Part shown: in pieces, positions 1 through 64,000 of the stretch
How the letters are laid out: the number at the start of each line of letters is the position of its first letter
Position numbering within the stretch: position 1 is the stretch's first letter
From: an uncultured Planctomycetaceae bacterium
GTDB taxonomy: Bacteria; Planctomycetota; Planctomycetia; Pirellulales; UBA1268
Direction of reading: 5' to 3'
DNA length: 64,000 bases
Assembly: GCA_903885565.1 (NCBI GenBank)
Contig: CAISJI010000159.1
Span: 10,514-74,513, forward strand
Made by a program: the position numbers and the translations under genes
Notes under the pieces: generated by a model
Database searches by the model: none
Told to the model about the DNA's origin: nothing
The model's input: the letters and a program-made list of their open reading frames with translations, nothing else

Positions 1-3000
1 GGGGATTGGGCCGACCGCTGGGAACGCCCCGACATTGACGGCGACACGCTCGCCTTCCTCCAATACACCAGCGGTTCCACCGGGACGCCCAAGGGGGTGA
101 TGCTCTCACACACCAACCTGCTGCACAATTCCCTGCGGATCATGCAGGCCTTTGAGATCACCCGCTCGCAGACGGGTGTGTTCTGGCTGCCGAGCTTCCA
201 CGACATGGGGCTCATCGGCGGGATCCTGGTGCCGCTGTATGGGGCCCGGTTCAACGTGCTGATGTCGCCGGTGGCCTTCCTGCAGAAGCCGCTGCGCTGG
301 CTGCAGGCGATCTCCAAGTACCGCGCCACGATCAGCGGTGGTCCCAACTTCGCCTATGAACTCTGCGTGCGCAAAATCACGCCGGAGCAGCGCCGGGGGC
401 TCGATCTCTCCAGCTGGACGCTCGCCTTCAATGGCGCCGAGCCGGTGCGCCCAGAAACGATCGACGCCTTCTGCGAGGCCTTCGAACCCTGCGGCTTCCG
501 TCGCGAGGCCTTCTTCCCCTGCTACGGCCTCGCCGAGAGCACGCTCATGGTCACCGGCGGCATGAAATTCGAGGCGCCTGTGGTGCGGGCCTTCGATGCA
601 GCCGCCGTGGAAACCGGCGCTGCCGTTCCGCGCAACGGCTCCACTCCCGGCACGCGGCGGCTCGTCGGCAGCGGTCGCGAACTCGATGGGCAGGACGTGC
701 GGATTGTCGATCCGCAGTCGTGCGAGGCCCTCCCGCCGGGGATGATCGGCGAGATCTGGGTGAGCGGTCCGAGCGTCGCCCAAGGCTACTGGAACCGGCC
801 CACCGAGACGGCCGCCACGTTTGGCGCGATGCTCTCCAGGCCCGATGCCGGCTCGGCCACGCAGTCGCTGAAAACCTGGCAGCCCAATCCCGGGCCCTAC
901 CTGCGCACCGGGGATCTCGGCTTCTTCGACAATGGCGAACTCTTCGTGACCGGGCGGCTCAAGGATCTGATCATCGTCCGCGGACGCAACCACTATCCGC
1001 AGGATCTGGAGCACTCGGTCGAATCGGCCAGCCCCACGGTCCGGGCTGGCTCTGTGGCGGCTTTCTCCGTCGACGTGGATGGCCGCGAGCGGGTGGTGGT
1101 GGTGGCGGAGGTGGAGCGCGGCAAGCGGGAAGCGGATGAGGTCGCCGCCTCGTTTGACCAGATCCGTCGGCAACTGGCGATCGAGCATGAGATTGCTCTT
1201 GAGGCGATCGTGCTGGTGCGGCCCAACAGCATCCCCAAAACATCCAGTGGCAAGATTCAGCGCCACGCCTGCAAGCGAAAATTCCTCGACAGCACGCTGG
1301 AGGTGGTGGAACAGCAGATCGGCTGGTTGGCCCCCGCCGCCACCACGGCCCCCGCTGCTGCCAGCCCTGCCGGCACCCCCTCCCGACCGAGCGATGCCAC
1401 GCCGCGACTGGCCCGCCTGCGCCCCGTGGGGGAAACCAGCCGTGGCCTGCGTCCCGATCGCGATCTGCCCCCTGAGATCGTGGAGACGGTCTTCGAGCAT
1501 GTGCGGCGGATCGCCAAGGAGCGGGCCGGCAATCTGACGCTTGATTCCAATATCGTGGAACTCGGCCTCGATTCGCTGGAGCGGATGGAGATCGTGGCGA
1601 ATCTCGAGGAGGCCTTCGGCGGCCGGTTTCCCGAGCAGGTGCTGCCGCAGATCGAAACCTGCCGCGAGGTGACCGAGGCAATCCTCGACCACATGCCGAA
1701 TCAGGCCCGCAGCCAGCCGGGTGCGTCCACGCCACCCGCCGCCGCGACCAGCGGCGAACCGTCGCGGGAAACCTGGGACATCAGCCAGTTTCCCGAGGTG
1801 CGAGCGCTGGAACAGAATTTCGCGATGGTGCGGGACGCCGGGCTCGAAGACCCCTACTTCGGCATCCACGAGGGCCTCACCAACGACCGCACGCAGATCG
1901 GCGGGCGGGAGATGATCAGCTGGGCCACCTACAACTACCTCGGTATGTCAGGGGAGCCGGAGGTAACGGCCGCCGCCAAGGCGGCGCTTGATCGCTACGG
2001 CTCCAGCGTGTCGGCCAGTCGGCTGGTTTCGGGAGAGAAGGTTATCCACCGTGAACTGGAGCAGGCGATCTCCCGCTTTGTCGGCACCGAAGACTGCATC
2101 ACGTTCGTGGGCGGCCATGCCACCAATGAAACCGTGATCGGGCATGTGGTCGGCCCGGGAGACCTCGTGCTGCACGATGCCCTGGCCCACAACAGCCTCC
2201 TGCAGGGCGCGGTGCTCTCCGGAGCCCGGCGCCGCCCCTTCCCCCACAACGACTTCGAGGCAGCCGAGGAGCTGCTCCGGCAGGTGCGCGGCCAATACAG
2301 GCGCGTGTTGATCGTGGTGGAGGGCATCTACAGCATGGACGGCGACCACTCCGATCTGCCCCGCTTCGTCGCCCTGGCCAAGCGGCACAAGGCGCTGCTG
2401 ATGGTCGATGAGGCCCACTCGATCGGCGTGATGGGGCCGCGGGGCCGAGGGATTGGCGAGCATTACGGCGTGGCGCCGACTGATGTCGATCTCTGGATGG
2501 GAACCCTTTCCAAGGCACTCGGCAGCTGCGGCGGCTACATCGCCGGCTCTCGGACGCTCGTCCGCTGGCTCAAGTACACCGTGCCGGGCTTTGTCTACAG
2601 CGTGGGGCTGCCGCCGGCTGCGGCGGGAGCAGCTCTCGGAGCCCTGCGGATGCTGGAACGCCAGCCGGAGCGGGTCGCCAAGCTGCTCTCCAATGCGAAG
2701 CTCTTTCTGCAATTGGCCAACGAATCGGGGTTTGACACCGGCTCGTCGGGGGGCTCGGCGATCGTGCCGGTGATCCTCGGCAACTCCCTCAACAGCCTGC
2801 GGCTCTCACGGGCGATGTTTGCCCGCGGCATCAGCGTGCAGCCGATCCTCTACCCTGCGGTGGAGGAGCGGGCCACCCGCCTGCGGTTCTTCATCACCTC
2901 GCGTCACACCCCCGATCAGATCCGCCGCACGATCTCGATCATGCGGGAGGAGCTGTCGCGGATCGATCCCGCCTTTGCCCGCAAGACGCTGCCGCTGCGG

Positions 3001-3024
3001 CCTGCCGCGGCCTCGGGGTGGTGA
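1..3024 (+). CDS. Tridomain fusion of fatty acyl-AMP ligase (FAAL), acyl carrier protein and alpha-oxoamine synthase (AONS/KBL/SPT-family PLP enzyme); the 5' end lies outside the window
   Basis: Frame 1 is open from nt 1. Translation gives LQYTSGSTGTPKGVMLSH (adenylation P-loop), then WLPSFHDMGLIGG, YLRTGDLGF and SSGKIQR. ELGLDSLERMEIV (nt ~1561-1596) is a phosphopantetheine DSL site. The C-terminal ~400 aa carry AONS-type motifs HDALAHNS, MVDEAHS and the PLP-lysine motif GTLSKALG (Lys codon 2512-2514). Stop TGA 3022-3024. Confidence 0.85.
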   Translation, partial: GDWADRWERPDIDGDTLAFLQYTSGSTGTPKGVMLSHTNLLHNSLRIMQAFEITRSQTGVFWLPSFHDMGLIGGILVPLYGARFNVLMSPVAFLQKPLRWLQAISKYRATISGGPNFAYELCVRKITPEQRRGLDLSSWTLAFNGAEPVRPETIDAFCEAFEPCGFRREAFFPCYGLAESTLMVTGGMKFEAPVVRAFDAAAVETGAAVPRNGSTPGTRRLVGSGRELDGQDVRIVDPQSCEALPPGMIGEIWVSGPSVAQGYWNRPTETAATFGAMLSRPDAGSATQSLKTWQPNPGPYLRTGDLGFFDNGELFVTGRLKDLIIVRGRNHYPQDLEHSVESASPTVRAGSVAAFSVDVDGRERVVVVAEVERGKREADEVAASFDQIRRQLAIEHEIALEAIVLVRPNSIPKTSSGKIQRHACKRKFLDSTLEVVEQQIGWLAPAATTAPAAASPAGTPSRPSDATPRLARLRPVGETSRGLRPDRDLPPEIVETVFEHVRRIAKERAGNLTLDSNIVELGLDSLERMEIVANLEEAFGGRFPEQVLPQIETCREVTEAILDHMPNQARSQPGASTPPAAATSGEPSRETWDISQFPEVRALEQNFAMVRDAGLEDPYFGIHEGLTNDRTQIGGREMISWATYNYLGMSGEPEVTAAAKAALDRYGSSVSASRLVSGEKVIHRELEQAISRFVGTEDCITFVGGHATNETVIGHVVGPGDLVLHDALAHNSLLQGAVLSGARRRPFPHNDFEAAEELLRQVRGQYRRVLIVVEGIYSMDGDHSDLPRFVALAKRHKALLMVDEAHSIGVMGPRGRGIGEHYGVAPTDVDLWMGTLSKALGSCGGYIAGSRTLVRWLKYTVPGFVYSVGLPPAAAGAALGALRMLERQPERVAKLLSNAKLFLQLANESGFDTGSSGGSAIVPVILGNSLNSLRLSRAMFARGISVQPILYPAVEERATRLRFFITSRHTPDQIRRTISIMREELSRIDPAFARKTLPLRPAAASGW

Positions 3025-3033
3025 GGCGACGGG

Positions 3034-3049
3034 AGTCTGCTAGCAGACT
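3034..3049. promoter_or_regulatory. Perfect 16-bp palindrome AGTCTGCTAGCAGACT, 9 nt after the fusion-gene stop (operator-like site or short hairpin)
   Basis: Read directly: the 16-mer equals its own reverse complement. A second inverted repeat, gcatcgc-cggat-gcgatgc (7-bp stem, 5-nt loop), lies at 3064-3082. Function is not established. Confidence 0.3.
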
Positions 3050-3176
3050 GTGGATAAAGTGCCGCATCGCCGGATGCGATGCCCGTCGCCCCAGGGGAAC
3101 CCTCGGCGTTTCCTCCGGTCGAAGCCGTCGAAAAAGGCGATGGATGGCTTTTTCCACGGACAGCTAGAATGCCGGC

Positions 3177-3662
3177 ATGCCAGCCCCATTTGAAACGCTC
3201 AGCCACCGGCTCGTGCTGCCGGCCGATGCCAACCACCACGGCACGCTCTATGCCGGCAGTTTGCTGCGGTATTGCCTCGAGGCGGCCTATGCCGCCGGCT
3301 GCCGGGGCGTGGGCCCACAGGCCAACCTGATGCTCAGACGCGTGCTGGGGCTGGAGTGCCGCCGCAGCGTGCCAGTGGGAACGCTGGTGGAGATGCGGGG
3401 GGCGGTGCTGCAGGTGCGGCAGTGCTACCTGACGGTGGGCGTGGTGGGGATGCCCCTGCCCGGCCACACGCTCCCCTGGATGGACGGCCTGCTCGGCTTC
3501 GTGCAGGTCGACGCCGAGGGGCTGCCGGCTTGCTTGCCGGAGGAGATCCAGATTCTGCCGGCCACACCGCTGTGGCAACCGCTTGCGGCCCGGCTGGAGA
3601 AGCTCTCGCAGACCAAGGGAGCCACCGCCGACTGGATCGACGCCGGCTTCGACCGCGACTGA
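3177..3662 (+). CDS. Hotdog-fold acyl-CoA/acyl-ACP thioesterase-like protein
   Basis: 161-aa ORF with ATG 3177 and TGA 3660-3662. The N-terminal LVLPADANHHGTLYAGSLL resembles the YciA/4HBT-type thioesterase motif. Coding-like GC3. Family call is from motif memory only. Confidence 0.55.
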   Translation: MPAPFETLSHRLVLPADANHHGTLYAGSLLRYCLEAAYAAGCRGVGPQANLMLRRVLGLECRRSVPVGTLVEMRGAVLQVRQCYLTVGVVGMPLPGHTLPWMDGLLGFVQVDAEGLPACLPEEIQILPATPLWQPLAARLEKLSQTKGATADWIDAGFDRD

Positions 3663-3801
3663 GCCGCTGCCCGGCTCACAAGGGGCCACTGCCCGCCTGC
3701 AGAAACGGGCTCGCCGTTGGTATCGCTCCCCAGCGAATACCAACGGCGATTTCCCCGTGATCTCGAAGCGGCCGTGGGCGATAAGGGCCCACGACTGCGG
3801 C

Positions 3802-5691
3802 TTAATATTTGACTTCGATGCCGAAGTCGAGGCCGTTGGAGAGGACGTAGTTCTGTACCGAGGTCGGAGCGGCACCGATCCGGCTGTAGCGGACAGGCAC
3901 TTCCTGCACGGTGGTGCGTGTGTTGTCGACCGGGGCCGAGGGATCGTTGGCACCAACGATGATCGGTTGGCCGTTGGAATCAAGCACCGGAGCACCGGAA
4001 CCGTTGGTCAGCACGACCCCCGGATTGTAGGCAGGATTCGCCACGCTCTGCCGGACCAGATCGACCTTCGAGAGAAAGGCTGTATTGGTGCTGGCCCGGG
4101 CGATCTGCCCCATCCACATGCCGGTGTAACCGGCGTGCAGCATGATCCCCTGACTGACGCGAAACTGCGTGCCGAGCCGCCATTCGCCGATCGGGGTGAA
4201 TGTGAAGTTGTGCTCTGCGGAATTGGTGGCGTTGCGCGAGCCCACACCGTAGATCTGGATCAGCAGTGGATCCCCCTGGATGTTGGCCGTCTGCTGGCCA
4301 CCGGTCAGACCGCTCGACTGGGTGACGACATTCGCCGTGGTGAACGTCGTGCGGAAGTAGTCAGCGGCGAGCGAATCGGGGAAGTTGCTGCCACGGTAGA
4401 TGTTGTTCTGCCAGTTGAGACCCGCAGTGAACTTGAGATCTGAGGAAACCGTCCACCGCCCCTTGGTGCTCGACATGTTGATCGAAAATTCCGGTCCCAC
4501 CATGTTGTTGCTGGTATAGGTTTCCCAGGCTCCGTTTTGCAGCGGACTCCCCAGGCCCCGCGCCGAAGCATCGGCCTGAGCCTGAAGGCGGGCTAGAGAA
4601 TCGGCATCTGACAGGAGCGAACCGCTGCCGAAGCCGCCACCGGTGCCGCCAGTGGTGCCGCCGCCGATGCCGCCAGTCGTGCCGCCGGCTGTGCCACCGG
4701 TCGTACCGCCAGTTCCACCGGTCGTACCGCCGGTTGTGCCTCCTGTCGTACCGCCTGTAGTGCCGCCGGTAGTACCGCCAGTTGTGCCACCGGTTGTGCC
4801 GCCGGTCGTGCCGCCACCGCCACCACCCGTCGTGCCACCCTGGGGAAAGGCGTACTCACGGCTGTTATAGCCGAGGTTATAGCGATCCTCCAGCTGCACG
4901 AAGCGGGGTCCCAGCCCGAATTTGACGTTGGAGTTGGAGCCGGCATGCCGCAGCTGGCGCTGGATGAGAGCCGCCACGCCACCGCTCTGGATCCGCGTCG
5001 AATTCGTCTGCGTGAACCTCTGGCTGATCATGTGATCGGGAGGGGGGCTGGTTGTCGTGATCGTGGATGTTGTCTGGGGCAGCGAAAAGAGATTGGAGTT
5101 GCCGGTGGTGCCGCCGGAGGTGGAACCGCCGGAACCTGCCTCCCCCTGAGTGAACGTCTGGGCTGGCGTGTTGATGGCAAATTCGCTCGTCGTCTGAAAG
5201 CTCTGCGACTGCGGGCCGCTGTCGAGGTAGGAAAACATCACGCCGTTGTTGTCGTAGATCCAGCCGCCCTCAAATCGATTTCCCCACGACATTCGCGTTC
5301 GCATCCAGCTGGTGTCGAGCGAGAGGTTGAGCTGGTCGCTGCCGTAGATGATCACGCCGGAACTGGCCCCGCTGGCGTTGTTGAGCTGCTGGGCCACATC
5401 CGGATTGAGCGGCTCGACCGGGAAGAACTGCCTGTTCCCCACCGCCGTCACACGCGGCACGGTGATGCCCCAAATGAGACGGTCGTAGTTGAAGAACATC
5501 CCCTCGTCGGCCTCCGGCCAGATCTCATATTCCTGCAGATCGGGGGGGGCGAACAGCTGGAAATCGTACATATCTTGATCGGGCAGCAGCGGCATCCAGT
5601 CGCCGGCCTGAACCGGCAAAACCGGGGCCAGAAGCGCCGCCAGCGTGCTGATGATTCCCGAAACGCGTTTGACACCGGAGTGTGTAGCCAT
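3802..5691 (-). CDS. Secreted outer-membrane beta-barrel-like protein with an internal (GGTT)n tract (possibly a BBP7/DUF1551-type planctomycetal barrel)
   Basis: Start moved to ATG 5691 (cat at 5689-5691), giving MATHSGVKRVSGIISTLAALLAPVLPVQAGDW, a signal-peptide-like N-terminus. The 148 upstream residues of the track ORF are Arg/Pro/Ser junk. The body has alternating beta-strand-like segments rich in Y/N/G/T/S. The C-terminus ends GLDFGIEVKY, and a terminal aromatic is typical of OM barrels. Confidence 0.6.
   Translation of the reverse strand: MATHSGVKRVSGIISTLAALLAPVLPVQAGDWMPLLPDQDMYDFQLFAPPDLQEYEIWPEADEGMFFNYDRLIWGITVPRVTAVGNRQFFPVEPLNPDVAQQLNNASGASSGVIIYGSDQLNLSLDTSWMRTRMSWGNRFEGGWIYDNNGVMFSYLDSGPQSQSFQTTSEFAINTPAQTFTQGEAGSGGSTSGGTTGNSNLFSLPQTTSTITTTSPPPDHMISQRFTQTNSTRIQSGGVAALIQRQLRHAGSNSNVKFGLGPRFVQLEDRYNLGYNSREYAFPQGGTTGGGGGGTTGGTTGGTTGGTTGGTTGGTTGGTTGGTTGGTGGTTGGTAGGTTGGIGGGTTGGTGGGFGSGSLLSDADSLARLQAQADASARGLGSPLQNGAWETYTSNNMVGPEFSINMSSTKGRWTVSSDLKFTAGLNWQNNIYRGSNFPDSLAADYFRTTFTTANVVTQSSGLTGGQQTANIQGDPLLIQIYGVGSRNATNSAEHNFTFTPIGEWRLGTQFRVSQGIMLHAGYTGMWMGQIARASTNTAFLSKVDLVRQSVANPAYNPGVVLTNGSGAPVLDSNGQPIIVGANDPSAPVDNTRTTVQEVPVRYSRIGAAPTSVQNYVLSNGLDFGIEVKY
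4625..4842 (-). repeat. About 18 imperfect tandem 12-nt units (plus strand gccgccggttgt-like) encoding (Gly-Gly-Thr-Thr)n inside the barrel gene
   Basis: Read directly at 4621-4850. The protein reads GGTTGGGGGGTTGGTTGGTTGGTTGGTTGGTTGGTTGGTTGGTGGTTGGTAGGTTGGIGGGTTGGTGGGFGSGS. Units differ mostly at synonymous positions. Confidence 0.85.
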
Positions 5692-5950
5692 CGCTATGTG
5701 TCCTGGGGAGCAGGAGCCGTCTGTTCCGCCGATGCGGATTGCTCCTGAGGTATCGGTCATGCCGGTCGATGGAGTTGACGAATCTTGGTTGACTCTTCCG
5801 AACAGGCGGATGATTCGGCATGCACCGGCAGAAAACGGCGAAAAAGTGGCAGTTTCGGCAGCTTCGGGTATTCTGCAGAGAGCCTGCCGGGAATCGGTCG
5901 CCCGCTCGGGGGCGGCAGAATCCAAGCCGCGGCAGCCGGGAGAGGTGAAG

Positions 5951-6916
5951 ATGGGAAATGTGCCCTGTTCAGGCCGTCTGGCCAGCCGCGTCGTCGGTTT
6001 CACGTTGCTTCTGGGCCTGAGCTGGGGAGCCGTGCTCCCGGCTGGCGGGCCTGTCTGCCGGGCCGAAGAGCCCCGGCCGGTCGCCCCAAAGGGGGCCGAT
6101 CCGGTCGCCTTCTTGCGGGTTTCCCGCGACGCCAACGGGGAACCAGAGGCTCTGGAGACCTCGGTCGTGCGCTATTGTGAAACGGCCGAGGCCGCAGCGG
6201 CCGCCGGGCGCCGCACCCCGCTGGAAGTTGATCTCGTGGGAGCGGTGCATGTCGGGAGCAAATCCTATTACGACACGCTCGACCACCTCTTTCGCGACTA
6301 CGACAGCGTGCTTTATGAACTCGTCGCCCCCGACAACGCCCGGGTGCCGAAGCCGGGCCGCAAGGCCAGCGGGGCGATCGGCTCCGCCCAACAGGGAATG
6401 ACGCAGATGCTCGGCCTGGAGCACCAACTCGAGCAGATCGACTACACGGCGCGGAATTTCGTCCATGCCGATATGTCGCCCAAGGAATTCGATGCCGCCA
6501 TGGCCAAGCGGGGCGAATCGTGGTGGAGCATGTTCACGAAGCTGATGCGGGAAAATATGGCCCGCGCCGAACGCGGCCAGGGGCAGGCCGGGGAGGTTGG
6601 CTTCAGCGATCTGTTTGGGATTTTCTTCGGGCAGGACCGGCCGGTGCGGCTGCGGCGGATCATGGCGGAGCAGTTCACCGACATGGAGATCCTCACGGCC
6701 GCCTTTGGCGGCGAGGAGGGCTCATCGCTGATCACCGATCGCAACGGCGCGGCGGCCGAAGTGCTGGCAGACCAGATCAAGGCGGGCCGGCGCAAAGTCG
6801 CCATCTTTTACGGGGCGGCCCACATGGACGATTTCGATCGCCGGCTGCGCGCGGATTTCCAGCTGGAGCCGGTGGAAACGACCTGGGTCGAGGCCTGGGA
6901 CCTGCGGATGCGGTAA
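5951..6916 (+). CDS. TraB/GumN family protein with an N-terminal signal peptide
   Basis: ATG at 5951 gives MGNVPCSGRLASRVVGFTLLLGLSWGAVLPAGG. VDLVGAVHVGSKSYYDTLDHLFRDYDSVLYELV and ITDRNGAAAEVLADQIKAGRRKVAIFYGAAHM match the two conserved TraB/GumN blocks as I recall them. TAA 6914-6916. Confidence 0.65.
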   Translation: MGNVPCSGRLASRVVGFTLLLGLSWGAVLPAGGPVCRAEEPRPVAPKGADPVAFLRVSRDANGEPEALETSVVRYCETAEAAAAAGRRTPLEVDLVGAVHVGSKSYYDTLDHLFRDYDSVLYELVAPDNARVPKPGRKASGAIGSAQQGMTQMLGLEHQLEQIDYTARNFVHADMSPKEFDAAMAKRGESWWSMFTKLMRENMARAERGQGQAGEVGFSDLFGIFFGQDRPVRLRRIMAEQFTDMEILTAAFGGEEGSSLITDRNGAAAEVLADQIKAGRRKVAIFYGAAHMDDFDRRLRADFQLEPVETTWVEAWDLRMR

Positions 6917-7196
6917 TCCTGCAGGCAGGAGCAGGACGTATGAGCCTTGGTTAGGGCGCGGAACACTCGCCGGCCTTCCTGATCGATGTTCGGGGAGGGG
7001 CTGCCCGTGCCCCAGGAGCCGACTTTCGAGTGAGCGGAAGGCCAGGAAGGCCGCCGCGAACGACAGGCGTCGGGCATGGGCAGTCCCGGACCTAGAGTGA
7101 CATGCAAGCTCCGTGGCGCATCGGCTGCGGGACGGCAAAAGTCTCGTCGCATGCGCTCCTCGAGCGTTCGCCGACCCCTCCGCCTCCGTCACTCGA

Positions 7197-7220
7197 CAGC
7201 TACCGTAGAGCTCGTAGCTG
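7197..7220 (-). terminator. Stem-loop (7-bp stem cagctac/gtagctg, 10-nt loop) 4 nt downstream of the isomerase-gene stop; possible terminator
   Basis: The inverted repeat was read directly. No U-tract follows on the minus strand, so it is not a canonical intrinsic terminator. Confidence 0.25.
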
Positions 7221-7224
7221 CGAC

Positions 7225-8085
7225 CTACTGCAGAAGGCTGCCCACGGCCAGTTCGGCTGGCTCTGGGGCGGGCATCCGCAGCCGGCGGGTCCAAGCGTCG
7301 GCCGTCAGGCGGGCCTGACGCAAAACGTGGTCGTAGCCGAGCGATTCGACCGTTTCTCCGACCGCTTCAAATTCAAAATCGCCCGCATAACCCCGCGCCA
7401 CCAAGCCGCAGATAAGGGCATCCAGCGGCAGATTTCCCTGCCCGGGCGGCAGCCGCTCGCGATCGTTTGAGGGGAGGCCCAGGGAATCGGCCACCTGCAC
7501 CACCGCCAGCAGCGGAATCCGGCCGGTGAGGAGAGAGAGGAGCCGCGGATCGTGGCCAAAGTGCCATAGATCAAGGGCGATTCGCAGCGCGGGATGGTCA
7601 AACTGCTCCACCCATTCAAGCGCCCCCGGCAGGCAGGTCATAAATCCACAGCCGCCGGCCGCGGCCGGATGCATCGGCTTGAAAGCCAGCGTTATGCCCC
7701 GGCCCAGCGCCACCGGAGCGAGCACATCACAGGCATCGGTGAGCAACCGGCGGGCGTGCTTGAGCGTGTGCCCACCGCGGCAGCCGCTATGGAGCGTCAG
7801 AATGTTGGCGCCCAACTCGGCTGCGGTGTCGATCGCCTCCAGGGCGTCGTCCAGGCTCTCGCGGAAGGTTCGGCCGTCGCCACCGGTAAATCCCCCCGCC
7901 CACTGCAGGCTCGAGACCCGCATGCCAGCCCGTTCGAGGGTCTCCCTGGCTTCATCAATACTGAGGTCGGAAAGCTTGGTCCGCCAGATCGACATCGACC
8001 GAAACCCGTGACGGGCAAGGCCCTCGACCTCTGTGGCCAGATCCCAGCGAAGGGTTGTCAGTTCACTGATGGAGGTGTGCAGCAT
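7225..8085 (-). CDS. Sugar phosphate isomerase/epimerase (xylose isomerase-like TIM barrel)
   Basis: The residue pattern LARHGFRSMSIW ... AAELGANILTLHSG ... ITLAFKPMH ... RIALDLWHFGHDP is typical of AP-endonuclease-2/xylose-isomerase-like TIM barrels. ATG 8085 was chosen; a TTG at 8109 is possible. TAG 7225-7227. Confidence 0.75.
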   Translation of the reverse strand: MLHTSISELTTLRWDLATEVEGLARHGFRSMSIWRTKLSDLSIDEARETLERAGMRVSSLQWAGGFTGGDGRTFRESLDDALEAIDTAAELGANILTLHSGCRGGHTLKHARRLLTDACDVLAPVALGRGITLAFKPMHPAAAGGCGFMTCLPGALEWVEQFDHPALRIALDLWHFGHDPRLLSLLTGRIPLLAVVQVADSLGLPSNDRERLPPGQGNLPLDALICGLVARGYAGDFEFEAVGETVESLGYDHVLRQARLTADAWTRRLRMPAPEPAELAVGSLLQ

Positions 8086-8253
8086 AGTGACAGCGTTTTC
8101 TCCTACCAACCGTGTGTCGCACCATGGCCCGCGACGAAGAGCCCGCCTCGAAGGTGCGAAGTATGGGACGCCGGCGCGCAGCCTGTCTAGTGAAGAACGG
8201 GAAGCCCGGTATTGCAGCCTGCTGGCTGGCTACGGCAGAGAATTGGCAGAGTG

Positions 8254-9759
8254 TCACTTGACAGACGGCCTGCTAGCATCCGGAGTGCTAGCATCTGCCT
8301 CCAGATCGAAGCAGAGCAGTTGGTCGCGGCCACGCACATAGAGCAGGCCACGGGCCACAACCGGCGGCGCCCAACAGGGAGGGGCGAGCAGGGCACCGCT
8401 CCCGGCCACGCGATCGGCCAGCCGCAGACGGGAGAGCTCGGTGTATTTCTCCGCAGTCGCCTGCACCAGCGCCAGATCGCCAAATTCACCCAACACGATC
8501 AGGTGGTTCCCGACCGCCAGCAGTGTCGCCCGCCCATAGCCGGGCTCGGCCCAGGCCGGAGTGCCGGTCTTCCAGTCGACGCACACCAACTGCGCGTCGC
8601 CGGAGTGGCGTCCGCTGGAGCCGTACAGCCAGCCCTCATGCACGACAGGGGTCGACCAATGCGATTTGAGCGCCTGCTCAGGCCGGGCTCCCTCCCGATC
8701 GCGGCGCACCTCACGCAGGCCCTCGGCAGCCACTCTCAGCAGCACGCTGCCGGGGCCATAGGTTTCCGACAGGAGAACCTCGTCCCCCTGCACCACCGGG
8801 CTGGCCGCCACCGCACTGAAAAGCTCATCGTCCCGCCAGCGAAAGGATGCGGCCACTGTTCCCGTGGCTGGATCGACCACCAGCAGGTCATTCCGCATCC
8901 AGCTGAGAATCCGCTGCCGGTCGCCCATGCGGGCCGCCACGGGGGTGCTGTAGCTGGCGAGTTGATTGGACGACCGCCACGCTTCCCGCCCGCTGACCAG
9001 ATCAAACGCCACCAAACCACTGTCGCTGCCCTTCACGAGGTCGAGCCGTTCCGGCGCTGGCGGAATCGAGCCCGGAGGGCTGCCTCCCACCTGCACGACA
9101 ACCAATCGCTGCCCCGCTCCCTCCACCACCAGAGGCGCAGCTCCCACCCCGAAGAAATTCTGCACGACGTGGTAAGTGGCAGCCGTATCGACCTCCCACA
9201 GCAAGGCGCCATCGGTCAGCCCCCGACATTCCAGCCGACCGTCTGCGGCGAATGTCACCACCCTGTCGCCATCGATCACCGGCTGCGCCCGGGGGCCACC
9301 GTCATAGCCAAACGTGTCGGCATAGGCCGTGGGCGTTCCCTGCTCCCAGAGCGGGCGGCCCGTCTCCGCCTCCAGACACCGCAGCCGCGAGCGCTTGCCC
9401 ACGCGATCAAAAACCACAATGCGGCCACGGGCCACCGCCGGAGCGCAGTAGCCTTCACCCATCGACAGGCTCCAGAGCAAGCGGGGCCCTGCCGCGGGCC
9501 ACGGCACGGCCATCGTGCTGCAGGAACTTGTGCCACGCCCCCCTGGTCCCATGAAGCTGCCCCAATCCTCGCCAGCCCGGATGGCGATGTCGGCGGCTGG
9601 GGGTGGCTCGGCAGCGCAAAGAATCTCGACAGCAAAGATCCCGGCCAGCAGGCCCAAGAGCCACCAGCGGATGCTGGTGCGATGCAGGTGACACGCAGCG
9701 ACTGCGGCCCCCGATCGATGGAAGGACCAGCCCGACGGAATTTCGAAAAGCTGTTTCAT
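8254..9759 (-). CDS. PQQ-like beta-propeller repeat protein (BamB-like family) with a signal/anchor sequence
   Basis: ATG 9759 gives MKQLFEIP...IRWWLLGLLAGIFAVEILCAAEPPP. Repeated W/G-rich propeller blades follow (GRIVVFD, GRPLWE, DGALLWE, GREAWRS, GTPAWAE, GLLYVRG). TGA 8254-8256. Confidence 0.75.
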   Translation of the reverse strand: MKQLFEIPSGWSFHRSGAAVAACHLHRTSIRWWLLGLLAGIFAVEILCAAEPPPAADIAIRAGEDWGSFMGPGGRGTSSCSTMAVPWPAAGPRLLWSLSMGEGYCAPAVARGRIVVFDRVGKRSRLRCLEAETGRPLWEQGTPTAYADTFGYDGGPRAQPVIDGDRVVTFAADGRLECRGLTDGALLWEVDTAATYHVVQNFFGVGAAPLVVEGAGQRLVVVQVGGSPPGSIPPAPERLDLVKGSDSGLVAFDLVSGREAWRSSNQLASYSTPVAARMGDRQRILSWMRNDLLVVDPATGTVAASFRWRDDELFSAVAASPVVQGDEVLLSETYGPGSVLLRVAAEGLREVRRDREGARPEQALKSHWSTPVVHEGWLYGSSGRHSGDAQLVCVDWKTGTPAWAEPGYGRATLLAVGNHLIVLGEFGDLALVQATAEKYTELSRLRLADRVAGSGALLAPPCWAPPVVARGLLYVRGRDQLLCFDLEADASTPDASRPSVK

Positions 9760-9877
9760 GGCAGGATTCTGGCGAAGCGCTGGCCGAAACGTAGCAGCAA
9801 CCACGCTCAAGCTTGTATGGTGAGGGGCAGGCAAGGACTATTGAAGCCTACTCGAAACTGAGACAGGACCCAGGTTG

Positions 9878-10312
9878 ATGACGCGCGACAAGCCACTCCA
9901 GATCGGCGGCGGGAAGGTGGTCATTCCACCCGATGCGCTGGAATGGCAGTTTGCCCGCAGCAGCGGTCCGGGCGGACAGCATGTCAACCGCACCAGTTCC
10001 AAGGCCCTGCTGCGGTTCGATGCCCGGCATACGCCACACCTGCCAGAAGCCATGCGGCGCCGTCTGCTGGCGCTGGTGGGGCCGCAACTGACACGGGAGG
10101 GTTCGCTGATCATCACCAGCCAGCGCCACCGGGATCAGCCGCAGAACGTGGCCGACTGTCTGGAGAAACTGTCCGCCCTGCTGGAACAGGCGCTGATTGT
10201 GCCGAGGATTCGCCGGCGCACCCGCACGCCCCGCTCGGCGATTGCCAAAAGGCTGGAGGGAAAACGCCTGCGTTCAAAGACGAAATCGCTGCGGGGCCAG
10301 CCGGCTGAATGA
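9878..10312 (+). CDS. arfB: Alternative ribosome-rescue factor ArfB (peptidyl-tRNA hydrolase, GGQ family)
   Basis: SSGPGGQHVNRTSSKA is the GGQ motif. The length is ~144 aa with a basic C-terminal tail (RRRTRTPRSAIAKRLEGKRLRSKTK). ATG 9878; the track start at 9875 is TTG. Confidence 0.85.
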   Translation: MTRDKPLQIGGGKVVIPPDALEWQFARSSGPGGQHVNRTSSKALLRFDARHTPHLPEAMRRRLLALVGPQLTREGSLIITSQRHRDQPQNVADCLEKLSALLEQALIVPRIRRRTRTPRSAIAKRLEGKRLRSKTKSLRGQPAE

Positions 10313-10336
10313 TGGCCGCTTGCCCTGCAGTGCGGT

Positions 10337-10345
10337 TGCTATAAT
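10337..10345 (+). promoter_or_regulatory. Extended -10 promoter-like element TGCTATAAT upstream of the UVR-domain gene
   Basis: A perfect TATAAT (10340-10345) is preceded by TGC, 71 nt upstream of ATG 10417, in otherwise GC-rich DNA. There is no good -35 at 17-nt spacing. Confidence 0.35.
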
Positions 10346-10416
10346 TCTTCAGTGTTCTCGGCTCACCGAGTCATCGATCCGCCCCCCTGCCCGTCCGCTT
10401 CCGAAAGGAATCCTCC

Positions 10417-11277
10417 ATGGCCGCACCACGCGATATCGACACGCTGTTGAAGGGCTGGGAGTTTCAGCCGGGGGAGGTCAGCGCCCGCCTCGTCAAGGCC
10501 CGCAACGGCCGGGAAGTTTTGCAGATGCGCGTCGACATGGGCATGCTGCAGATGGAGGCCGATCTCCGGCCTGACGGCGGCCATCCGCACGGTGCCGAGA
10601 CCTATTTCGACTATCTCGTTGGGGAGGCGATCCGCACCGGCGAGTCATTTCGCCTGACCAGGGAACAGTGCGCGGAGGCCGATCGCGAATTCGTGCAGTT
10701 CTACCACCGGCGCATCTGCTGGCTTTCGCTGCATGAATACCGGCGCGCCGCCAAAGACGCCGACCACAGCTTGGCCTTCATGGATTTCGTGCGCCTCCAT
10801 TCTCCCGACGAAGAATGGACGTTGTCCCACGAGCAGTATCGGCCGTTTGTGCTGTTTCACCGCGTCCAGGCCACTGCCTTGGCAACGCTGGAAGAAAGCG
10901 GGCCGGTTTCGGCGATCCAGGAGATCAATGCTGGCCTGGGAAAGTTTAAGGAACTCTTCGCCCGCTACGACGCCAGCGAACAATACTCCGACGACGAGTT
11001 GGTGCGGCGCTTGGAATCGATGCGGGAGAGTGTCCGCGAACGGTATGAAGTGGGACGGACGATCGAAGAGCAACTCGCTGATGCTGTGCACGCGGAAAAC
11101 TACGAACTCGCCGCCTCGCTTCGCGACCGCATGCTGCACCTCCCGACCGAGGAGAAGATGTCCCCGCCAGCCCCCCCCGCCGACGCGCTCGACGCTTCTC
11201 CAGGGACTCCTCCCGAGGGTGGATCAGATGCGACGGAGTCTTCCCTCTCGAAGCCCCCCCGTCGTCGCGACGGCTGA
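10417..11277 (+). CDS. UVR (UvrB/UvrC-motif) domain-containing protein of unknown function
   Basis: 286-aa ORF with an AAGGA motif upstream of the ATG. The C-terminal EEQLADAVHAENYELAASLRDRMLHL matches the UVR motif. The rest has no recognisable catalytic motif. Confidence 0.6.
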   Translation: MAAPRDIDTLLKGWEFQPGEVSARLVKARNGREVLQMRVDMGMLQMEADLRPDGGHPHGAETYFDYLVGEAIRTGESFRLTREQCAEADREFVQFYHRRICWLSLHEYRRAAKDADHSLAFMDFVRLHSPDEEWTLSHEQYRPFVLFHRVQATALATLEESGPVSAIQEINAGLGKFKELFARYDASEQYSDDELVRRLESMRESVRERYEVGRTIEEQLADAVHAENYELAASLRDRMLHLPTEEKMSPPAPPADALDASPGTPPEGGSDATESSLSKPPRRRDG

Positions 11278-11581
11278 AAACGGACCGCCGGGGAAACTGC
11301 AGAGGGGGCAGCGGACTTGCCAGTGGAGGGCGTCTGCCCACTCTCGCTGGGAATTTATTTCAAATCCCCTCCCCCTCCCTGTCGCTTCAGTCGTCCACTG
11401 CGCTGCCCAAACCTGCTCTGCCCCCCGACGCCAGAATGAGTCTGGGTAGCCTGCGCAAGCTGGCCGGTGCCCGGACCATTTTTCCGACCGGCGCGCCATT
11501 TGGCGCGCATAATGCACATGGAGTATTCGGCGGCGGGAGCGGGGCGTGTGCCTCGTACAGCTGCCTGAGGAGACCACACCG

Positions 11582-11893
11582 ATGCCAACGACCACATCGA
11601 CCGCGACCCCTTCCCTGTCGTACCCCGCCCGCGCCTATACCGTGCAGGTGGCTGGGGAGGAGTGCTTGGTGCGGGCTACTCAGATCTGGCCGATTGCCGA
11701 TCTGCTCGCCCCCCCGCTGCCAGAATTGATCGGGGTCGACGAGATGGATGCGGTGGGGGCTTTGGCTCCCGATGAGGCCGGCATCCCTGCTGAAGAGTCG
11801 ATCGGCGCCGGTCTTGCCGCTGCGCCGCGGCGTGGCCGCCGGCAGCGTGCGGTCAGTTCGCGGGCCATGTTCTATCGCGTGGGCGACCGCTAA
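11582..11893 (+). CDS. Hypothetical small protein (103 aa)
   Basis: ATG 11582, TAA 11891-11893. Third-codon positions are roughly three-quarters G/C by hand count, which looks coding. No recognisable motif, and a competing antisense ORF exists. Confidence 0.35.
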   Translation: MPTTTSTATPSLSYPARAYTVQVAGEECLVRATQIWPIADLLAPPLPELIGVDEMDAVGALAPDEAGIPAEESIGAGLAAAPRRGRRQRAVSSRAMFYRVGDR

Positions 11894-11961
11894 ACTCAGG
11901 GCCAACCGCCGGCAGGGGTCGTTCCCCCGGAAACCGGCTCACCCCGCCTGAGAAGTGCGCC

Positions 11962-12756
11962 ATGCCCCAGACGCTGATCCCGCCCGGCGAGCCGTGCCTT
12001 CTCTCAAACTTTGATCCCGGTCATCACGAGGGCTTGGAGCGCGCGGCGGCCGAGGAAGAAACGCGGCTCCACTGCACTGCGCTCGATGAACTGGCCTATC
12101 GGTTGTTCGCTGAGGCCAAACGGGCCGTGGTGGTCGTTCTGCAGGGGATCGACGGCTCCGGGAAGGATGGCGCGATCCGCATGCTGGCCAGCGGCATCAG
12201 CCCGCAGTGCCTCGATGTGAAAAGCTTCAAGTCCCCCAGCGCCCTGGAACTCTCGCACGACTTCCTCTGGCGTGTGCACGCCGCCGTGCCGGCCCATGGA
12301 CGCATCGGGATCTTCAATCGCTCCCACTATGAGGATGTTGTCGTGGTGCGGGTACGGAAGCTCGTTCCCAAGGCGATCTGGCGCGAACGGTATGCCCAGA
12401 TCAACGCCTTTGAAAAGCTGTTGCGGGACGGCGGGCTGACTGTGGTGAAGTGCTTCCTGCACATCAGCAAGGATGAGCAGAGAAAGCGACTGGCCGACCG
12501 ATTGCGCGATCCCGCGAAGCAATGGAAGCTCGGGCCGAGCGATCTGGAAGATCGGCGTTTGTGGGACGATTTTACCACGGCGTACGAGGATGCCATCACC
12601 CACTGCAACACCCCCGAGGCTCCTTGGCACATCGTGCCGGCCAATCACAAGTGGTATCGCAATCTCGTGGTGGCCCGCTTGGTGCGGAAGACACTTGAGG
12701 ACCTCGATCCCCAGTTCCCCCCCTTCGATCCGGCCCTCCTGGCCAAGCTGGAGTAA
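11962..12756 (+). CDS. ppk2: Polyphosphate kinase 2 family protein (polyphosphate:nucleotide phosphotransferase)
   Basis: VVVLQGIDGSGKDGAIR is a PPK2 Walker-A-like motif. FLWRVHAAVPAHGRIGIFNRSHYEDV and a PWHIVPANHKWYRNL lid-like block follow. 264 aa. Confidence 0.85.
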   Translation: MPQTLIPPGEPCLLSNFDPGHHEGLERAAAEEETRLHCTALDELAYRLFAEAKRAVVVVLQGIDGSGKDGAIRMLASGISPQCLDVKSFKSPSALELSHDFLWRVHAAVPAHGRIGIFNRSHYEDVVVVRVRKLVPKAIWRERYAQINAFEKLLRDGGLTVVKCFLHISKDEQRKRLADRLRDPAKQWKLGPSDLEDRRLWDDFTTAYEDAITHCNTPEAPWHIVPANHKWYRNLVVARLVRKTLEDLDPQFPPFDPALLAKLE

Positions 12757-12960
12757 TGCCACAGGCACGGCACTCTGGCTGTCCGTGGAAAAAGTCATCC
12801 CGGACCTTCCGGATTGGAGATAGCCCACTCGGCCGCCTGCAGGAACCGCCGAGGGTTTCCTGGGGCGACCACCGCCGCATCCGACGGCGGATACTTTATC
12901 CACAGCCTACTGGCGTTCGACTGGCCACCGGGCCTGGTATCCGTGGCAACCATCGCTCAA

Positions 12961-15849
12961 TCAGCGTCGGGCGGGGATCGCTCGCGGCGCAATTGTCAGT
13001 TCGCCGTCCGCAGCCAGTGCGGCGGTCAATTCCTGGCAATCGACTTCGCCGCGGAAGGCCATGCTGCCGGGACGGGTGCCCACGGCCGTGACCATCAGTT
13101 CGATCACTTCCCCTGCGGGCAGGGCCTGCAGCGTGTTGAATCGCACCTGCCCTGGGTAGATGTCGGCCGCGTGGCCAGTGGCCGTCACCGGTTCGATGCC
13201 TTCCGCGAAGTACATCGTGGCCGTCACTGCGCTGGCCGGTTCGCTGCCGAGATTGCGCACCGAGATGCGGAGCACGATCGCCTCCCCCTCACCCACGGCC
13301 TGCGGCGGCGACTCCACCTCAAGCGCTAACAGCGATCCCTGAGCCGGCGAATCTTGGATCAGCGAATCTTGGATCAGCGAATCGTGGGCCAGCGAATCGT
13401 GGGCCAGCGAGTCGTGGGTCAGCAATTCCGGTTCTGTTTCGCCGACGACGAATGCCCCTGGCTCGGCCAGAGCCACTTCGACCCCCTCCATGGCATTCGC
13501 TTCCATCGTGTCAGCCGTGTCAGCAGGGTCGAACACGACCAGCGGCTCGAAAGACTCTACTTCGCCGGCCTCGAGTTCGCCGGCCGCAACGGACGGGGCC
13601 TCTGTCTGGAATTCCGGCAGCGGTTCTGTTTCCGCCAGCACCGGGGCGAGCACCGCGAGTTCCTCCGCGGTCAGTTCGGCAAGCGGCTCGGTGGTCTCAG
13701 CCGACACCGCACCATGGTCGGTGACGATCTCCACCAAGGAGTCTGGGGTGGCTTCCTCGACCGGTGCCTGCGCCGCCTCGACCGACACCTGCCGCTGAAC
13801 CATCCGGGGCGCGGCGGCAGGCGTGGCGACCCGAGCGGGCCGGCGTGCTGCAAGCTCAACCGGCCTGCCTGCGGACGGCCGGCGGGCAGGCGCGGCGGCC
13901 TTGGCAGAGGCGGCCTTGGCGGGGATGGCTCTGGCTGGAGCGGCCTTGGGCGACTGCTGAGCGGGATTGGCCATCAGGACTCGAGGCCTCGAGAAGCTGC
14001 CGAAACTCTTCTGCAGCTTTTCGAGGAGCGAGGTGCGCGGGGGGGCCAGCGATTGGCTGGGAGCGGGACGCTGCTCGACTGCCACACGCTGCGGGCGCGG
14101 AGCGGGGCTGGCCTGGAGCACTGTCCGGGCTGGCAGTCGACGGACGGGGGCATGGGGCTGCAGATCCGTCGCCGTCACGGCGGCATTCTCAGGCGGCGCT
14201 GCGGCACCTTCCTGTTCGAGATGGTCGTCAGAGAGTTGTTCACCGCTCCCGACCGAAGCAGCGTCATCGGCAGGAATATCAGCCGGCTGTGCCACGGAAA
14301 CCGCTGCACCGGGCGCGAGGGGGGCCGGAACCGACTCCAGTTCCGCGGGAATGGCCGTGGCCATCGGCGCCAAATCTGCTTCCCACGCTTCCACCTCGGA
14401 CGGCAGGGAGGGAGGCGAGGCCTCCAGTGTTTCCTGCTGTGCATCCTGCGAAACACTCGCAGCACACTGGCAATCCTCCTGGGCCATCACCTCCTCTGGG
14501 GCAACGGCTGGGGCGGATGGGCTGGCGGGAGCGTCGCTGGCCTCAAACAGGTCTGGAACGCCCTGGCTGCGATCTCTCAGCGAAACATCCTCGGCGACCA
14601 CAGCGAGCGGGGGGGCAAATTCCAAACTCTCCTCAGCCGTCACGCCCTGCACACTCAGCAGGCCAGTTTCGGCCGCCATGGCAGGGGCGTTGGCCAGCGA
14701 CGGAGCTGCCATCACAGCGGTGCCGGGGGGGAGGGGCTGTGGCTCTTGCGGAGCCGCCAGCTCTGCCTGAGCCAGACGCGGGTGCGAATGCTGTGGCGCA
14801 GACTCTGGCCGCGAACTGCGCGGCGGGCGTGCCAGGGCGGCCCGGGGCGGTTGGGCGGCGATCGAGCGCGGGTGAACGGCCTGCGCCTTGGCAACGGCCT
14901 GCGCCTTGGAGACGGGCCGCTGCGTGGCTGTGGGCTTGGCACCGCCGCCCGCGGGGACTGCAGCGGCCGCGGGCCGCACCCCGAGGGGACGGGGCAACTT
15001 TGTCATCGCGACCTTCAGTCGATCGAGCAAACTCTGGCGCTGCGCCGCTGTGTGGGCTGCGGGCTGCGCGGTGTGGGCGGCGGGCTGTTGGGCGTGGGTT
15101 GCCGTCGGCGCTAACGCTTGCCGCGCGGAACGTGCGACAGTCGGCACCTGCTGCTGGGCCGTCGACAGTTCGCTGGCTGCGGCAGGCGCAGAGTCGCTGG
15201 CCTGCGGAACTGTCGATTCCTCGGCATCGACTCGCTTCAGAGCCGGTTCCTCGTGCTCGGGTGCCGGTACCGCTTCCTGTTCGGGCTCAGCCGACTCCAC
15301 CGAAACCAGATCGGCGGCCAACGTGGGGCTGTCGACCACGGCGGCAAACTGCTCCTGAGGCGCGGTTGGGGGCTGGAAGGAGCCCGCCACAGGAGGAGGC
15401 ATCACCGCTGGCGCAGTGGGGAGCGGAGGACGCGGGAAATCGGTGGCTGACTCGGGCGGGGCCAACGTCGGTATTCCCAGCGAGGCCCCCGGGGGGGCGG
15501 AAACGGGCAGGGAGACTTGGGGGACAAGCCCTCTGGAATCGGCATGGCCATCGATGTCGGCCAGAGGAGGCGTGACCATCGCTCCCGCCGGGCTCTGGCC
15601 GGCAGCGCCGCCTGTCGGCTGGGCTGTTCCTGGCTGAGGCACCACGCGAATCGGCAGATTGGAGGAGGCGATCCGCTTCGCCAGCGGCAGGCGGCCGGTG
15701 GCCGCGGAGGTGGCGTCGGACTGAGACACGATTGAATAGGTCCGGTGGCCTTCCGCCGGCTCCGCGCCGCGGGCTGCCAACGCACAGAACGTCGCCCCGG
15801 AAGCAAGCAGACCGATCAGGAACGCCTGGGAGATTCGTGTGCGGAGCAT
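12961..15849 (-). CDS. Large secreted Pro/Ala/Glu-rich low-complexity protein with a C-terminal DUF11-type (conserved repeat) beta-sandwich domain
   Basis: ATG 15849 gives MLRTRISQAFLIGLLASGATFCALAARGAEP, a signal peptide. About 800 aa of P/A/E/Q-rich sequence follow. The C-terminal GEAIVLRISVRNLGSEPASAVTATMYFAEGIEPV...ELMVTAVGTRPGS resembles the TIGR01451/DUF11 repeat. Confidence 0.6.
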   Translation of the reverse strand: MLRTRISQAFLIGLLASGATFCALAARGAEPAEGHRTYSIVSQSDATSAATGRLPLAKRIASSNLPIRVVPQPGTAQPTGGAAGQSPAGAMVTPPLADIDGHADSRGLVPQVSLPVSAPPGASLGIPTLAPPESATDFPRPPLPTAPAVMPPPVAGSFQPPTAPQEQFAAVVDSPTLAADLVSVESAEPEQEAVPAPEHEEPALKRVDAEESTVPQASDSAPAAASELSTAQQQVPTVARSARQALAPTATHAQQPAAHTAQPAAHTAAQRQSLLDRLKVAMTKLPRPLGVRPAAAAVPAGGGAKPTATQRPVSKAQAVAKAQAVHPRSIAAQPPRAALARPPRSSRPESAPQHSHPRLAQAELAAPQEPQPLPPGTAVMAAPSLANAPAMAAETGLLSVQGVTAEESLEFAPPLAVVAEDVSLRDRSQGVPDLFEASDAPASPSAPAVAPEEVMAQEDCQCAASVSQDAQQETLEASPPSLPSEVEAWEADLAPMATAIPAELESVPAPLAPGAAVSVAQPADIPADDAASVGSGEQLSDDHLEQEGAAAPPENAAVTATDLQPHAPVRRLPARTVLQASPAPRPQRVAVEQRPAPSQSLAPPRTSLLEKLQKSFGSFSRPRVLMANPAQQSPKAAPARAIPAKAASAKAAAPARRPSAGRPVELAARRPARVATPAAAPRMVQRQVSVEAAQAPVEEATPDSLVEIVTDHGAVSAETTEPLAELTAEELAVLAPVLAETEPLPEFQTEAPSVAAGELEAGEVESFEPLVVFDPADTADTMEANAMEGVEVALAEPGAFVVGETEPELLTHDSLAHDSLAHDSLIQDSLIQDSPAQGSLLALEVESPPQAVGEGEAIVLRISVRNLGSEPASAVTATMYFAEGIEPVTATGHAADIYPGQVRFNTLQALPAGEVIELMVTAVGTRPGSMAFRGEVDCQELTAALAADGELTIAPRAIPARR
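13347..13421 (-). repeat. Five tandem 15-nt units (gcgaatcttggatca x2, gcgaatcgtgggcca x2, gcgagtcgtgggtca x1) encoding HDSLA/QDSLI pentapeptide repeats
   Basis: Read directly. The protein reads THDSLAHDSLAHDSLIQDSLIQDSP, immediately N-terminal to the DUF11-like domain. Confidence 0.85.
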
Positions 15850-16123
15850 GGGAATCGCATCCTGAAAGTGTGTATGGCGGCGGGAGAGCCCCCCGGTTTC
15901 ATCGGTTCTCAGGAACCCAAAGCTTTTGCCGGTTGTGCCGCTGGTGGGGAAAGAAACGCCCGTACCGGTTCCACCGGCAGGAGTTGGGGCAAGCTGCGTG
16001 GACTGCGCCACGCCCGGCCCGCACGGGGGCGCTTTGGCGGGATTTGCCAGTTCGCATACATTTTGAACTGCTCTCCGTCTGTGCCTGCCCGTAACGCCAT
16101 CTGTCCCCAGTCGAGAAGCCCTC

Positions 16124-17206
16124 ATGAAATCTCTTTCGGAATGTTCCGCCCCCGTGTCGGTTGAGCCAGGTTGTGTCGCCGGGGCAAGCGGCTGGTCTCC
16201 CGGAGACTGGCACAGCCTCGCGGAGCGGGTGCTCGCTGGCGGCAGGATCACGCGCGAGGAGGCGCGGGCGGTTTTGGCGTCTGGAGACGAGGAACTGCTC
16301 GACGTCCTCGCCGCGGCGTACCGCATCCGCCGCCAGGCGTTCGGCAACACCGTGCAGCTGTTCTTCCTGATGAATGCCAAGAGCGGGCTCTGCCCGGAGG
16401 ATTGCGGCTACTGCTCCCAGTCGAAAGTTTCCGACGCTGCCATTCCCCGGTACAACCTGCTCTCGGCTCCGAAGCTGCTTGAGGCAGCCCGCATCGCCGC
16501 CGAGCGCCAGTCGAAGACATTTTGCATCGTCATCTCGGCCCGCGGCCCGACGGAACGCGAGATGGATGCCGTCTGCAGCATCGTGCCGGAGATCAAAGCG
16601 AAGTTTGATCTCAACATCTGCGCCTGCCTGGGGCTGCTCACACCCGACCAGGCAAGCCGGCTGGCCGCCGCCGGGGTCGACAAGGTGAATCACAACCTCA
16701 ACACCAGCGCCCGCTTCTATCCTGAAATCTGCTCGACGCACACCTACGAAGACAGGCTTTCCACCCTGTCCGCCTGCCGCTCGGCCGGCTTGCAGTTATG
16801 CAGCGGCGGGATCATGGGAATGGGGGAAACCCACGAAGACCTGATCGACATGGCTGAGGAATTGCGCGATCTGCGGGTGGAATCGATCCCCCTCAACTTT
16901 CTCAATGCCATCGATGGCACGCCACTGCAAACCACCAACCGCCTCAACCCCCGCGACTGCCTGCGGGCCCTGGCGATGATGCGGCTGATGAATCCAGCCG
17001 CGGAGATTCGCATCGCCGGTGGACGGGAGCTCCACCTCGGGAGCCTGCAGGCCCTGGGGCTCTATGCCGCCAACTCCATGTTCGTCGGCGATTACCTGAC
17101 CACCCAGGGCCAGCTCCCTGAAGCCGATTACAAGATGATCGAGGATCTGGGATTTGTGATCACCCGCGGACAGGAAGCGGCCGAGCCTCCTGCCGCTTGC
17201 ACCTGA
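16124..17206 (+). CDS. bioB: Biotin synthase (radical SAM)
   Basis: CPEDCGYCSQS is the CxxxCxxC radical-SAM cluster motif in the BioB context. Length and downstream blocks (NHNLNTS, GGIMGMGE) fit BioB. ATG 16124, TGA 17204-17206. Confidence 0.9.
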   Translation: MKSLSECSAPVSVEPGCVAGASGWSPGDWHSLAERVLAGGRITREEARAVLASGDEELLDVLAAAYRIRRQAFGNTVQLFFLMNAKSGLCPEDCGYCSQSKVSDAAIPRYNLLSAPKLLEAARIAAERQSKTFCIVISARGPTEREMDAVCSIVPEIKAKFDLNICACLGLLTPDQASRLAAAGVDKVNHNLNTSARFYPEICSTHTYEDRLSTLSACRSAGLQLCSGGIMGMGETHEDLIDMAEELRDLRVESIPLNFLNAIDGTPLQTTNRLNPRDCLRALAMMRLMNPAAEIRIAGGRELHLGSLQALGLYAANSMFVGDYLTTQGQLPEADYKMIEDLGFVITRGQEAAEPPAACT

Positions 17207-17293
17207 ACGCGATTGAGCGCATCCGGAGAGCTGGAAAAAACTGGCTCACTCCATCGACTGACCGAGGCGGAGGGGTCGGCGGCAACTCCCGCA

Positions 17294-17617
17294 TCACTCC
17301 TCGCCCGCTGCGCCGAGGCTCATCAGCAGTTCGCTCATTTCGCCGGCGGCATGACCATTGCCCTGCTGCCGGGCCGCTTCGATCCCCTCACGCAGGGCCA
17401 GACGGGCATCGGCATGCCGTCCGCGTTTGACCAAGTGCTGCGCGGCCATTTGGTAGGCCGGTACATAGGGAGGAGTGCTGCGGGCGAGCGCCTCGAGAAT
17501 CTCCAGGCCCGCCTCCCACTCCCCGGCCCCTTCCAACTCCAGCGCCAGGCTGTAGCGGAGGAAGACGTCATCCGGATCGTCCCGGAGCATCGTTTCAATC
17601 TTCTCGCGCCGGCTCAT
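17294..17617 (-). CDS. Small TPR-like helical protein (107 aa)
   Basis: ATG 17617 gives [46 protein letters not shown]..., a helical-repeat pattern. It overlaps the 3' end of the upstream ORF by 23 nt. The upstream part of the track ORF is Arg/Pro/Cys junk. Confidence 0.45.
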   Translation of the reverse strand: MSRREKIETMLRDDPDDVFLRYSLALELEGAGEWEAGLEILEALARSTPPYVPAYQMAAQHLVKRGRHADARLALREGIEAARQQGNGHAAGEMSELLMSLGAAGEE

Positions 17618-18680
17618 TGCCACGGGGCTGTTCTCCTGAGAAATTCTCCACCGCCACCCGCACCACGCGCGAAACATCCCGCCCGTGCACCACGGCAATC
17701 GATTGGTTGGGGAGGCACTGGAGCGACTGGGGGGCCACCAATGCTGTCGCGCAGGTGGCGCGGACCTGCTGACGTCCCTGCTCGAGCGCGGCATCGATCC
17801 GCCACAGCCCTTCCTGCGGCATAGAACCGGCCGCCGCCGTGGGCATTCCCTCTCCCACGGCCCACAGGCTGGCGCCATCTTTGCTATAGGCCGCATCGCG
17901 CACCCGCTGCAGTCCGCTCCCCACCTGCAGCAGGCGGAGCAGACCGTTGCCTGAGTGCATGGAGAGGAGGGCTGCTGTGCCTGCCGGTTGGGGCATAAAC
18001 ATCACCCATTCATCGCGGGGGCTGAGCGTGATGGCTGCGGGGCGCTCCGTCAGCCCACGCGGACAGCGGCGCTCGGTGAAGCCACCGAGGCGTGATCCGG
18101 CAATGGAGCAGCGCAGCAGCGGCGGCATGGGGGCCGGCAAGCCAACCACAGCCAGCCAGTCCCGCGCCGGACTCACCGCCACCTCCACGCCAGTGATCCC
18201 AGCGATCTCCGCCGTCGCCTTGCCGAGATTGACCGTCTGCACGGCCTCGTCGCCAGGGGCGGCCTCGCCAGGGCTGGCCACGCGGTGCACCCGCACCGAC
18301 CACACCTGCTCTGTGCAGCACACCAGCGCCAGCGTGCTGGAATCGAGGCAGGCGATGGCCACGGTCCGCCGCCCGCTCCCTGCCGGGGCTGGTGGGATCG
18401 CCTCCCACCGTTTCGACGGCTCAAACGGCTGCAGGGCCGTGACGGCGCCATCCTGCTGATGGAGAACGTAGAGCGTCTGCCCGGAGGGAGAGGTGGCTAG
18501 CCTGGCCCCCCCCGCCACACCCTCCAGCAGCACCAGCGGCTCCGGAAGCGGGGCGGCCCGCAGCGTGCCCGTCAGCAACACCTGGCAGGCCACCGCCAAG
18601 AGAAGCCAGCTGGTACCGCTGCGTAAAAATGCCCTGGAGCACTCTTTCCACTCGCGGTGAGCCACAGGCATCAGCTTCAT
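17595..18680 (-). CDS. Hypothetical exported protein (361 aa), translationally coupled to leuD
   Basis: The ATG at 18680 overlaps the leuD TGA (ATGA at 18677-18680). The N-terminal [21 protein letters not shown] looks like a signal or anchor. Repeated strand-like segments could be propeller-like. No known motif. Confidence 0.5.
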
Positions 18681-19302
18681 GGCTGCTGGGCAGCCACGGG
18701 AGGCAGACCATGAGCCGCCTCCCAGGCAGCGATTGAGTCGACGTGGTCCAGCGTGAGAGCGATGTTGTCGAGTCCCTGCAGCAGGCAGGTGCGTCGGAAG
18801 GCATCGATCTCAAATGGCTTGGAAAATCCCGCGGAGTCTGCCACGGTGCAGGTGTTGAGATCGACCCGCAGTGTGTAGGGGCTACCGCCGCTGGCTGTGG
18901 CCTGCGCCGTGCGACGAAACAGTTCTTCCACATCCTGTTCGTCGAGCCGGATCGGCAGCATGCCGTTCTGGAAACAGTTGGAGTAGAAGATGTCGGCGAA
19001 GGTGGGGGCAATGACAACCCGAAACCCATAATCGGCCAGCGCCCACGGGGCGTGCTCCCGGCTCGAACCGCAGCCGAAATTGCGCCGCGACAGCAGAATG
19101 CTCGCCCCGGCAGCCTCAGGCCGATTCAGTTCGAACTCCGGCTCCGGCGACCCATCGGGGCGGAAACGCCAGTCGAAAAACAGAAACTGCCCAAAGCCGG
19201 TGCGCTCAATCCGCTTGAGAAACTGCTTGGGAATGATCTGATCGGTATCGACGTTGGCCCGGTCGAGGGCGGCCACGACACCGGTGTGGGTGACAAAAGG
19301 TT

Positions 19303-19306
<4 letters not shown>
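18677..19306 (-). CDS. leuD: 3-isopropylmalate dehydratase small subunit
   Basis: [39 protein letters not shown] is the canonical LeuD N-terminus. ATG 19306 overlaps the leuC TGA (ATGA). Confidence 0.9.
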
Positions 19307-20715
<1,409 letters not shown>

Positions 20716-20828
20716 GGTTGGGGTGCGCAATCCCTAAGGGTGAGCCGGGAATGAAAATATGGAGCCGGGCGAACGGATCGACCGCCGCCGCTCAAAACCC
20801 CAATGTAGCCGCCGCGGGGCCGGTCTTC

Positions 20829-20852
20829 CACCGGGGAAAAATGGCCCCGGTG
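20829..20852. other. Perfect hairpin: 8-bp stem caccgggg/ccccggtg with an 8-nt loop, between the methyltransferase-like gene stop and the leuC start
   Basis: Read directly. A further GGCCCC...GGGGCC pairing lies at ~20856-20883. No flanking U-tract on either strand. Confidence 0.3.
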
Positions 20853-20891
20853 CTGGCCCCGCCGATGGCCATGGTGGGGGCCGGTTTTTGC

Positions 20892-21449
20892 TCAGGCAGC
20901 CCGCCGCTTGAGCGTGCGGGCCGCGAGGGAGTCGAGTTGACTCTTCTCGAGCACCTGCCAGAGCGTGGCACCGCCGCGGGTTTTTGCGGCGGTTTCGACG
21001 AGGATGGTGGTCTGAGCATTGACGACCCGCTGGATGAAAAACCAGCTGCGCTCGAGATGCTGCGGTTCATTGTCGGCCGAGACGAGCACCAGATCGAAGA
21101 GCCCCAGATGGTTGCACAGCCGCGACAGCGAGGTATCGGCGCTGCCGGGCCAGAGTTGCACGCGGGCCAGCGGCCGCAGCCGCTGATGCGCCTGCTTGAG
21201 CGTCACGCCGGGGGGATCTCCCGGCAACCGCCCCTCAAAGCGATCGAGTCCGACATACTGCACCCCCTCTTCGGGCGCTATCGTCTGCAGCAGCGACAGG
21301 AGCCGCTCCGTGCGCTGCAGGGTTCCCAGGCCGATCTCCAGCACGCGGCGGGGAATGGTGGCCTGCACCTGACGGTAGATTGAGCGGTCGCCTGCCGGCT
21401 GAGAAAACCGGTTCAACCAGAACGTCCCCCACCAGCCGAGCTTCGCCAT
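20892..21449 (-). CDS. Hypothetical protein with a class I SAM-methyltransferase-like pattern (tentative)
   Basis: ATG 21449 gives MAKLGWWGTFW... RRVLEIGLGTLQRTERLL resembles motif I but is partly degenerate. VGLDRFEG and FDLVLVSADNEPQ resemble Methyltransf_24-type blocks. Confidence 0.4.
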   Translation of the reverse strand: MAKLGWWGTFWLNRFSQPAGDRSIYRQVQATIPRRVLEIGLGTLQRTERLLSLLQTIAPEEGVQYVGLDRFEGRLPGDPPGVTLKQAHQRLRPLARVQLWPGSADTSLSRLCNHLGLFDLVLVSADNEPQHLERSWFFIQRVVNAQTTILVETAAKTRGGATLWQVLEKSQLDSLAARTLKRRAA

Positions 21450-21710
21450 GGCCACAATCCCCTGCGCGGTTGCCTGAACGACGGCAGCGGCGTCATGCCC
21501 TGCGCCGCCGGCCTCAGTTCTCCATCGGCGCACTGCGGTGGCAGAATGGAGCAGGCGTTCGCCATCCCGCAGAGCTTGCCGCGCCCCTGCCCCCGGCAGG
21601 ATCGGCACACCATTTCCCCCGCTGCAGAGGCGAGGTAGGCTGGGACTGCTGGCGGCCCGGCAGAAACTGGCCCGCACCACCACATTCTTTCCCTCCCTAC
21701 GAGGTTTCCC

Positions 21711-22484
21711 ATGCGTTTTCTTGTTCAGGGCATGATCGGGTTGGCCCTCCTGGCCGGGGCTCTGAAAGTACGCGGCGCAGACGCTGCCGAGTCACAGCCT
21801 TGGATCACCCTCTTCGACGGCACCTCGCTTGCAGGCTGGCACGTCAGCGCCAAAACCGGCCACAGTGGGCCGAGCAAGAACACCTCCGGCGGCCGCTGGG
21901 TTCTGGAAGATGGGGCCATCGTCGGCTCTCAGGATCAGCCGGGCAACGGTGGAATCATCCTCACCGATCGGGAGTTTGGCGATTTCGAGGTTGTTGTGGA
22001 GATGAAAAACGACTTCGGCCCCGACAGCGGCCTGTTCCTCCGCAGCACCGAGGAGGGGGCCGCCTATCAGGCGATGATCGATTACCACGCCGACGGCAAT
22101 CTGATGGGAATCTATGGCGAGGGGCTCGGTGGCCGGCCCCACATCCGTAACTACAGCTTCAAAGATGCTGTCACCGTCGTCGAACCGCAGTCGCACGGCG
22201 ATCCCCGGGTACCGTTTCCGATTCTGCCCGAGGCCTGGCCCTCGTTCTGGCGGCATGGCCAGTGGAACGAACTGCGGGCCAGGATCGTCGGTGGGCAAAC
22301 GCCCACGATCACAACCTGGATCAACGGCGTGAAGATTTCCCAGTGGACCGAAACCGAGGCCCGGCATCCGGCCCGGGGCCGCATCGCCCTGCAGATCCAC
22401 GGCGGCGGTGCCCCCAAGGATTACGACGGGAAATTCGTGCGCTACCGCGGCGTGCGGGTGAGGGAACTCGACGCCGCACAATAG
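21711..22484 (+). CDS. DUF1080 (3-keto-disaccharide hydrolase-like) domain protein, secreted
   Basis: Signal peptide MRFLVQGMIGLALLAGALKVRGADA. WITLFDGTSLAGWH ... GGRWVLEDGAIVG ... GGIILTDREFGDFEVVVEMK ... NSGLFLR-like block and a terminal VRYRGVRVREL are typical of DUF1080. Confidence 0.8.
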   Translation: MRFLVQGMIGLALLAGALKVRGADAAESQPWITLFDGTSLAGWHVSAKTGHSGPSKNTSGGRWVLEDGAIVGSQDQPGNGGIILTDREFGDFEVVVEMKNDFGPDSGLFLRSTEEGAAYQAMIDYHADGNLMGIYGEGLGGRPHIRNYSFKDAVTVVEPQSHGDPRVPFPILPEAWPSFWRHGQWNELRARIVGGQTPTITTWINGVKISQWTETEARHPARGRIALQIHGGGAPKDYDGKFVRYRGVRVRELDAAQ

Positions 22485-22510
22485 GCAGCCGTTGGCCCCT
22501 CTACCCCGGC

Positions 22511-23809
22511 TCACGGCCGGGGCAGCGGGGCTAACTGCACAGCGTCGACGTCGAGCGTGCCGGTGGCGCCGAGCATGCCGATATGCACGATCGCCTCGCG
22601 GGCCCACGCCGGCACTTGCAGCGTGCCCTCGATTGTTTTCCAGGGCGACGTGCCGAGCCAGGGCCCCAGAAAAGTGCGTACCGAACGACTGCGCCGCTCG
22701 TCGAAAAACTGAATCGCCAGCCCCGGAGCCTCCTCCGGTGAGAGCCCCTCCTGAATGCCACTGGCCCGCATCTCCAGCGTCACCCGCAAGCGCCCCACCA
22801 TCCGGCCGTCGACAGGAAACCCCTGCCAGAGCTGCGCCGGCCGACCCGCCTGAGCATTTTCCAGCCGGAGATATCCTTTTCCCTGCGGCGCATCGGCCCC
22901 CTGCTCCACCCGCATCTGCCGCCCGTAATACCAGGCCCTCGGCACGGTGGAATCGGGGAGAAATTCCTCGAAGCTGCCATTCTCAAGCGCCGGCCGGCTG
23001 CCATCGGGCTGCACGCGCCGGGCCTCCTCGGCCGCCCCGGTCATCGGCACAAAAAAACTCGGCACCAGCGCCTCCCGCACCATCTCTCCTTCGCGCTTTG
23101 TCAGCCGCACGAGCGTTTGATCGTAGCGCTCGCCGACAGGGATGATCATCTTCCCCCCCTCGGCCAACTGCTCCACCAGCGGCGCGGGAATCTCCTCTGG
23201 AGAGCAGGTGACGATGATCTTGTCGAAGGGAGCATGCTCAGGCCATCCCTGAAAGCCATCGCCGATCCGGGTGACGACATTTTCATACCCCAGCCGGCCC
23301 AGCGTGCGGGCCGCCCGCTCCCCCAACACCCGGCTGATCTCGATCGAATAGACCATCTCCACCAGCGGCGCCAGCACCGCCGCCTGATAGCCACTGCCAG
23401 TGCCGATCTCCAGCACCCGGTCGGTCGGCTCAAGGGCGAGTTGCTCAGTCATGTAGGCCACCACGAACGGCCCCGAGATCGTCTGCTTCTCGCCGATCGG
23501 CAGTGCCATGTCGAAATAGGCCAGACCCCGCTGGGGCACCGGCACAAATTCATGCCGCAGCGTGGTGCGCATGCTCGCGAGCACCCGCGGATCGCTGACG
23601 CCGCCGCCGGCGATGTCGTCGCGCACCATGCGCTGGCGGGCGGACACAAAACGATCGGCTTGCCCGCGCTCGGCCGGGGCACGTTCAGCCGCAGTCGGGG
23701 GAGCAGCCTCCGGCTCATCTACCGGGGGCGCGGCACCAGCCGGCAGGAGGGACAGAGCGCCCCCCAGCCAGACCATCAGCGCCACGACACGCCAGCGCGG
23801 GTTCATCAT
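22511..23809 (-). CDS. pcm: Exported protein-L-isoaspartate O-methyltransferase fused to a C-terminal ~170-aa beta-sandwich-like domain
   Basis: N-terminal signal MMNPRWRVVALMVWLGGALSLLPAGAAPP. Pcm blocks are present: QTISGPFVVAYMTEQL, VLEIGTGSGYQAAVLA, FDKIIVTCSPEEIPAPLVEQLAEGGKMIIPVG. An extra C-terminal domain follows (ENGSFEEF...GYLRLEN...TLDVDAVQL). Confidence 0.8.
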   Translation of the reverse strand: MMNPRWRVVALMVWLGGALSLLPAGAAPPVDEPEAAPPTAAERAPAERGQADRFVSARQRMVRDDIAGGGVSDPRVLASMRTTLRHEFVPVPQRGLAYFDMALPIGEKQTISGPFVVAYMTEQLALEPTDRVLEIGTGSGYQAAVLAPLVEMVYSIEISRVLGERAARTLGRLGYENVVTRIGDGFQGWPEHAPFDKIIVTCSPEEIPAPLVEQLAEGGKMIIPVGERYDQTLVRLTKREGEMVREALVPSFFVPMTGAAEEARRVQPDGSRPALENGSFEEFLPDSTVPRAWYYGRQMRVEQGADAPQGKGYLRLENAQAGRPAQLWQGFPVDGRMVGRLRVTLEMRASGIQEGLSPEEAPGLAIQFFDERRSRSVRTFLGPWLGTSPWKTIEGTLQVPAWAREAIVHIGMLGATGTLDVDAVQLAPLPRP

Positions 23810-23872
23810 GAAGAGCCTCTCTGCCAGCCGCCCGCCCCACCAACCCGCTCCCGCCCACGCGCGCCGTGGTGA

Positions 23873-24688
23873 TCACGGCTGCGGTACGATCTTTACCAGT
23901 TCGATTTCAAATACCAGCACCTCGTTCGGCTCGATCACCGGGGGCGATCCCTCCTCGCCATAGCCGAGGGCCGGCGGCACAAAGAGCCGCCATTTCGACC
24001 CCACCGGCATCAGCGGCAAAGCCTCCTGCCAGCCCGGCACCACACCGCGCACCGGAAACGTGGCCGGCTCCCCCTTGGGATCGGTGGCGTCAAACTCCTT
24101 GCCATCGAGATGGGTTCCCCGGTAGTGCGTGGCAACAGTGTCCGTGAGCTTGGGAAAGGGACCATTGCCCCTCGTGAGCACCTCATACTGCAGGCCGCTG
24201 GGGAGGGTCACGATCCCCTTCTTGGCGCCGTTGGCCTGAAGAAATTCTGCCGCTTTGGCCTGATTGACTTTGGCCACCTCAACCATCCGTTTGGCAAACT
24301 CCTGCTCCTGCGCCCGCAGCCGGGTTTCAAACACCTCCAGCGCCTGCCGGCATTGCTCATCGCTCAACCGTGGATTCACCCCGCGCACCGCATCGGCCAG
24401 CCCCTGCGCCAGAGCGAGGGGATCGATGGGGGCCTGCTGGGCTTTGAAGTCGGCGGCAATCCGACTGCCGATCCGCTGGCCGAGCGCATAGCCGAGCACG
24501 CTCTCTGGTGTGGCTGAAACCGGGCCGTCAAAGGGCGCTGGAGCCCGCAGGCCGGGAGCCGCGCCAGGCGGCTGGGCAAAGCCTTCTCCCGCCAGCAAAC
24601 AGCCGAGCATCATCGCCAGCAGCGGATGGCGGCCCGCCACCGCGCCACACCATCCCCGCTCTGCTCCCACCCACATCCGCAATCCCAT
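23873..24688 (-). CDS. FKBP-type peptidyl-prolyl cis-trans isomerase (Mip/FkpA-like, with N-terminal dimerisation helices)
   Basis: ATG 24688 (271 aa). The C-terminal block GLQYEVLTRGNG...HYRGTHLDGKEFD...GVVPGWQEALPLMPVGSKWRLFVPPALGYGE is canonical FKBP. The track ORF (584 aa) extension is antisense to the AAA+ gene and non-coding in character. Confidence 0.85.
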   Translation of the reverse strand: MGLRMWVGAERGWCGAVAGRHPLLAMMLGCLLAGEGFAQPPGAAPGLRAPAPFDGPVSATPESVLGYALGQRIGSRIAADFKAQQAPIDPLALAQGLADAVRGVNPRLSDEQCRQALEVFETRLRAQEQEFAKRMVEVAKVNQAKAAEFLQANGAKKGIVTLPSGLQYEVLTRGNGPFPKLTDTVATHYRGTHLDGKEFDATDPKGEPATFPVRGVVPGWQEALPLMPVGSKWRLFVPPALGYGEEGSPPVIEPNEVLVFEIELVKIVPQP

Positions 24689-24720
24689 CGGTGTTGTCTC
24701 CTCCTGCCAGGGCTGCCTGG

Positions 24721-24749
24721 GGGACAGCCCTCCATGGCATCGGTATAGT
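24721..24749 (+). promoter_or_regulatory. Sigma-70-like promoter candidate for the AAA+ gene: -35 GGGACA, 17-nt spacer, -10 TATAGT
   Basis: Read directly: GGGACA 24721-24726 and TATAGT 24744-24749, 51 nt upstream of ATG 24801, in the divergent region shared with the FKBP gene. An imperfect inverted repeat (cagggctg...cagccctc) overlaps at ~24703-24731. Confidence 0.3.
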
Positions 24750-24800
24750 GTAACGCGAAAGTCTCTGACGCTGGTCCCTCCCGCCTCCGCGAGTGCGCCC

Positions 24801-26120
24801 ATGGCTCCCCCGCCCCCATCCCGCTCCGAGCGAACGCTCGATACAATTCTCTCCAATGCCTCGGAGGGAGCGCGGGAATCGCTCCGCCTGCTGGCGGAGA
24901 TTCTGGGCAATGAGCCCTCCTCGGCCCTCTCCCCGACCACGTTTGCCATCCAACACCTCGGCGGAGGCGTGCTGGAATTGGCCAGCAGCCGCGTTGCCAC
25001 GCAGGGCACGTCGCTGGCGCTGCTGGGCAATCTGCTGCGCATCGAGATGGAGCGGCATGCCGGGGCCGTTGTCATCGGCTCGCCCGGCGAGGGCCTGCCC
25101 CCCACCTGGTCGCAACTGACAGTGGGGCCCGATGAGCGGGTCTCGGTGCCGGGCCGGCTGATTGTGTTCTTCCCCGCCGGCACGCTGGCGGCGATCCCGC
25201 TGTGCGTGCATATCGACGATCGCCATTGGACGCGGGAGTTTGCCGTGCTCTCCACACTGGCGCAGAAGCCTGCCGCAGAGGCGGTGGTGCGGTCGTTTAC
25301 AGCCCGGCTGAAAACAGCCGAAAACCCTCTGCGCGGCCGGGTGCTCGAGGCGAGCTGCGTGGAAAACTCTCTCCATCTGGGGGTCACCTCAACGCCGGCG
25401 AGTCGGCGGGAGAGCCTGATCCTCCCCGCCCCTCTCTGGGCGGAGATCGACATCTTTCTCGCCTCGGCCACCAGCCGCCGCGACCTCATGCGGCGGCTCG
25501 GCCTGGGCACCAACCGGGGTCTGCTCATCGCCGGTCCACCGGGGGTGGGCAAAACGCATCTGGTGCGGATTATTGCCGCGGAACTCAGCGGCCAGTTCAC
25601 CACGATCCTCGCCGACGCCCATGCCATGCGGCACCAGATTGCCGAACTCTACAGCGAGGCCGAAACCTTCGGCCCGACGCTGGTCGTGCTCGACGACATC
25701 GACCTGGTGCTGGGCCACCGCGATGCCAATGGCGACAACGGGGCGCTGGCCGATTTTCTGGCCACGCTCGACGGCGTGCTGGAACGCAAAGACATCCTCA
25801 CGATCGCCACGACGAACGACCCCAAATCGCTCGATCCGGCAGCGCAGCGGGCCTCCCGGTTTGATGTGGTGATCACGCTCCCGCTGCCCGACGAGGATTC
25901 CCGCGAGCGGATCCTGAAAGGGTATCTGGCGCCGCTTGACCTCCCCTTCGATTTCCCAGCCGTGGCCCGGGCGCTGGAGGGGGCCACCGGCTCCGATGTG
26001 CTGGAGGTGGTGCGCCGCACGGTGCTCGAGCATGGCGAAACATTCACGCAGGCGCAGCTGCTCGATGTCGCCGCCACCGGCCGCTGGCAGGCCACGGTCA
26101 ATCGGCGGCGCTATCTGTAG
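24801..26120 (+). CDS. AAA+ ATPase (classic-clade single AAA module) with a ~200-aa N-terminal domain of unknown function
   Basis: Walker A GPPGVGKTH, Walker B LVVLDDIDLV, sensor/Arg-finger region ATTNDPKSLDPAAQRASRFD. No protease, TM or substrate-recognition domain is recognisable. ATG 24801 was chosen; the upstream track ORF is antisense to the FKBP gene. Confidence 0.75.
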   Translation: MAPPPPSRSERTLDTILSNASEGARESLRLLAEILGNEPSSALSPTTFAIQHLGGGVLELASSRVATQGTSLALLGNLLRIEMERHAGAVVIGSPGEGLPPTWSQLTVGPDERVSVPGRLIVFFPAGTLAAIPLCVHIDDRHWTREFAVLSTLAQKPAAEAVVRSFTARLKTAENPLRGRVLEASCVENSLHLGVTSTPASRRESLILPAPLWAEIDIFLASATSRRDLMRRLGLGTNRGLLIAGPPGVGKTHLVRIIAAELSGQFTTILADAHAMRHQIAELYSEAETFGPTLVVLDDIDLVLGHRDANGDNGALADFLATLDGVLERKDILTIATTNDPKSLDPAAQRASRFDVVITLPLPDEDSRERILKGYLAPLDLPFDFPAVARALEGATGSDVLEVVRRTVLEHGETFTQAQLLDVAATGRWQATVNRRRYL

Positions 26121-26145
26121 CCGGGCGCGGGCCCGCTGCCGCGCG

Positions 26146-27120
26146 TCAGGCCGAAGGAGCGGGATTGGGGGCAGGATTGGCGACGGCCTTGGGCCGGCCG
26201 AGTGAGCCTTTGGTGATCTCGAGAAAGGCGGTCTCCAGATTGACCTCCGATTCCCGCATCGAAATCAGCTGGTGGCCGGCGGCGATCAGGCGTGCGGCCA
26301 GCGCCGAGGGATCGGCCACTCCCTCGGCAAGCGTGGCGAGCACCTCTCCATCGCGCACCGCCAATTGCGAAATCTCCGGGCAGCCCTCCAGCGTCTTGGC
26401 GGCGGGCTCCGGCGGACCGGCCACCCGCAGCCGGATGACCGGCCGGCCGCGCACCTGCGCCAGCAGTTCCTGCACATCGCCGCAGGCGAGCAGACGGCCA
26501 TATTCGATGATGCCGACGCGGTTGCAGATATCGGCCAACTCGGGAAGGATGTGGCTGGAAACCAGGATTGTCTTTCCCAGTCCCTGCAGCCGGCGGAGGA
26601 GATTGCGCATCTCGATGCGGGCACGCGGATCGAGGCCGCTGGCCGGCTCGTCGAGCAGCAGCACCTGCGGATCGTGCAGCAGCACTCTCGCCAGCCCCAG
26701 CCGCTGCGTCATGCCGCGGGAAAGACTCGTCACCAGCTCATCGCGCTTCACCGTCAGATCGACCAACTCCAGCGAGCGATCAGCCACCCGCTTCCGCTCG
26801 GCCCCCTCGATCCGATAGGCCGCGGCAAAGAATTCCAGATATTCAATCACCCGCATGTCGTCATAGACGCCGAAGATATCGGGCATGTAGCCGATGGCCC
26901 GGCGGATCTCGCGCGGGTGGGTGTAGATCGAGTGCCCGCAGACGTAGGCCTCGCCCCAGGTCGGCGCCAAGAGCGTGGAGAGGATACGGATCGTGGTGGT
27001 CTTGCCGGCACCGTTGGGGCCGATAAAGCCAAACAGATCCCCCTTCTCAAGCTTCAGGTCGAGCGATTCAAGCGCCGAGAAATCGCCATACTTCTTGGTG
27101 AGGTCGATTGTTTCAATCAT
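26146..27120 (-). CDS. ABC transporter ATP-binding protein (ABC-2/CcmA-like, with a C-terminal extension)
   Basis: Walker A GPNGAGKTT, signature LSRGMTQRLGLA, Walker B LLLDEPASGLD. ATG 27120 (MIETIDLTKKYG) overlaps the upstream TGA (ATGA at 27117-27120). Confidence 0.85.
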   Translation of the reverse strand: MIETIDLTKKYGDFSALESLDLKLEKGDLFGFIGPNGAGKTTTIRILSTLLAPTWGEAYVCGHSIYTHPREIRRAIGYMPDIFGVYDDMRVIEYLEFFAAAYRIEGAERKRVADRSLELVDLTVKRDELVTSLSRGMTQRLGLARVLLHDPQVLLLDEPASGLDPRARIEMRNLLRRLQGLGKTILVSSHILPELADICNRVGIIEYGRLLACGDVQELLAQVRGRPVIRLRVAGPPEPAAKTLEGCPEISQLAVRDGEVLATLAEGVADPSALAARLIAAGHQLISMRESEVNLETAFLEITKGSLGRPKAVANPAPNPAPSA

Positions 27121-29411
27121 GGTCTTCGCGTCTTGAGAGGAATGACTATCCGCCACAGCCCACTACCTGCTTCCAAAGCGCTGCCCGAGGGCATCGCCAC
27201 AGCCTCCGGGCCGGCCGTTGTCTGCCGCCACGCGGTGCCGCGCGGCCCCCGGCCCACCAGCACCGCCCGGTCGACATTCAACAGCGGGGAGAGATCGAAC
27301 CGGCCGAGTCGGCCGGGATCGCTGGAGGTGTAGGCACTCCCCCCCGCCGCAGCGTGGAGGCCGGCCACTTCGAGAATCCGCAGGGGATCGAGTTCGGCAG
27401 GGTCCCACCGCGTGGCGACGATGCGTTCGGCATTGGCGGCATTTCTCGTCAGCGCCCCGGCCAGCGAGCGTGGTCCCTTGCCACCGTGCGTGGAATAGCT
27501 CGCGCCGGGATCCAACCGGCCGATGTCGTAGAGCCAGCCGGAGTGCACCAGGCGGCAGTCTTCCAAGGGAAAGTCGAGTCGGTTCACCACCTCCCCACGC
27601 AGCGTTCCCTGGGCCTCGCGGGTGAGGCTCGCCTCCAGAGGCGGCCGGGGGCAGGCGGCGATCCATTCCGCCTCCAACAACCGGCTGGAGGAAGCGGCCA
27701 GCGGGATGCCGCGGAGTGTGGCCAGCGAAGGTCCGTAGGCATAATCAGCGCTTGCCAACGAGGGATGGGACGTCGGCGAGTCGGTCGCCCCCAGCCCGCG
27801 ACCAACGGCGCCAAACCACGACACGACAATGTCGGCCGGTGGAACGGCGAGTCCCTCCCGCGGCACCGCCGCGGTGTCGAGCGTGGCATTGGCAGGTGAC
27901 CAGATGCCGGCAAACGAAACCCCCCGCGTCAGCAACCCCGCCATGTCGATATCGACCAGATCGGCCTGCGATTCCTGCCCCGCCTCGCTCTTCCACTGCC
28001 GTGCGGTGGAGCCGGCCAGCGCCACGAAACCAGCCACCAGCAGCGGCAGCGACAGCCAGGCCAAGCGAAACCGCCCCTTGCCCCGCGATACCAGCCACCA
28101 GTCCAAAGGATAGAGGGCTGCGATGTAGAGCAGGGCGAGTCCACCAATGATTTCAAACGGCACCGGGCGCACCGAGGGAAACTGGTCAACCGCCAGGCGG
28201 AGCTGTCCGGCCATGTCGAGCGCGCCGCGGGCCCCTTCCGCTCCCCGCCCTGCAGACTTTCCCTTGGGACGGCCTCCCAACAGCTCCACCAGCAGTGTGT
28301 CAGTTCCCTGCCAGGTGCGAAAAAAACCCTGATCCAGATCGAGGCCGATCCAGGTGATTGTCCCAAAGCCATGAGGACTCCGCACGACCAGCGGCAGATC
28401 GCTGGGGGCTGTCCCCTCAAAGGCCTCAATCACGCCGTCCATAGCAGCAGCATCTGCCAGCAGCGGCACCTCCAGCCCCTGCAGAGCTTTCTTGTCCAGC
28501 GGACGATCGGCTCGGGCGTAGCTTTCGATCGCGGTCGCCCGCCGCAATGGCGCCATCCCCTCCATGCGTCCCGGGGTGTTGGTGAGACCAGGAATCCACC
28601 CGGCCGCCACAGACTCTGCCAAGCCCGCCCGCACCGCATCGGCTCCCGCCAGAAACACGAGCCTCCCTCCCCGCCGCACCCAAGCGTCGATGCCGACCAG
28701 CGCCGCCGCGTCGGCCCCCCGGAGGGCCGCCACCGATCGACCACACACGATGATCGCATCGGCGCCGTCATAATCGAGGCCCGTGGGACCCAGCAGCCGC
28801 GGATCGGCGACAGCCACGACCCGGGGCCGGGAGCCGTCGTCGCGAGCCATCAAGCGTGCCGCCCGCTCCATGCTGGGAAGCTCTCCGACGACGAGCACAA
28901 CTGTCTCCCCGCCGGGCAGCGGCGCGGGGAGGCTGAGCGGCGCAAGGCCCGCCACATGCTCCGCGGAGATCTCAGCCGACAGGCCGTCTCCGCCAGCGTC
29001 TTCCGGCGGCACCTGCTCCAGCAGCACGCGGCCTACGGGGCGGCCGAAGCGGACCAGAAATCGGACTGACTGCGTGCCATCAGCCGCCTGCGTCACGGCC
29101 ATCGCTGGCGACCGCACCCACTGCCCGTCGGAGTCTTCGGCCCAGGCACAGAGTCTGCCCGCAGATCCGCCCCCCGAGGCAGAGGAAGAGCCGGAGGAAG
29201 ATGCAGAGGAAACCAGCAGCGGCGTCCACGAGCCCGTCCGGTAGACATCCTGAAAGCCGACGCGCACGTTCCAGGGCCCGCCCCCATCGACCGATGCCGG
29301 CGCCGCCTGGCTGGGCAGGGCGCCTGCCTGCCACAGCACGAGCAGGGATGCCCACGCCCACACGGCGCGGAGGCACCGCCCGACCAATCGCCCACGGCGG
29401 CCGCGTTTCAT
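27117..29411 (-). CDS. 764-aa membrane protein, GldG/ABC-auxiliary-like (signal peptide, GATase1-like module, central TM pair)
   Basis: ATG 29411 gives MKRGRRGRLVGRCLRAVWAWASLLVLWQAGALPSQA. YDGADAIIVCGRSVAAL...WVRRGGRLVFLAG is a ThuA/ABC_transp_aux-like pattern. TM segments are PFEIIGGLALLYIAALYPLDWWLV and LAWLSLPLLVAGFVALAG. The family call is tentative. Confidence 0.55.
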   Translation of the reverse strand: MKRGRRGRLVGRCLRAVWAWASLLVLWQAGALPSQAAPASVDGGGPWNVRVGFQDVYRTGSWTPLLVSSASSSGSSSASGGGSAGRLCAWAEDSDGQWVRSPAMAVTQAADGTQSVRFLVRFGRPVGRVLLEQVPPEDAGGDGLSAEISAEHVAGLAPLSLPAPLPGGETVVLVVGELPSMERAARLMARDDGSRPRVVAVADPRLLGPTGLDYDGADAIIVCGRSVAALRGADAAALVGIDAWVRRGGRLVFLAGADAVRAGLAESVAAGWIPGLTNTPGRMEGMAPLRRATAIESYARADRPLDKKALQGLEVPLLADAAAMDGVIEAFEGTAPSDLPLVVRSPHGFGTITWIGLDLDQGFFRTWQGTDTLLVELLGGRPKGKSAGRGAEGARGALDMAGQLRLAVDQFPSVRPVPFEIIGGLALLYIAALYPLDWWLVSRGKGRFRLAWLSLPLLVAGFVALAGSTARQWKSEAGQESQADLVDIDMAGLLTRGVSFAGIWSPANATLDTAAVPREGLAVPPADIVVSWFGAVGRGLGATDSPTSHPSLASADYAYGPSLATLRGIPLAASSSRLLEAEWIAACPRPPLEASLTREAQGTLRGEVVNRLDFPLEDCRLVHSGWLYDIGRLDPGASYSTHGGKGPRSLAGALTRNAANAERIVATRWDPAELDPLRILEVAGLHAAAGGSAYTSSDPGRLGRFDLSPLLNVDRAVLVGRGPRGTAWRQTTAGPEAVAMPSGSALEAGSGLWRIVIPLKTRRP

Positions 29412-29707
29412 GGCTTCTCCGCATCGGGACAGGTGCAGGTGAACTGACCGCAGCCGGGACACCCAGTGCCATATTTCTTGGCCACGGCCGCTTCGAGATC
29501 GACATTGACGACATTGGCGATGGTGGCCAGCCAGGCCAGCACATCGGCGAACTCCAGGGCGATCTCCTCGTGGGTGCCGCTGCGCAGGGAGGTGGCCAGT
29601 TCGCCGATCTCCTCGGTGAGCCACATGAAGGTGCCCTCGACCCCGCGGGTCGCGTCCTTGTCGTGGTACATGGCGCGGATCAGCGTCTGGAATTCATGGA
29701 GTGTCAT
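29408..29707 (-). CDS. MazG-like nucleotide pyrophosphohydrolase domain protein (99 aa) with a Cys-rich C-terminal tail
   Basis: MTLHEFQTLIRAMYHDKD...FMWLTEEIGELATSL...ALEFADVLAWLATIAN is the EExxE/D-type four-helix MazG pattern. The tail is KYGTGCPGCGQFTCTCP. ATG 29707; the TGA overlaps the next ATG (ATGA at 29408-29411). Confidence 0.7.
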   Translation of the reverse strand: MTLHEFQTLIRAMYHDKDATRGVEGTFMWLTEEIGELATSLRSGTHEEIALEFADVLAWLATIANVVNVDLEAAVAKKYGTGCPGCGQFTCTCPDAEKP

Positions 29708-29744
29708 CGGAAGCTCGTGTTCCCCAAAAAGATTTGCTCTGGTT

Positions 29745-32700
29745 TTACACAGGCCGGCCACTTGGTGCGACCGGCGCCTGCACCGCCGGGGCAAACCATG
29801 GATAGATTGCCGGCACCACCACCGCCGTCAGTAGCGTGGAGGTGATAATCCCGCCGATCACGACCGTGGCCAGCGGCCGCTGGATTTCCGCCCCGGCGCT
29901 CTCCGCCAGCGCCATCGGCAGGAATCCCAAACTGGCGACCAAGGCTGTCATCAACACCGGCCTGATCCGGACCTCGGCGGTGGCAAGGGCCGCCTCGCGA
30001 GCCGAGAGCCCCCCCTTGCGGGCATGCTCTGCCCCCGACACCCACACCAGCCCGTTGAGCACCGCCACCCCAAACAGAGCGACAAATCCGACTCCTGCGG
30101 CGATCGAAAAAGGCATGCCCCGCAGCGCCAGCGCCACCACTCCCCCGGAGGCCGCCACCGGCACGGCGCAGAAAATGAGGGAGGCCAGCCGGAACGACTG
30201 GAAGCTCGTGTAGAGGAGCATGGCGATCAGGCCAAGCACCAGCGGGGTAATCAGCGCCAGCCGTCGGCCGGCCGAGAGGAGATTTTCGAAATCCCCTCCC
30301 CAGGCGATCGTGTAGCCGATCGGCAGCGGCACAGCTTGGGCCACCAGGCGCTGCGCCTCGGTGACAAATCCAGCCACATCGCGGCCGCGCACATTCGCCG
30401 AGACAAACGTGCGGCGGCGTGAGTTTTGATGCTCGATCGAGGGTGGGCACTCCTCCATCCGCACATCGGCCAGTTCACCCAGCGGTACCGGGCGGCCCCC
30501 GGTCGCCCCCACGGGAATCTGCGGCACCAGCTCCGGGTTCTCCCGCCATTGCCTTGGGAACTTCAGCGTGAGCGGATAGCGGGGCCGCCCCTCGAAGATC
30601 ACGCCAGCCTGAATGCCTCCCATCGCCGAGACGGTGCGCATCACTTCCAGCCCATCGATGCCGTGGCGGGCGAGCTGTTCGGGCCGGGCCACGATGCGCA
30701 TCGTGGGCACATTCGACTGCCAATCGGCACGCACATCGACGGCGCCAGGGATCTGCCGCAGCGTCTGTTCGATCTGCTTGCCGATCGAGCCGAGCTGGCC
30801 AAGGTCGTCGCCAAACACCAGCACCGCGACATCAGCCTTCACGCCGGCGACAAGTTCATCGACCCGCATCTCGATCGGCTGACTGAAGCCAAAATTGGCC
30901 CCCGGCACCGTCGCCGTCAGTTTTTCCGACATCCGCTCCACCAGTTCGTCGCGTGACACCGCCTGCGGCCAGGTGCGGCGGGGCTTGAGCATCACCCAAA
31001 CATCCGTCTGCTGCACGCCCATGATGTCGTTGGCAATCTCAGGGCGCCCCGTCTTGCAAAACACGGTACGCACCTCGGGAAAGGCGAGCAACTCCTGTTC
31101 AATGCGCGTCGTGAGCGGAACAGAATCCTCCAGCGTGGCGCTGGGCAACCGGGTGACCTCGACCAACAGATCCCCCTCATCGAGCCGCGGCATAAACTCC
31201 GCTCCCAGCCGCGCCGCAATCGGCACTGTCGCCGCCACCAGCGCCAAGCTTCCGAGCGTGACAACCACCGGATGGTAGACCGCCAGCCTGGCCACCGGCT
31301 GATAGGCCCAGTGAAACCACCGCATCAGCAGCGGCTCATGCTCCGGCTCCCGCTTCAGCACCGTGGCCGCCAAAACTGGCATGAGCGTCAGGGAGATGAC
31401 CAGCGACCCGGCCAGCGCAAAGAGCACGGTGAGGGCCATGGGGCGGAAGAGCTTCCCCTCCGTTCCTTCCAGAAACAGGATCGGCACATAGACAATCGCA
31501 ATGATGAGCTCGCCAAACATCGTCGGCCCCCGCACCTCGAGCGCCGCATCGGCGACCACCTGGCGTTTGTCGGCCCCCTCGGGAGCCAATCCCAGCCGGC
31601 GGACGCAGTTCTCCACCATGATCACCGAACTGTCGACCACCAGCCCAAAATCGATCGCCCCCAGGCTCATCAGGCTCGCCGAGATGCCGGTGGCCCACAT
31701 CAAATTGGCCGCGAAGAGCATCGAAAGCGGGATCGCCAGCGAGACGATGATGCCGGCCCGCACATTCCCCAGCAGCACCAGCAACACGCCCACCACCAGC
31801 AGTCCCCCCTCGGCGAGGTTGTGGAGCACAGTGTCGAGCGTGCGTGCGATGAGCTCGGAGCGGTCGTAGAGAATCTCCAGCGTCACGCCAGGGGGAAGTG
31901 TCGACTGCAGGGCGTGCAAACGCTCCTTGGCTGCGTCGACAACGCGGCGGCTGTTCTCCCCGCGCACCATCATCACCATGCCGGTGACCACTTCGCCGCG
32001 GCCATCGCGGGTGGCCGCGCCCTGCCGGGCCAGCGGGGCGATGGTCACCTCGGCGATGTTGCGGATCAGCACCGGCACGCCCCCGGGGGGACTGCGCACC
32101 ACGACCTGCTCGACATCCTCCAGACTGCCGAGCAACGAACTGCCCCGGATGAAACGCTGCTCGCCGTTGGTGACGATGTACCCGCCGCCGGTGCTGTCGT
32201 TGTTGCGTTCCAGCGCCGCCAGCACCTCACCCAGTGAAATTTCCTGCGCGCTGAGGCGATCGGGATCGACCCGCACCTCGTAGCTCTTGGCATAGCCCCC
32301 GTGGCTGTTGATATCGGTGACGCCGGACACCTCGCGCATGGCGGGGCCGATATCCCACTCCAGCACGCTGCGCAGATCCATCAGATTCTGCCCCGAGCCC
32401 CGCACCTCAAACTGCAGAATCTCGCCCAGGGCCGTGCTGAGCGTGCCGAGCTGGGGCTCGCCGTGGGCCAAGGCCATGCGCCCCTTCGCCTCCGGGAGCC
32501 GTTCGGCCACCAGCTGACGGGCTCGAAAGATGTCGGTGCCCTCGTGAAACACGACCGTCACCAGCGAGATGCCAAACCGGGAGACGCTGCGCACCTCCTC
32601 CACGCCAGGCAGGCCGCTGACGGCCAGCTCCACCGGATAGGTCACATAGCGTTCCACCTCCAGCGGCGAGAGGGTGCCCGATTCGGTCACCACCTGCACC

Positions 32701-32837
32701 TGCACGTTGACCAGATCGGGCACCGCATCGACCGGAATCCGCGTGGCGGCATAGAGCCCGCCTGCGGCCATTAAGAAAAACAGCGCCACCACCAACGCCC
32801 GGTTGGAAAGCGACCATCTGATCAAACCTGCAAGCAC
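29745..32837 (-). CDS. CusA/CzcA-family heavy-metal efflux RND transporter (inner-membrane pump)
   Basis: The ~1030-aa 12-TM RND pattern aligns with the E. coli CusA N-terminus (VLAGLIRWSLSNRALV vs MIEWIIRRSVANRFLV) when started at GTG 32837, which has AGAGG 6 nt upstream. The track start at 32885 is also GTG. TAA 29745-29747. Confidence 0.9.
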   Translation of the reverse strand: MLAGLIRWSLSNRALVVALFFLMAAGGLYAATRIPVDAVPDLVNVQVQVVTESGTLSPLEVERYVTYPVELAVSGLPGVEEVRSVSRFGISLVTVVFHEGTDIFRARQLVAERLPEAKGRMALAHGEPQLGTLSTALGEILQFEVRGSGQNLMDLRSVLEWDIGPAMREVSGVTDINSHGGYAKSYEVRVDPDRLSAQEISLGEVLAALERNNDSTGGGYIVTNGEQRFIRGSSLLGSLEDVEQVVVRSPPGGVPVLIRNIAEVTIAPLARQGAATRDGRGEVVTGMVMMVRGENSRRVVDAAKERLHALQSTLPPGVTLEILYDRSELIARTLDTVLHNLAEGGLLVVGVLLVLLGNVRAGIIVSLAIPLSMLFAANLMWATGISASLMSLGAIDFGLVVDSSVIMVENCVRRLGLAPEGADKRQVVADAALEVRGPTMFGELIIAIVYVPILFLEGTEGKLFRPMALTVLFALAGSLVISLTLMPVLAATVLKREPEHEPLLMRWFHWAYQPVARLAVYHPVVVTLGSLALVAATVPIAARLGAEFMPRLDEGDLLVEVTRLPSATLEDSVPLTTRIEQELLAFPEVRTVFCKTGRPEIANDIMGVQQTDVWVMLKPRRTWPQAVSRDELVERMSEKLTATVPGANFGFSQPIEMRVDELVAGVKADVAVLVFGDDLGQLGSIGKQIEQTLRQIPGAVDVRADWQSNVPTMRIVARPEQLARHGIDGLEVMRTVSAMGGIQAGVIFEGRPRYPLTLKFPRQWRENPELVPQIPVGATGGRPVPLGELADVRMEECPPSIEHQNSRRRTFVSANVRGRDVAGFVTEAQRLVAQAVPLPIGYTIAWGGDFENLLSAGRRLALITPLVLGLIAMLLYTSFQSFRLASLIFCAVPVAASGGVVALALRGMPFSIAAGVGFVALFGVAVLNGLVWVSGAEHARKGGLSAREAALATAEVRIRPVLMTALVASLGFLPMALAESAGAEIQRPLATVVIGGIITSTLLTAVVVPAIYPWFAPAVQAPVAPSGRPV

Positions 32838-32959
32838 TCCAAACCTCTGTCTTTCATGCCCCCTTGCGGGCCGGCACAGCCTCACCCGCGGCGCTCGAGC
32901 AGATGCCTGTCAGGCCTCGGCGACTGGCTCACGGCCCGGCCCGACTGCTCCCCACGCCA

Positions 32960-34582
32960 CTATTCAGCAGGCCGGTCCTCCCGGTCGAGCAACAGTTCAC
33001 TCTTTAAGACGAAGGCGCCCTGCGAAACCACCTCTTCTCCCTCTTTCAGCCCGCTGGTGATCTCGATCAGGGGCCCGTTCTCCGCCCCCGTGACGACATC
33101 GGCGCAGCGAAACCGACCTTTCCCCTGAGGCACAAACACAAAGGCTCGGGCCTCATGGCGCATCACGGCGGTGGCGGGCACGGTGAGCCCATCCTTGAGG
33201 CCCCCCTGCGGCAGATCGACCCAGACAAACATCCCCGGCTTGTAGTGGGCATCGTCGTTCTTGAGTTCAGCCACCAGCGGCACGCTGCGCGATTCCGCCT
33301 CCACGATCGCTCCCACATGCTGCACCACAGCCGTTGTGTCATGGCTGTCGGCGCCCGGCACGTTGACGCGCACCTGCTGCCCCTCCGCCACGTCCACTGC
33401 CGTCCACTCCCGCTCATGGATCTGGGCCCGTACCCAGAGCGTGGAGGTGTCGGCCACGACAAACATCTTGTCGCCCACGCGCACCCGCTCACCCCGGGCG
33501 ATGAACACATCCTCGATCATCCCCCCGATCGGCGTGCGGAGCACCAGCGAGCTGATCGAACTGGTATCGCCAGGACTTTCCGCTGCCTCGGCGGCCACAT
33601 CCGCAGCAGCTTTCTCGGCAGGAATGTCGTTCCCCAAACGGCTCCCCACCAGCATCCGCAGGTGTTCCCGGGAGATCTGGACCAACCGGTCGGCCTGCTC
33701 GAGGCTGGCCCGGGCCCGCTCGCGGTCCTGGCGGGTCATGAACCGGGCCTCCTCGCAGGCGGCGATGAAGTTTGCCTTGGCAACCTCCAGATTGCTCGTG
33801 CGCTCCTCGATGATGCGGCCCGAGAGCACGCCCCCCTCGCTGAGCGATCTCGTGCTGGCATTCACCTTTTCCACAAACAGCAGTTTTGAATACGATCCCA
33901 GCAGTTTCTCGCGGTAGTTGCCCAGCACCCGGTCCTGAAACTGCTGCTCGACCTGGGCCAGCGGTGGCTCGGTAGCCAGTGTCTCCAGCAACGACTCGAC
34001 ATTATCGGCGATGGTGGTGCTCCACTCGGCCGACTTCCGCTCGATGAGTCGATCATCCTCGCGGCGTCTGACATCATCCCGCGCCATGCCAACATCAGGG
34101 CTCGAGAGTTCCACCAGTGGATCGCCGGCTACCACTTTCTGTCGCACCTGCACCAGCATCCGCGAGACGATCCCATCCACCGGCGAGGCATAGTCGAGAC
34201 GCTGGCGGGCGTCGTAGTCGATGCGGCCCGGCACCGTGAGGTGGTCGCGCAGCGGGAGTTTTTGGACCGTGGCAAACCCGATGTTGGCAGCAACCTGCGC
34301 CGATTCGGAGAGCATCACGATCTGACTCTGGCCCGGGCCCCCCACCGCCCCTGCCTGCACTGGGGGGGCTGGTTCGGCGGGGGAATGATCTCCGCCACCG
34401 CTGATGTGGTGGGTCGACAACCACCACCACGCCGCAGCCCCTGCCACCAGCAGAGCCACGCCGCCCACGCTGCGCCGGGCCGCTCCCCCCCACGACTGCC
34501 CTCCGCCCCGGGGCGTCAGTGGCCCGTGTGGGGTCGCTGCCTGCGCAGCGGGCTGACCATGAGCGGGGGCTGGGGCGGACAT
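32960..34582 (-). CDS. Efflux RND periplasmic adaptor (membrane fusion protein)
   Basis: ATG 34582. TM/anchor VGGVALLVAGAAAWWWL. The lipoyl-like block PVDGIVSRMLVQVRQKVVAGDPLVELSSPDV, a long coiled-coil hairpin, and beta-barrel and C-terminal blocks (GMFVWVDLP...VPATAVM) are typical of HlyD/CusB-type adaptors. Confidence 0.8.
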   Translation of the reverse strand: MSAPAPAHGQPAAQAATPHGPLTPRGGGQSWGGAARRSVGGVALLVAGAAAWWWLSTHHISGGGDHSPAEPAPPVQAGAVGGPGQSQIVMLSESAQVAANIGFATVQKLPLRDHLTVPGRIDYDARQRLDYASPVDGIVSRMLVQVRQKVVAGDPLVELSSPDVGMARDDVRRREDDRLIERKSAEWSTTIADNVESLLETLATEPPLAQVEQQFQDRVLGNYREKLLGSYSKLLFVEKVNASTRSLSEGGVLSGRIIEERTSNLEVAKANFIAACEEARFMTRQDRERARASLEQADRLVQISREHLRMLVGSRLGNDIPAEKAAADVAAEAAESPGDTSSISSLVLRTPIGGMIEDVFIARGERVRVGDKMFVVADTSTLWVRAQIHEREWTAVDVAEGQQVRVNVPGADSHDTTAVVQHVGAIVEAESRSVPLVAELKNDDAHYKPGMFVWVDLPQGGLKDGLTVPATAVMRHEARAFVFVPQGKGRFRCADVVTGAENGPLIEITSGLKEGEEVVSQGAFVLKSELLLDREDRPAE

Positions 34583-34784
34583 ACTGGCAACTCGGGAAGG
34601 GTGCGCGGAGGGACCAAAACAGATCCGGACCAAGCGCCAAACAAAACGGTCGGCGGCAGGGGCACCGCCCGCTCCAAGTCTACACAATCAGCGGAAAGGG
34701 CGGATATACTCATCTGTTTGCCCACCCGCTCCTCCGCTCCACATGCCCCGTGACTTGAGTGACGGGCCGCCCCGGAAGTCTGCC

Positions 34785-36329
34785 ATGAAGAGCCTCCGTC
34801 CAATCCGCATTTTCGACACCACGCTGCGCGATGGCGAACAGTCGCCGGGCGCAAGCATGAACCTCACCGAAAAAATGGAGGTGGCGCAGGCGCTGGTGCA
34901 ACTGGGCGTGGATGTCATTGAGGCGGGATTCCCGATCGCCTCGCCGGGCGACTTCGCCAGTGTCAGCGAGATTGCCGCCAGCGTCCGCGGGGCGATCATC
35001 TGCGGGCTGGCCCGCTGCAACGATGCCGACATCGACCGGGCGTGGGAGGCGCTGCGTCTGGCGGAGCGGGCCCGCATCCACGTGTTTCTGGCGACGAGCT
35101 CGATCCACCGCGAGTTCAAACTGCGGATGAGCGAGGACGAGGTCACCGCCCGGGCCGTGGCCGGGGTCAAACGCGCCCGCAATCTCTGCGCTGATGTGGA
35201 GTTTTCGCCGGAGGACGCCGCCCGCACCGATCTGCCGTTTCTCTGCCGCGTCGTCGAGGCAGTGATCGATGCCGGTGCGACCACAGTCAATATTCCCGAC
35301 ACCGTCGGCTATGCCACGCCGCAGCAGATGTTCCGCGTCATCCAGGGCCTGCGCACGGGGGTGCGGGGCATCGATCGGGCCGTGATCAGCGTCCACTGCC
35401 ACGACGACCTCGGGCTGGCTGTGGCCAACAGTCTGGCGGCGGTGGAGGCGGGAGCGGGGCAGGTGGAATGCACCATCAACGGTCTGGGGGAACGGGCGGG
35501 CAATTGCTCGCTGGAGGAGGTGGTGATGGCCCTGCGCACGCGGAGCGATTACTACGGCTGCGACACCCGGATCGTGACGCAAAAGCTTGTGCCGACCAGT
35601 CGCCTCGTGGCAACGATCACCGGCATTCAGGTGCCGCGCAACAAGGCGATCGTGGGCCGCAACGCTTTTGCCCATGAGGCGGGCATCCATCAGGATGGCA
35701 TGCTCAAAGACCGCAGCACATACGAAATCATGCGGCCGGAGGATGTCGGTCTGGAGCGCACCGATCTGGTGCTGGGCAAACACAGCGGCCGCGCGGCGCT
35801 GGCCGACAGGGCGAAGGCCCTCGGCTACCAGCTTTCCACGGAGCAGTTGCAGACGCTGTTTGACCGGTTCAAGGTGCTGGCCGACCGCAAGAAGGAAATC
35901 TACGACGGCGACATCGCAGCGCTGTGCGAGGATCAGTTTTCAGCGTTGCCGGAGCAGTTCACCTTCGCCGGCTACACGCTCTCCTCCGCCAGCGGCCATG
36001 CGCCCACGGTGGAATTGCGGGTGTTGCAGAATGGCGTTCCTCACACGGCAGCGGTAACGGCTGGCGACGGCCCGATCGACGGCATCTTTCTGGCGATTGA
36101 GAAGCTCACCGGCATCCAGACTGTCTGCCGCGATTTCCGCGTGCAGGCGGTGACGGTGGGCAAAGATGCGCAGGCCGAGGTGACGGTGGAACTGGAGCAT
36201 GCCGGCCAGGTGCAGCGGGGCCGGGGCGTCTCGACCGATTCGCTGGAGGCTTCCGCCAAGGCGTTTCTGGCCGCCACCAACCGCCTCGCCCTCGGCGGCC
36301 AACCCCGCATCCATCCGCAGCGGGCGTGA
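34785..36329 (+). CDS. leuA: 2-isopropylmalate synthase
   Basis: [25 protein letters not shown] (HMGL-like N-terminus), [21 protein letters not shown], and a C-terminal LeuA regulatory domain. ATG 34785, TGA 36327-36329. Confidence 0.9.
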
Positions 36330-36332
36330 AGG

Positions 36333-36680
36333 CTATATCGCCTCGCGACCGCGTTCGCCGGTCCGGATGCGAACGCATTCATCCATCGGCAGCACGAAAA
36401 TCTTGCCGTCGCCGATCTCGCCGCGCTCGCCGCTGCGGCCTCCCTTGATGATTGCCGCAATGGTCGGCTCGACGAAATCGTCGTTGACGGCAATCTGCAA
36501 CTGCACCTTCCGCAGGAGGTTCACGGCGATCTCGTGGCCGCGAAACGTCTCCGCGTGCCCGCGTTGCCGGCCGAAGCCCTGCACGTCGAGCACCGTCAGG
36601 CGAAACACCTCAACCTCTGAGAGGGCCTGCTTGACGCTTTCCAGTTTGCCAGGCTGGATGATGGCAATGATGAGTTTCAC
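36333..36680 (-). CDS. glnK: P-II nitrogen regulatory protein (GlnK-type by linkage to amt)
   Basis: GTG 36680 with GGAGG upstream. (M)KLIIAIIQPGKLESVKQAL...GFGRQRGHAETFRGHEI...GDGKIFVLPMDECVRIRTGE aligns without gaps to E. coli GlnB/GlnK. TAG 36333-36335 lies 3 nt from the convergent leuA stop. Confidence 0.9.
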   Translation of the reverse strand: MKLIIAIIQPGKLESVKQALSEVEVFRLTVLDVQGFGRQRGHAETFRGHEIAVNLLRKVQLQIAVNDDFVEPTIAAIIKGGRSGERGEIGDGKIFVLPMDECVRIRTGERGREAI

Positions 36681-36993
36681 GGATGCGACCTCCTCGAGTC
36701 TGCCGGATCGTAGCGGCAGAGGGGGGGTCGCCACAACCAACCCCTATTGTACACACACTCGTTCTGCTGGTTCCCTCTGTTTTGGCCGACCCTCAGCCAC
36801 AGCAGCCCGATCGATCGCATTTTTCCCCGCACCATCCCGAAGAATGCCCCGGCCTGGGTGAGCTAGGCGGAGTGCCCACCCAAGCCGTTGGGGCATCCTT
36901 CTGGATGATCGGCCGAACGTCAGGGATACCCGGTGGAGTGTGTGCAACAAGGTGATAAAAAACCGGGGTCCCTGACGATCGACGTGGGCAAAA

Positions 36994-38574
36994 CTATTCG
37001 TTGCGGACCATCACGAAGCCGTGGTAGGCCTCGTTGCCGTGTTCGTGGATATCGAGGCCCTCAATCTCCTCCTGAGCACTCACACGCAGGCCGACCAAGA
37101 ACTTGATGAGCAGCCATGCCACTGCCGAAACCGGCACGACGTAAGCCCCCACCATCAGCACACCCACCAGCTGGGCGATGAGCTGCTTGGTGCCGCCTCC
37201 GAAAAACAGACCGGCATAGGGACCACCGGCAGCGGCAGTACCGAACGGCGTGTTGAGCACAGTTCCGGAGAGATCAGTCGTGGAGAACAGGCCCACGCAA
37301 AGCGTGCCGAAGATGCCGCACACCAGATGCACGCTGGTCGCTCCCACCGGATCATCCACACCGATCCGATCGAAGAACAGCACGGCGAAGATCACCATCA
37401 CACCGGCAATCGCCCCGATGATCAGCGAGCAGGGCACCGTGGTGTAGGCGGCACAGGCCGTGATCGACACCAGTCCGGCCAGACAGCCGTTGAGAGTCAT
37501 GCCGATGTCGGGCTTTCCGAGCATGATCCACGCGGTGAGCGTGGCAGTCAGCGTGGCAGCGGCAGCAGCCGAGTTGGTGTTGACGGCCACCAGCGCCGCC
37601 AGAGCCCCGCCGTCACCAGCCACACCCATCGTGCTGCCGGGATTGAATCCAAACCAGCCGAACCACAGCACCAGGCAGCCGATGAAGGCAGCCGTCATGT
37701 TGTGACCAGGGATGGCATTGATCTTCCCGTTCGGACCATATTTCCCGATGCGTGGGCCCAGAATGATGGCCCCCGTCAAAGCCGCCCAGCCGCCCACCGA
37801 ATGCACCACCGAGCAGCCGGCAAAGTCCCAGAAATTCCATTCCTTGGCGAGGTAGCCGAAGCCCCATATCCAGTGGCCGACGATCGGGTAGATCACCAAC
37901 GCCATGATGAAGCAGAAGATGATGAACGCGTGATACTTGATCCGCTCGGCAACAGCCCCCGACACGATCGTCGCGGCAGTCCCGGCAAACACAAGCTGGA
38001 AGAAGAACTTGGCCCACAGCGGCACGTGCGTCCAACTGATCGCCCCGTAGACACCTTGGTAGCGGTCGCCCATGAACGGACTGTTGTCAGCGCCGCCGAC
38101 ACCCCATGAGCCGGAGTTGCCAACCCAGCCACCATCCCCGGCACCGAACATCAGATCCCAGCCCAAGAACCAGAAAGCGACCGATGTGGCAGCAAAGACG
38201 ACGAAGTTCTTGGAGAGGATGTTGACGCAGTTCTTGGAGCGGGCGAAGCCGGTTTCCACGCAGCCGAACCCGAGGTTCATGAAGAATACCAACATGCTGC
38301 AGACCAACACCCAGACGGTGTCTGCTCCAGTCCAGAGCTTCTCAACCATCTGCTCCATCGACATAAGATTGGGCTGATACGGCGCGGCCGCCGCCGCAGT
38401 CGCAGCCGCGACCGCTTCCTCCTGCGCGAAACCGACCCCCGAAAACAGCGTGCCGACGCAGACGCAGGCAAGCAAGCCCGCCACAGCCATCAGCCGCGAC
38501 CGGGACGACGCGCGGGGAGATGGTTTGGGGTGCAAAAAGAGATACCGACCAACAGAACAGCTTTCAGATCGCAT
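36994..38574 (-). CDS. amt: Ammonium transporter (Amt family) with a signal peptide
   Basis: The Amt signature DFAGCSVVHSVGGWAALTGAIILGPRIGKY is present with ~11 TM segments. ATG 38574 was chosen; ATG 38490 (MAVAGLLACVCVG...) is an alternative. The track extension to 38838 looks non-coding. Confidence 0.9.
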   Translation of the reverse strand: MRSESCSVGRYLFLHPKPSPRASSRSRLMAVAGLLACVCVGTLFSGVGFAQEEAVAAATAAAAAPYQPNLMSMEQMVEKLWTGADTVWVLVCSMLVFFMNLGFGCVETGFARSKNCVNILSKNFVVFAATSVAFWFLGWDLMFGAGDGGWVGNSGSWGVGGADNSPFMGDRYQGVYGAISWTHVPLWAKFFFQLVFAGTAATIVSGAVAERIKYHAFIIFCFIMALVIYPIVGHWIWGFGYLAKEWNFWDFAGCSVVHSVGGWAALTGAIILGPRIGKYGPNGKINAIPGHNMTAAFIGCLVLWFGWFGFNPGSTMGVAGDGGALAALVAVNTNSAAAAATLTATLTAWIMLGKPDIGMTLNGCLAGLVSITACAAYTTVPCSLIIGAIAGVMVIFAVLFFDRIGVDDPVGATSVHLVCGIFGTLCVGLFSTTDLSGTVLNTPFGTAAAGGPYAGLFFGGGTKQLIAQLVGVLMVGAYVVPVSAVAWLLIKFLVGLRVSAQEEIEGLDIHEHGNEAYHGFVMVRNE

Positions 38575-38679
38575 CGTGCTCCTCCAGAAGGGGAAGGGGA
38601 AAAGATCCGGCGAGAAACGCCTCCGCAGCGTCGGACTCACCGGGCGGCAGAATCTTCTAACCGCACCCTTGCCCTGCAA

Positions 38680-38695
38680 TGCAAGGGACGTGCCG
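38680..38695 (-). promoter_or_regulatory. Sigma-54 (RpoN) -24/-12 promoter upstream of amt: CGGCACGTCCCTTGCA
   Basis: The minus-strand read of 38695..38680 matches the consensus TGGCACG-N4-TTGCA at 15 of 16 positions, with the exact GG-N10-GC spacing. It lies ~105 nt upstream of ATG 38574. GGCAC half-sites cluster 130-195 nt further upstream (38823-38890). Confidence 0.55.
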
Positions 38696-39134
38696 AAACG
38701 CAGGAAACACTTCTCAACCGCCGCTTCTCCACCGCCGCCACCAGCTGATTCACCTATAAAAACAGGCCGATTTGGCCATGAATGAAAGCTCAGAAAAAAA
38801 TCGCGTTCGGGGGCTTTCCCGAGGCGTGCCCACTCCAATCACCTGCGGAGGCACAGTTTTGAGGCACGCGATTGCCCAGCAAAGCGGCACGCCCCCCGCC
38901 ACTGGGGAAACCATCTCCCACGGCGCAGCCTCCCGCTCAACCAGATCCGCTCCGCTACGCCTTCCAACTCATGTGAGCGCATGGGGGAGAACTTGAGCGA
39001 CACCTCGGCATCTCGGGTGGGAGAGGCGAAGGGGTCGGAGAACGCTTGAGGAGCGTCGGGCCGCTGCGGCCCAAGCGACGAAACTTTTGCCGCCCCGCAG
39101 CCGGCGCGCCATGGATGTCGACCGCGTTTGAGAG

Positions 39135-39935
39135 TCAGGTGGAAGTGGGCCTCACTCCGACGGTATTCCAGAGCCGGCTGCCGCTCAAGCAAACGGGGGC
39201 GTGGAGACTGACGAGCCTGCCGGTGGCGGGGTGCGGAAATTCCAGGCGGCTGGCATGGAGGCAGAGTCTGCCGGCGTCGCCGAATGCAGCCGGCGGGGCG
39301 TGCGGTGCCGGCGGATCAGCGCTGAACTGAGCGGCAGCAGCCGAACTGCTGTAGAGGTGATCACCCAGAATCGGAGCGCCCAGCCAGGCGAGGTGGGCCC
39401 GGAGCTGGTGCGATCGACCTGTCACCGGCTCCAATTCCACCAGCGACCAGCCGCCGGAAATGCTGCTGGACAGAGCGTCAGTGGCGGTCGCAATCACCTG
39501 CCAGCGGGAGATCGCCGGCCGCCCCAGAATCGGATCGATCCGCTGGCGGGGCGGCAACCCTGGATCGGCCGCCAGCGGCAGGTGGATCGTGCCGGCCGGC
39601 CGCGGCAGCCGGCCCTGCACCACCGCCAGATAGCGTTTGCGCACCTGCCGCCGCTCAAATGCCAGCCCCAGGGCTCCCCGGGCGGCCCGGGAGCGGGCCA
39701 GCACGAGCAGCCCGGAAGTATCGCGGTCGAGCCGATGCGCCGCCTCCAACAGCCCCCCTTCCTCCCCGGCGAATTCCGGCAGCGTGCGCAGAACCCGGGC
39801 CACATCGGGGGGATCGAGCGGCGTCCGCGCCGGCACGCTCGGCATGCCCGCTGGTTTTTCCACCACGACGATCTGGTCGTCGATCAGCACCACACGCAGG
39901 TGGCCAGCAATTATTGCGTGGCTGCTTTCTCTCAC
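39135..39935 (-). CDS. RluA-family pseudouridine synthase
   Basis: HRLDRDTSGLLVLARS (catalytic Asp motif) and LHASRLEFPHPATG are present. The GTG start at 39935 overlaps the upstream TGA (GTGA at 39932-39935). TGA 39135-39137. Confidence 0.85.
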   Translation of the reverse strand: MRESSHAIIAGHLRVVLIDDQIVVVEKPAGMPSVPARTPLDPPDVARVLRTLPEFAGEEGGLLEAAHRLDRDTSGLLVLARSRAARGALGLAFERRQVRKRYLAVVQGRLPRPAGTIHLPLAADPGLPPRQRIDPILGRPAISRWQVIATATDALSSSISGGWSLVELEPVTGRSHQLRAHLAWLGAPILGDHLYSSSAAAAQFSADPPAPHAPPAAFGDAGRLCLHASRLEFPHPATGRLVSLHAPVCLSGSRLWNTVGVRPTST

Positions 39936-42064
39936 AGCACGCCGAGCGACTCCACCCAGGAGCAGAGCGTTTCGGCTGGCACCTGCTCGAGCGCAGCAGG
40001 GGGCAACATGCCCACCGGATAGCCAGCCTCCTCCAACCGCCGGGAATCGAGCTCCAACCGGGGAACGGGCTGACCACCGCTGGTTCCAAAGAGCACCACG
40101 CGGCTGCGGCCCGGCTCAGCCGCTTCCACCGTGGCCTGCCGGGGCAGGCCAGCGTTGAACAGGGCCACTCCCCGCACGCCCGGCCCCAGAGCCTCCGCCG
40201 CCAGCCAAGCCATGGCGGCGCCGGCGCCACTCCCGGCGAAGGCAACTCGGGAAAGGTCTATTGGCCGCCGTTGCCGCAGCGAATCGAGGGCCCGCGCCAC
40301 GCCGGCGATATCTTCTCGGCCCCAGCGCTGCGGATCGGAGGGCTCAGGCAGGATCACTGCCACCCCATAGCGCGAGGCCGCCGCGGCCCACTGCGCCGAG
40401 GCAGCCCGCACCGCCTCGGTCTCAGCCGCCGCGCGAGCGGCCCCGGTGGCCGCCCCCTGCGGAGATCCAAAATAGACCAGCACCCCCAACGGCGTGCCCA
40501 GCGGCGACTCAGGCGCGGCTGCCGGCAGCACTGCCAGCGGCGGGTGAGCGATCTCCGGAGCGGGAAGTTTTTCCACCACTGCCTGCGCGGGATCGGCCTC
40601 GGAGACGGGCACCAATTCGGGCACCGTGGCAGGCGCCACCACGGTGGCCATCTCCAACTCAAGCGGGAGGCCGTCTCGGCGCACCGTCACCTGCACCACC
40701 GTCCCCGCCGCCAGCCCGCCGACAAAGCCGGCCAGAGCGCCGGCGTTTGAAACCTCCAGCCGCTCTCCACCGCCAGAGCTCCCCGCTTCCCCTGCGGCAG
40801 CGACTGTCGCCACCGCCTCGACGGAGTCACCGGCCACCAGCCCCGCCTGCGCGGCCGGCCCGGCGGGCCACACCCAGGCCACAGGTACACCCGGGGTCTC
40901 GCCCGCATTCTCGCCCTTTTTGTTCGCTGTGCGTGTGGGCACGATCCCCAGCACCGATCGCCGCCAAGGGGCGAGCGCGGCCACCAGTTCGACCCGCAGC
41001 GGCACGCGCACCTTCCCCCCGTCGGCAGAGCCGCGCTCCACCACCAGTTCGACGGAGTCGCCGGCATAGAGTGGGGCCAGCACATGCCGCAGTTCGGCCA
41101 CGCGGGCGATGCTCCGCCCTCCAGCCTCCACGATCGTGTCTCCAGCACGCAGCCCTGCCCGTGCCGCTGGCGAACCGGCCCGGCAGGTGGCCACCGTTGC
41201 TTTGGACGTGAAGGGATCGCGAGCAGAATAGCCAATCCCCAGAATTCCCGGGCTGAGCGTCTCCCCCTGCTGCAGCCGCGGCAGCACCCGCAGCAGATCT
41301 ACCAGGGGCACAGCGAAGCCGATCCCTGAGTCGTAGAGCTCAGTTCCCATCGTCATGCCAGCAGTGTCGGCAGGCACTGGGGCCAGGATGCCGATCACCC
41401 TCCCCTGAATGTCGATCAGCGGCCCGCCGTAGTTGGCAGGAGAGACAGAGGCATCGGTCTGCACAGCCTTGCCCCAGGCCCGATTCATCGCCGAGAGGAT
41501 CCCCACCGCCACACTCGGAGCCGAGCTGTTCCACGCCCGTCCCAAGGCGATCGTCCACTGTCCCACCCCCCACGACTCCCGCGGCGCGACCGCCAGGGAT
41601 GGCAGGGGCGCGGCAGCGGCGGGGACTTCGATCTGGAGCAGCACCAGTCCGCGGGCGAGATCCCGCCCCACGGCCCGGGCCACAACACGCGTGCCACCGG
41701 GTGTGCCTGGCAGCACCACGATCGCCTGCTTGGCATCCTTGGGGACGGCAAACGAGGTGGTCACCACCCAGCCCGCCGGATCAACAATCAGGCCGGACGA
41801 TGGCCCCGCTGCGGGAGCTGCCTCGGCCGGGCCGCCGATGCTCGCCTCCGAGACACCCGCCGCTTCGATCCGCACCACCGCCGCTGCCACCCGGTCGACC
41901 GCCGTGCGAAAGGCCTGCTCTTCGGCCGCCGCCACCGACCACTCCGCCGCGGGCTGCCCCACCGTCTGCCGAGCACTGGCCACAAACAATAGACAACAGG
42001 CAACGCAGCACATCTCGGCGATCCAGCGGCCCCTGCTCCAGATTCCCGGCAGGACGATTCTCAT
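39932..42064 (-). CDS. S1C (HtrA)-like pseudoprotease with all three triad positions substituted, two PDZ domains and a C-terminal alpha/beta-hydrolase-like domain
   Basis: ATG 42064 (ATGA overlap). Aligned by hand to the intact neighbour: His motif TNFHVV becomes TTSFAV, Asp motif GDVALIKL becomes RGLVLLQI, Ser motif GNSGGAL becomes ANYGGPL. PDZ-like blocks are SPAARAGLRAGDTIVEAGG and GPAAQAGLVAGDSVEAV. The C-terminus has VAFAGSGAGAAMAW (nucleophile-elbow-like). Confidence 0.7.
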   Translation of the reverse strand: MRIVLPGIWSRGRWIAEMCCVACCLLFVASARQTVGQPAAEWSVAAAEEQAFRTAVDRVAAAVVRIEAAGVSEASIGGPAEAAPAAGPSSGLIVDPAGWVVTTSFAVPKDAKQAIVVLPGTPGGTRVVARAVGRDLARGLVLLQIEVPAAAAPLPSLAVAPRESWGVGQWTIALGRAWNSSAPSVAVGILSAMNRAWGKAVQTDASVSPANYGGPLIDIQGRVIGILAPVPADTAGMTMGTELYDSGIGFAVPLVDLLRVLPRLQQGETLSPGILGIGYSARDPFTSKATVATCRAGSPAARAGLRAGDTIVEAGGRSIARVAELRHVLAPLYAGDSVELVVERGSADGGKVRVPLRVELVAALAPWRRSVLGIVPTRTANKKGENAGETPGVPVAWVWPAGPAAQAGLVAGDSVEAVATVAAAGEAGSSGGGERLEVSNAGALAGFVGGLAAGTVVQVTVRRDGLPLELEMATVVAPATVPELVPVSEADPAQAVVEKLPAPEIAHPPLAVLPAAAPESPLGTPLGVLVYFGSPQGAATGAARAAAETEAVRAASAQWAAAASRYGVAVILPEPSDPQRWGREDIAGVARALDSLRQRRPIDLSRVAFAGSGAGAAMAWLAAEALGPGVRGVALFNAGLPRQATVEAAEPGRSRVVLFGTSGGQPVPRLELDSRRLEEAGYPVGMLPPAALEQVPAETLCSWVESLGVL

Positions 42065-43128
42065 GGTTTCCTCGACAGTGCAGGACGCGGCCCCAATCCA
42101 CATTCCACAATGCTTCCCTCGCGCACCACGGTGAACTGCACCCGATCGCCGGTTGCCAGTTCCGCAAGAATGTGCTGCACTCCGGTCCGCGATGAGACCG
42201 AGCGACCGTTGACCGCCACCACCAGATCATCGGTGCGCAGGCCTGCTGCGGCAGCTGCGGAGCCGCTCCGCACCGACTCGACAAACGGCGGGGTTCTGTC
42301 GAGCAGATCGGGCACGAACACCACTCCCAACAGCTGCGGATCAAAGCGCATCGCCACCGAATCAAGCGCCGCTTCAGCCGTGGGTGTCGGACTGGTCCCC
42401 TGCCCCGCGAGCACGCTGCGGTAGCCCTGCTCAACCTCATCCACCGGCAACGCGTAGTTGAGCCAGATGCCGCTGGTGGTCGCCCGCAATTCCTTCCCCA
42501 GCATGCCGAGCAGTCGCCCGCGCCAATCGACGACGGCACCGCCAGCCGACCCAGGATTGTTGGTGGTGCAGTCGAGGATATAGACATCTCCGCGATAGGG
42601 TGCCTCGTGAGCCCCCCGCCGCGCATCCAGCGGCACCACTCCCGACACCACTCCATGCTGCACGCTCACCCGTTCATCCCCCACGGCGACTCCGAAGAGA
42701 TTCGAGAGGGCGAACACGCGCGTGCCCGGCGCCACACGGGGAAGCTGCTCCCAGGAAAAGGCCGGCAGATCCTCCCCCTGAATCGAGAGCACCGCCAGTT
42801 CCCGCAGCGGATCGCAGCCGAGGAGGGTGGCCGAATAGCGGCGGCCATCATCCAGCACGCAGTCGATCTCGTCGGAGTCCAGCACCGTGCTCTGCACCGT
42901 CACCACATGCCCTGCGGCAGAGACGAGAATGCCGGTCTGATAGGCCTCCAGGCCCCGCACTCCCCCGGCCCCATAGAGCTTCACCACGCAGCGGGCACTC
43001 CCGGCGATCGTCTGCTCAGGACTCACCGGCGGCGCGGCGCTGACGGCAGCCCCCACCACCAGCCAGCCCAGCAGCAGGCCGCAGCAGATGCCGCTCACAC
43101 TGCCCGATCGTTTTCCTGTCTGCATCAT
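42061..43128 (-). CDS. S1C (HtrA)-like protein with a degenerate triad (Ser/Glu/Ala at the His/Asp/Ser positions) plus one PDZ domain
   Basis: ATG 43128 (MMQTGKRS..., ATGA overlap), signal/anchor ICCGLLLGWLVVGAAVSA. TVQSTV stands at the His motif, RELAVLSI at the Asp motif, and NPGSAGGAV at the Ser motif (the Ser is shifted one residue N-terminal). PDZ block: AAAAGLRTDDLVVAVNG. Confidence 0.7.
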   Translation of the reverse strand: MMQTGKRSGSVSGICCGLLLGWLVVGAAVSAAPPVSPEQTIAGSARCVVKLYGAGGVRGLEAYQTGILVSAAGHVVTVQSTVLDSDEIDCVLDDGRRYSATLLGCDPLRELAVLSIQGEDLPAFSWEQLPRVAPGTRVFALSNLFGVAVGDERVSVQHGVVSGVVPLDARRGAHEAPYRGDVYILDCTTNNPGSAGGAVVDWRGRLLGMLGKELRATTSGIWLNYALPVDEVEQGYRSVLAGQGTSPTPTAEAALDSVAMRFDPQLLGVVFVPDLLDRTPPFVESVRSGSAAAAAGLRTDDLVVAVNGRSVSSRTGVQHILAELATGDRVQFTVVREGSIVECGLGPRPALSRKP

Positions 43129-45032
43129 GTCTCTCCTGGAGCTTCCACAGGCCGCGGGACCTCCCCGGCTGAATCGGCAGGGCTGTCGGCCTGCGGCGCC
43201 GCTGCCTGCACACTGGCCGCTTCGATGTGGAACACACCAAAGAGTCTGTCGCCGTGACGGGCCTCGATCCGTGCCGGCCATCCCGCCGGGATGCCGGAGA
43301 TCGGCAGCGCTTGCGCGAAGGTGAGTTCGCAGGGATCGGCATCGGGTGCGGTCCACAGATCGATCGCTGCCACAGCACCGCTGGGCGTTACGGAAACCCT
43401 CGTCTCCACCGCCGCTACGGCGGTCTCCAGGACATCGATCAACACCGGTTCCGCGCCGCTGATCAGGGCCGCCGGGTCGAGCGGTGCGGTGCCCCAGTAG
43501 CTGGTGCGTCCCAGAGCTGTGGGTCCCTCCAGCACCAGCCGGCGCCACACGATCAGCGCCGCCAGCATTCCGCCGCTGCCGGGCGGACTCGGATTGGCGT
43601 CGAGATCACCGCTGGCATCCACCGAGGTGGTGCCGGTGGGCAGATCGATGGTGGCGCGGCTATCGGCCAATTCGATACGAAATGGCTCGCCGCTGCCCAG
43701 GTGGCCCGCCATCACCCAGGTGCCGCGCCCAGGATCGGCGTGCCCGGCAGCCACACTCCGGGCCACGCGCGACAACTCCACCGTGTTGAAGTGGTAGTTG
43801 GTGAAGCCGGGACGGGCTTCGTACACCTCCTTCACGGCCGCGGAGAGCTGGTTGGGGGCGGGATGGGCAGGCGGTTCGGGTTTCTCCTCCGCTGGCTGGG
43901 GCGCTGCGGGGGGGCCGGGGCGTGGACGACGGGTCTGCTTGGAATTTTCCCCCGCCACGATAGAAGCCAGTTCGGCGGCAGAATGCACCCCCGCCAGCCG
44001 CACCAGAATCTCATAGCGGCGTCCCTGACGGCGATAGACCAACGGCACCCGCCACCCTGCAGGCAGCGTGCCCAGAACATTTTTCAGCGCGTTGACGGTG
44101 CGCACCGTGCGGCCGGCAATCGACACGATCTCGTCGTCGTAACGCAAACCACGCCGGTAGGCATCGGAGGAGTCCAGAATGTCAGACACCACCACCCGCC
44201 CATCCTCGGCTGTCGCCGCGGTCGCACCGAGCGTGGCGTGATCGACCAGCCTTCCCCCCTTGAGGCAGCCGAGGAAGTGCCGCAGCTGGTTGGCAGAAAT
44301 GGCATAGCCCACTCCCACATTCACCCGCCCCCGCTTCTCAAACGAAGCCCGGCCGTTGACGCCGATGATGCGTCCCTGGGCATCGAAGAGTGCTCCGCCG
44401 GAATTCCCCGGATTGATGGCGGCATCCACCTGCAGGCAATCGGCATATTCCAGGATCGTGCCGGCAGGAAACTGGTAGCGATGAACCCCCGACACGATGC
44501 CGGCGCTGATCGAGGGATGGAAGTCGGTGGCCAGCAGGAACGGATTGCCCGCCGCAAAACAGAAATCCCCCACCTCCACGGTGTCGCTGTCGGCCAGTGC
44601 GGCATAGGGGAAATCATCCCGCCCCAGCAATTTGATCAGCGCCACATCGCCGGTCGGATCGAGCCCCACAAGCACCGCTTCATACTGCCGGCCGTCCGCC
44701 AGACCGCACTGCATTGCCACGCCCGCCGGCTGCACCACATGAAAGTTTGTCAGGGCGTAGCCATCCGCACTGATCAGCACGCCGGAACCCCCGCCCGCCT
44801 CACCGGCGAAGATGGCCACCGCCGCCTGCGACGCCCGCGCGATCACTTCAATCCGCTGTTGCTGCGCCGCGAGCACCTCCGGCGCCACGTCCGCTCCGTT
44901 GGCCGGCGGCCCAGCCGGCTCGGCAAACGCCGCCGAGATCACGAGCAACCAGCCGGAAATGCATGCCGGCGCACACCAAAGCAGGCGGAGAACACCCCTC
45001 GGACGGGATCGTTGGGCGATTGTTTGTTTCAT
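43125..45032 (-). CDS. HtrA/DegP-family serine protease (intact triad) with a PDZ domain and a ~280-aa C-terminal extension
   Basis: ATG 45032 (ATGA overlap). Signal peptide LLWCAPACISGWLLVISAAFA. GGSGVLISADGYALTNFHVV (His), GDVALIKL (Asp), NPGNSGGALFDAQGRIIGVNG (Ser). PDZ block: GRVVVSDILDSSDAYRRGLRYDDEIVSIAG. Confidence 0.8.
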   Translation of the reverse strand: MKQTIAQRSRPRGVLRLLWCAPACISGWLLVISAAFAEPAGPPANGADVAPEVLAAQQQRIEVIARASQAAVAIFAGEAGGGSGVLISADGYALTNFHVVQPAGVAMQCGLADGRQYEAVLVGLDPTGDVALIKLLGRDDFPYAALADSDTVEVGDFCFAAGNPFLLATDFHPSISAGIVSGVHRYQFPAGTILEYADCLQVDAAINPGNSGGALFDAQGRIIGVNGRASFEKRGRVNVGVGYAISANQLRHFLGCLKGGRLVDHATLGATAATAEDGRVVVSDILDSSDAYRRGLRYDDEIVSIAGRTVRTVNALKNVLGTLPAGWRVPLVYRRQGRRYEILVRLAGVHSAAELASIVAGENSKQTRRPRPGPPAAPQPAEEKPEPPAHPAPNQLSAAVKEVYEARPGFTNYHFNTVELSRVARSVAAGHADPGRGTWVMAGHLGSGEPFRIELADSRATIDLPTGTTSVDASGDLDANPSPPGSGGMLAALIVWRRLVLEGPTALGRTSYWGTAPLDPAALISGAEPVLIDVLETAVAAVETRVSVTPSGAVAAIDLWTAPDADPCELTFAQALPISGIPAGWPARIEARHGDRLFGVFHIEAASVQAAAPQADSPADSAGEVPRPVEAPGET

Positions 45033-46357
45033 TTTTCGATGACCGGTGTGGTGAATCGCACGGGGCTGCCCAGATCTCCGCTTGTGCCGTAATCGACCGT
45101 CACCGTCAGACGCCTGGCGCCAGCAATTTCCAACTCAATCGGCAGTCCCTCCCCCACCCCATCGATGGGAAACACACCGGCATCGATCTCGCGTCGGAAG
45201 GCCTCGGAGTCGTCGACTGAGATTGTCACCAGCGTCTTCCCCGCCGCCATCCGCCCCGCCGCCGGGGCCACCACGGTGCGGAATCGCCGACTGTCGGCCG
45301 GCACGCGCCACACTGCCACGGTGCGGGGCCGCACCACGAGCCCCTCCCGGGGAAATTCGCCGGCAGCCACCACCGGCCGGGGCGCAAAATAGGGGGCAAA
45401 CCCCGGCAACGCGGCGAGGGAACCAAAGTAGGGCTCCACCTCCAGCCGTTCCGGCGGCAGACCAGTCAGCGCCAGCGTGCGATCGGCGGCAAAGTCGATC
45501 CTGGCCAGCAGGGGCGCCGGCACGCGCACAACGTCATCCAGCACCAAGCCGGTCGGCGTCCAAACCACTTTTCCAGCCCGCAGACTCCCGCCGTCAACAT
45601 CGACCACGATTCCCCGTGGAGCCTGGTTGGTCGCCTGAGCACGCAGCCACTGAAGCCCGATGATCTTTGCTCGCTTGACGGCGATCGTCTCATCATCGAG
45701 CAGAACGGTGACGGTTTCGGGAGACACAGCCGTTATCGCGCACTCCACAAACTCATGGGCCGCGGGAGTACCGACCACCAGGAGATCGCTCTCGGTCGCC
45801 TCCGGAACCGCCGTCTGCCAGCCCGATCCTCCGCTCCAGTCGAGGGTGTGGAGCCGCTCCGCCGGAACCTCGATTGGCCCATCAGGCGTAATCAAGAGGG
45901 CCTGCTTGCCATCCCAGGAAAAATCGTCTGCCTCAAGCGTTGATCCATCAATCCATGTCGACCGCAGCGCGGCAGGCTTGGCTGGCAGGACAGCCGCGCC
46001 ACTGCGTGTCACGACGCGCACCTGATCCAGTGGCAGCACCAGATCCTGTCCGGCAGAGGCAAGAGCCACCCCGTCGGCACCGATTCGCGCAAGCGGGCCC
46101 GAGAGCATGGTGCCATCGGTGCGTTCCACGCGAAAGGTTCCCGCCCCCCCCGCTTCACTTACCACAGCCACCGGTTCGGCAGCGGCCGCCCGCCCAGCCG
46201 AGCCAATCACCAAGAAGGCAAGCACGAAGCCGCTCAGCACAAAAAAGTCTGGCACACAGAGGAGCCGTCCCGCCCGCCGGCCGCGCCAGCAGCGGCCCAA
46301 CGAAAACATCCACTCCGGCGCAGAGAGCCACCGGTCAACCGAGCGAAAGAAGTGCAT
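45029..46357 (-). CDS. Membrane-anchored hypothetical protein (442 aa) with a C-terminal NPCBM-like beta-sandwich (tentative)
   Basis: ATG 46357. TM segment FFVLSGFVLAFLVIGSAG. The C-terminal RRFRTVVAPAAG...LVTISVDDSEAF...PIELEIAGARRLTVTVDYGTSGDLGSPVRFTTPVIEK resembles the NPCBM/NEW2 pattern as I recall it. Confidence 0.5.
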   Translation of the reverse strand: MHFFRSVDRWLSAPEWMFSLGRCWRGRRAGRLLCVPDFFVLSGFVLAFLVIGSAGRAAAAEPVAVVSEAGGAGTFRVERTDGTMLSGPLARIGADGVALASAGQDLVLPLDQVRVVTRSGAAVLPAKPAALRSTWIDGSTLEADDFSWDGKQALLITPDGPIEVPAERLHTLDWSGGSGWQTAVPEATESDLLVVGTPAAHEFVECAITAVSPETVTVLLDDETIAVKRAKIIGLQWLRAQATNQAPRGIVVDVDGGSLRAGKVVWTPTGLVLDDVVRVPAPLLARIDFAADRTLALTGLPPERLEVEPYFGSLAALPGFAPYFAPRPVVAAGEFPREGLVVRPRTVAVWRVPADSRRFRTVVAPAAGRMAAGKTLVTISVDDSEAFRREIDAGVFPIDGVGEGLPIELEIAGARRLTVTVDYGTSGDLGSPVRFTTPVIEK

Positions 46358-46377
46358 GGAGGAATTTTCACCGACAG

Positions 46378-47610
46378 TTAGGGGGTCTGTTCACCGGTCG
46401 CCAGACGCTTGAAGTATTGCTCAATCGCTTCCCGGTAGTGGGCCGGATATTCCCGGCCGATCTGCTGGAGCGCCTCTTCGCGCTGATGAGGAGGCAGGTT
46501 GCCCCAGCCGCCGGAATCGCCAATGTCGCGCGGCGTGACATCTCCCGGCCCCTTGCCGTCGGCGAGGCGACTGTCGTCCATCGGCTTGCCGTTGCCCCCC
46601 TTGCCCGTGCCCGCACCCCCGGCGCTCCCCGCCTGTGACTCCTGCTGCTTTTCGATGGCAGCGATCATTTTGTCGAGAGATTCGATCACGCCATCCTGTA
46701 CCTGGCGCGTGCCGGGGCCAGCTCGCCCCAGCCCCAGGCGTCTGGTGATGTCGCGCATGCGGCGTGCAATGTGATCAAGCGATTCATCCTCCAGCGACTT
46801 GATATCGGCCCGCAGCAACCGGGCCACCTGCTCATAGCGCACCGGAATCTCACCCGTGCGTTCCAACAGCCGTTCGAGCGATTCCAGCGCCAGATCACCT
46901 TTCAGCAGCCAGTGCTGGCAGGCGGCACGATGGAAGAAGAGCGACGCAGGATCGATGGCGGTGGCCGGATCGAGGTCGCCGATGATCGCCAGCCCCTCGT
47001 CATAGCGTTCCAGCCGCACCCACTCCCTCCCCAGCCAGAGTTTCACAGCGTCCCGTTCCCATGGATCGGTGGCTGGATCGGCCCACCAGAGCGTCGCTGC
47101 GGCCGATCCTTCCGCAGACTCAGCCGCCGCGGCCGCCAGCACACCCACCACGCGCGGGTCGGCGACGGCCAGCGCGGCGACCACCGCATCGAGCAGATCG
47201 CTGCCGGGCGCAGCGGAGCGTTCGTCCCATACTTCAGCGGCCCGCTGCCGATCGGCAGCAGACACTGGCGTTCGGGCAATCCATTCGGCTACCTGCCGTC
47301 CCACCGCTTCGCGCGTGGGGATTGACCATGTCGGCTGCCGGGCCAGTTCGCTCTCCGCAGCCTCCGCGCCAGAGGCCACGCCCGCCGCAGCGGGCTGATC
47401 GGCATCTCCTGCCAGCGGCATCGCCGGCACTTCCACTCCGGCGTTGCAGAAAGCCACCGCCAGCAGGCTGTGAATCAGGTGCAACAGCAGCCGATGCGCT
47501 GCCCGTCGACCGTGGCAATCCTCGGCGGTCCCACCGTTTACGAAAGTGGAAAAAGTGCCGGGATCACTTTTTCCACGGGCAGCTAATTCTTCGGCACCGC
47601 GAATCGGCAT
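46378..47610 (-). CDS. Hypothetical exported protein (~410 aa); C-terminus EYPAHYREAIEQYFKRL
   Basis: The start is uncertain. ATG 47610 has GAGG 10 nt upstream; the track start at 47709 is GTG and the intervening codons have low GC3. A hydrophobic LLLHLIHSLLAVAFCNA segment is present. TAA 46378-46380. Confidence 0.45.
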   Translation of the reverse strand: MPIRGAEELAARGKSDPGTFSTFVNGGTAEDCHGRRAAHRLLLHLIHSLLAVAFCNAGVEVPAMPLAGDADQPAAAGVASGAEAAESELARQPTWSIPTREAVGRQVAEWIARTPVSAADRQRAAEVWDERSAAPGSDLLDAVVAALAVADPRVVGVLAAAAAESAEGSAAATLWWADPATDPWERDAVKLWLGREWVRLERYDEGLAIIGDLDPATAIDPASLFFHRAACQHWLLKGDLALESLERLLERTGEIPVRYEQVARLLRADIKSLEDESLDHIARRMRDITRRLGLGRAGPGTRQVQDGVIESLDKMIAAIEKQQESQAGSAGGAGTGKGGNGKPMDDSRLADGKGPGDVTPRDIGDSGGWGNLPPHQREEALQQIGREYPAHYREAIEQYFKRLATGEQTP

Positions 47611-47767
47611 GGAGGCGAACCTCTGCAGAGTGACCAGACACAATAGCCACTCGCTTTTCGCATGCGCATGGCCCCAATCCATCATACCCGCGAGCCTGTC
47701 GCCGGGCACAGCGTTCGCCCCCGCCGACCACTTTTGGCCCGGGGACTGGCGAGAGCGAAGCCCAGGA

Positions 47768-49624
47768 TCATTCCGTCAGGCCGCTGACAATCCCATGGGC
47801 GGCCCGTTCTATCTTTCGCTGCCGGTCTGACAGACGCCGCACGGCGTCGAGCAATTCCGGCTCATCCGCCTGCTCCGCCCCCTCGGTCAAGAGCTGGGAA
47901 AATCGCTTGGTGCGGGTATTCACCCGCATCTGCAGCGAGCGGATCATCTTCAGTTCGGACAGTTTGTCGACGAGCGGTTGCTCCCCCGGCTCGGCGGGGC
48001 GTCCGCCGGCCGCCCCCTTCTGCCGCGCCTGCTGCTGCCGCTGCGCCTTCTCAAGGGCCGCGAGCATCTCTTCCAGATTGGCCACGATGTCTTGAACGAT
48101 ACCGCGCGTCGTCGCCCCGGCATCCCCCCTGCCGAGCCGGCCTGCTGCCGCAGCGGCATCGTCGCGCACCTGCTCGAGGGCCTCGGGGATGGCCACGGCA
48201 GATCCGTCATCGCGCACCAGCGTCAGAGCCTTTGTGGCATCGAGGCCGACCGCTGCCTGCTCCCGTCCCAGCCTGACTGCCTCCAACTGCTGTTGCCGAT
48301 CTTCTGCAGGAGGCGGTTCGGCGGAGAGTTTTTCCACCCCGGCCAAGACTCCCTTTTCTACCCGCAACATCCCGCGCAGCCGGGCCTCGAGTTGCACCAG
48401 CAAGCGTTCCACTTCCTGCTCGCGCATCTGGCGCAGGATCTCCTCCAACTCGGCCCGCGCCGTTTCCAATTCCTCGATCGCCTTCTCCTGCTCCTTCCGC
48501 GCGTCGCGACGCTGCGATTTTTCAATTTTCTGCTCAGCCTCGCGCATCCGCTTCTCGGCCGCCTCCAAGCGGCTCTTGCTGCGCTTTGCCCGGGAGGATT
48601 CGTCGTCTCCCTCCGGCTGGTCGGCTGCTTCCGCCTCAGATGGCTCCGGCATCTCTTCAGCCGGCTGCTGGGGAGCAGCCTCCCCCTCGCTCCCTTCGCC
48701 GGCCCCTGCAGATTTCCCCGGCTGCCCGGCCGGGGCATCCCCCGGCGGCGTCTTGCCCCCTTCGCCCTGAGGCGCTGGGTCGCCACCCGCGGCCGGTTCT
48801 TTCGGTTTGTTTTCGCCAGCGGCTGGCGGGGTGTCGCCAGCGGGCGGCGCGTTGTCGTCAGCGTTCTGAGGCGCTGGGGCCGGCTGTTCTTCCGGTTTCT
48901 TCTCCCCCTGCGGCTGGCTGTCGGCAGGCTGGCCGCCTTCAGCGGCTTCGGGGGGGGCATCGGTCGCTTCCATCCGTTTGGAAAAACTCCCGATGTCCCG
49001 CGAGAGGCCGCTGGTCTCTTCGGCGAGCGCATCCTGCCGCTGTGCCAAGCCCTCCTCCTGAGCCCCCGACTCCGTCGATCCCTCAATGTCGCGTTGCCGC
49101 GCCATGATCTTGGAGAGCCGCGAGAGGAACTGCCGCACCTCTTCTTTGGTGTTGGCTAGCCGCCGGTCGGTGTCACCCGATTCGAGCAACTGGAGCAGTT
49201 CGCGCAGCCGGTCGAGTGTTGATGCCTGGGTGGTGCCCGCCTTGAGCAACTGCCCCTGTTCGAGCAACTGCACGATCGTATCGAGCCGGTTTCCCACCTC
49301 CTGGCTGCGGGCCTGCTCAAACACATTCCGCAACAGCGTCGCCCGGCGTGGATCGCTGGGAGCCAGCAGATCGGCCAAGCGCAGAAATGTGCGTTCCAAT
49401 TCGCGAAACTGATTGAGCAGCTCCTGCTCCCGCTGCGCTAAAACAGCCGGGGCGCCAGTGGCAGGAACCGCTGGCGCAGGCTCTTCAGCCAACGCGATCC
49501 CCAGTGCCCCAGGCGACACCATCGCCAACAGCACGAACAGGCTGTGGATCGAGTGCCCAGCGGCGGGGCGCCGGCCGCAGGTCGGGCGGGTCGATTTGGC
49601 TGGCGGGGGGAAGGAACGTGTCAT
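47768..49624 (-). CDS. Secreted coiled-coil protein with a long acidic Pro/Glu/Ala-rich disordered centre (618 aa)
   Basis: ATG 49624 overlaps the upstream TGA (ATGA). Signal-like SIHSLFVLLAMVSPGALGIALAEEP. Heptad-like helical stretches flank ~150 aa of E/P/A/G/Q low complexity. Confidence 0.55.
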   Translation of the reverse strand: MTRSFPPPAKSTRPTCGRRPAAGHSIHSLFVLLAMVSPGALGIALAEEPAPAVPATGAPAVLAQREQELLNQFRELERTFLRLADLLAPSDPRRATLLRNVFEQARSQEVGNRLDTIVQLLEQGQLLKAGTTQASTLDRLRELLQLLESGDTDRRLANTKEEVRQFLSRLSKIMARQRDIEGSTESGAQEEGLAQRQDALAEETSGLSRDIGSFSKRMEATDAPPEAAEGGQPADSQPQGEKKPEEQPAPAPQNADDNAPPAGDTPPAAGENKPKEPAAGGDPAPQGEGGKTPPGDAPAGQPGKSAGAGEGSEGEAAPQQPAEEMPEPSEAEAADQPEGDDESSRAKRSKSRLEAAEKRMREAEQKIEKSQRRDARKEQEKAIEELETARAELEEILRQMREQEVERLLVQLEARLRGMLRVEKGVLAGVEKLSAEPPPAEDRQQQLEAVRLGREQAAVGLDATKALTLVRDDGSAVAIPEALEQVRDDAAAAAGRLGRGDAGATTRGIVQDIVANLEEMLAALEKAQRQQQARQKGAAGGRPAEPGEQPLVDKLSELKMIRSLQMRVNTRTKRFSQLLTEGAEQADEPELLDAVRRLSDRQRKIERAAHGIVSGLTE

Positions 49625-51906
49625 GGTTGCTGCAGAGCCTCGCGGGCCCGCTGTTTCTGCCGTTTGAGCGTGTCGGCGCGAATTTCCTCCTGCGTGCGGA
49701 TCACGCCCCGCAGAAGTTCGATCACCTCGTTGAACGACTCCAGTTCCATCATCCTATCCAGAACCGCCCGCATGCGGGCGAGCACCTCATCGGTCTGCCG
49801 CAGCAGCCCCTCCCGGTCGAGCGGTCCCGCCCGCCGACTGGCGGCCAGAAGCGCGGGAAGCCCGGCAGAGGCGATCGATCCGAGCGGCTCGGCGATCTGC
49901 GTCACCACCCTGGTCTGGAGTTCGGGTGAGAGGAGTTGGTTGTTGTCGAGTTCGGTACGGATCAGGCGGAATGCCCCGGCGATCTCCCCCGTCTCGCCGG
50001 TCGCCCGCGCAGCCGCCTCGCCAACCTTGCCAGCCTGTGCAGCCACCACGGCGCCGGCCCCTTCAGGAGGCACACCAGCATCGTTCTCCGGGGCGGGAAC
50101 GCCTTCGCCGGCCAAGGCATTGCGAGCCTGCTGGAGATCTTCGATCACGCTCTCAAATCGGCGCCGCAGCAGCACCTCGCGGGCTTCCAGCATCGCCAGC
50201 AGCGCCTCGCTGGTCACCACCTGCAGCGTCCAGGTGTCGCTGGAGGATGTGTTGGGGAGTTGGTCGAGCGCACAGCCATCGGTGGCACTGACCACCAAGC
50301 CGAGTGTGCGCCCGGGAGCGAGCGCCAGCGGCTCAAGCCTGACAACCTCGGGTGCGTCGGCGGGGAGTTCCACCACCATGGCGCCGGTGGCAACGCGGCC
50401 AATCGGCAGGAGCGTTTCGTCTCCGTTGGCGACGCTGATGCGCACCGCCGCAGCGGCAAGGCCATGGTCGTCGCTGATCGCGCCCTCCAGCGGTATCCGG
50501 GCCTGCGGCGTGACCGCAGTGGAGATGCCCTGCATCTTCACCGCCACCTGCGGTACCTCATCGGGCACCGCCGTCAGCACAAATCCGATCGGCTCGCGGT
50601 TCTCCAGTCCATCGGTGTCGGTCAAACGGAGCACGAGTCCCCGTTCCCCTTCCACCCGCTCCAGCCGAGCGGCGATCTGCCGTGCCGTGGCGGGCGCTGG
50701 GGTGGTGGGAAGTGTGGCCAACGTCTCCTCGCGCCCGTCGGCAATTGCCAGCAGCGTGGCGGACGCGAGCGGCTTGGTTGCATGGCAGACGATCTCCACC
50801 GTGGAGCCCCGTGGCACCTGCACCAGCCGGGAGGGGGCAAGCGTGCGAACTCCCCCGCCGAGATAGGCTGGCAGCGTGGCGGTCAGTTCCACGCGTTCCA
50901 GGCTCGGCGCATCGACCACTTTGAGCAGCAGGCCGCGCAGCCGCGCGTCGCCGCCGCGCACCTCCAGCGTCAGATCCTCGCTGACCCCCTTGAGCAGATG
51001 GCCGAAAGCCTGCGCGCCATCGGCAACTCCACCGCGCATTCCCATCCGATCGGTGCGCCAGCCGCCTGCTCCACGGCAGCGGAGATCGACCATTTCGGGG
51101 ATCTCTCCGGCAGCAGCGGCGGTGACGATGACATCCACATCGCTCCCCCGCGCCACTTTTCGCACCCCGTCGGTGAAGCCCACCGCCTCCAGGCTGGTGC
51201 GCCGGGGCCAGGGCTCGTTCTGCGCCAACACCATCCGCCGCATCCAAAGATTGGCCACGGCTGGTCGCGCCAGCGCCAAACCGACCACACTGGCGACCGC
51301 AAGGGCTCCCGCCAAGGCCAGCATCACAAGCGACCGGCGGCGAAACAGGGCGTCGGGATCGACCCCGCCGACCACCGCCGCCGCCTCCTGGATCGTGGTC
51401 TCCAGCAACGTTCCGTCAACGCCCCCGCCAGGGCGGGATGAGAGCTCGATGGCAGTCGACAAACTGTCGCGAAACGCCGGATAGCGTCTCTCCAGCAGGG
51501 TCGCCAAAGAAGGATCTTCCAGCTTCGCCTGGAGCCGGCCGACCAGTTTGATTCCCACCAGCACAGCCAGCCCAAGAACCCCCCCCCACAACAGCGGCAC
51601 GCGCACCCCCTGCGGCGGCTCCACCAACCAATCCAGCAGCAACGTTCCCCAAAACAGCGCCGCCACGGCCAGCCCCAGCAGCGCCAGCGATTCCACCCAG
51701 ATCCAGTGGCGCGTGCGCCGGCGCAGGGTTTCAAGCAGACCCCGCAGTCGCTCCAAGGCGATGGACGCCGGGGCGGAGAGCGGGGCGGCGGCTGGTCGGT
51801 CGACGGCGGTGGCCAAGGCTCTGCTTTCGGTTGGGTGGGTGACGACACGCGTAGGAATCGGTTTCAGGCCAGCTTCACCAGGCGGCGCACAATCCACTCC
51901 AGGCAC
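49621..51906 (-). CDS. DUF4175-like double-TM envelope protein (761 aa)
   Basis: The N-terminal hairpin of two TM helices (WIWVESLALLGLAVAALFWGTLLLDWL, LLWGGVLGLAVLVGIKLV) is followed by YPAFRDSLSTAIELS, then a large beta-rich region and a C-terminal helical tail. The family call is tentative. The start overlaps the upstream gene by 43 nt. Confidence 0.55.
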   Translation of the reverse strand: MPGVDCAPPGEAGLKPIPTRVVTHPTESRALATAVDRPAAAPLSAPASIALERLRGLLETLRRRTRHWIWVESLALLGLAVAALFWGTLLLDWLVEPPQGVRVPLLWGGVLGLAVLVGIKLVGRLQAKLEDPSLATLLERRYPAFRDSLSTAIELSSRPGGGVDGTLLETTIQEAAAVVGGVDPDALFRRRSLVMLALAGALAVASVVGLALARPAVANLWMRRMVLAQNEPWPRRTSLEAVGFTDGVRKVARGSDVDVIVTAAAAGEIPEMVDLRCRGAGGWRTDRMGMRGGVADGAQAFGHLLKGVSEDLTLEVRGGDARLRGLLLKVVDAPSLERVELTATLPAYLGGGVRTLAPSRLVQVPRGSTVEIVCHATKPLASATLLAIADGREETLATLPTTPAPATARQIAARLERVEGERGLVLRLTDTDGLENREPIGFVLTAVPDEVPQVAVKMQGISTAVTPQARIPLEGAISDDHGLAAAAVRISVANGDETLLPIGRVATGAMVVELPADAPEVVRLEPLALAPGRTLGLVVSATDGCALDQLPNTSSSDTWTLQVVTSEALLAMLEAREVLLRRRFESVIEDLQQARNALAGEGVPAPENDAGVPPEGAGAVVAAQAGKVGEAAARATGETGEIAGAFRLIRTELDNNQLLSPELQTRVVTQIAEPLGSIASAGLPALLAASRRAGPLDREGLLRQTDEVLARMRAVLDRMMELESFNEVIELLRGVIRTQEEIRADTLKRQKQRAREALQQP

Positions 51907-54395
51907 AACAGGCCGACGCTCAGGCCCATCAGCAAGGCATTGAGGCGCCGCTTAAACGCTCCGTCGGGAGCGCCGGTTTCATATTCTCTTCGCGAGCGAT
52001 CGGGGATGCGGGCCGCCAAGGCCTGCGCCGCCTCGACCCCCCAGGGCTGTTCCTCGAGGAAGTGGGTCGCACCGCCGGTGAGCAGTGCCAGTCGTTCCAG
52101 CAGCCCGCGATCGAGCCGGGGGCGTTCCAGTTCGCGATCGGGCAGTTTGGCCTGCACGCGGCGCGACAGGGTGTCGCCGGAGCCGCCCCCCAGATCGACA
52201 TCGATCCGCCAGCCCCCCTCGCGGGCTGCCACGAACGACCCCTGCAACACGCCCGTCCGCCCCGGTTCCCCCGCCAGCGGCACCCGCACCACGGTCCCAT
52301 CGGGCCCCACCGCCATGCAGATCGGCTGCGGCGTGCCGGGGGCAGCGGCACTTGGATCGGTGTCTGGTCCCACAACCCGCACCACCACATTCGAACCAAC
52401 CGCAAAACGATCCCGCTCCACCAACAGCCTCGTGCGGCGGGCACCGCCGAGCAGCCGTCCCTGGGAGACATGCCGCAGCAGCTGGGTTGAGAGTCGCTCA
52501 AACAGCGAATCGTCGAGCGACCGCAGCCGCCATGTCTCTCCGCTCCCCAGAAAAAACACCGAACCCGAACCATAGAACTGGCTGGCCATGTAGATCAGGC
52601 CGCTGTCGGCTCCCACCTGCGCCGAGGGAGTGCCCGGCGGTGACACGCGGGCGTAGACGGTGGCCCCCGGCTTGGCAACGGAGGTGTCGAAGCAGGAGAA
52701 CACCCCCTTGAACCCGCTCCACACCGTCTGGCTGGCGATCCGGCTGGCGCCCAGCCAGAGGAATTCGGCCTCCTGCCCCTCGCGCGTAAACTGCAGCGGC
52801 ATCGGTTCCTCAAAGCCGGCCGGCTCATCCATGAGCACCTGATTGGCGCGGCGCAGCTCCACCGGATAGAGATTTCTCATGAGCGCTGTCTGCGGGTCGG
52901 CCAGCCAGGCATCCATGCAGATGCTGCCGGCCACCAGCACCAGCCCGCCCGATTCGCGCGACACCCAGCGTTCCAGCCGACTTTGAGCCGCAGGATCGAG
53001 CCGGCGCCAGTCGTAGTCAAAGGCGACTATTGAATCGTACGCGGCCAGCTCCTCAGCGGTGGCGGGAAAGGCATCGAGCACCCGGCGGGCATCCTGCGAG
53101 ACACCCGGCCCGGCCGTGCCCAGCAGCACGTCGACGGCAAAGCTCTTGTCGCGGTCGAGGACATTGCGCATGAACTGATACTCGCGAGTTGGCCCGCCAG
53201 CCAGCAGCAAAACCTGCGTCACCCGGTCAACCACTTCCACCTCGGCCGCCTGCAGGTTGTCGGCCGGCAGGCGATCGGCGGCAGGGGCGACCACGCGAAG
53301 CGCCAGTTGGCGTCGGCCGGTGGCCGTCAGGCCGGGCACTTCAAACCGCACGGCTGTCAGTTCGCCATTGCCGCCGAGCACGACTTCGGTCGAATCGATC
53401 ACCCGGCCCGGGCGCGTGCTGCCGGGCGGCACGGCGGCCTCAGTGGCTGCGCCGTCGGCCGGCGCCTCGGAAAGCTCCACCTTCACCGCCTGCCCCGCCA
53501 GACCCTGTGCCTGAAGATAGGCCGCCACGGAAAACCGATCGCCTGGATAGACGCGAGCGGGCACCAGCAGATCGGCGACGCGGACATTGGCCGGTAGATG
53601 ATCGGAGCCGATGCCGAGCGAAAAAATCGGCACGTTCGCCTTGGCCAACGCGGTGGCAGCCGCCGCGGGATCGATGCCGGCGTTGTTGGCGCCGTCGGAG
53701 AGGAGAATCACGCCGGCCAGGGCCCCAGTCGGTTCTTGATCGAGCACATGCCCGAGCGTCTCGCCCAGCCGCGTTTCAAAGCCCCGCGGCGCCAGCCGCT
53801 CCCGCCAGGCCGGAGGGGCGGCTGGTGACTCGGCGCTCGCCGCGGTCTCTGGGCCCCCCTCCCCCGCCGGGCTGCGGCTGCCGGTGGTGGCGGGCAAGAC
53901 CGTCAGCGACTCGGCGTCGGCATCAAACCGCCACACCGCCACCTCATGCGTGGGCGCAAGGGCCGTGAGCAAGCCCCCACTGTCGAGCACTTCCAGCGCC
54001 TGAGCCGCGCGGGAGGTGGAGGCATTCTGGATCGCGGGGTCGTCCTCGAGCGTCATGCTGGCACTGGAGTCGATGAGCAGAGCCACGCGGGAGGGAAACA
54101 CAATCTCATGCTCGCTGGTGCGTTCGAAATCGAGATAGGCCGCTGCCAGAGCCGCCAGCGCTCCCAGCCGCAGGGCGGCCAACAGCACGCCCATCCCGCG
54201 GGGCAGTTCCGCTGCATCCCGGCGGTACATCCAGAGCACAATTCCCACCACACCCGCCAGCGTCAGCACCAGCAGGGGCATCTGCCACCACTGCGAAAAG
54301 CCCTCGATCAGCCTGCTCTCGATACGGTGCTGCACCCGTTCGGCTGCGCCGAGCAGGGGCGACAAAGGCAGCAGACTGGAAAGGGGGTCGGTCAT
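51864..54395 (-). CDS. VWA-domain membrane protein (BatB-like) with a GATase1-like module and a C-terminal TM anchor (843 aa)
   Basis: ATG 54395. Two N-terminal TM helices. MIDAS-like VALLIDSSASM and GVILLSDGANNAG. YDSIVAFDYDWRRLDPAAQSRLERWVSRESGGLVLVAG. C-terminal LLMGLSVGLLCLEWIV. Confidence 0.65.
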   Translation of the reverse strand: MTDPLSSLLPLSPLLGAAERVQHRIESRLIEGFSQWWQMPLLVLTLAGVVGIVLWMYRRDAAELPRGMGVLLAALRLGALAALAAAYLDFERTSEHEIVFPSRVALLIDSSASMTLEDDPAIQNASTSRAAQALEVLDSGGLLTALAPTHEVAVWRFDADAESLTVLPATTGSRSPAGEGGPETAASAESPAAPPAWRERLAPRGFETRLGETLGHVLDQEPTGALAGVILLSDGANNAGIDPAAAATALAKANVPIFSLGIGSDHLPANVRVADLLVPARVYPGDRFSVAAYLQAQGLAGQAVKVELSEAPADGAATEAAVPPGSTRPGRVIDSTEVVLGGNGELTAVRFEVPGLTATGRRQLALRVVAPAADRLPADNLQAAEVEVVDRVTQVLLLAGGPTREYQFMRNVLDRDKSFAVDVLLGTAGPGVSQDARRVLDAFPATAEELAAYDSIVAFDYDWRRLDPAAQSRLERWVSRESGGLVLVAGSICMDAWLADPQTALMRNLYPVELRRANQVLMDEPAGFEEPMPLQFTREGQEAEFLWLGASRIASQTVWSGFKGVFSCFDTSVAKPGATVYARVSPPGTPSAQVGADSGLIYMASQFYGSGSVFFLGSGETWRLRSLDDSLFERLSTQLLRHVSQGRLLGGARRTRLLVERDRFAVGSNVVVRVVGPDTDPSAAAPGTPQPICMAVGPDGTVVRVPLAGEPGRTGVLQGSFVAAREGGWRIDVDLGGGSGDTLSRRVQAKLPDRELERPRLDRGLLERLALLTGGATHFLEEQPWGVEAAQALAARIPDRSRREYETGAPDGAFKRRLNALLMGLSVGLLCLEWIVRRLVKLA

Positions 54396-54428
54396 GGAAG
54401 TGGACAGCGTCCGGGGGGCCGGGGGAGA

Positions 54429-56729
54429 TCAGGCAGAGCGCGGCTGGCGAACTGTGGGATGGTAACTGGAGGAGTAGGCGAGCAACTGTTCCAGCAGCAG
54501 CACTCCCAACAACCCCAGCAGCAGTGGGGTCACCAGAGAGACACCCGCCAAAGACTGCGTATCGGGCTGCAGGGCCGCGGCATTCTCATACGTGAAGGGG
54601 ACGCCTGCCAGTGTGCGATCCAGCCGCTCCCGACCGATGCGCTCCAGCCGCCCTTCGTCGGGAGCAACATTCACGGCGAAGAGCCGCTCCCGTTGGGTGC
54701 CGTCGGCCCGCTGCCACCGGGCGGCATAGGCTCCTGGAGCATCTGCGGCGGGCAAGCGGGCCGCCAAGCTCCCGGTCTGATCAACGCTGGCTGTCTGATG
54801 CACGACTGTGCCATCCGGGGGAATGACAAAGTCGACTTCGATCCCATCGACGGCGGCGTCCAACGGCACCCGTACCGCCGCACCAACTTCCAGCGACTCC
54901 GCCTTGCGGCGCGCGCTGGCCAGATGGCTCTCCAATTCGAGCATCACCACAACCCAGCTCGGATTGCCGCGTGCCCAGGTATTCCACTCCGGCGCCGCCG
55001 TGGTCAGCACCACCACCACCATGCCGGCCCCAAAGGCCCGCTCGAGCACCAGCGGCGCTCCGGTGCGCAGCGAGAGCAGGCGGCGCAGCCCCCCTTCGAC
55101 GGCTGTCTCACTGCCGCGCTCCACTGCCATGTAGCGATCGATGCGCACGGCATCGAGGAGCGGGTTGCGCTGTCCGGCCAGAACGGCAACGACCGGATGC
55201 TCTTCCACGACGACATCCGGAGCCTGCGCGGCCGCATCGGGAAGCAGATCGACCGCCCCGGCCAGCGGCACGGGAAAAAGCCCCTTGCCGTCCCGCACAA
55301 GACTGCGATTGACGAGCTCCGGCTTGGTGCGCGGGCCGACGAAAAAGACCACCCCGCCGCCACCGCTGGCAAAGGCCTCCAGGGCCGCCACCTCCGCCGG
55401 ATCGAGGCGCTCGACATCGAGCAGCCAGATGCAGTCGAACGATTTCAGATCGAGCGTGGTCAGACTCCGCGCAGGCTCCACGCGAGGCCGCAGGCCGGTG
55501 GTGGCGCCCGCCCCGGGGGCCAAAGCGGCAGCCAGATAAAAGGCATCTCCCGTGCGGGCCGCTGCCCGCACCTCTCCGGCGGCTCCGAGCGCACCGTCGA
55601 TCAACAGCACATCGACCCGATCGACCACATCGATCACCGCCGTGCGTGCGTTATCGACAGCCACCGCATCGGCTGGAATGCGGGCCTCCACCACATGGCT
55701 CCCGGTCTGTGGAAAGCGCACGCCGATCCGCTGCGTGGCCACACCGCCGGCAGGGATCTGCTGGATCCGGACCCCCGGCCGCTCTGCCCCATCCTCGCGG
55801 AGCGCCACCGCCACATCGGCCACCGGCCGGTCCGACTGATTGCGCACCGCCACCTCCAGCGGCACAAGCACGCCGGTAGCCGGCACTCCGCCGGCCACTT
55901 CCAGCCGCTCAATCGTGAGATTGCCCGATGGACGACCGCCTTGCGCTCCAGCCGTGGCATCGAGGGCACAGTCGACGAGGCGAATCTCCGCACCTTCCGC
56001 TGTAAGTTCGCGCAAGAGCGCCGCAGTGTCGTCGGCAGTTTTCCATTGGCCCGCGCGAAAATCACTCACCACCCACACCACGCGGGCCGACTTCGCCCCC
56101 GAACCGGCGCCGAAGAGTTCGGCTGCGGCCGTGACTGGCTCGCGGGGCCCGGTATCGTGCGCGGAGGGGGCCCAGCTCGCCAGTTCGTCGCGGATCTGCT
56201 GCATCACCGTCGGCGTCGCCGGGCGGCGGGGAATGTCAAACTTGGGCGCTGCCGCGCCGCTGGGATCGGCGGCTGCCAGCCGGGAAAACCGGCCGACGGC
56301 CAGTTCCTGCACGCCACTGGCGGCAGCCAGTTCACTGCAGATCCGCTCCACCACCTGCCGGCCACGGTCAAAGGCGGTGGCCTCCTCGCCACCGGCCTCT
56401 CCCGTGCGGTCGCTCATTGAGTAGCTGTCGTCAAGCAACACCACATGCGTGGTGCGTGCCCCGCCGAGCAGTTGTCCAAGCGCGCTCGTCCAGCGCGGCT
56501 GGGCCATCGCCAGCACCACACCAATCACCGCAGCCACTCGCAACAATAAGAGCAGAATCTGCTTGAGTAACACACGGGTGCGGTAGCGCTTCTGGCTGGC
56601 CAGGAGAAATTCCATCGCCGCCCACGGCACCCGGCGATGGCGCAGCAGATTGATGAGGTGGATCACCACGGGGGCCGCGGCGAGAGGCAGCCCCCACCAC
56701 AACAGCGGCAGGAAATCGAATGTCGGCAT
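54429..56729 (-). CDS. BatA-N (aerotolerance regulator N-terminal, double-TM) / VWA-like protein (766 aa)
   Basis: ATG 56729 with GAGGA upstream. MPTFDFLPLLWWGLPLAAAPVVIHLINLLRHRRVPWAAMEFL is the canonical BatA_N/TIGR02226 N-terminus. VVLLDDSYSMSD is a DxSxS motif. FDCIWLLDVERLDPAEVAALEAFASGGGGVVFFVG is a GATase1-like module. Confidence 0.7.
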   Translation of the reverse strand: MPTFDFLPLLWWGLPLAAAPVVIHLINLLRHRRVPWAAMEFLLASQKRYRTRVLLKQILLLLLRVAAVIGVVLAMAQPRWTSALGQLLGGARTTHVVLLDDSYSMSDRTGEAGGEEATAFDRGRQVVERICSELAAASGVQELAVGRFSRLAAADPSGAAAPKFDIPRRPATPTVMQQIRDELASWAPSAHDTGPREPVTAAAELFGAGSGAKSARVVWVVSDFRAGQWKTADDTAALLRELTAEGAEIRLVDCALDATAGAQGGRPSGNLTIERLEVAGGVPATGVLVPLEVAVRNQSDRPVADVAVALREDGAERPGVRIQQIPAGGVATQRIGVRFPQTGSHVVEARIPADAVAVDNARTAVIDVVDRVDVLLIDGALGAAGEVRAAARTGDAFYLAAALAPGAGATTGLRPRVEPARSLTTLDLKSFDCIWLLDVERLDPAEVAALEAFASGGGGVVFFVGPRTKPELVNRSLVRDGKGLFPVPLAGAVDLLPDAAAQAPDVVVEEHPVVAVLAGQRNPLLDAVRIDRYMAVERGSETAVEGGLRRLLSLRTGAPLVLERAFGAGMVVVVLTTAAPEWNTWARGNPSWVVVMLELESHLASARRKAESLEVGAAVRVPLDAAVDGIEVDFVIPPDGTVVHQTASVDQTGSLAARLPAADAPGAYAARWQRADGTQRERLFAVNVAPDEGRLERIGRERLDRTLAGVPFTYENAAALQPDTQSLAGVSLVTPLLLGLLGVLLLEQLLAYSSSYHPTVRQPRSA

Positions 56730-57621
56730 GGCGGAAATCCTCGGCTACACGGCCATGCTGGAGCGGCGGGACAAAAATTGAACCAGCGCCGCATCGACCG
56801 GCTCGCCGGTGCGGATCAGGGAATAGTCGCAGGAGGCGGCCGCACACCGCCGCCGGGCCTCGGCGAGGAAGGCCTCCAAGGCTGCCAGATATCCTGCCCG
56901 CAGCGCCCGGGGATTGCAGGCGAGGTGATCGGGGATTTCCAGCCCTTCAAACCGGGTGGGGCCATCGAACGGAAAGGTGAGTTCGTCGTCATCCATCACG
57001 TGCAGGAGCACGAGATCGTGGCCGCGTTTCCGCAGCAGTTGCATCCCCTGAAACATTCCCTCCCGATCGCCGAGCAGATCGGAGATGAGAACCACCAACC
57101 CGCGCCGCGGGAGCGTCTCCGAGAGCGTCTTGAGCACCGGCAGAAAGGCTGTGGCCCGCCCCTTGCTCGCCTCTCCCCGCACCGTTTCGAGCACCTCGAC
57201 AACGCTCGCCAGCTGCGAGCGCTTCGTGCGGGCCGGCACCGCCGCACGCACCTGGCTGTCAAATACTGCGCAGCCGGCAGCATCACCGTGCGACAGCGCC
57301 AGCCAAGCGAGGCTCGCCGCCAGGGTGGCGGCATATTCATACTTCGACAGGCTTCCCGACTTGTAGTCCATGCTCGAAGAGGCATCGACCACCAGCGCCA
57401 GCCGCAGGCTGGTCTCCTCCTCAAATTCCTTGACGTACAGCCTGTCCTGCCGGGCCCACACCTTCCAGTCGACCCGGCGCAGATCATCCCCGCGGACATA
57501 CTCCCGGTGTTGGAGAAATTCCACCGACTGCCCCTTGTAGGGGCTCTTGTGCAATCCGGCGAGCACCCCTTCCACGACAGCCCTGGCACGCAGCTCGAGC
57601 CGCGTGATGCGGGCAATCGCC

Positions 57622-58668
<1,047 letters not shown>

Positions 58669-58718
58669 AAAAGCTCCGGGTGGGGCGGACGGACGACGGC
58701 GGCGGACAGGTTTGCCGC

Positions 58719-59807
58719 TCAGCGTTGATAAATCGGCAGCGTGCCCTTGTCCAACTGCAAAATTGTGAGGTTTGACGCAGTCGTGTACACCGGGCCGATG
58801 TATCCCTGCGGCCAAAACAGCCCCTCGCGATCCTCTTGGGCCTCGCTGATGAGCCGTTTGTCGATCTGGTCGCGGTAGCCCGACCACTTCCGGCCCCCCT
58901 CCCGGTACATCACCTGGGCGTAGTAGAAGTGGGCGTAATGCCAGTGGCCGAAACCGTTGTTGGAGATGTTGCCGAGGTGCTTTTCGGCATAGTCGAGCAT
59001 CCGCGGCACATGCGTGTCATCATATTCGCCGGCATTGAAGAGGCAGGCGATCGCGGCGGCAGAAATCGCCGGCCGCCCTCCCCCGCCCTTGGAGCTGTAC
59101 TGCACGCCGCCGTCGGGCATCGTGCACTTGTGGATGTAGGCGATGGCCTTGTCGATGATTTCGCGCGGCACCGGGATGCCGGCATTCCGGCAGCCGCGCA
59201 GCCCCTGCACCTGCGTGATGGTGGTCGAACCCTCGTCGAAATTGTTGCCGTCCTTGGCGCTGACATAGCCCCATCCGCCATCGGCGGTCTGGGCCCGCCC
59301 GGAAAACTCCACCGCCTTCACCAGCACCCGTAGCAGTTCCTCGCGGCGCCGTTCATCCTCCTCTTCGCCGATCACCTGCGAGAGGAAGAGCATGGAAAAG
59401 CCGTGGCCGTAGGTGTAGCGATCGTCTCCCTTGGGATCCCCGATCAGCCCGTTGGCACGCGACCGGCTGACGAGATAATCGACCGCCTGGCGGATCGGCT
59501 CGGCGTAGCGCCCCTGGGTGGTGGTCGACCCTTCCATGAGCATCGCCGTGCCGGCCAGCGCCGTCATCGCCGTGGGATAGCGCCCCTCATTGGCTGCCCA
59601 ACTTCCGCGCCGCGACTGTTTCTGCACCAGCCAATCGAGCCCCCGCGTCACCACCCGATCGAGCTTCTCTTCGGACACTTCCGCCACGGCCTGCCCCGCC
59701 CCCCCGCAGCAGGCCAGTCCAAGCGCCACCAGCCACACCCCCACCTGGAGCATGGCAGCCGGGCGACCGAGCGCAGCATGGGCTGGCGCGGGGAAATTTT
59801 TAGGCAT
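58719..59807 (-). CDS. Secreted prenyltransferase/squalene-oxidase-repeat (alpha/alpha-toroid) protein
   Basis: ATG 59807. Signal [21 protein letters not shown]. Repeated toroid motifs include [14 protein letters not shown]-like, [15 protein letters not shown] and [18 protein letters not shown]. Confidence 0.7.
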
Positions 59808-59841
59808 GAAAAACCGCCTCTGGGAGCCGATGAGAATGAGA

Positions 59842-62800
59842 CTAAAACGGCAGTGAAAACTGCAGCGTTTTTTCCAACCAGTATTCCAACTCAGACAGAA
59901 TATCCCGCGTGACCGGCAGCCGGCCGGCAGCTTGAAACGGCGGGCTCGGCGCCATCGGGCGCCCCGTGAACTCGAGCACGATATCAGACACCTCGCTGCC
60001 ACCGCGCCGCAGCGTAATCGTATGCGCCCCGGGATCGCCTGTCATATCGCAGCCGAAGAGCATGTGCGGTTGGGCATTGATCTTGTCGTCGAGACAAACG
60101 GCATGTCCGGTCCGTTTGTCGAGCGCCAGCACGCTCAGGCGGGGCCGATCGCCGCCCCGCGCGGGCTGAATCTGGCGGGCAAAGAGCAGCACCGGCAGTT
60201 CTGCCGCCTGCGGCACGTGGAGGCAGTGGCGCAGCAGCGTGGCCGGCACAGGCCAGAGCATGTCGCCTGAGTCGCGTCCCACCGCCCAGAGCGAACCGCT
60301 TACCGGCTGGTTGTCGCGCGACGATGCCTGTTGCGGCAGCGTGGTGATCATGCCGACTTTCTCCAGCATTTTCCGCTCCTCCGGGGTCTCCTGCCGACCC
60401 ACAAAAACCAGAAATCGGTCCTGCCAGGGAATCACCCGCAGCTGCTCGAGCCCCTTGGGCATCTCCGGCAGCACCACCTGAAACCGCACAGCCTGCGCCT
60501 CCAGATCGACCACTGTGAATGCCCCCGCGGGATCGACAACCGCAAGATGGCCGGGGCCAGCGGGCGCCACGCGCGAGAGTGGACCGTAGGTTCCCAGCGG
60601 TGTCTTGGTGAGCGTGACCGGATCGAACAGTTCCAACTGAACATTCTGCGGCGTGGCGGCACCGGGCTCCCCGGGCGTTGCCACCGGCGGTACGATCGCC
60701 ACCATGCGTCGGCCGCTGGTGAGAACGCGCAGTTCGCGGCGCGGCACATCGCAGGTGCGCACCAGCCGCCCATCGGCCATAGAAACCACAACGGCCCCCC
60801 GGCCATCAGCCGGACAGACACACACATAGTCGTCGTCGGCGATCACCTCGCCCGAGGCGGGCAGACGCTGACGTTCCCACCGCACAGCACCGCTCACAGG
60901 ATCGTGCAATGCGAGCGAAGAATGCACCAGCACCGGCACACCCGTGGCCCGCAGCTGCCCCCCCTGCACCGCCATGATCGGCACCATCTCCTCTGTCCCT
61001 CCCTGAACCCCAATCCGCATTCCCAGCGGCACATTTCCGATTCGCCCGGCCCGCCCGGCGGCGAAGCGTCCCATTCCCGCCGCGGGCATCTCCATCGCCC
61101 CGCCGGCAGCGTCAGAGAGCATCCAGAGCCGCCGATTGCGTCCGCCCCCCTGACCGGTCAGCTCGAAGGCGGCCAGCAGCGGGCCCGACCGCACCACCAC
61201 CACGCGTCCCACTGCCGAGGCCTCGGTCGCCATCGGCTGGAACATCGGCACCAATCCTTCCAGGCGGCCTCCCCCTTCAAATCCAAACGGATCGCCGATG
61301 CGTCGACCGTAGCCATCGGTGGCCACCAATCCCGGCTGCTGCATGTCGTAGGCCAACCGCAGGCCCGGGAAGAATGAGGTGCCGTGATCATCCACGGCGA
61401 TCGACATCATCCGCGCCTGCCGCACCGCCTCTTCCGAAGCCCGCACGTCACCGCTCCGCTGTTCCACCACCTGGCCAAACGGCCACGCCGCTGCCGTTTC
61501 GCGCCACGCCGCCGGGTCAACCGCCGCCACCGAACCCTCGGCCGCTGCCAGCTGGGCAAACTCGCGACGCAGCTCCAGATCGCGCGCCGCATCGCTGCCC
61601 GGCTCGGTCGCCGCCAGCAGCGCAGCGGAGGCCTCGATGAGCCCTTGCCGCGCCGCCCCTGCCGCCGGATGCCAGGCAAATCGCTGCAGAAAGGCGTCCC
61701 ACCGCACCACCTGCGCCGCCCGGTCGGAGAGAGCTTGAGTCGCCGCGAGTGACTGCTCCACCGCACGGTCGATTTCTGCCCGTAGCCCCGCCGGAGCAGA
61801 GGTCCACAGCGTCAGCAACCGCCCCTGCATCCAGCGGTCTTCCGTCACGGCCACCAGCGGATCGGAGGGATCTTCCCAGAGGGGTGCCGGGGACGGCGCC
61901 ACAGCGGCAGGCATCTGGTCGAAGTGGTCGAGCTGGTGGCGGCAGACCTCCCACGCCTCAGGGAAGGCGCCGGCTTTCATGGAGCCATCCACGGCCACTC
62001 GCAGCATCGCCTTGCGAGTTGGATCGACCCCCTCCGACCAGACCAACGGGCCAGCCGGTTGGGGCGTGAAAAAAACCTCCCGCCACAGTGGCGCAGCGGC
62101 GGCGAAATCGCGTTGCATCCCGCAGAGCATCGCCTGAGCCATCACATCCGCCGGCACGCTCGCCGGATCGGCGGCATGTGCTGCCCGGATATGCGCCAGG
62201 CCATTGGCCACGTCACCCCGATCGAGTTCCATCTGCCCCAGCCAGAAGAGGCCCCAGGCATCGGGCGCCACGCGCTTTGCTGTTTCGATGCGTTCCTTGA
62301 GGCTATCGGTCTGGTGAAACACATCGAGCGACTCCACTCCCTGCGACACCACCTCCCCTCGATAGGCCAGCAGATTGCCCGCCACAGCGCCCCCCCGGGC
62401 AGCCGACCGCCCGGCGATCAAGCCACTCCGCAGATCGACTTCGATCACCTCGGGGGTGTCCAGCGGCAGGAACAACCTCTCGGCGGTGACAATGCCGCGT
62501 CCGCTCGGCCGGGCACCTTCCAGATCGAGCGGTTGGTCCCATTGGCTGCGGCCATTCTCGAGACTGAGGCTCTCAACACTCGAGCGTCCCACCACCACCA
62601 CACTCCCCTCCCGCACTCCGGCGACATAGAGAGATTCTTTGCGCGGCACCTTCCAGGCCACAGCACCAGAACGCAGATCGAGGCAGTGCAGTTCATCTGA
62701 TTCGCGTGGCGTGAGAATGGCCCGGCCACCGGCGAGGATCACGGCGGAATCCCGCCAACCGCTGGCCGGCTGGGCAGCCCCGCCGAGCAACTGGCCATTG

Positions 62801-64000
62801 ATAATGATCCTGCCCCCCATCCCTCCCCCAAGCATGTTGCCGCGCCGCACCAGCACGCCATTGGGAAGCAGCACAGCATCGCTCTCGCCCGGCTGGGGAT
62901 AGTTGTAAGCCCATAGCAGCGTTCGGGTTGCCAGATCGACCGACACCACAGTTCCGGCGCCTGTGGGGCAGACGAGCACCCCGTCGGCAAACGAAGGGGA
63001 GAGTCCGGCCAAGCGGCGTCTCTGGCCATCGCGGTTGTCGATCGCCCGTTCTTCGTCAAGTTCGGCCAAGGGCTGCGTCCAGAGCAGGGCCCCGGTGGCG
63101 GCGGTCAAGACATCCAACCGCACCTCTCCCCGTTCCTCCACCAACACAAACAGTTGATCGCCGATCGGCAGCGGGGCACCGAGAAACCAGCCCCCCCCCG
63201 TTACCGGCTCGGGAGCCCGCCCCCCCTCGGCTGGCTTTGCCGGCGCATCGGTCGCGGGTGCAGGCAACCGCCAGCGGAGCGTTCCTTTCTCGGCAACGTC
63301 GTAAGCGGAGAGCACGTTGCTGGTTCGGCCCGCTGCGGGCAACCCGCGGAGGCCGCGCCGGATGCCGTTGCCGCCATCGGCCAGCGAACCGGACAATTCC
63401 GCCGGATCGCTCTCCACGGCAAACACGAGCCTCCCATCGCTGGAGAGCATGCCGCTGGTGGCGTCATCGAACACACCGCGCAGCGCTCCCGCGCCGCTCG
63501 GTTCGCGGCCTTCCATATCGTCGCCATTCCCCTCCAGCGCATCGACAAACGATGCCGCCGCTCCTCCCGTCTGGAGCCAGACGCGCTTGCCCGTTTCAAA
63601 GTCGATCGCCAGCAGGCCCATCGGGGAATGCACCAGAATCGATCCTCCCACCGCCAGCGGACTGCCAGCTGGCAAGAGCGGCATCTCCCGATCCGCAAAC
63701 TGCTTCCGCCGCTTTTCCAGCAACCGCGCCTCCTCGGGATGCCGGGTGAGCGGCACGCGGTAGCGGGGCACCAGGAGCGGCCGTGTTGATGCGACCAAGG
63801 CGTTGCGGGCCGCATCGCCACGCGGCAGCAGCCATTCCCCATTGCGGCGGCCTTGCGCGCCTGCCGGCTCCCCGGCGATCCCTGCCAGCCAGGCGGCGGC
63901 CCCACCCGGAGCATAGGAAAGGCCAACATCCTTGCCCCCGAGCCGCACCTGTCCGCCCCGGCCGGCACGCACCCGATCGAGCGCTGCCATCGCGGCCTCG
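59842..64000 (-). CDS. Giant PQQ-like beta-propeller repeat protein (over 1380 aa); the N-terminus runs off the window
   Basis: The frame stays open to nt 64000, and there is no signal peptide at the first in-window Met (63990). Many propeller blade motifs are present (GKRVWLQ, GALLWTQ, RTLLWAY, GAVAWKV, GRSQWDQ, GAVRWER, GDMLWPV). TAG 59842-59844. Confidence 0.7.
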   Translation of the reverse strand, partial: EAAMAALDRVRAGRGGQVRLGGKDVGLSYAPGGAAAWLAGIAGEPAGAQGRRNGEWLLPRGDAARNALVASTRPLLVPRYRVPLTRHPEEARLLEKRRKQFADREMPLLPAGSPLAVGGSILVHSPMGLLAIDFETGKRVWLQTGGAAASFVDALEGNGDDMEGREPSGAGALRGVFDDATSGMLSSDGRLVFAVESDPAELSGSLADGGNGIRRGLRGLPAAGRTSNVLSAYDVAEKGTLRWRLPAPATDAPAKPAEGGRAPEPVTGGGWFLGAPLPIGDQLFVLVEERGEVRLDVLTAATGALLWTQPLAELDEERAIDNRDGQRRRLAGLSPSFADGVLVCPTGAGTVVSVDLATRTLLWAYNYPQPGESDAVLLPNGVLVRRGNMLGGGMGGRIIINGQLLGGAAQPASGWRDSAVILAGGRAILTPRESDELHCLDLRSGAVAWKVPRKESLYVAGVREGSVVVVGRSSVESLSLENGRSQWDQPLDLEGARPSGRGIVTAERLFLPLDTPEVIEVDLRSGLIAGRSAARGGAVAGNLLAYRGEVVSQGVESLDVFHQTDSLKERIETAKRVAPDAWGLFWLGQMELDRGDVANGLAHIRAAHAADPASVPADVMAQAMLCGMQRDFAAAAPLWREVFFTPQPAGPLVWSEGVDPTRKAMLRVAVDGSMKAGAFPEAWEVCRHQLDHFDQMPAAVAPSPAPLWEDPSDPLVAVTEDRWMQGRLLTLWTSAPAGLRAEIDRAVEQSLAATQALSDRAAQVVRWDAFLQRFAWHPAAGAARQGLIEASAALLAATEPGSDAARDLELRREFAQLAAAEGSVAAVDPAAWRETAAAWPFGQVVEQRSGDVRASEEAVRQARMMSIAVDDHGTSFFPGLRLAYDMQQPGLVATDGYGRRIGDPFGFEGGGRLEGLVPMFQPMATEASAVGRVVVVRSGPLLAAFELTGQGGGRNRRLWMLSDAAGGAMEMPAAGMGRFAAGRAGRIGNVPLGMRIGVQGGTEEMVPIMAVQGGQLRATGVPVLVHSSLALHDPVSGAVRWERQRLPASGEVIADDDYVCVCPADGRGAVVVSMADGRLVRTCDVPRRELRVLTSGRRMVAIVPPVATPGEPGAATPQNVQLELFDPVTLTKTPLGTYGPLSRVAPAGPGHLAVVDPAGAFTVVDLEAQAVRFQVVLPEMPKGLEQLRVIPWQDRFLVFVGRQETPEERKMLEKVGMITTLPQQASSRDNQPVSGSLWAVGRDSGDMLWPVPATLLRHCLHVPQAAELPVLLFARQIQPARGGDRPRLSVLALDKRTGHAVCLDDKINAQPHMLFGCDMTGDPGAHTITLRRGGSEVSDIVLEFTGRPMAPSPPFQAAGRLPVTRDILSELEYWLEKTLQFSLPF

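Follow-up and report, generated by a model that had tools for sequence, protein, structure and literature searches.

In the Pirellulales bacterium studied here, a single polypeptide that joins a FAAL domain, a carrier domain and an alpha-oxoamine synthase domain probably acts as a long-chain-base synthase for a ceramide-like lipid. Its amino-acid substrate is probably serine. Among the products that an earlier note on this DNA had considered, the genomic context points to the sphingoid/ceramide option specifically, by a chemistry that we infer.

Gene extent and domain architecture

The window, i.e. the whole stretch of 64,000 nucleotides that was analysed, corresponds to C159:10514-74513 (contig and positions), and the ORF at its positions 1-3024 (+) is open at the 5' end. 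The gene starts 462 nt upstream, the window holding only the 3' 3024 nt of 3486 nt; thus the full protein has 1161 aa. It is encoded in one uninterrupted frame with a GTG start (C159:10052-13537). The upstream context, which the earlier note had described as outside the window, is available on the contig, since it is the window edge, not the contig end, that truncates the gene. The features discussed are:

1..3024 (+): fusion gene FAAL-ACP-alpha-oxoamine synthase, 3' part (ORF and upstream contig sequence, Pfam, NCBIfam)
1..1311 (+): FAAL domain, residues 155-591 of the full protein (Pfam, NCBIfam, PDB matches, motifs)
1489..1683 (+): carrier (phosphopantetheine-binding) domain, Ser679 at codon 1573-1575 (Pfam PP-binding)
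1798..2976 (+): PLP alpha-oxoamine synthase (SPT-like) domain, Lys992 at codon 2512-2514 (Pfam Aminotran_1_2, residues, tree)
3025..3176 (no strand): spacer of 152 nt separating the fusion and hotdog genes
3177..3662 (+): YciA/ACOT7-type hotdog acyl-CoA thioesterase-like protein, 161 aa (PDB sequence matches, fold comparison)
3802..6135 (-): outer-membrane beta-barrel candidate, 777 aa, convergent to the cluster, with a distant likeness to BBP7 and a Gly/Thr repeat (homologue comparison)

The earlier note had described one polypeptide with three functions, and FAAL, carrier and PLP domains were all recognised in one ORF with intact catalytic residues. The first of these, described as an AMP-forming domain with FAAL-type motifs, was detected by Pfam in the window part of the fusion (AMP-binding, 4e-45; AMP-dom_DIP2-like, 1e-12). 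All ANL core motifs are present (A3 YTSGSTGxPKG, A5 YGxxE, A7 TGDLG, A8 GRxKDxIIxxGxN and A10 PKTxSGKIxR), in the forms YTSGSTGTPKG, YGLAEST, TGDLG, GRLKDLIIVRGRN and PKTSSGKIQR. The best PDB matches are FAALs (7r7e with 607 bits, Legionella FAAL 3kxw with 471 and FadD32 with 374), and FadD23, FadD28 and the E. coli FAAL 3pbk were matched as well. The FAAL insertion region is present, the alignment spanning residues 340-395 without a large gap. FAAL subfamily models were also the best NCBIfam matches, with 340-391 bits; these scores lie under the cut-offs, which apply to full-length proteins, and were obtained with the 5'-truncated protein. By sequence the adenylating domain belongs to the FAAL branch of the ANL superfamily, and transfer to a carrier and not to CoA is predicted.

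The carrier domain was likewise found with its DSL site intact, as claimed. It scored above the cut-off of Pfam PP-binding PF00550 (3.5e-9, 37.2 bits versus 20.8), and the attachment serine Ser679 lies within GLDSL, fitting the pattern (D/G)xDS(L/I).

The spacer downstream of the fusion gene contains one terminator-like hairpin (3125-3143; 1 found versus 0.5 expected), no excess over chance. Pfam and NCBIfam gave no match for the following 161-aa ORF. In phmmer searches it matched hotdog acyl-CoA hydrolases in the PDB (2gvh, 5e-9; 1vpm, 2e-7), and its AlphaFold (AF2) model (pLDDT 75.6) matched 1vpm, 2eis, 3bjk and 2qq2 in Foldseek with probability 1.0, with a TM of ~0.58 to 1vpm, 2eis, YciA and ACOT7. 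D17 and N19 (PADAN, cf. the PxDxN motif) are invariant; the position of the 1vpm Asp (yiDEia), expected on the central helix, is taken by Leu34, followed by an invariant Glu35. The ORF groups with YciA/ACOT7-type hotdog acyl-CoA thioesterases. The hotdog thioesterase announced by the earlier note is hence borne out as a hotdog fold, by sequence and by model, but with Leu34 at the position of the catalytic Asp its thioesterase activity is not assured. Only in a close clade (orthologues at least ~66% identical) does the hotdog gene lie directly 3' of the fusion.

The condensing domain and its probable substrate

The assignment of the third domain to the AONS/SPT family, with the catalytic lysine in GTLSKALG, was confirmed: Pfam Aminotran_1_2 matches it with 6e-47, and the lysine is Lys992. 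The Schiff-base Lys, the PLP-stacking His, the Asp/His at the pyridine N/O3' and the carboxylate-binding Arg that mark the AOS family are all there. The window protein and every aligned relative retain the equivalents of SpSPT His159, Asp231, His234, Thr262, Ser264, Lys265 and Arg390. The earlier note had named two observations that would speak against its reading, namely loss of essential PLP or active-site residues and tight clustering with BioF beside bio genes. The alignment shows every such residue retained, and the PLP domain lies outside BioF, with ksgA, riboflavin synthase and enolase upstream of the fusion.

The second observation touches on the idea that the fusion is the organism's BioF, working in biotin synthesis with a carrier and a ligase for pimelate activation in the same chain. 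The top curated model is in fact bioF (TIGR00858, 346 bits), and a bioB homologue is located ~13 kb downstream on the same contig (window 16286-17155). However, the score stays below the cut-off of 426.45, and a separate paralogue on contig C230, which falls with E. coli BioF in the tree and reaches 416 bits, is the better BioF candidate. bioA and bioD are on other contigs, unrelated genes lie between the fusion and bioB, and no bio genes flank the fusion. The adenylating domain is nearest to long-chain FAALs, and a branch with 98/96 support divides the PLP domain of the fusion from BioF. A BioF function is thus extremely improbable and was rejected.

In the phylogenetic tree, which with 19 sequences is thinly sampled and contains no SPTs from Bacteroidota and Myxococcota, the PLP domain is the sister of eukaryotic LCB2/SPTLC2 (support 98/96) and BioF, Kbl and ThAOS fall outside this group. 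The best PDB matches of the domain include Arabidopsis LCB2a (227 bits) and human SPTLC2 (215 bits); against any bacterial PDB protein LCB2a scored at most 213 bits.

Possibly, though with a clearly smaller chance than serine, the same enzyme logic operates with another amino acid (alanine, glycine, cysteate or another) and yields a 1-deoxy-sphingoid, capnine-like or non-canonical base. This would agree with the curated SPT models, none of whose cut-offs was reached (NF047599, NF047600 and NF047603; 273.5 bits versus 500, 289.8 versus 640 and 236.1 versus 670); the positive control for the SPT model, E. coli B Spt, scored 599 bits versus the cut-off of 500. It would also agree with the scores of KBL (220 bits) and of the broad-specificity Thermus AOS (235 bits), which are as high as those of SPTs, with the 186 bits of cysteate-C-fatty acyltransferase, and with the family's own signature, GGHATN, where SPT, KBL and AONS carry an aromatic residue. 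The PGAP label on the relatives of the fusion is merely 'aminotransferase class I/II-fold'. On the other hand, the PLP domain groups with LCB2/SPTLC2, which use serine, and at the position of SpSPT Ser102 the fusion shares Ser with the SPTs, Val being found there in Kbl and ThAOS. The linkage to a YghO/bCerS-type gene described below fits ceramide synthesis, but would also suit the N-acylation of other bases.

Distribution and partner genes

Of 121 genomes sampled across the order, 101 carry the fusion, for which we favour synthesis of a serine-derived long-chain base, and so do 87 of the 98 high-quality ones. Cultured bacteria that carry it include Novipirellula herctigrandis CA13, Rhodopirellula maiorica SM1 and Blastopirellula marina. 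In 72 sampled genomes it is a single ORF with an open-frame length of 1121-1561 aa, and orthologues across the order share 50-85% identity over 1150 aa. A YghO homologue is encoded on another contig of this genome (C209:39031-40200; 36.6% identical to E. coli YghO, 374 aa, 2.5e-80). Both genes occur together in 98 of the 121 genomes, the fusion alone in 3, YghO alone in 9 and neither in 11 (Fisher p = 4e-8, kinship among genomes ignored). In two genomes (L054 and L083) and six genomes of other families a YghO-like gene directly adjoins the fusion.

An SDR of one type (P0125) directly adjoins the fusion in all seven sampled genomes of one family (f103). In the genome studied here the SDR (C209:40335-41513) is divergent from the adjacent YghO gene, and the same divergent pair exists in 7 family relatives and 7 further genomes. 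Its best curated match is HpnA, a hopanoid-associated epimerase, with 231 bits (below the cut-off of 368), and its identity to E. coli CerR is only 27% (5e-12); a CerR homologue (30%, 1e-36) also flanks the fusion in L054. Across families, any two of the fusion, a YghO-like gene and this SDR reductase can thus be found as direct neighbours, and all three are present in this genome. The description of the module as self-contained in the earlier note holds for the first step only; beyond it, the likely partner genes sit on another contig.

In many families of the order, a homologue of the barrel gene comes after the fusion cluster. One such homologue, that of L030, matches PF07585 BBP7; Pfam gave no match for the 777-aa window protein itself.

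The distribution also bears on the view that the alpha-amino ketone serves as a signal or as a secondary metabolite, i.e. a CAI-1-like hydroxyketone or a pyrazine/pyrrole precursor, with the fusion as a minimal NRPS/PKS-like starter module. A-CP-AONS proteins have been catalogued among NRPS/PKS-type assembly lines (PMC3870968), and cyanobacterial relatives carry extra tailoring parts, such as an acyl-CoA dehydrogenase insert in Scytonema and, in Nostoc, a split version beside a methyltransferase and an acyltransferase_3. Yet the gene is near-core throughout the order, at the identities given above, which is more in keeping with a housekeeping lipid than with an accessory metabolite. The fusion has no PKS or NRPS genes next to it, the CqsA model scored just 149 bits versus a cut-off of 428, and the fusion is linked to YghO, the SDR and the outer-membrane barrel gene. 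We consider such a metabolite improbable.

Comparison with known systems

The closest parallel to the proposed one-chain long-chain-base synthase is AasR/AcpR/Spt, which make 3-oxo-sphinganine and occur with 'epi' (CerR) and 'aca' (YghO, bCerS) in Caulobacter crescentus, E. coli B and Sphingomonas (Padilla-Gomez et al. 2022, PMC9386255). There the adenylating enzyme loads a dedicated carrier only, and the PLP condensing enzyme takes the acyl-carrier as its thioester substrate; yghO is a homologue of the 'aca' N-acyltransferase gene, which is needed for dihydroceramide biosynthesis (PMC9386255). In E. coli BL21(DE3) the sphingolipid cluster reads yghO, FAAL-annotated AasR, epimerase, ACP and spt, and E. 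coli B AasR bears the PGAP name fatty acyl-AMP ligase (870 bits to NF006624). The fusion has the three predicted activities in the same order, matching AasR (32%, 5e-75), AcpR (31%, 2e-5) and Spt (34%, 4e-55) of E. coli B, and the YghO and SDR homologues are present and linked to it in relatives. In contrast to the three proteobacterial proteins it is one polypeptide of 1161 aa with identities of just 31-34%. Its PLP domain lies outside the proteobacterial Spt clade (273 bits to the SPT model versus 599 for E. coli B Spt), and the reductase belongs to a separate, HpnA-like SDR lineage.

The domain layout is identical to A-CP-PLP2 (AMP-binding, carrier, AONS-type), which was catalogued by Milano et al. 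2013 with Blastopirellula marina A3ZWL3, from a cultured planctomycete, Microscilla marina A1ZVW4 and Synechococcus PCC 7002 B1XHP8 as examples (PMC3870968). That catalogue records just the layout; it puts '?' for product and for cluster type and describes no function, distribution or partner genes. LCB2/SPTLC2, the sister in the 19-sequence tree (98/96), has a very similar sequence around the catalytic lysine (GTFTKSFGSCGGYIAGS in Arabidopsis LCB2a versus GTLSKALGSCGGYIAGS in the fusion). Unlike the fusion, however, it lacks FAAL and carrier domains, pairs with LCB1 as a membrane heterodimer and takes its acyl group from acyl-CoA. PfSgaAB of Pseudomonas fluorescens MYb115, which makes sphinganines (Peters et al. 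2025, PMC12134224), resembles the fusion in that, by its proposed pathway, a carrier-tethered acyl chain is passed to an AOS. There SgaA, a type I PKS that works iteratively, builds the chain and the AOS is a protein of its own (SgaB), whereas the FAAL domain of the fusion would load a ready-made fatty acid.

For 138 Planctomycetota MAGs sphingolipid potential was inferred from Spt homologues co-localised with bCerS and CerR (Ding et al. 2024, PMC11334938), and the 'Spt-like' clade B proteins of Black Sea MAGs in that study are a further system to compare; the text of the study makes no mention of a fusion to an adenylating or carrier domain. Hence the architecture (2013) and Planctomycetota as potential sphingolipid producers (2024) are already known. 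A literature search gave no report of sphingolipids from cultured Pirellulales.

Proposed pathway and significance

By the chemistry of these families, the FAAL domain would adenylate a free long-chain fatty acid and load it onto the Ser679 arm of its own chain, bypassing acyl-CoA. The PLP domain would then catalyse a decarboxylative condensation between the tethered acyl group and an amino acid, likeliest L-serine, by which the carrier would be freed and a 3-oxo-sphinganine-like alpha-amino ketone released. Going by the gene association, the YghO/bCerS-type N-acyltransferase and the SDR encoded on the other contig could N-acylate and reduce this product to a dihydroceramide-like lipid. The hotdog thioesterase could, speculatively, free fatty acids from acyl-CoA or acyl-ACP for the FAAL domain, or clear a misloaded carrier. 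Overall, the proteobacterial AasR, AcpR and Spt system would be merged into one chain.

A wider and rather doubtful extension is that the order Pirellulales makes a sphingolipid-like, ceramide-type envelope lipid from free fatty acids via this CoA-independent one-protein synthase, that its condensing domain is the closest bacterial relative of LCB2, and that the conserved BBP7-like barrel and small ORF next to it act in the same system, for example in placing the lipid in the outer membrane.

If the proposed function is true, sphingolipid-type lipids are made throughout an order of planctomycetes that abound in water and soil, and the fused enzyme channels free fatty acids directly to long-chain-base synthesis without acyl-CoA. 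One gene would then suffice to test or engineer long-chain-base production, and environmental lipid producers could be assigned cleanly with the fusion as marker. The apparent sister relation to LCB2, seen in a thinly sampled tree of 19 sequences, bears on the origin of eukaryotic sphingolipid synthesis.

The fusion protein and its catalytic residues

The 5'-open reading frame at window positions 1-3024 is truncated by the window edge; the contig continues upstream and holds the complete gene. The window spans C159:10514-74513 in a genome of 4.46 Mb and 279 contigs. The gene and its two key catalytic positions are:

C159:10052-13537, complete fusion ORF, start codon GTG, 1161 aa
Window 1573-1575, codon of the carrier serine Ser679, motif GLDSL
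Window 2512-2514, codon of the PLP lysine Lys992, motif GTLSKALG

Along the protein, Pfam matches follow in the order AMP-binding, DIP2-like C-terminal AMP subdomain, PP-binding and Aminotran_1_2. The earlier note had proposed a fatty acyl-AMP ligase (FAAL) type adenylating domain, and this was borne out: the N-terminal half finds its best NCBIfam matches in models of fatty acyl-AMP ligases, and the nearest solved structures to the adenylating domain are FAALs (7r7e with 607 bits, Legionella 3kxw with 471; further matches were FadD32, FadD23, FadD28 and E. coli FAAL), the alignment covering the FAAL insertion region. The intact carrier site and the catalytic lysine of an AONS/SPT-family PLP domain, also read from the sequence at that time, are present as Ser679 and Lys992. 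Loss of essential PLP or active-site residues, named in the note as a reason to doubt the assignment, was not seen: aligned with S.paucimobilis SPT, E.coli B Spt, LCB2a, Kbl, Thermus AOS and BioF, the domain retains every residue that corresponds to His159, Asp231, His234, Thr262, Ser264, Lys265 and Arg390 of S.paucimobilis SPT. The domain identities are clear and the catalytic residues intact. The motif GGHATN is a signature peculiar to the fusion family; the other aligned alpha-oxoamine synthases (AOS) have an aromatic residue at that place.

PLP-domain phylogeny and the biotin alternative

The PLP domain stayed below the cut-off of every curated equivalog model. It scored 346 bits on the bioF model (cut-off 426), 300 on Kbl (460), 290, 273 and 236 on three SPT models (640, 500 and 670, respectively) and 149 on CqsA (428). 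Used alone as a query, it retrieved almost exclusively fragments of the same fusions under generic names.

A maximum likelihood tree (LG+C20) was calculated from ten fusion-family members, including a split AOS from Nostoc and a FAAL-less paralogue on contig C200, together with the BioF-like protein of contig C230, E.coli BioF, Kbl, E.coli B Spt, S.paucimobilis SPT, Thermus AOS and three eukaryotic sequences (Arabidopsis LCB2a, human SPTLC2, yeast Lcb2). The fusion family was placed as sister of eukaryotic LCB2/SPTLC2 with 98/96 support, apart from the remaining six sequences. A constraint joining the proteobacterial SPTs with LCB2 was marginally rejected (p-AU 0.035). In agreement with the sister placement, LCB2a scored 227 bits against the fusion PLP domain, and its scores with bacterial proteins of the PDB did not exceed 213 bits. 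As the tree is thinly sampled, without Bacteroidota or Myxococcota SPTs, ALAS, CqsA or cysteate acyltransferase, the apparent relation to LCB2 is to be taken as a lead.

The paralogue on C200 (positions 702-2453, outside the window) has carrier and AOS regions without a FAAL, is 45% identical to the fusion over residues 664-1135 and lies after an aconitase fragment on a 2.7-kb contig. Its carrier domain is probably dead, because GIDKN replaces GLDSL and the attachment serine is lost; in the tree it falls inside the fusion family.

The earlier note had also named clustering of the PLP domain with genuine BioF, next to bio genes upstream, as the finding that would speak for a biotin enzyme. Neither was seen. 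The extended upstream region contains ksgA, riboflavin synthase, enolase, an EEP nuclease, a sulfatase and an AAA/VWA pair, and no bio genes. BioA, BioB and BioD homologues are dispersed in the genome, bioA, bioD and the BioF-like gene being on C148, C248 and C230, respectively. The BioB homologue lies in the window:

Window 16286-17155, + strand, BioB homologue, 39% identical to E.coli BioB over 295 aa

It lies downstream of the fusion at a distance of about 13 kb, immediately ahead of leuC, and the intervening genes are unrelated. Of the three AOS paralogues in the genome, the C230 protein reaches 416 bits on the bioF model and clusters with E.coli BioF. Because of the sub-cut-off score, the better BioF paralogue, the gene context and the 98/96 branch dividing the PLP domain from BioF, we reject a BioF role; that the fusion acts in biotin synthesis is hardly credible.

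Distribution of the fusion

Thousands of full-length relatives exist among metagenome proteins, the best 120 of these being 81-98% identical. Records with names come from, among others, Pirellulales, Thermoguttaceae and Pirellulaceae, and the cultured strains that carry the fusion are Novipirellula herctigrandis CA13, Rhodopirellula maiorica SM1 and R.sallentina SM41. Among 121 genomes evenly sampled from the order of the window, the fusion (called at E <= 1e-200) was present in 101, corresponding to 87 of the 98 high-quality genomes and 70 of the 82 genera. The fusion is thus near-core in the order; beyond it the distribution is patchy, with members in Nostoc, Scytonema and one Syntrophobacteraceae MAG. 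That the product of an enzyme with this distribution is a signal or a secondary metabolite appears quite improbable to us.

Two cyanobacterial loci show other architectures. In Scytonema sp. HK-05 (L079:7959-13085) a 1708-aa variant carries an entire acyl-CoA dehydrogenase, with three ACAD domains, between FAAL and carrier, which suggests that the tethered acyl chain is desaturated ahead of condensation. In a Nostoc MAG (L076:7953-14221) the protein is split into a 744-aa FAAL-ACP and a 468-aa AOS. The genes that follow code for a SAM methyltransferase, a small membrane protein resembling SMR and an acyltransferase_3 protein, and look like a tailoring cluster.

Fusion genes 50-89% identical to the planctomycete gene of the window also occur in public MAG records titled as unrelated taxa: L028 (Chitinophaga sp.), L035 (Alphaproteobacteria), L042 (Nitrosopumilus) and several Candidatus Kuenenia stuttgartiensis. 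L035 has Pirellulales-type synteny as well. These records are probably mislabelled or mis-binned contigs.

Association with YghO-like and SDR genes

Elsewhere in the genome, on contig C209, two divergent genes lie side by side (locus C209:39031-41513, L087):

C209:39031-40200, YghO homologue, 36.6% identical to E.coli YghO (2.5e-80)
C209:40335-41513, extended SDR, HpnA-like, divergent from the YghO homologue

YghO-like genes were found in 107 of the 121 genomes of the order. Fusion and YghO occurred together in 98 genomes, the fusion only in 3, YghO only in 9 and neither in 11 (Fisher p = 4e-8, phylogeny not corrected for; the double absences fall into about five lineages). A second YghO clade, 35-40% identical to the first, adjoins the fusion in six genomes (G232, G235, G244, G262, G285, G319), in a further Pirellulales MAG (L083) and in the Syntrophobacteraceae MAG (L054), where a CerR homologue (30%, 1e-36) is beside the fusion too. 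On the upstream side of the fusion, this last locus (L054:1431-7721) contains YghO-like, CerR-like, B12-binding radical SAM/DUF4070 and short-chain dehydrogenase genes, and is a candidate for a compact ceramide cluster that includes an additional radical SAM enzyme.

In family f103, an orthologue of the C209 SDR adjoins the fusion convergently in each of the seven genomes sampled (verified at L111-L113). Divergent adjacency of SDR and YghO is found in this genome, in all seven relatives sampled from its family and in seven more genomes from other families. Fusion, YghO and SDR are therefore linked in a three-way association. The top curated match of the SDR is HpnA, under the cut-off, its identity to CerR is only 27%, and a BLAST search of the genome for a CerR orthologue gave only weak, unspecific matches to many SDR paralogues; hence it is the neighbourhood that makes this SDR a candidate for the keto-reductase of the pathway.

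The hotdog protein and the outer-membrane barrel

The slot downstream of the fusion varies: it is occupied by YghO-like genes in several families, by the SDR in f103 and by a hotdog gene in the family of the window, the latter only in a close clade. The hotdog ORF (window 3177-3662, + strand, 161 aa) had no match in Pfam or NCBIfam. By phmmer against the PDB it is similar to hotdog acyl-CoA hydrolases (2gvh, 5e-9; 1vpm, 2e-7). An AlphaFold model from the alignment of its 17 orthologues (66-80% identity) reached a pLDDT of 75.6 and matched 1vpm, 2eis, YciA and the C-domain of ACOT7 with probability 1.0 and a TM of about 0.58. Of the hotdog thioesterase proposed in the earlier note, the predicted fold and the hydrolase similarity therefore stand, but Leu34 aligns with the helix Asp of 1vpm, with the invariant Glu35 next to it, and the protein remains a candidate thioesterase. 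The 152-nt spacer between fusion and hotdog gene contained no promoter-like site and a single terminator-like hairpin, which is not above chance expectation.

After a YghO or SDR slot follow a small conserved ORF and, on the opposite strand, a gene for a BBP7-like outer-membrane barrel; in the family of the window the barrel gene comes straight after the hotdog gene:

Window 3802-6135, - strand, 777-aa outer-membrane barrel candidate, the local version of the BBP7-like barrel, with a long (GGTT)n tract

This protein had no Pfam match; repeat-free homologues in other families match Pfam BBP7. Any role of the barrel in the system is speculative. In many families of Pirellulales (L103-L108, L111-L113, L035, L049, L066 and others), the small ORF (core …LLTEQE..SW..LF…RPESPLRHRL..EL.ELR) lies beside the fusion cluster; its orientation is mostly divergent to that of the YghO-like or SDR gene, and the barrel gene comes next. 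A homologue was absent from the genome of the window.

Comparison with known systems and proposed function

The sphingolipid cluster of E.coli BL21(DE3) has the order yghO (divergent), AasR, 'epi'/CerR, AcpR, spt; PGAP labels AasR a fatty acyl-AMP ligase, 'epi'/CerR an NAD-dependent epimerase and AcpR an ACP. AasR acylates AcpR only and Spt prefers acyl-AcpR, and yghO is a homologue of 'aca', the N-acyltransferase gene needed for dihydroceramide biosynthesis (Padilla-Gomez et al., PMC9386255). The fusion is colinear with AasR (32%, 5e-75), AcpR (31%) and Spt (34%, 4e-55). Thus it follows the same three-part logic, with one polypeptide in place of the three proteins of E.coli B.

We consider the fusion to be probably a ceramide-type long-chain-base synthase. 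The FAAL domain would adenylate a fatty acid and load it onto its own carrier, and the PLP domain would condense it decarboxylatively with an amino acid. Serine is favoured because of the LCB2 affinity of the PLP domain; a long-chain base made by the same condensation from another amino acid is less likely, yet deserves some weight. The YghO-like enzyme would N-acylate the product and the SDR would carry out the reduction. More speculatively, the hotdog enzyme could provide the FAAL with free fatty acid or edit the carrier.

Neither the chemistry, nor the tripartite system, nor the domain layout is new. A catalogue of 2013 already lists the A-CP-AONS layout, with Blastopirellula marina A3ZWL3 among its examples and the product given as unknown (PMC3870968). 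SgaAB, a variant fed with its acyl chain by a PKS, unlike the FAAL-ACP-AOS fusion, was shown in 2025 to make sphinganines (PMC12134224), and Planctomycetota were earlier flagged as potential sphingolipid producers via Spt-like genes (PMC11334938). Our literature searches for a fusion of FAAL with AONS/oxoamine synthase found none, a search on adenylation and cyanobacteria gave only a conference abstract book, and one on Pirellula and sphingolipid nothing relevant. Relative to the searched literature, what is new is the fused enzyme as a probable Pirellulales-wide start of the pathway, the neighbourhood triangle of fusion, YghO-like and SDR genes, and the apparent sister relation of the fusion family to eukaryotic LCB2.

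Follow-up and report, generated by a model that had tools for sequence, protein, structure and literature searches.

What does a MoxR-DUF58-VWA core do in the envelope of a planctomycete, and do the large genes that surround it belong to the same system? The locus that raises this question occupies positions 39135-64000 of a 64,000-nt stretch of DNA (hereafter the window), which comes from an uncultured freshwater planctomycete (Planctomycetota). A first-pass annotation of the window had proposed a run of 14 co-directional genes for one envelope assembly, and had been aware of no earlier experimental description; a literature search likewise found no paper on such an extended MoxR-DUF58-VWA architecture.

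Results

Layout of the cluster

All 14 minus-strand reading frames are present in the ORF listing (Table 1). With the starts of moxR (ATG 58668), the toroid gene (ATG 59807), htrA2 (ATG 43128) and htrA3 (ATG 42064) chosen beforehand, the 13 spacers were reproduced without exception (34, 50, -35, 15, 33, -43, -4, 58-157, 20, -4, -4, -4 and -4 nt), and five of the junctions between adjacent genes are 4-nt start/stop overlaps. The cluster is thus real and its genes are tightly packed, and its co-directional run is one gene longer than had been claimed, taking in an ammonium transporter at 36994-38838. The annotated domain identities largely agree with Pfam and NCBIfam, with refinements for propeller length, VWA support, TM count and the ORFs left as unknown. 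Signal peptides or TM segments, ascribed earlier to almost all products, are predicted for most of them, and for none of MoxR, DUF58 and RluA.

Table 1. Genes of the cluster in gene order, with positions in the window; localisations are predictions.
Coordinates	Strand	Product	Basis
59842..64000	-	Giant exported PQQ-repeat (BamB-like) beta-propeller protein	PQQ_2 2.3e-17; 5' end beyond window
58719..59807	-	Exported single-domain alpha/alpha-toroid protein (squalene-cyclase / prenyltransferase / TED-like fold)	SQHop_cyclase_C 4.6e-9
57622..58668	-	MoxR-type AAA+ ATPase, cytoplasmic	AAA_3 2.2e-62, AAA_lid_2 8e-17 (Pfam)
56745..57656	-	DUF58 protein, cytoplasmic VWA-like MoxR partner	DUF58 2.8e-48, VWA_2 5.7e-6
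54429..56729	-	BatA_N double-TM, VWA(MIDAS), beta-sandwich, GATase1-like, C-terminal TM protein	BatA 4.2e-12, TIGR02226 3.5e-16
51864..54395	-	Paralog of the BatA_N protein: two TM, VWA(MIDAS), beta-sandwich, GATase1-like, C-terminal TM	hhalign, PDB profile
49621..51906	-	DUF4175-like membrane protein, N-terminal piece	AF2 model, family profile, relatives' PF13779 matches
47768..49624	-	Exported acidic coiled-coil / low-complexity protein, middle piece of DUF4175-like unit	Fusions, composition
46378..47709	-	Exported helical (weakly TPR-like) protein, G/Q-rich linker, C-terminal motif	Alignment; start uncertain (47709-47421)
45029..46357	-	Membrane-anchored or exported protein, SH3-like barrels, C-terminal NPCBM/NEW2 (putative carbohydrate-binding) domain	Orthologs' NPCBM matches
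43125..45032	-	HtrA-like serine protease 1, C-terminal extension	Trypsin_2 9e-31, PDZ_2; signal-like N-terminus
42061..43128	-	HtrA-like pseudoprotease 2	Trypsin_2 1.6e-18, PDZ
39932..42064	-	HtrA-like pseudoprotease 3, two PDZ, C-terminal alpha/beta-hydrolase-like domain	Trypsin_2 7e-20, PDZ
39135..39935	-	RluA-family pseudouridine synthase, translationally coupled	PseudoU_synth_2 2.8e-28

The MoxR-DUF58-VWA core

The identification of the core as a MoxR-DUF58-BatA_N/VWA module is supported by its Pfam and NCBIfam matches. MoxR, which is 75-90 % identical within the clade, carries a Walker A (GVPGLAKT) and a Walker B (VLADE) motif that can be read from the sequence. The DUF58 gene overlaps moxR by 35 nt, and its product has a MIDAS-type DASSS at residue 91. 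The two VWA membrane proteins (766 and 843 aa) are paralogs, their families aligning over 605 columns in hhalign (98.6 %, E 1e-15). The BatA_N protein has DDSYS at residue 100 and predicted TM segments at 8-26, 58-76 and 727-745; its orthologs match VWA_2, and its family profile matches the GATase1-like protein 3rht (2e-5). For the VWA domain that had been assigned to its partner, the direct Pfam match is sub-threshold (E 3.8e-4), but the assignment holds through the family profile, which reaches the VWA structure 4cn8 at 5e-12, and through a DxSxS MIDAS motif (DSSAS, residue 109); the same profile also reaches 4rck (3e-6), STM1381 (3soz, 5e-4), BatB (3ibs, 6e-3) and 4jdu, an "aerotolerance-related membrane protein". 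The MIDAS motif is intact in all three VWA-type proteins. From hydropathy, charge distribution under the positive-inside rule and fusion logic, we infer that each VWA paralog has a membrane anchor at either end and that its VWA(MIDAS) and GATase1-like domains face the periplasm.

In gene content the core resembles the Bat operon of Bacteroides and its spirochaete and Bacteroidota homologs (moxR, DUF58, batA-E), in that MoxR AAA_3 is followed by DUF58 and then by BatA_N double-TM and VWA/MIDAS proteins, the paralogous pair recalling BatA/BatB. It might be proposed that the cluster, like the Bat operon, is an aerotolerance or oxidative-stress system that protects against oxygen or reactive oxygen species, a proposal to which the profile matches to 3ibs and 4jdu and the stress sensitivity of Riemerella moxR mutants (PMC11834572) lend some weight. 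We nevertheless regard it as very unlikely. Leptospira biflexa from which all bat genes had been deleted showed no phenotype in growth, morphology or oxidative stress (PMC3557215), and for that reason the "aerotolerance" label attached to the core carries no mechanistic weight. Unlike the Bat operon, the cluster has no detected BatD-type protein and no clear BatC/BatE-type TPR/SH3 protein; its VWA proteins are far larger and carry GATase1-like domains as well as a second anchor at the C-terminus, and it adds DUF4175-like, toroid and NPCBM proteins and, in the Pirellulales, a propeller and an HtrA triplet. Nor was a redox domain detected in the cluster. Relatives in the clade are, going by their record titles, MAGs sampled from lakes and other fresh waters, for which a special need of this kind does not seem obvious.

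A split DUF4175-like protein

The gene at 49621-51906 had been described as encoding a DUF4175-like double-TM protein. The DUF4175 likeness stands by way of relatives: PF13779 is matched by 4 of 40 diverse members of the family (best 1.2e-8), which has 7872 representatives at E<=1e-3. The double TM does not, as three TM helices are predicted, together with a cytoplasmic helical insert and three periplasmic beta-sandwich domains. The AF2 model (pLDDT 92.2) places three Ig-like/beta-sandwich domains and a helical bundle after the TM region, and a Foldseek search with it returned generic FnIII/Ig/MG matches and no specific functional analogue.

The start of the next gene overlaps the stop of this one by 4 nt, and its product (D+E = 17 %) begins with a hydrophobic segment. 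Proteins of its type are fused straight behind the 49621-51906 type in P0169, P0202 and P0379, and 1182-1194 aa proteins of the Phycisphaerae likewise fuse the counterparts of both. The third product, at 46378-47709, has weak TPR matches and an uninformative single-sequence AF2 model, but it ends in an invariant motif, WGxLPPxxREEALQQIGREFPxHYREAIEQYFKRLA (alignment A2), which also ends a fused 1637-aa Tundrisphaera protein; P0423 and P0424 have related motifs, and the Phycisphaerae operon encodes a 254-aa homolog. These natural gene fusions tie the three products together as what we take to be a split DUF4175-like giant protein.

DUF4175 (PF13779) proteins follow MoxR-DUF58-BatA_N genes in many Proteobacteria. 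The unit described here shares with them the N-terminal TM helices, the large extracytoplasmic part, the low-complexity/coiled-coil region and the place after the BatA_N/VWA genes; it differs in being spread over three genes and in that the 49621-51906 protein itself has no Pfam match. A distant DUF4175-like giant of Tundrisphaera is not adjacent to MoxR.

Exported proteins and the HtrA triplet

PQQ_2 confirms the propeller, which had been put at more than 1380 aa; its ORF, however, has no stop upstream of 63990 and runs past the window end, and its homolog in a 97 %-identical relative (L083) has 1624 aa. The protein is BamB-like by Pfam, has a TPR region and is not recognisable as a quinoprotein dehydrogenase. 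In L085, L088 and L093 a homolog of 1593-1662 aa is encoded upstream of MoxR; the one in L089, in the same position, is 721 aa long and has a signal peptide. The position upstream of MoxR is without a propeller in L086 and in the Phycisphaerae, and the propeller therefore cannot be the sole client of the core.

Orthologs of the toroid protein match SQHop_cyclase_C (16 of 17), Prenyltrans (10 of 17) and TED_complement (2 of 17), and its profile reaches squalene-hopene cyclase chains in the PDB at about 1e-11. The protein, 71-94 % identical within the clade, begins with a hydrophobic segment and lacks a CxEQ thioester motif; its gene lies downstream in the Phycisphaerae operon. The 45029-46357 product has no direct Pfam match of its own, but 6 of 21 orthologs match NPCBM (best 7.4e-24), and syntenic orthologs are annotated as NPCBM in L085, L086 and L090-L093.

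The HtrA triplet is confirmed by Pfam as three Trypsin_2+PDZ proteins, of which, judging from the alignments, only the first has an intact catalytic triad (H98/D129/S211, GNSGG; kept in 41/41 orthologs). The triad is lost in HtrA 2 (His to Ser in 35/35, Asp to Glu in 31/35 and Ser to Ala/Pro/Gln in 35/35 orthologs) and in HtrA 3 (His to Phe in 36/37, Asp to Gly in 29/37 and Ser to Tyr in 36/37), whose C-terminal profile matches the esterases 7clz (3e-4) and 8daj (4e-4), the nucleophile position not being conserved. The basic unit of the HtrA/Deg family is a trimer, mixed complexes are known from the thylakoid proteases Deg5/Deg8 (PMC3640471), and here too several HtrA paralogs occur together; in contrast to that precedent, they are translationally coupled and two of them conservedly lack all three catalytic residues. 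An HtrA heterotrimer may accordingly be envisaged by analogy. The pseudouridine synthase had been counted in the assembly as well, and this was not borne out: rluA does not follow the HtrA genes in L085, L086 or L093, and is a clade-specific neighbour that is probably not part of the system.

Conservation of the cluster

Gene order and strand are common to all 80 related genome loci, and the arrangement is for this reason more than chance; 21 loci span propeller to HtrA 3 (13 genes), and rluA is added in 17 of these full-length loci of the window's clade. Synteny beyond MoxR-DUF58-VWA, on which the first-pass annotation had made its proposal depend, is conserved, with the 13 genes colinear across Pirellulales lineages, a pattern that would be consistent with vertical inheritance. 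Between 11 and 13 cluster genes are shared with Pirellulaceae and another Pirellulales MAG, in which the 49621-51906 protein is 28-31 % identical; in a Thermoguttaceae MAG the contig stops after the coiled-coil gene. That the extension genes remain linked in other Pirellulales families, down to 28 % identity of this protein, supports the view that they are not accidental neighbours.

In the Phycisphaerae, eight cluster families recur in a different order, with one complete genome among the carriers and a protein from the cultured strain RAS2 included; the toroid, NPCBM, DUF4175-like and C-terminal-motif proteins are among those that recur reordered. The co-occurrence with MoxR/DUF58 that the first-pass annotation had asked about thus holds across classes for the toroid and the 45029-51906 ORFs, while neither propeller nor HtrA triplet was seen outside Pirellulales-type loci, those of the Phycisphaerae included. 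A single operon is not obligatory either, since in L077 four genes on the opposite strand lie between the MoxR-VWA and DUF4175-like halves, which in L076 are unlinked.

These interruptions, the Phycisphaerae version without propeller and HtrA triplet, and the clade-specific RluA, which behaves as an inert neighbour, could be taken to mean that only the MoxR-DUF58-VWA core is functional, and that propeller, toroid, NPCBM, HtrA and RluA are unrelated envelope or housekeeping genes kept adjacent by the inertia of genomes that rearrange slowly in this lineage. HtrA proteases are, moreover, generic periplasmic quality-control enzymes. We find this account unlikely. Inertia would not predict that the toroid and NPCBM genes stay linked to the core despite their change of position between classes, and a scan started from the toroid leads back to DUF4175-like and VWA genes in 13 of the 17 loci with full upstream sequence. 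Fusions, in addition, join three of these genes outside the core, and the dead/active pattern of the HtrA triplet is held constant across Pirellulales lineages in which the 49621-51906 protein is down to about 28 % identity.

The constancy of the cluster also bears on the MoxR-vWA ternary conflict systems (Kaur, Burroughs, Iyer and Aravind 2020, PMC7159879), NTP-dependent immunity systems with peptidase effectors in which MoxR, vWA, beta-propeller and trypsin-like peptidases come together. Our cluster superficially resembles that list, and its MoxR has a secondary match to bpMoxR (PF20030, 5e-11), but AAA_3 fits far better (2e-62), neither Pfam nor PADLOC detected a VMAP or iSTAND third component, and DUF58, present here, is a term absent from PMC7159879. 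Order and architecture are constant over 80+ loci, with none of the effector displacement that is the hallmark of conflict systems; TM segments or signal peptides are predicted for most of the components other than the ATPase, which would place these in the envelope; and the peptidases are HtrA-type with PDZ, two of the three inactive. An immunity function is on present evidence disfavoured, and we regard it as extremely improbable.

Discussion

We suggest, with a probability of about 0.5, that the region encodes an inner-membrane-anchored periplasmic VWA module, powered by MoxR/DUF58, that assembles or metal-loads co-encoded exported partners in the manner of MxaRSACKL. MoxR and its DUF58 partner would sit on the cytoplasmic side, and the inner membrane would hold the two VWA paralogs and the DUF4175-like protein, here in its three pieces: the 3-TM protein that bears the three Ig-like domains and the helical bundle, the acidic coiled-coil protein and the helical protein with the C-terminal motif. 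ATP hydrolysis by MoxR, together with DUF58, would act on conserved cytoplasmic loops of the membrane proteins and so drive the MIDAS metal-dependent loading, maturation or assembly of the periplasmic proteins, with which the membrane proteins may form a physical complex. The exported partners would be the toroid and the NPCBM lectin-like protein and, in the Pirellulales only, the PQQ-repeat propeller and the HtrA set, the HtrA proteins probably acting as a hetero-oligomer that processes or quality-controls the assembly.

The template for this mechanism is the Ca2+ insertion by MxaR/MxaS/MxaA/C/K/L into methanol dehydrogenase, a periplasmic PQQ propeller enzyme of methylotrophs, which is the only case with a demonstrated role for such a gene set, namely metal incorporation into a periplasmic client (PMC12276312). 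The likeness is one of gene content: MoxR (MxaR), a DUF58-type VWA protein (MxaS) and membrane or periplasmic VWA proteins stand beside an exported PQQ-repeat propeller. In contrast to methanol dehydrogenase, the propeller of our cluster is a protein of about 1600 aa and is dispensable for the Phycisphaerae cluster, and equivalents of mxaJ/G/I were not seen.

It is also conceivable, though we think it rather unlikely, that the products form a static envelope scaffold, in which the periplasmic VWA/MIDAS domains, the DUF4175-like protein and the NPCBM and toroid glycan binders connect the cell wall or outer layers with the inner membrane; MoxR/DUF58 would then be needed once, for assembly, and there would be no separate clients. 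The long helical bundle and tandem beta-sandwich domains in the AF2 model of the 49621-51906 protein, its fusion to the acidic coiled-coil partner in other lineages, the predicted anchoring of both VWA paralogs at each end, the putative carbohydrate-binding NPCBM domain, the weak Pec_lyase and TED matches of the toroid family and a module architecture constant across the phylum would all suit such a scaffold. On the other hand, the Foldseek fold matches are generic, and the sole experimentally dissected MoxR-DUF58-VWA set serves cofactor insertion. The scaffold overlaps with the MoxR-powered assembly or metal-loading module that we favour, and sequence alone cannot separate the two. If that module is indeed what the cluster encodes, its fixed exported partners would be concrete candidates for the targets of the widespread and poorly understood ATPase/VWA Bat-like module.

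Gene layout and core of the cluster

We suggest that the gene cluster at 39135-64000, rluA probably excepted, constitutes one functional module, a reading to which we would give a probability of about 0.8. In this window of about 66 % G+C, every long ORF between 39135 and the window end that has a domain or homolog match lies on the minus strand. Gene starts were chosen from the start codon, the N-terminal sequence and the gene calls of a 97 %-identical relative (moxR at 58668, the toroid gene at 59807, htrA2 at 43128 and htrA3 at 42064), and with these starts the spacers listed in the first-pass annotation are reproduced exactly, five 4-nt start/stop overlaps included. The propeller ORF has no stop 5' of its first ATG and hence continues past base 64000; its ortholog in the 97 % relative has 1624 aa. 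Scans for promoters and terminators found no convincing internal ones in the cluster, with a sigma-70 model that may not suit this phylum. A weak 5-bp hairpin with a T-rich tail (59850-59863), which lies shortly before the stop codon of the propeller gene and precedes the 34-nt propeller-toroid spacer, is too weak to be called a terminator. The next gene downstream encodes an ammonium transporter, which adjoins rluA and whose longest ORF is extended at the N-terminus to an implausible length; a leuA-type gene on the plus strand follows. Elsewhere in the window, the RND efflux pair appears unrelated to the cluster, and the ORF at the left edge, which the window start may truncate at the 5' end, has an architecture typical of aminolipid or sphingoid-base-type synthases.

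Coordinates of the features discussed, with their domain and profile matches
Feature	Position	Strand	Match or property
Propeller protein	59842-64000	-	PF01011, weak partial match, E 0.0011
Toroid protein	58719-59807	-	single exported alpha/alpha-toroid domain
MoxR	57622-58668	-	AAA_3 (PF07726) 2.2e-62, AAA_lid_2 8.4e-17 (Pfam)
DUF58 protein	56745-57656	-	DUF58 2.8e-48
BatA_N protein	54429-56729	-	BatA 4.2e-12, TIGR02226 3.5e-16 (double-TM domain)
VWA paralog	51864-54395	-	family profile against PDB: 4cn8 5e-12, BatB 3ibs 6e-3, STM1381-type GATase1-like proteins
DUF4175-like protein	49621-51906	-	
Coiled-coil protein	47768-49624	-	exported, acidic, low-complexity
C-terminal-motif protein	46378-47709	-	exported, helical
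NPCBM protein	45029-46357	-	
HtrA1	43125-45032	-	Trypsin_2 and PDZ domain(s); S1C-type
HtrA2	42061-43128	-	Trypsin_2 and PDZ domain(s); S1C-type
HtrA3	39932-42064	-	Trypsin_2 and PDZ domain(s); S1C-type
RluA-family pseudouridine synthase	39135-39935	-	PseudoU_synth_2 (PF00849) 2.8e-28
117-aa ORF	38839-39192		overlaps the rluA end
Ammonium transporter	36994-38838	-	Ammonium_transp 1e-113
RND efflux pair	29745-34687	-	HlyD-type membrane-fusion protein, then AcrB-family pump (ACR_tran, 1e-258)
ORF	27117-29624	-	835 aa, predicted only; no Pfam match at thresholds used
ORF	12961-16380	-	1139 aa, predicted only; no Pfam match at thresholds used
ORF	3802-6135	-	777 aa, predicted only; no Pfam match at thresholds used
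Single large ORF	97-3024	+	AMP-binding (fatty-acyl-AMP-ligase-like), phosphopantetheine carrier, class I/II aminotransferase

The core belongs to the MoxR-DUF58-BatA/VWA class. MoxR has both a Walker A (GVPGLAKT) and a Walker B (VLADE) motif, as in MoxR-proper AAA+ proteins, and the DUF58 gene lies directly behind moxR, the two overlapping by 35 nt. The earlier statement that nearly all products carry a signal peptide or TM segment does not extend to these two proteins, which have neither feature. The BatA_N protein and the VWA paralog are paralogs of each other (hhalign 98.6 %, E 1e-15, 605 aligned columns); each has a TM hairpin at the N-terminus, a TM segment at the C-terminus and an intact DxSxS (MIDAS) motif, which reads DDSYS in the BatA_N protein. 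For the paralog, the VWA call made in the first pass falls below threshold in Pfam, but its family profile reaches VWA structures; the BatA_N family profile matches the GATase1-like structure 3rht (2e-5, PDB). The strongly basic loop between helices 1 and 2 of the BatA_N protein suggests that the large domains face the periplasm.

The DUF4175-like trio

The four ORFs regarded as unknown had no direct match in Pfam or NCBIfam, and their annotation was obtained solely via orthologs and profiles. The family of the central, DUF4175-like protein comprises 7872 representatives (50 % clustering, E<=1e-3), and in all 19 representatives examined hydrophobic segments, as a rule three, are clustered at the N-terminus. 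In an AlphaFold2 model built from 69 sequences (pLDDT 92.2) a helical TM region is followed by three beta-sandwich domains and, at the C-terminus, a long helical bundle; a Foldseek search with the model of 49621-51816 returned generic Ig/FnIII/macroglobulin-domain (MG) matches alone, with TM-scores <=0.24. The label "DUF4175-like" is reasonable at the level of the family, since 4 of 40 diverse relatives match PF13779 (best 1.2e-8), but the window protein itself has no Pfam match; another homolog, P0202, scores 20.4 bits where 27.3 would be required. The relationship to DUF4175 appears remote.

In the third protein of the trio a C-terminal motif is invariant (alignment A2 of the family). TPR signals in this family are weak (SRP72 TPR, E 0.02; TPR_6 in 3/20 members, 0.009), DUF4175 was looked for in it and not found, a PDB profile search gave no significant match, and a single-sequence AF2 model of 46378-47421 was unusable (pLDDT 52.6). 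Judging from homologs, the three consecutive trio genes behave like pieces of a single giant protein, because natural fusions link them. In three homologs (P0169, P0202 and P0379) the central protein is fused directly to the coiled-coil protein; Phycisphaerae proteins of 1182-1194 aa occupy the equivalent operon slot, with the VWA paralog on one side and a 254-aa gene on the other; and a Tundrisphaera protein of 1637 aa has the C-terminal motif at its end, as two further homologs (P0423 and P0424) end in related motifs. Where the middle piece is encoded separately it carries an export signal of its own, so that a periplasmic location is expected for the C-terminal domains of the first piece.

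The Tundrisphaera gene (L087:10001-14914, Tundrisphaera sp. TA3, CP195100.1) joins a diverged DUF4175-like part at the N-terminus to the motif WGxLPP...YxxIIExYF and stands alone beside three DUF1559/N_methyl genes, not beside MoxR. Its product, P0425, was rejected as a clustered ortholog, being a diverged stand-alone giant. A metagenome scan with the homolog P0422 as query found no relatives, and an alignment of very distant fused proteins proved too diverged to serve as a query.

Conservation of the gene order

A scan of a genome collection with the central protein yielded a clade set of 80 loci (45-62 % identity), all of them MAGs by record title, nearly all labelled Planctomycetota and many from lakes or other freshwater. 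Every one of the 80 loci is colinear with it; of these, 21 cover propeller to HtrA3, 17 of these with rluA as well. In other Pirellulales loci the central protein is only 28-31 % identical to that of the window. Two Pirellulaceae MAGs (L085 and L086) have MoxR, DUF58, BatA_N, VWA, the whole trio, NPCBM and three HtrA genes, the former with a 1593-aa propeller upstream as well. A Thermoguttaceae MAG (L088) has propeller, toroid and MoxR onward up to the coiled-coil gene, where its contig stops, and all 13 genes are present in a further MAG (L093), in which the central protein falls among Pirellulales-labelled matches. RluA is absent from L085, L086 and L093. A more distant contig (L089) shows a 721-aa exported PQQ_2 protein immediately followed by MoxR, DUF58, BatA_N, VWA and a fused giant.

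Outside Pirellulales, the Phycisphaerae operon was read from a complete genome (CP054187.1) and from a DUF58 cluster (90 % identity) that includes a protein of isolate RAS2. It comprises MoxR, DUF58, BatA_N/VWA, VWA/GATase1-like, the fused giant, a 254-aa C-terminal-motif protein, toroid and NPCBM, so that the toroid, upstream in the window, is here downstream; the propeller is absent upstream of MoxR and no HtrA is found among the genes seen behind NPCBM. A metagenome scan with the toroid only returned 536 relatives. Seventeen loci extend a full 10 kb upstream of the toroid, and 13 of them have the fused giant and the VWA genes within that stretch. The first-pass annotation had asked whether synteny extends beyond MoxR-DUF58-VWA: in Pirellulales it does, from propeller through HtrA3, and in Phycisphaerae the toroid, NPCBM protein and trio keep company with the core. 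Comparison of these loci points to eight families as a probable phylum-level module, the propeller and HtrA triplet being seen in Pirellulales-type loci only, and RluA is, by its distribution, probably a clade-specific passenger.

It could be argued that only the core is a functional unit and that all other genes are passenger neighbours. This is correct for RluA, but we consider it improbable for the cluster as a whole, since genes that change position yet keep their linkage, the toroid-first scan and the trio fusions all contradict it. The cluster can break at one junction, where the gene of the VWA paralog meets that of the DUF4175-like protein: in one locus (L077) 5.8 kb with four opposite-strand genes separates the two, and in another (L076:1-9773) the MoxR half is absent within 10 kb upstream. 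The inserted genes (L077:4109-9822) encode a CLC channel, DUF808, Lgt-like and radical SAM proteins. In a near-identical metagenome contig (L082) the BatA_N gene is called as two pieces (574+206 aa; 5179-7478) and the first HtrA gene is likewise split (472+150 aa; 16978-18833); frameshifting, faulty assembly or strain-level pseudogenes could account for this.

Exported partners and the HtrA triplet

The toroid and MoxR are the most conserved proteins of the cluster, the toroid with a median identity of 85 % in the clade. An alpha2-macroglobulin/TED-like reading was dropped because the CxEQ thioester motif is absent from the toroid. NPCBM/NEW2 (PF08305) is matched by 6 of 21 aligned orthologs of the protein so named here (best 7.4e-24), the window protein being without a match; its syntenic counterparts in distant loci are annotated NPCBM, and a PDB profile search with the family gave no significant match.

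The first-pass annotation was right to see three HtrA-like proteins, but missed that one alone has an intact triad. HtrA1 keeps His-Asp-Ser in 41/41 orthologs. The triad positions are occupied by Ser/Glu/(Ala, Pro or Gln) in HtrA2 and by Phe/Gly/Tyr in HtrA3; this holds for nearly all of the 35-37 orthologs, and the ortholog sets include Pirellulaceae sequences; these residues mark both as predicted pseudoproteases rather than active members. The C-terminal ~240 aa of HtrA3 (39935-40660) are alpha/beta-hydrolase-like, with weak esterase matches (7clz 3e-4, 8daj 4e-4) and, in the window copy, a nucleophile-elbow-like string A-G-S-G-A whose serine is not conserved among orthologs. The trimer is the building unit of HtrA proteases, and the triplet, whose genes are translationally coupled and which has a single live active site, may form a heteromeric complex. 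There is a precedent in plant Deg5/Deg8 (PMC3640471). The conserved triplet of one active and two dead members is a clear-cut candidate for a heteromeric HtrA complex in bacteria.

Relation to known systems and a possible mechanism

With the Bat operon the cluster shares a DUF58 gene right behind MoxR and membrane proteins with a BatA_N double-TM domain and VWA/MIDAS. In contrast to that operon, none of the 14 ORFs matches a BatD-family Pfam at E<=0.01. As regards the TPR proteins BatC/BatE, weak TPR signals occur in the C-terminal-motif family. A literal role in aerotolerance is very improbable; a Leptospira deletion was negative, and the literature on the phenotype is contradictory. The Mxa-type machinery likewise has MoxR, DUF58 and membrane VWA proteins next to an exported PQQ-repeat propeller, an adjacency that holds in the window, L085, L088, L089 and L093 and is not universal. 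The client of that machinery is a PQQ/Ca2+ quinoprotein dehydrogenase that depends on the accessory genes for its metal, whereas PF01011 is matched weakly and in part by the window propeller. We regard it as highly implausible that the cluster is a MoxR-vWA ternary conflict system: the defining third component (VMAP/iSTAND) is undetected by Pfam or PADLOC, PADLOC matches no defence system, and in place of variable effectors all 80 clade loci carry the same protein families in colinear order, a set that recurs in other Pirellulales families. A literature search (MoxR/DUF58/BatA; planctomycetes; aerotolerance) found no description of the extended architecture, in agreement with the first reading.

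What is conserved is a cytoplasmic pair, a group of membrane proteins whose MIDAS motifs are intact, and exported partners. A MoxR/VWA complex specialised for metal-cofactor insertion has been proposed (PMC12276312). By analogy, ATP hydrolysis by MoxR might be relayed through cytoplasmic loops that are conserved in the BatA_N and DUF4175-like proteins, and might drive a MIDAS-dependent step that loads, matures or assembles the periplasmic proteins encoded alongside, with the HtrA set as a dedicated processing or quality-control unit. We hold this specific maturation or metal-loading mechanism tentatively, at somewhat below even odds; a single statement joining it to the one-module reading we would rate as evenly balanced. 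A static envelope scaffold bridging inner membrane and wall is compatible with the same data and inseparable from it by sequence; we think it rather unlikely.

Speculative, and less likely than not, is an undescribed Planctomycetota-wide trans-inner-membrane machine, in which a cytoplasmic MoxR/DUF58 motor would set the MIDAS state of the paired periplasmic VWA proteins in an integrin-like, "inside-out" manner, and these would build or load a glycan-binding periplasmic assembly of DUF4175-like stalk, toroid and NPCBM protein; in Pirellulales an obligate HtrA heterotrimer (one active, two dead) would service the assembly, and the giant propeller would be linked to it. Such a machine, if true, would give the Bat/MoxR-DUF58 class its first defined client set and mechanism.

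MoxR-DUF58-VWA ("Bat-like") modules occur in many bacterial phyla and, to our knowledge, have been assigned a role in the methanol-dehydrogenase case only. The cluster provides such a module with a fixed, evolutionarily supported list of partners, namely the DUF4175-like protein, both split and fused, the toroid and the NPCBM protein, joined in Pirellulales by the propeller and the HtrA set. The cluster also has carriers in culture: the Phycisphaerae isolate RAS2 shares one of its proteins, and the targets of the module are hence open to experiment.

What the first reader, a model, noticed from the sequence alone, without database searches (positions are those of the whole stretch)
39932..45032. 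Three tandem, translationally coupled HtrA paralogues: one intact triad, two with all triad positions substituted
I aligned the three S1C domains against each other by hand.

| Gene | His motif | Asp motif | Ser motif |
|---|---|---|---|
| 43125-45032 | TNFHVV | GDVALIKL | GNSGGAL |
| 42061-43128 | TVQSTV (His to Ser) | RELAVLSI (Asp to Glu) | PGSAGGAV (Ser to Ala; a Ser sits one residue earlier) |
| 39932-42064 | TTSFAV (His to Phe) | RGLVLLQI (Asp to Gly) | ANYGGPL (Ser to Tyr) |

All three keep PDZ domains. The last one has two PDZ domains plus an alpha/beta-hydrolase-like C-terminal domain. The three genes are joined by ATGA overlaps, which implies stoichiometric co-synthesis.

HtrA proteases work as trimers or higher oligomers. 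A hetero-oligomer of one active and two dead subunits, or pseudoprotease substrate adaptors, is therefore a concrete hypothesis.
Basis: seen in the sequence. Interest (0 to 1): 0.7.

Follow-up and report, generated by a model that had tools for sequence, protein, structure and literature searches.

The report
One live, two dead HtrA proteases
Three overlapping genes in a planctomycete encode one working HtrA protease and two ancient, conserved relatives that cannot cut protein; in related bacteria the three are sometimes fused into one protein, so they probably act together as one periplasmic machine with a single cutting subunit.

Summary
On the minus strand, genes A (43125-45032), B (42061-43128) and C (39932-42064) are HtrA/S1C paralogues joined by ATGA overlaps. 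Alignments to solved DegP/DegQ structures place His/Asp/Ser in A, Ser/Glu/Ala in B and Phe/Gly/Tyr in C.

This is not decay. In 65-82 species-level Planctomycetota genomes the same gene order recurs. A always keeps H/D/S. B has Ser at the His site in 81/82. C has Phe and Tyr in 65/65. The loops around the dead active sites are the most conserved parts of B and C.

- Natural A-B, B-C and A-B-C fusion proteins exist.
- None of about 140 B-type domains aligned at that position, taken from 150 cluster representatives, has the catalytic His.
- The C-terminal alpha/beta-hydrolase domain of C is also dead (nucleophile Ser replaced by an invariant Gly).
- An unknown upstream gene is ATGA-coupled to A as well.

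Best reading: an equal-dose periplasmic complex in which only A cleaves and B and C are PDZ-bearing non-catalytic subunits. Whether it is a mixed ABC trimer or stacked homotrimers is untested. The closest known case is MamE/MamO. I found no published description of this trio.

The parts
43125..45032 (-). Gene A: 635-aa HtrA protease with an intact triad. It has an N-terminal hydrophobic signal/anchor, a protease domain (about residues 62-262), one PDZ and a unique C-terminal domain.
   Evidence: Trypsin_2 E=9e-31 and PDZ_2. Aligns to DegP at E=4e-39 with H98/D129/S211 on the catalytic residues. H/D/S is invariant in 71-74 orthologues.
44739..44741 (-). A catalytic His98 (CAT). Asp129 is at 44646-44648 and Ser211 at 44400-44402.
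43998..44240 (-). A PDZ domain (residues 265-345), with the invariant motif HATLGAT in the carboxylate-binding-loop position.
   Evidence: Pfam PDZ_2 27.8 bits. Invariant columns D264-T271.
43197..43835 (-). A C-terminal domain (residues about 400-612): conserved, beta-rich, with no known relatives.
   Evidence: pLDDT 84-96 over residues 430-610 in the AF2 model. Invariant motifs LPTGT, PPGSGG, WRRL and YWG. No Pfam hit. No PDB profile hit.
42061..43128 (-). Gene B: 355-aa HtrA pseudoprotease with a signal peptide, a dead protease domain and one PDZ.
   Evidence: Trypsin_2 E=8e-19 and PDZ_2 E=2e-11. Alignment to DegQ/DegP places S80/E110/A195 at the triad positions. Orthologues are 60-84% identical.
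42889..42891 (-). B Ser80 at the catalytic His position. Glu110 (42799-42801) is at the Asp position. Ala195 (42544-42546) is at the nucleophile position, preceded by Ser194 (42547-42549).
   Evidence: In orthologues: Ser 81/82; Glu 74/82; Pro 58, Ala 22, Gln 2. In 150 cluster representatives, no B-type domain that aligns at this position (about 140) has His there.
42094..42342 (-). B PDZ domain (residues 263-345), with invariant G268 and the motif VPDLLDxTPPF.
39932..42064 (-). Gene C: 710-aa HtrA pseudoprotease with a signal peptide, a dead protease domain, PDZ1, PDZ2 and a dead alpha/beta-hydrolase-fold domain.
   Evidence: Trypsin_2 E=7e-20 and PDZ_2 E=5e-17. Alignment to DegP-like chains. 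AF2 model with pLDDT 85. Foldseek top hits are DegP/DegQ.
41750..41752 (-). C Phe105 at the catalytic His position. Gly139 (41648-41650) is at the Asp position and Tyr212 (41429-41431) at the nucleophile position.
   Evidence: In orthologues: Phe 65/65, Gly 60/65, Tyr 65/65.
40985..41257 (-). C PDZ1 (residues about 270-360).
   Evidence: Pfam PDZ_2 at residues 274-347. Invariant G273/G276/Y279.
40640..40957 (-). C PDZ2 (residues about 370-475). It is less conserved than PDZ1.
   Evidence: The alignment to PDZ2 of a DegP-like chain reaches residue 416. Model strands and helices at 393-473. Regional conservation 0.49.
39935..40489 (-). C C-terminal alpha/beta-hydrolase-fold domain (residues 526-710). 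It lacks the nucleophile: the elbow G611-S612-G613-A614-G615 has the invariant Gly613 (40226-40228) where esterases have Ser.
   Evidence: Beta-alpha-beta topology in the model. Weak hits to Abhydrolase_3, a PHA depolymerase model and PDB esterases, whose GdSaGG/GkSnGG motifs align to GrGaGG. G611/G613/G615 are invariant and the domain has no invariant His.
45029..46357 (-). Gene U1: a 442-aa exported protein of unknown function, ATGA-coupled to A. It is part of the conserved core module.
   Evidence: ATGA overlap. No Pfam or NCBIfam match. Present upstream of A in nearly all related loci, including those without the MoxR genes nearby.
46378..47709 (-). Gene U2: an unknown protein (the true start is probably downstream of the listed GTG). 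It is conserved upstream of U1.

Best explanation
This is a conserved periplasmic HtrA module of Planctomycetota.

Components:
- Gene A encodes the only catalytically competent subunit.
- Genes B and C encode ancient paralogues. They have lost the whole Ser-His-Asp triad but keep the chymotrypsin fold, their PDZ domains and, above all, the LD/L1/L2/L3 loops around the former active site.
- C also carries a second PDZ and an esterase-fold domain that has lost its nucleophile, probably an extra binding module.

Proposed working:
- The three proteins are made from overlapping reading frames and exported.
- They assemble, by inference, into one hetero-oligomeric complex at equal dose.
- A cleaves. 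B and C act as non-catalytic subunits that bind ligands or substrates through their PDZ domains and dead clefts, and they regulate or target A through the inter-subunit loop contacts that HtrA proteases normally use for allosteric activation.

Shown versus inferred:
- Shown: dead triads, purifying selection, conserved linkage, gene fusions.
- Inferred: physical complex, division of labour, allosteric route.
For: 1. Dead triads. Residue-level alignments to DegP/DegQ.
2. Fixed substitutions. A keeps H/D/S in 71-74 of the orthologues aligned. B has Ser 81/82, Glu 74/82, and Pro/Ala/Gln 82/82 at the nucleophile site. C has Phe 65/65, Gly 60/65 and Tyr 65/65.
3. Wider clade. 384 clusters (50% identity) match the B profile at E<=1e-30. 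In the best 150, no B-type domain that aligns at the His position (about 140) has His there, and only 6 have Ser at the nucleophile position.
4. Selection. B orthologues are 60-84% identical, C 45-63%, A 60-74%. The active-site loops are the most conserved regions of B (0.83-0.95 against 0.70 overall) and of C (0.86-0.92 against 0.62). The glycine of each PDZ binding loop is invariant.
5. Linkage. The order U1-A-B-C recurs in nearly all of about 80 species-level genomes with enough flank. 4-nt or 1-nt start/stop overlaps occur at A-B in 73/77 and at B-C in 60/64.
6. Fusions. 37 A-B fusions, 2 B-C fusions and 1 complete A-B-C fusion occur among the 150 representatives. The fused A domains keep H/D/S (34/34). 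Fusions were verified on contigs in the same operon context.
7. Export. All three proteins have one N-terminal hydrophobic segment.
Against: - No direct evidence of a physical complex: no multimer prediction, no proteomics, no biochemistry.
- HtrA proteases characteristically form homotrimers. The only documented HtrA hetero-oligomer, Deg5/Deg8, is built from homotrimers (PMC4877387). A mixed ABC trimer would therefore be unprecedented.
- For the one studied pseudoprotease/protease pair, MamO/MamE, no physical interaction was detected (PMC4794232).
- Fusion proteins could in principle be gene-calling or assembly artefacts. This is unlikely given 40 independent clusters and intact long ORFs.
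- The complete A-B-C fusion rests on one complete ORF (P0386), plus P0446, which is cut off by a contig end inside its C-like part and was scored only A-B by the domain models.
- Translational coupling does not guarantee 1:1:1 protein levels.
Confidence: 0.6

Rival explanations
1. B and C are independent, non-proteolytic periplasmic chaperones or holdases. They would form homo-oligomeric PDZ-bearing cages, like protease-dead DegP. They would merely be co-regulated with protease A, with no stable complex.
For: HtrA proteins normally homotrimerise, and protease-dead DegP retains chaperone function (established knowledge of DegP). PDZ domains and substrate-binding loops are conserved in B and C. 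Conserved operon linkage alone would be explained by co-regulation.
Against: Repeated independent gene fusions A-B, B-C and A-B-C are hard to explain without physical or functional coupling at fixed stoichiometry. The start/stop overlaps are almost invariant.
Confidence: 0.2
2. B and/or C have been repurposed for a function unrelated to proteolysis by A. Examples are small-molecule or metal binding (as in MamO), or acting as decoys or inhibitors that restrain A.
For: MamO shows that HtrA-fold pseudoproteases can acquire metal binding (PMC4794232). The replacement residues themselves are fixed (Ser and Glu in B; Phe and Tyr in C), which suggests a new constrained site. C carries an additional dead esterase-fold domain that could bind a ligand.
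Against: No conserved di-histidine motif: B has a single nearly invariant His (H158) and C has no invariant His. There is no transporter domain like that of MamO. The fusions tie B and C to A.
Confidence: 0.12
3. B retains non-canonical catalysis, using Ser194 (one residue before the canonical nucleophile) with Glu110 and Ser80.
For: Ser194 is present in 76/82 close orthologues and Glu110 in 74/82.
Against: In the wider B clade the position before the nucleophile is Ala in 106 of about 150 domains, and the Asp position varies (E, D, Q, G, R). There is no general base at the His position in any member. Pro at the nucleophile position in most orthologues removes an oxyanion-hole NH (plus chymotrypsin-fold mechanism).
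Confidence: 0.03
4. B and C are decaying duplicates (pseudogenes in the making) with no function.
For: Loss of all three catalytic residues.
Against: Intact ORFs. 45-84% identity across dozens of species. Invariant replacement residues. The conserved regions are concentrated in functional loops. More than 1000 homologues.
Confidence: 0.01

Closest known systems
MamE/MamO of magnetotactic bacteria (HtrA protease plus HtrA-family pseudoprotease; Hershey et al. 2016, PMC4794232)
   Same: An active HtrA protease is encoded together with a paralogue whose active site is degenerate. The dead paralogue is retained by selection and promotes proteolysis by the active one through a non-catalytic route. 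That paper also reports independent origins of such pseudoproteases.
   Different: - MamO keeps His and Asp and has Thr for Ser; here all three positions are replaced.
- MamO carries a TauE-like transporter domain and a surface di-histidine metal site. Neither is present here.
- MamO/MamE belong to the magnetosome. Here there are two distinct dead paralogues, both with PDZ domains, in a housekeeping-looking periplasmic operon.
- Gene fusions here argue for direct association, which was not detected for MamE/MamO.
Arabidopsis Deg5/Deg8 thylakoid-lumen complex (reviewed in PMC4877387)
   Same: Two different HtrA paralogues form one hetero-oligomer at 1:1 stoichiometry.
   Different: - Both Deg5 and Deg8 are catalytically active.
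- The complex is made from homotrimers.
- The genes are not linked. Here two of the three partners are dead, and the architecture is unknown.
E. coli DegS/DegP/DegQ (canonical homotrimer-based HtrA proteases)
   Same: Fold, PDZ domains and periplasmic location. The L3 to LD*/L1*/L2* inter-subunit activation loops correspond to the most conserved parts of B and C.
   Different: The canonical enzymes are homo-oligomers of identical active subunits. Here there are three diverged paralogues (about 27-31% identical over the A-B and A-C protease-domain alignments; B-C aligns only over a 37-residue stretch), and only one is active.
Mixed active/inactive paralogue rings in other proteases: cyanobacterial and plastid ClpP/ClpR, plastid FtsH/FtsHi, eukaryotic proteasome beta subunits (from general knowledge, not checked here)
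   Same: Catalytically dead paralogues are obligate structural or regulatory subunits of a protease complex.
   Different: These are different folds and families. No equivalent has been described for HtrA, as far as my searches show.
Hepatocyte growth factor beta-chain and other eukaryotic chymotrypsin-fold pseudoproteases (from memory, not checked here)
   Same: Chymotrypsin fold with the nucleophile Ser replaced by Tyr and the His replaced. The dead cleft region is used for protein binding.
   Different: Eukaryotic S1A family, with no PDZ domains and unrelated biology. This is an analogy only.

Membership tests
HtrA / MEROPS S1C (DegP-DegQ-DegS type) | Chymotrypsin-fold protease domain recognised by the Trypsin_2 and Do-family models | tested here: met
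   All three proteins exceed the Pfam Trypsin_2 cut-off. They are below the full-length TIGR02037 cut-off but match it significantly. The best PDB hits are DegP/DegQ.
HtrA / MEROPS S1C (DegP-DegQ-DegS type) | Catalytic triad His-Asp-Ser | tested here: not met
   Met for A (H98/D129/S211). Not met for B (S/E/A) or C (F/G/Y). This state is fixed in orthologues. B and C are therefore family members by fold and descent but are not peptidases.
HtrA / MEROPS S1C (DegP-DegQ-DegS type) | At least one C-terminal PDZ domain | tested here: met
   Pfam PDZ_2 hits in A, B and C. A second PDZ in C is supported by the alignment and the model.
HtrA / MEROPS S1C (DegP-DegQ-DegS type) | Export signal or membrane anchor (extracytoplasmic location) | tested here: met
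   Each protein has a single N-terminal hydrophobic segment by hydropathy scan. This is a heuristic; no dedicated signal-peptide predictor was available.
HtrA / MEROPS S1C (DegP-DegQ-DegS type) | Trimer as the basic oligomeric unit | not testable with these tools
   Only single-chain prediction was available. Gene fusions indicate association but not its geometry.
MamO-type repurposed HtrA pseudoprotease | Degenerate active site in an HtrA-family domain that is retained by selection next to an active paralogue | tested here: met
MamO-type repurposed HtrA pseudoprotease | Surface di-histidine metal-binding motif | tested here: not met
   B has only one nearly invariant His (H158). C has no invariant His.
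MamO-type repurposed HtrA pseudoprotease | [quoted passage not shown] | tested here: not met
   No such domain was found. The context is MoxR/DUF58/BatA plus unknown genes.
Alpha/beta-hydrolase esterases (C-terminal domain of C) | Alpha/beta-hydrolase fold | tested here: met
   Beta-alpha-beta topology with pLDDT mostly 80-94. Weak but consistent sequence and profile hits to esterases and lipases.
Alpha/beta-hydrolase esterases (C-terminal domain of C) | Nucleophile Ser in the G-x-S-x-G elbow, and a catalytic His | tested here: not met
   Esterase GdSaGG/GkSnGG motifs align to GrGaGG. Gly613 is invariant, and the domain has no invariant His.

The most novel reading that the evidence does not exclude
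A, B and C form an obligate mixed heterotrimer, or a single-chain pseudo-trimer in the fused forms. It would have exactly one active site. The two dead subunits would act as dedicated PDZ-gated allosteric sensors, transmitting through the L3 to LD* loop relay to the single catalytic subunit. This would be the first naturally asymmetric HtrA protease.
Probability: 0.3. Interest if true: 0.85.

Novelty: new variant of a known kind. Interest (0 to 1): 0.66.

Why it matters
- **Challenge to the HtrA paradigm.** HtrA proteases are the textbook case of homotrimeric, allosterically activated quality-control proteases. A conserved natural system with one live and two dead paralogues would show that the family can also work as an asymmetric hetero-oligomer. 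Here the three parts are made at matched dose and are fused in some lineages.
- **Natural model for subunit communication.** Inter-subunit communication has so far been probed with engineered mixed trimers. This system would give a natural one.
- **Annotation errors.** Thousands of database entries labelled 'serine protease Do' or 'S1C family serine protease' cannot be proteases.
- **Uncharacterised envelope module.** The trio, plus unknown proteins and often MoxR/VWA/BatA genes, is an uncharacterised envelope module in Planctomycetota, whose cell-envelope biology is poorly understood.
- **Caveat.** Everything beyond sequence conservation and gene fusion is inference until tested biochemically.

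Tried and rejected
- **Decaying pseudogenes.** Rejected on conservation.
- **Non-canonical nucleophile Ser194 in B.** Rejected because this Ser is Ala in most of the wider clade and no base is present.
- **MamO-like di-His metal site.** No conserved His pair.
- **Link to MoxR-vWA conflict systems.** The MoxR here is a standard AAA_3 type. The trio also occurs without MoxR genes nearby. I therefore did not treat the trio as an effector of that system.
- **Foldseek on whole models.** It returned only HtrA structures, so the extra domains could not be searched by fold.
- **C-terminal domain of A.** No Pfam hit and no PDB hit, even with a profile. The AF2 model of A has low confidence in its protease domain (pLDDT 64 overall).
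- **U1-U4.** No Pfam or NCBIfam family, even at permissive E-values. A weak DUF4175 mark appears on the U3 equivalent in one related locus.
- **Promoter/terminator scan.** Uninformative.
- **Literature.** Searches found no description of this trio.
- **Multimer prediction.** Not available.
Full report
**1. Observation**

The window has about 66% G+C. It carries a long minus-strand gene array.

All three exceed the Pfam Trypsin_2 threshold and have PDZ hits. All three match the Do-family and DegS/DegP/DegQ NCBIfam models significantly, though below the equivalog cut-offs.

The gene junctions read ATGA at 43125-43128 and at 42061-42064. Two further overlaps were not in the finding:
- ATGA at 45029-45032 joins an upstream 442-aa ORF (U1) to A.
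- GTGA at 39932-39935 joins C to an RluA-type pseudouridine synthase gene.

**2. Catalytic residues**

Residue-by-residue phmmer alignments to solved HtrA structures gave the following.

| Protein | His-site region | Asp-site region | Ser-site region | Result |
|---|---|---|---|---|
| A | gyaltnfHvv / gyvvtnnHvv | dptgDvalikl / dprsDialiqi | npgnSggalf / nrgnSggalv | H98/D129/S211 intact |
| B | ghvvtvqStv / gyivtnnHvv | dplrElavlsi / dpktDlavikie | npgsAgga / npgnSgga | S80/E110/A195, with Ser194 one position early |
| C | gwvvttsFav / gyiltnnHvv | rGlvllqie / sDvavlkie | spanYggpl / nrgnSggal | F105/G139/Y212 |

Each cell shows the window protein first and the solved HtrA second. The refutation criterion (a profile or structure alignment that restores His, Asp and Ser in B or C) is not met.

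**3. Conservation and distribution**

Homologue searches:
- B has more than 1200 homologues at E<=1e-10. The best 120 are 63-100% identical and are annotated 'serine protease Do' or 'S1C family serine protease' from Planctomycetota.
- C homologues are 53-63% identical over the full length, with the same architecture.
- A homologues are 60-74% identical.

A scan of one genome per species found 187 genomes with a B relative. The best 80 are all planctomycete MAGs, mostly labelled Pirellulales, Planctomycetia or Planctomycetaceae. A few carry implausible bin labels.

In those loci the order U4-U3-U2-U1-A-B-C-RluA recurs wherever the contig is long enough (gene tables). In one lineage only U2-U1-A-B-C-RluA is kept, with unrelated genes upstream. 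The core module is therefore U2-U1-A-B-C and not the MoxR/DUF58/BatA/VWA genes that precede it in the window.

Triad columns across orthologues:

| Protein | His site | Asp site | Ser site |
|---|---|---|---|
| A | H 71/71 | D 71/71 | S 74/74 |
| B | Ser 81/82 | Glu 74/82 | Pro 58, Ala 22, Gln 2 |
| C | Phe 65/65 | Gly 60/65 | Tyr 65/65 |

The replacement residues are thus themselves fixed. Pro at the nucleophile position removes one backbone NH of the oxyanion hole (chymotrypsin-fold mechanism). This is a second, independent reason why B cannot be a serine protease.

**4. Where selection acts**

Per-region conservation shows that the segments homologous to HtrA loops LD, L3, L1 and L2 are the most conserved parts of both dead proteins.
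- B: 0.95, 0.84, 0.91 and 0.83, against 0.70 overall.
- C: L3, L1 and L2 score 0.86-0.92, against 0.62 overall.

In canonical HtrA proteases these loops form the substrate cleft. They also relay activation from the PDZ-sensing L3 loop of one subunit to LD/L1/L2 of its neighbour (established DegS/DegP mechanism).

The PDZ binding-loop glycine is invariant in A, B and C. Together this argues that B and C still bind peptides and/or still talk to neighbouring subunits.

**5. Fusions**

The A homologue list contained 930-971-aa proteins. These proved to be full A followed by full B. One of them sits in the operon as U1-[A-B]-C on two independent metagenome contigs.

A profile of B searched against 1.84 billion cluster representatives found 384 clusters at E<=1e-30. 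I classified the best 150 with family-specific HMMs built from the orthologues:

| Class | Count |
|---|---|
| Stand-alone B | 109 |
| A-B fusions | 37 |
| B-C fusions | 2 |
| Complete A-B-C fusion (P0386, 1071 aa) | 1 |
| Tandem B-B | 1 |

P0446 was scored A-B by the HMMs, but its sequence runs on into a C-like N-terminal stretch before the contig ends. I read it as a second, truncated A-B-C fusion.

In these proteins the A domains keep H/D/S (34/34 fully aligned). About 140 B-type domains align at the His position, and none of them has His there (Ser 108, Gly 13, Asn 10, Thr 7, Ala 4). The two fused C domains that align across the triad carry Phe and Tyr at the His and Ser sites.

Contigs confirm the following:
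- a single 3216-nt ORF for the triple fusion;
- a U1-like gene, an A-B fusion and a C-like gene on a 3.1-Mb contig with no MoxR genes nearby;
- U4-U3-U2-U1-A-[B-C] in another genome.

Named members of these clusters are all Planctomycetota.

The start/stop overlaps are also conserved: A-B 73/77, B-C 60/64, U1-A 36/69.

**6. Extra domains**

The AF2 model of C (pLDDT 85) shows four parts: a protease-like domain, PDZ1, PDZ2 and an alpha/beta-hydrolase-type domain. Foldseek matches DegP/DegQ over about 450 columns.

A profile of the last domain hits PDB esterases and lipases weakly (E 0.007-0.2). It aligns their nucleophile elbows (GdSaGG, GkSnGG) to GrGaGG. Gly613 is invariant, and no His is invariant in the domain. 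C is therefore a double pseudoenzyme.

A has a conserved, confidently folded, beta-rich C-terminal domain (residues about 400-612) with no detectable relatives.

**7. Mechanism**

Shown:
- A is the only paralogue with a catalytic triad.
- B and C are ancient dead paralogues under strong purifying selection, concentrated on the cleft and regulatory loops and on the PDZ domains.
- The three genes are inherited, overlapped and sometimes fused together.
- All three proteins have export-type N-termini.

Inferred:
- They form one periplasmic complex at equal dose.
- A cleaves. B and C are sensor, adaptor or regulatory subunits.
- C brings additional binding modules.

The fusions do not discriminate between a mixed ABC trimer and stacked homotrimers (A3/B3/C3). 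The stacked form is the architecture known for Deg5/Deg8 (PMC4877387). I put about 0.6 on 'one complex with non-catalytic B and C' and about 0.3 on the mixed-trimer version.

**8. Comparison with known systems**

The nearest described case is MamE/MamO. [quoted passage not shown] Pseudoproteases arose independently in three magnetotactic lineages (PMC4794232).

MamO differs in four ways:
- its triad is only partly lost;
- it has a TauE-like transporter domain;
- it has a di-His metal site;
- no interaction with MamE was detected.

Proteolytically inactive Deg homologues have been noted in two cyanobacteria without study (PMC4877387).

My literature searches found nothing on a planctomycete HtrA trio or on HtrA hetero-oligomers with dead subunits. 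The library lacks most subscription-journal papers, so absence is not proof.

**9. Verdict**

The specific heterotrimer model remains untested. I rate this a new variant of a known kind: HtrA-family pseudoproteases working with an active paralogue. Interest is about 0.66.

Noticed in passing
window 45029-46357 (-), and 46378-47709, 47768-49624, 49621-51906 (-): Four exported proteins of unknown function (U1-U4) lie upstream of the trio. U1 is ATGA-coupled to gene A. U2-U1 travel with the trio even where the rest of the operon is absent. None has a Pfam or NCBIfam family; the U3 equivalent in a related locus has a weak DUF4175 mark.
   Followed up: partly
window 39135-39935 (-): An RluA-type RNA pseudouridine synthase gene overlaps the stop codon of C by GTGA. 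This junction has an in-frame GTGA overlap in 30 of 49 related loci. It is an odd, conserved linkage of a cytoplasmic RNA-modifying enzyme to periplasmic proteins.
   Followed up: partly
window 51864-63990 (-): The upstream part of the same strand encodes, in order: a 1382-aa PQQ-type beta-propeller protein, a protein with terpene-cyclase/prenyltransferase-like repeats, a MoxR AAA_3 ATPase, a DUF58 protein, a BatA_N-domain protein and a weak VWA protein. This is a Bat/MoxR-like cluster that is usually, but not always, adjacent to the trio.
   Followed up: partly
window 39935-40489 (-), Gly613 codon at 40226-40228: The C-terminal alpha/beta-hydrolase-fold domain of C has an invariant Gly where esterases have the nucleophile Ser, and it has no conserved His. 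C is therefore a double pseudoenzyme.
   Followed up: yes
window 43197-43835 (-): Protease A carries a conserved, confidently modelled beta-rich C-terminal domain of about 210 aa (motifs LPTGT, PPGSGG, WRRL, YWG). It has no Pfam family and no PDB relative. It is missing from some fused or shorter A homologues.
   Followed up: partly
related proteins P0002-P0360: Public annotations call B and C orthologues 'serine protease Do', 'S1-C subfamily serine protease' or 'S1C family serine protease', although they lack the whole catalytic triad. This is a systematic mis-annotation.
   Followed up: yes
loci L010, L013, L015, L020, L044, L072 and others: Several MAG contigs carrying this Pirellulales-type operon are titled 'Candidatus Kuenenia stuttgartiensis', 'Planctomicrobium piriforme', 'Chitinophaga' or 'Chitinophagaceae'. 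These look like unreliable bin labels.
   Followed up: no
window: B Cys90 and Cys187; A Cys109, Cys158, Cys199, Cys568: Invariant or near-invariant cysteines occur in the periplasmic proteins A and B. One sits in the L1-loop motif LDCTTNNPG of B. They may form disulfides, which are not typical of HtrA protease domains.
   Followed up: no
window 34743-38838: Beyond the RluA gene lie an ammonium transporter (36994-38838, -), a P-II protein (36333-36740, -) and 2-isopropylmalate synthase (34743-36329, +). The ammonium transporter and P-II follow the trio in related loci L001 and L004; the isopropylmalate synthase is seen only in L001.
   Followed up: no
P0474 (1511 aa): One A-B fusion protein continues into a long C-terminal region rich in Ala and Leu repeats (HEAT/armadillo-like in appearance) instead of a C-type domain.
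   Followed up: no
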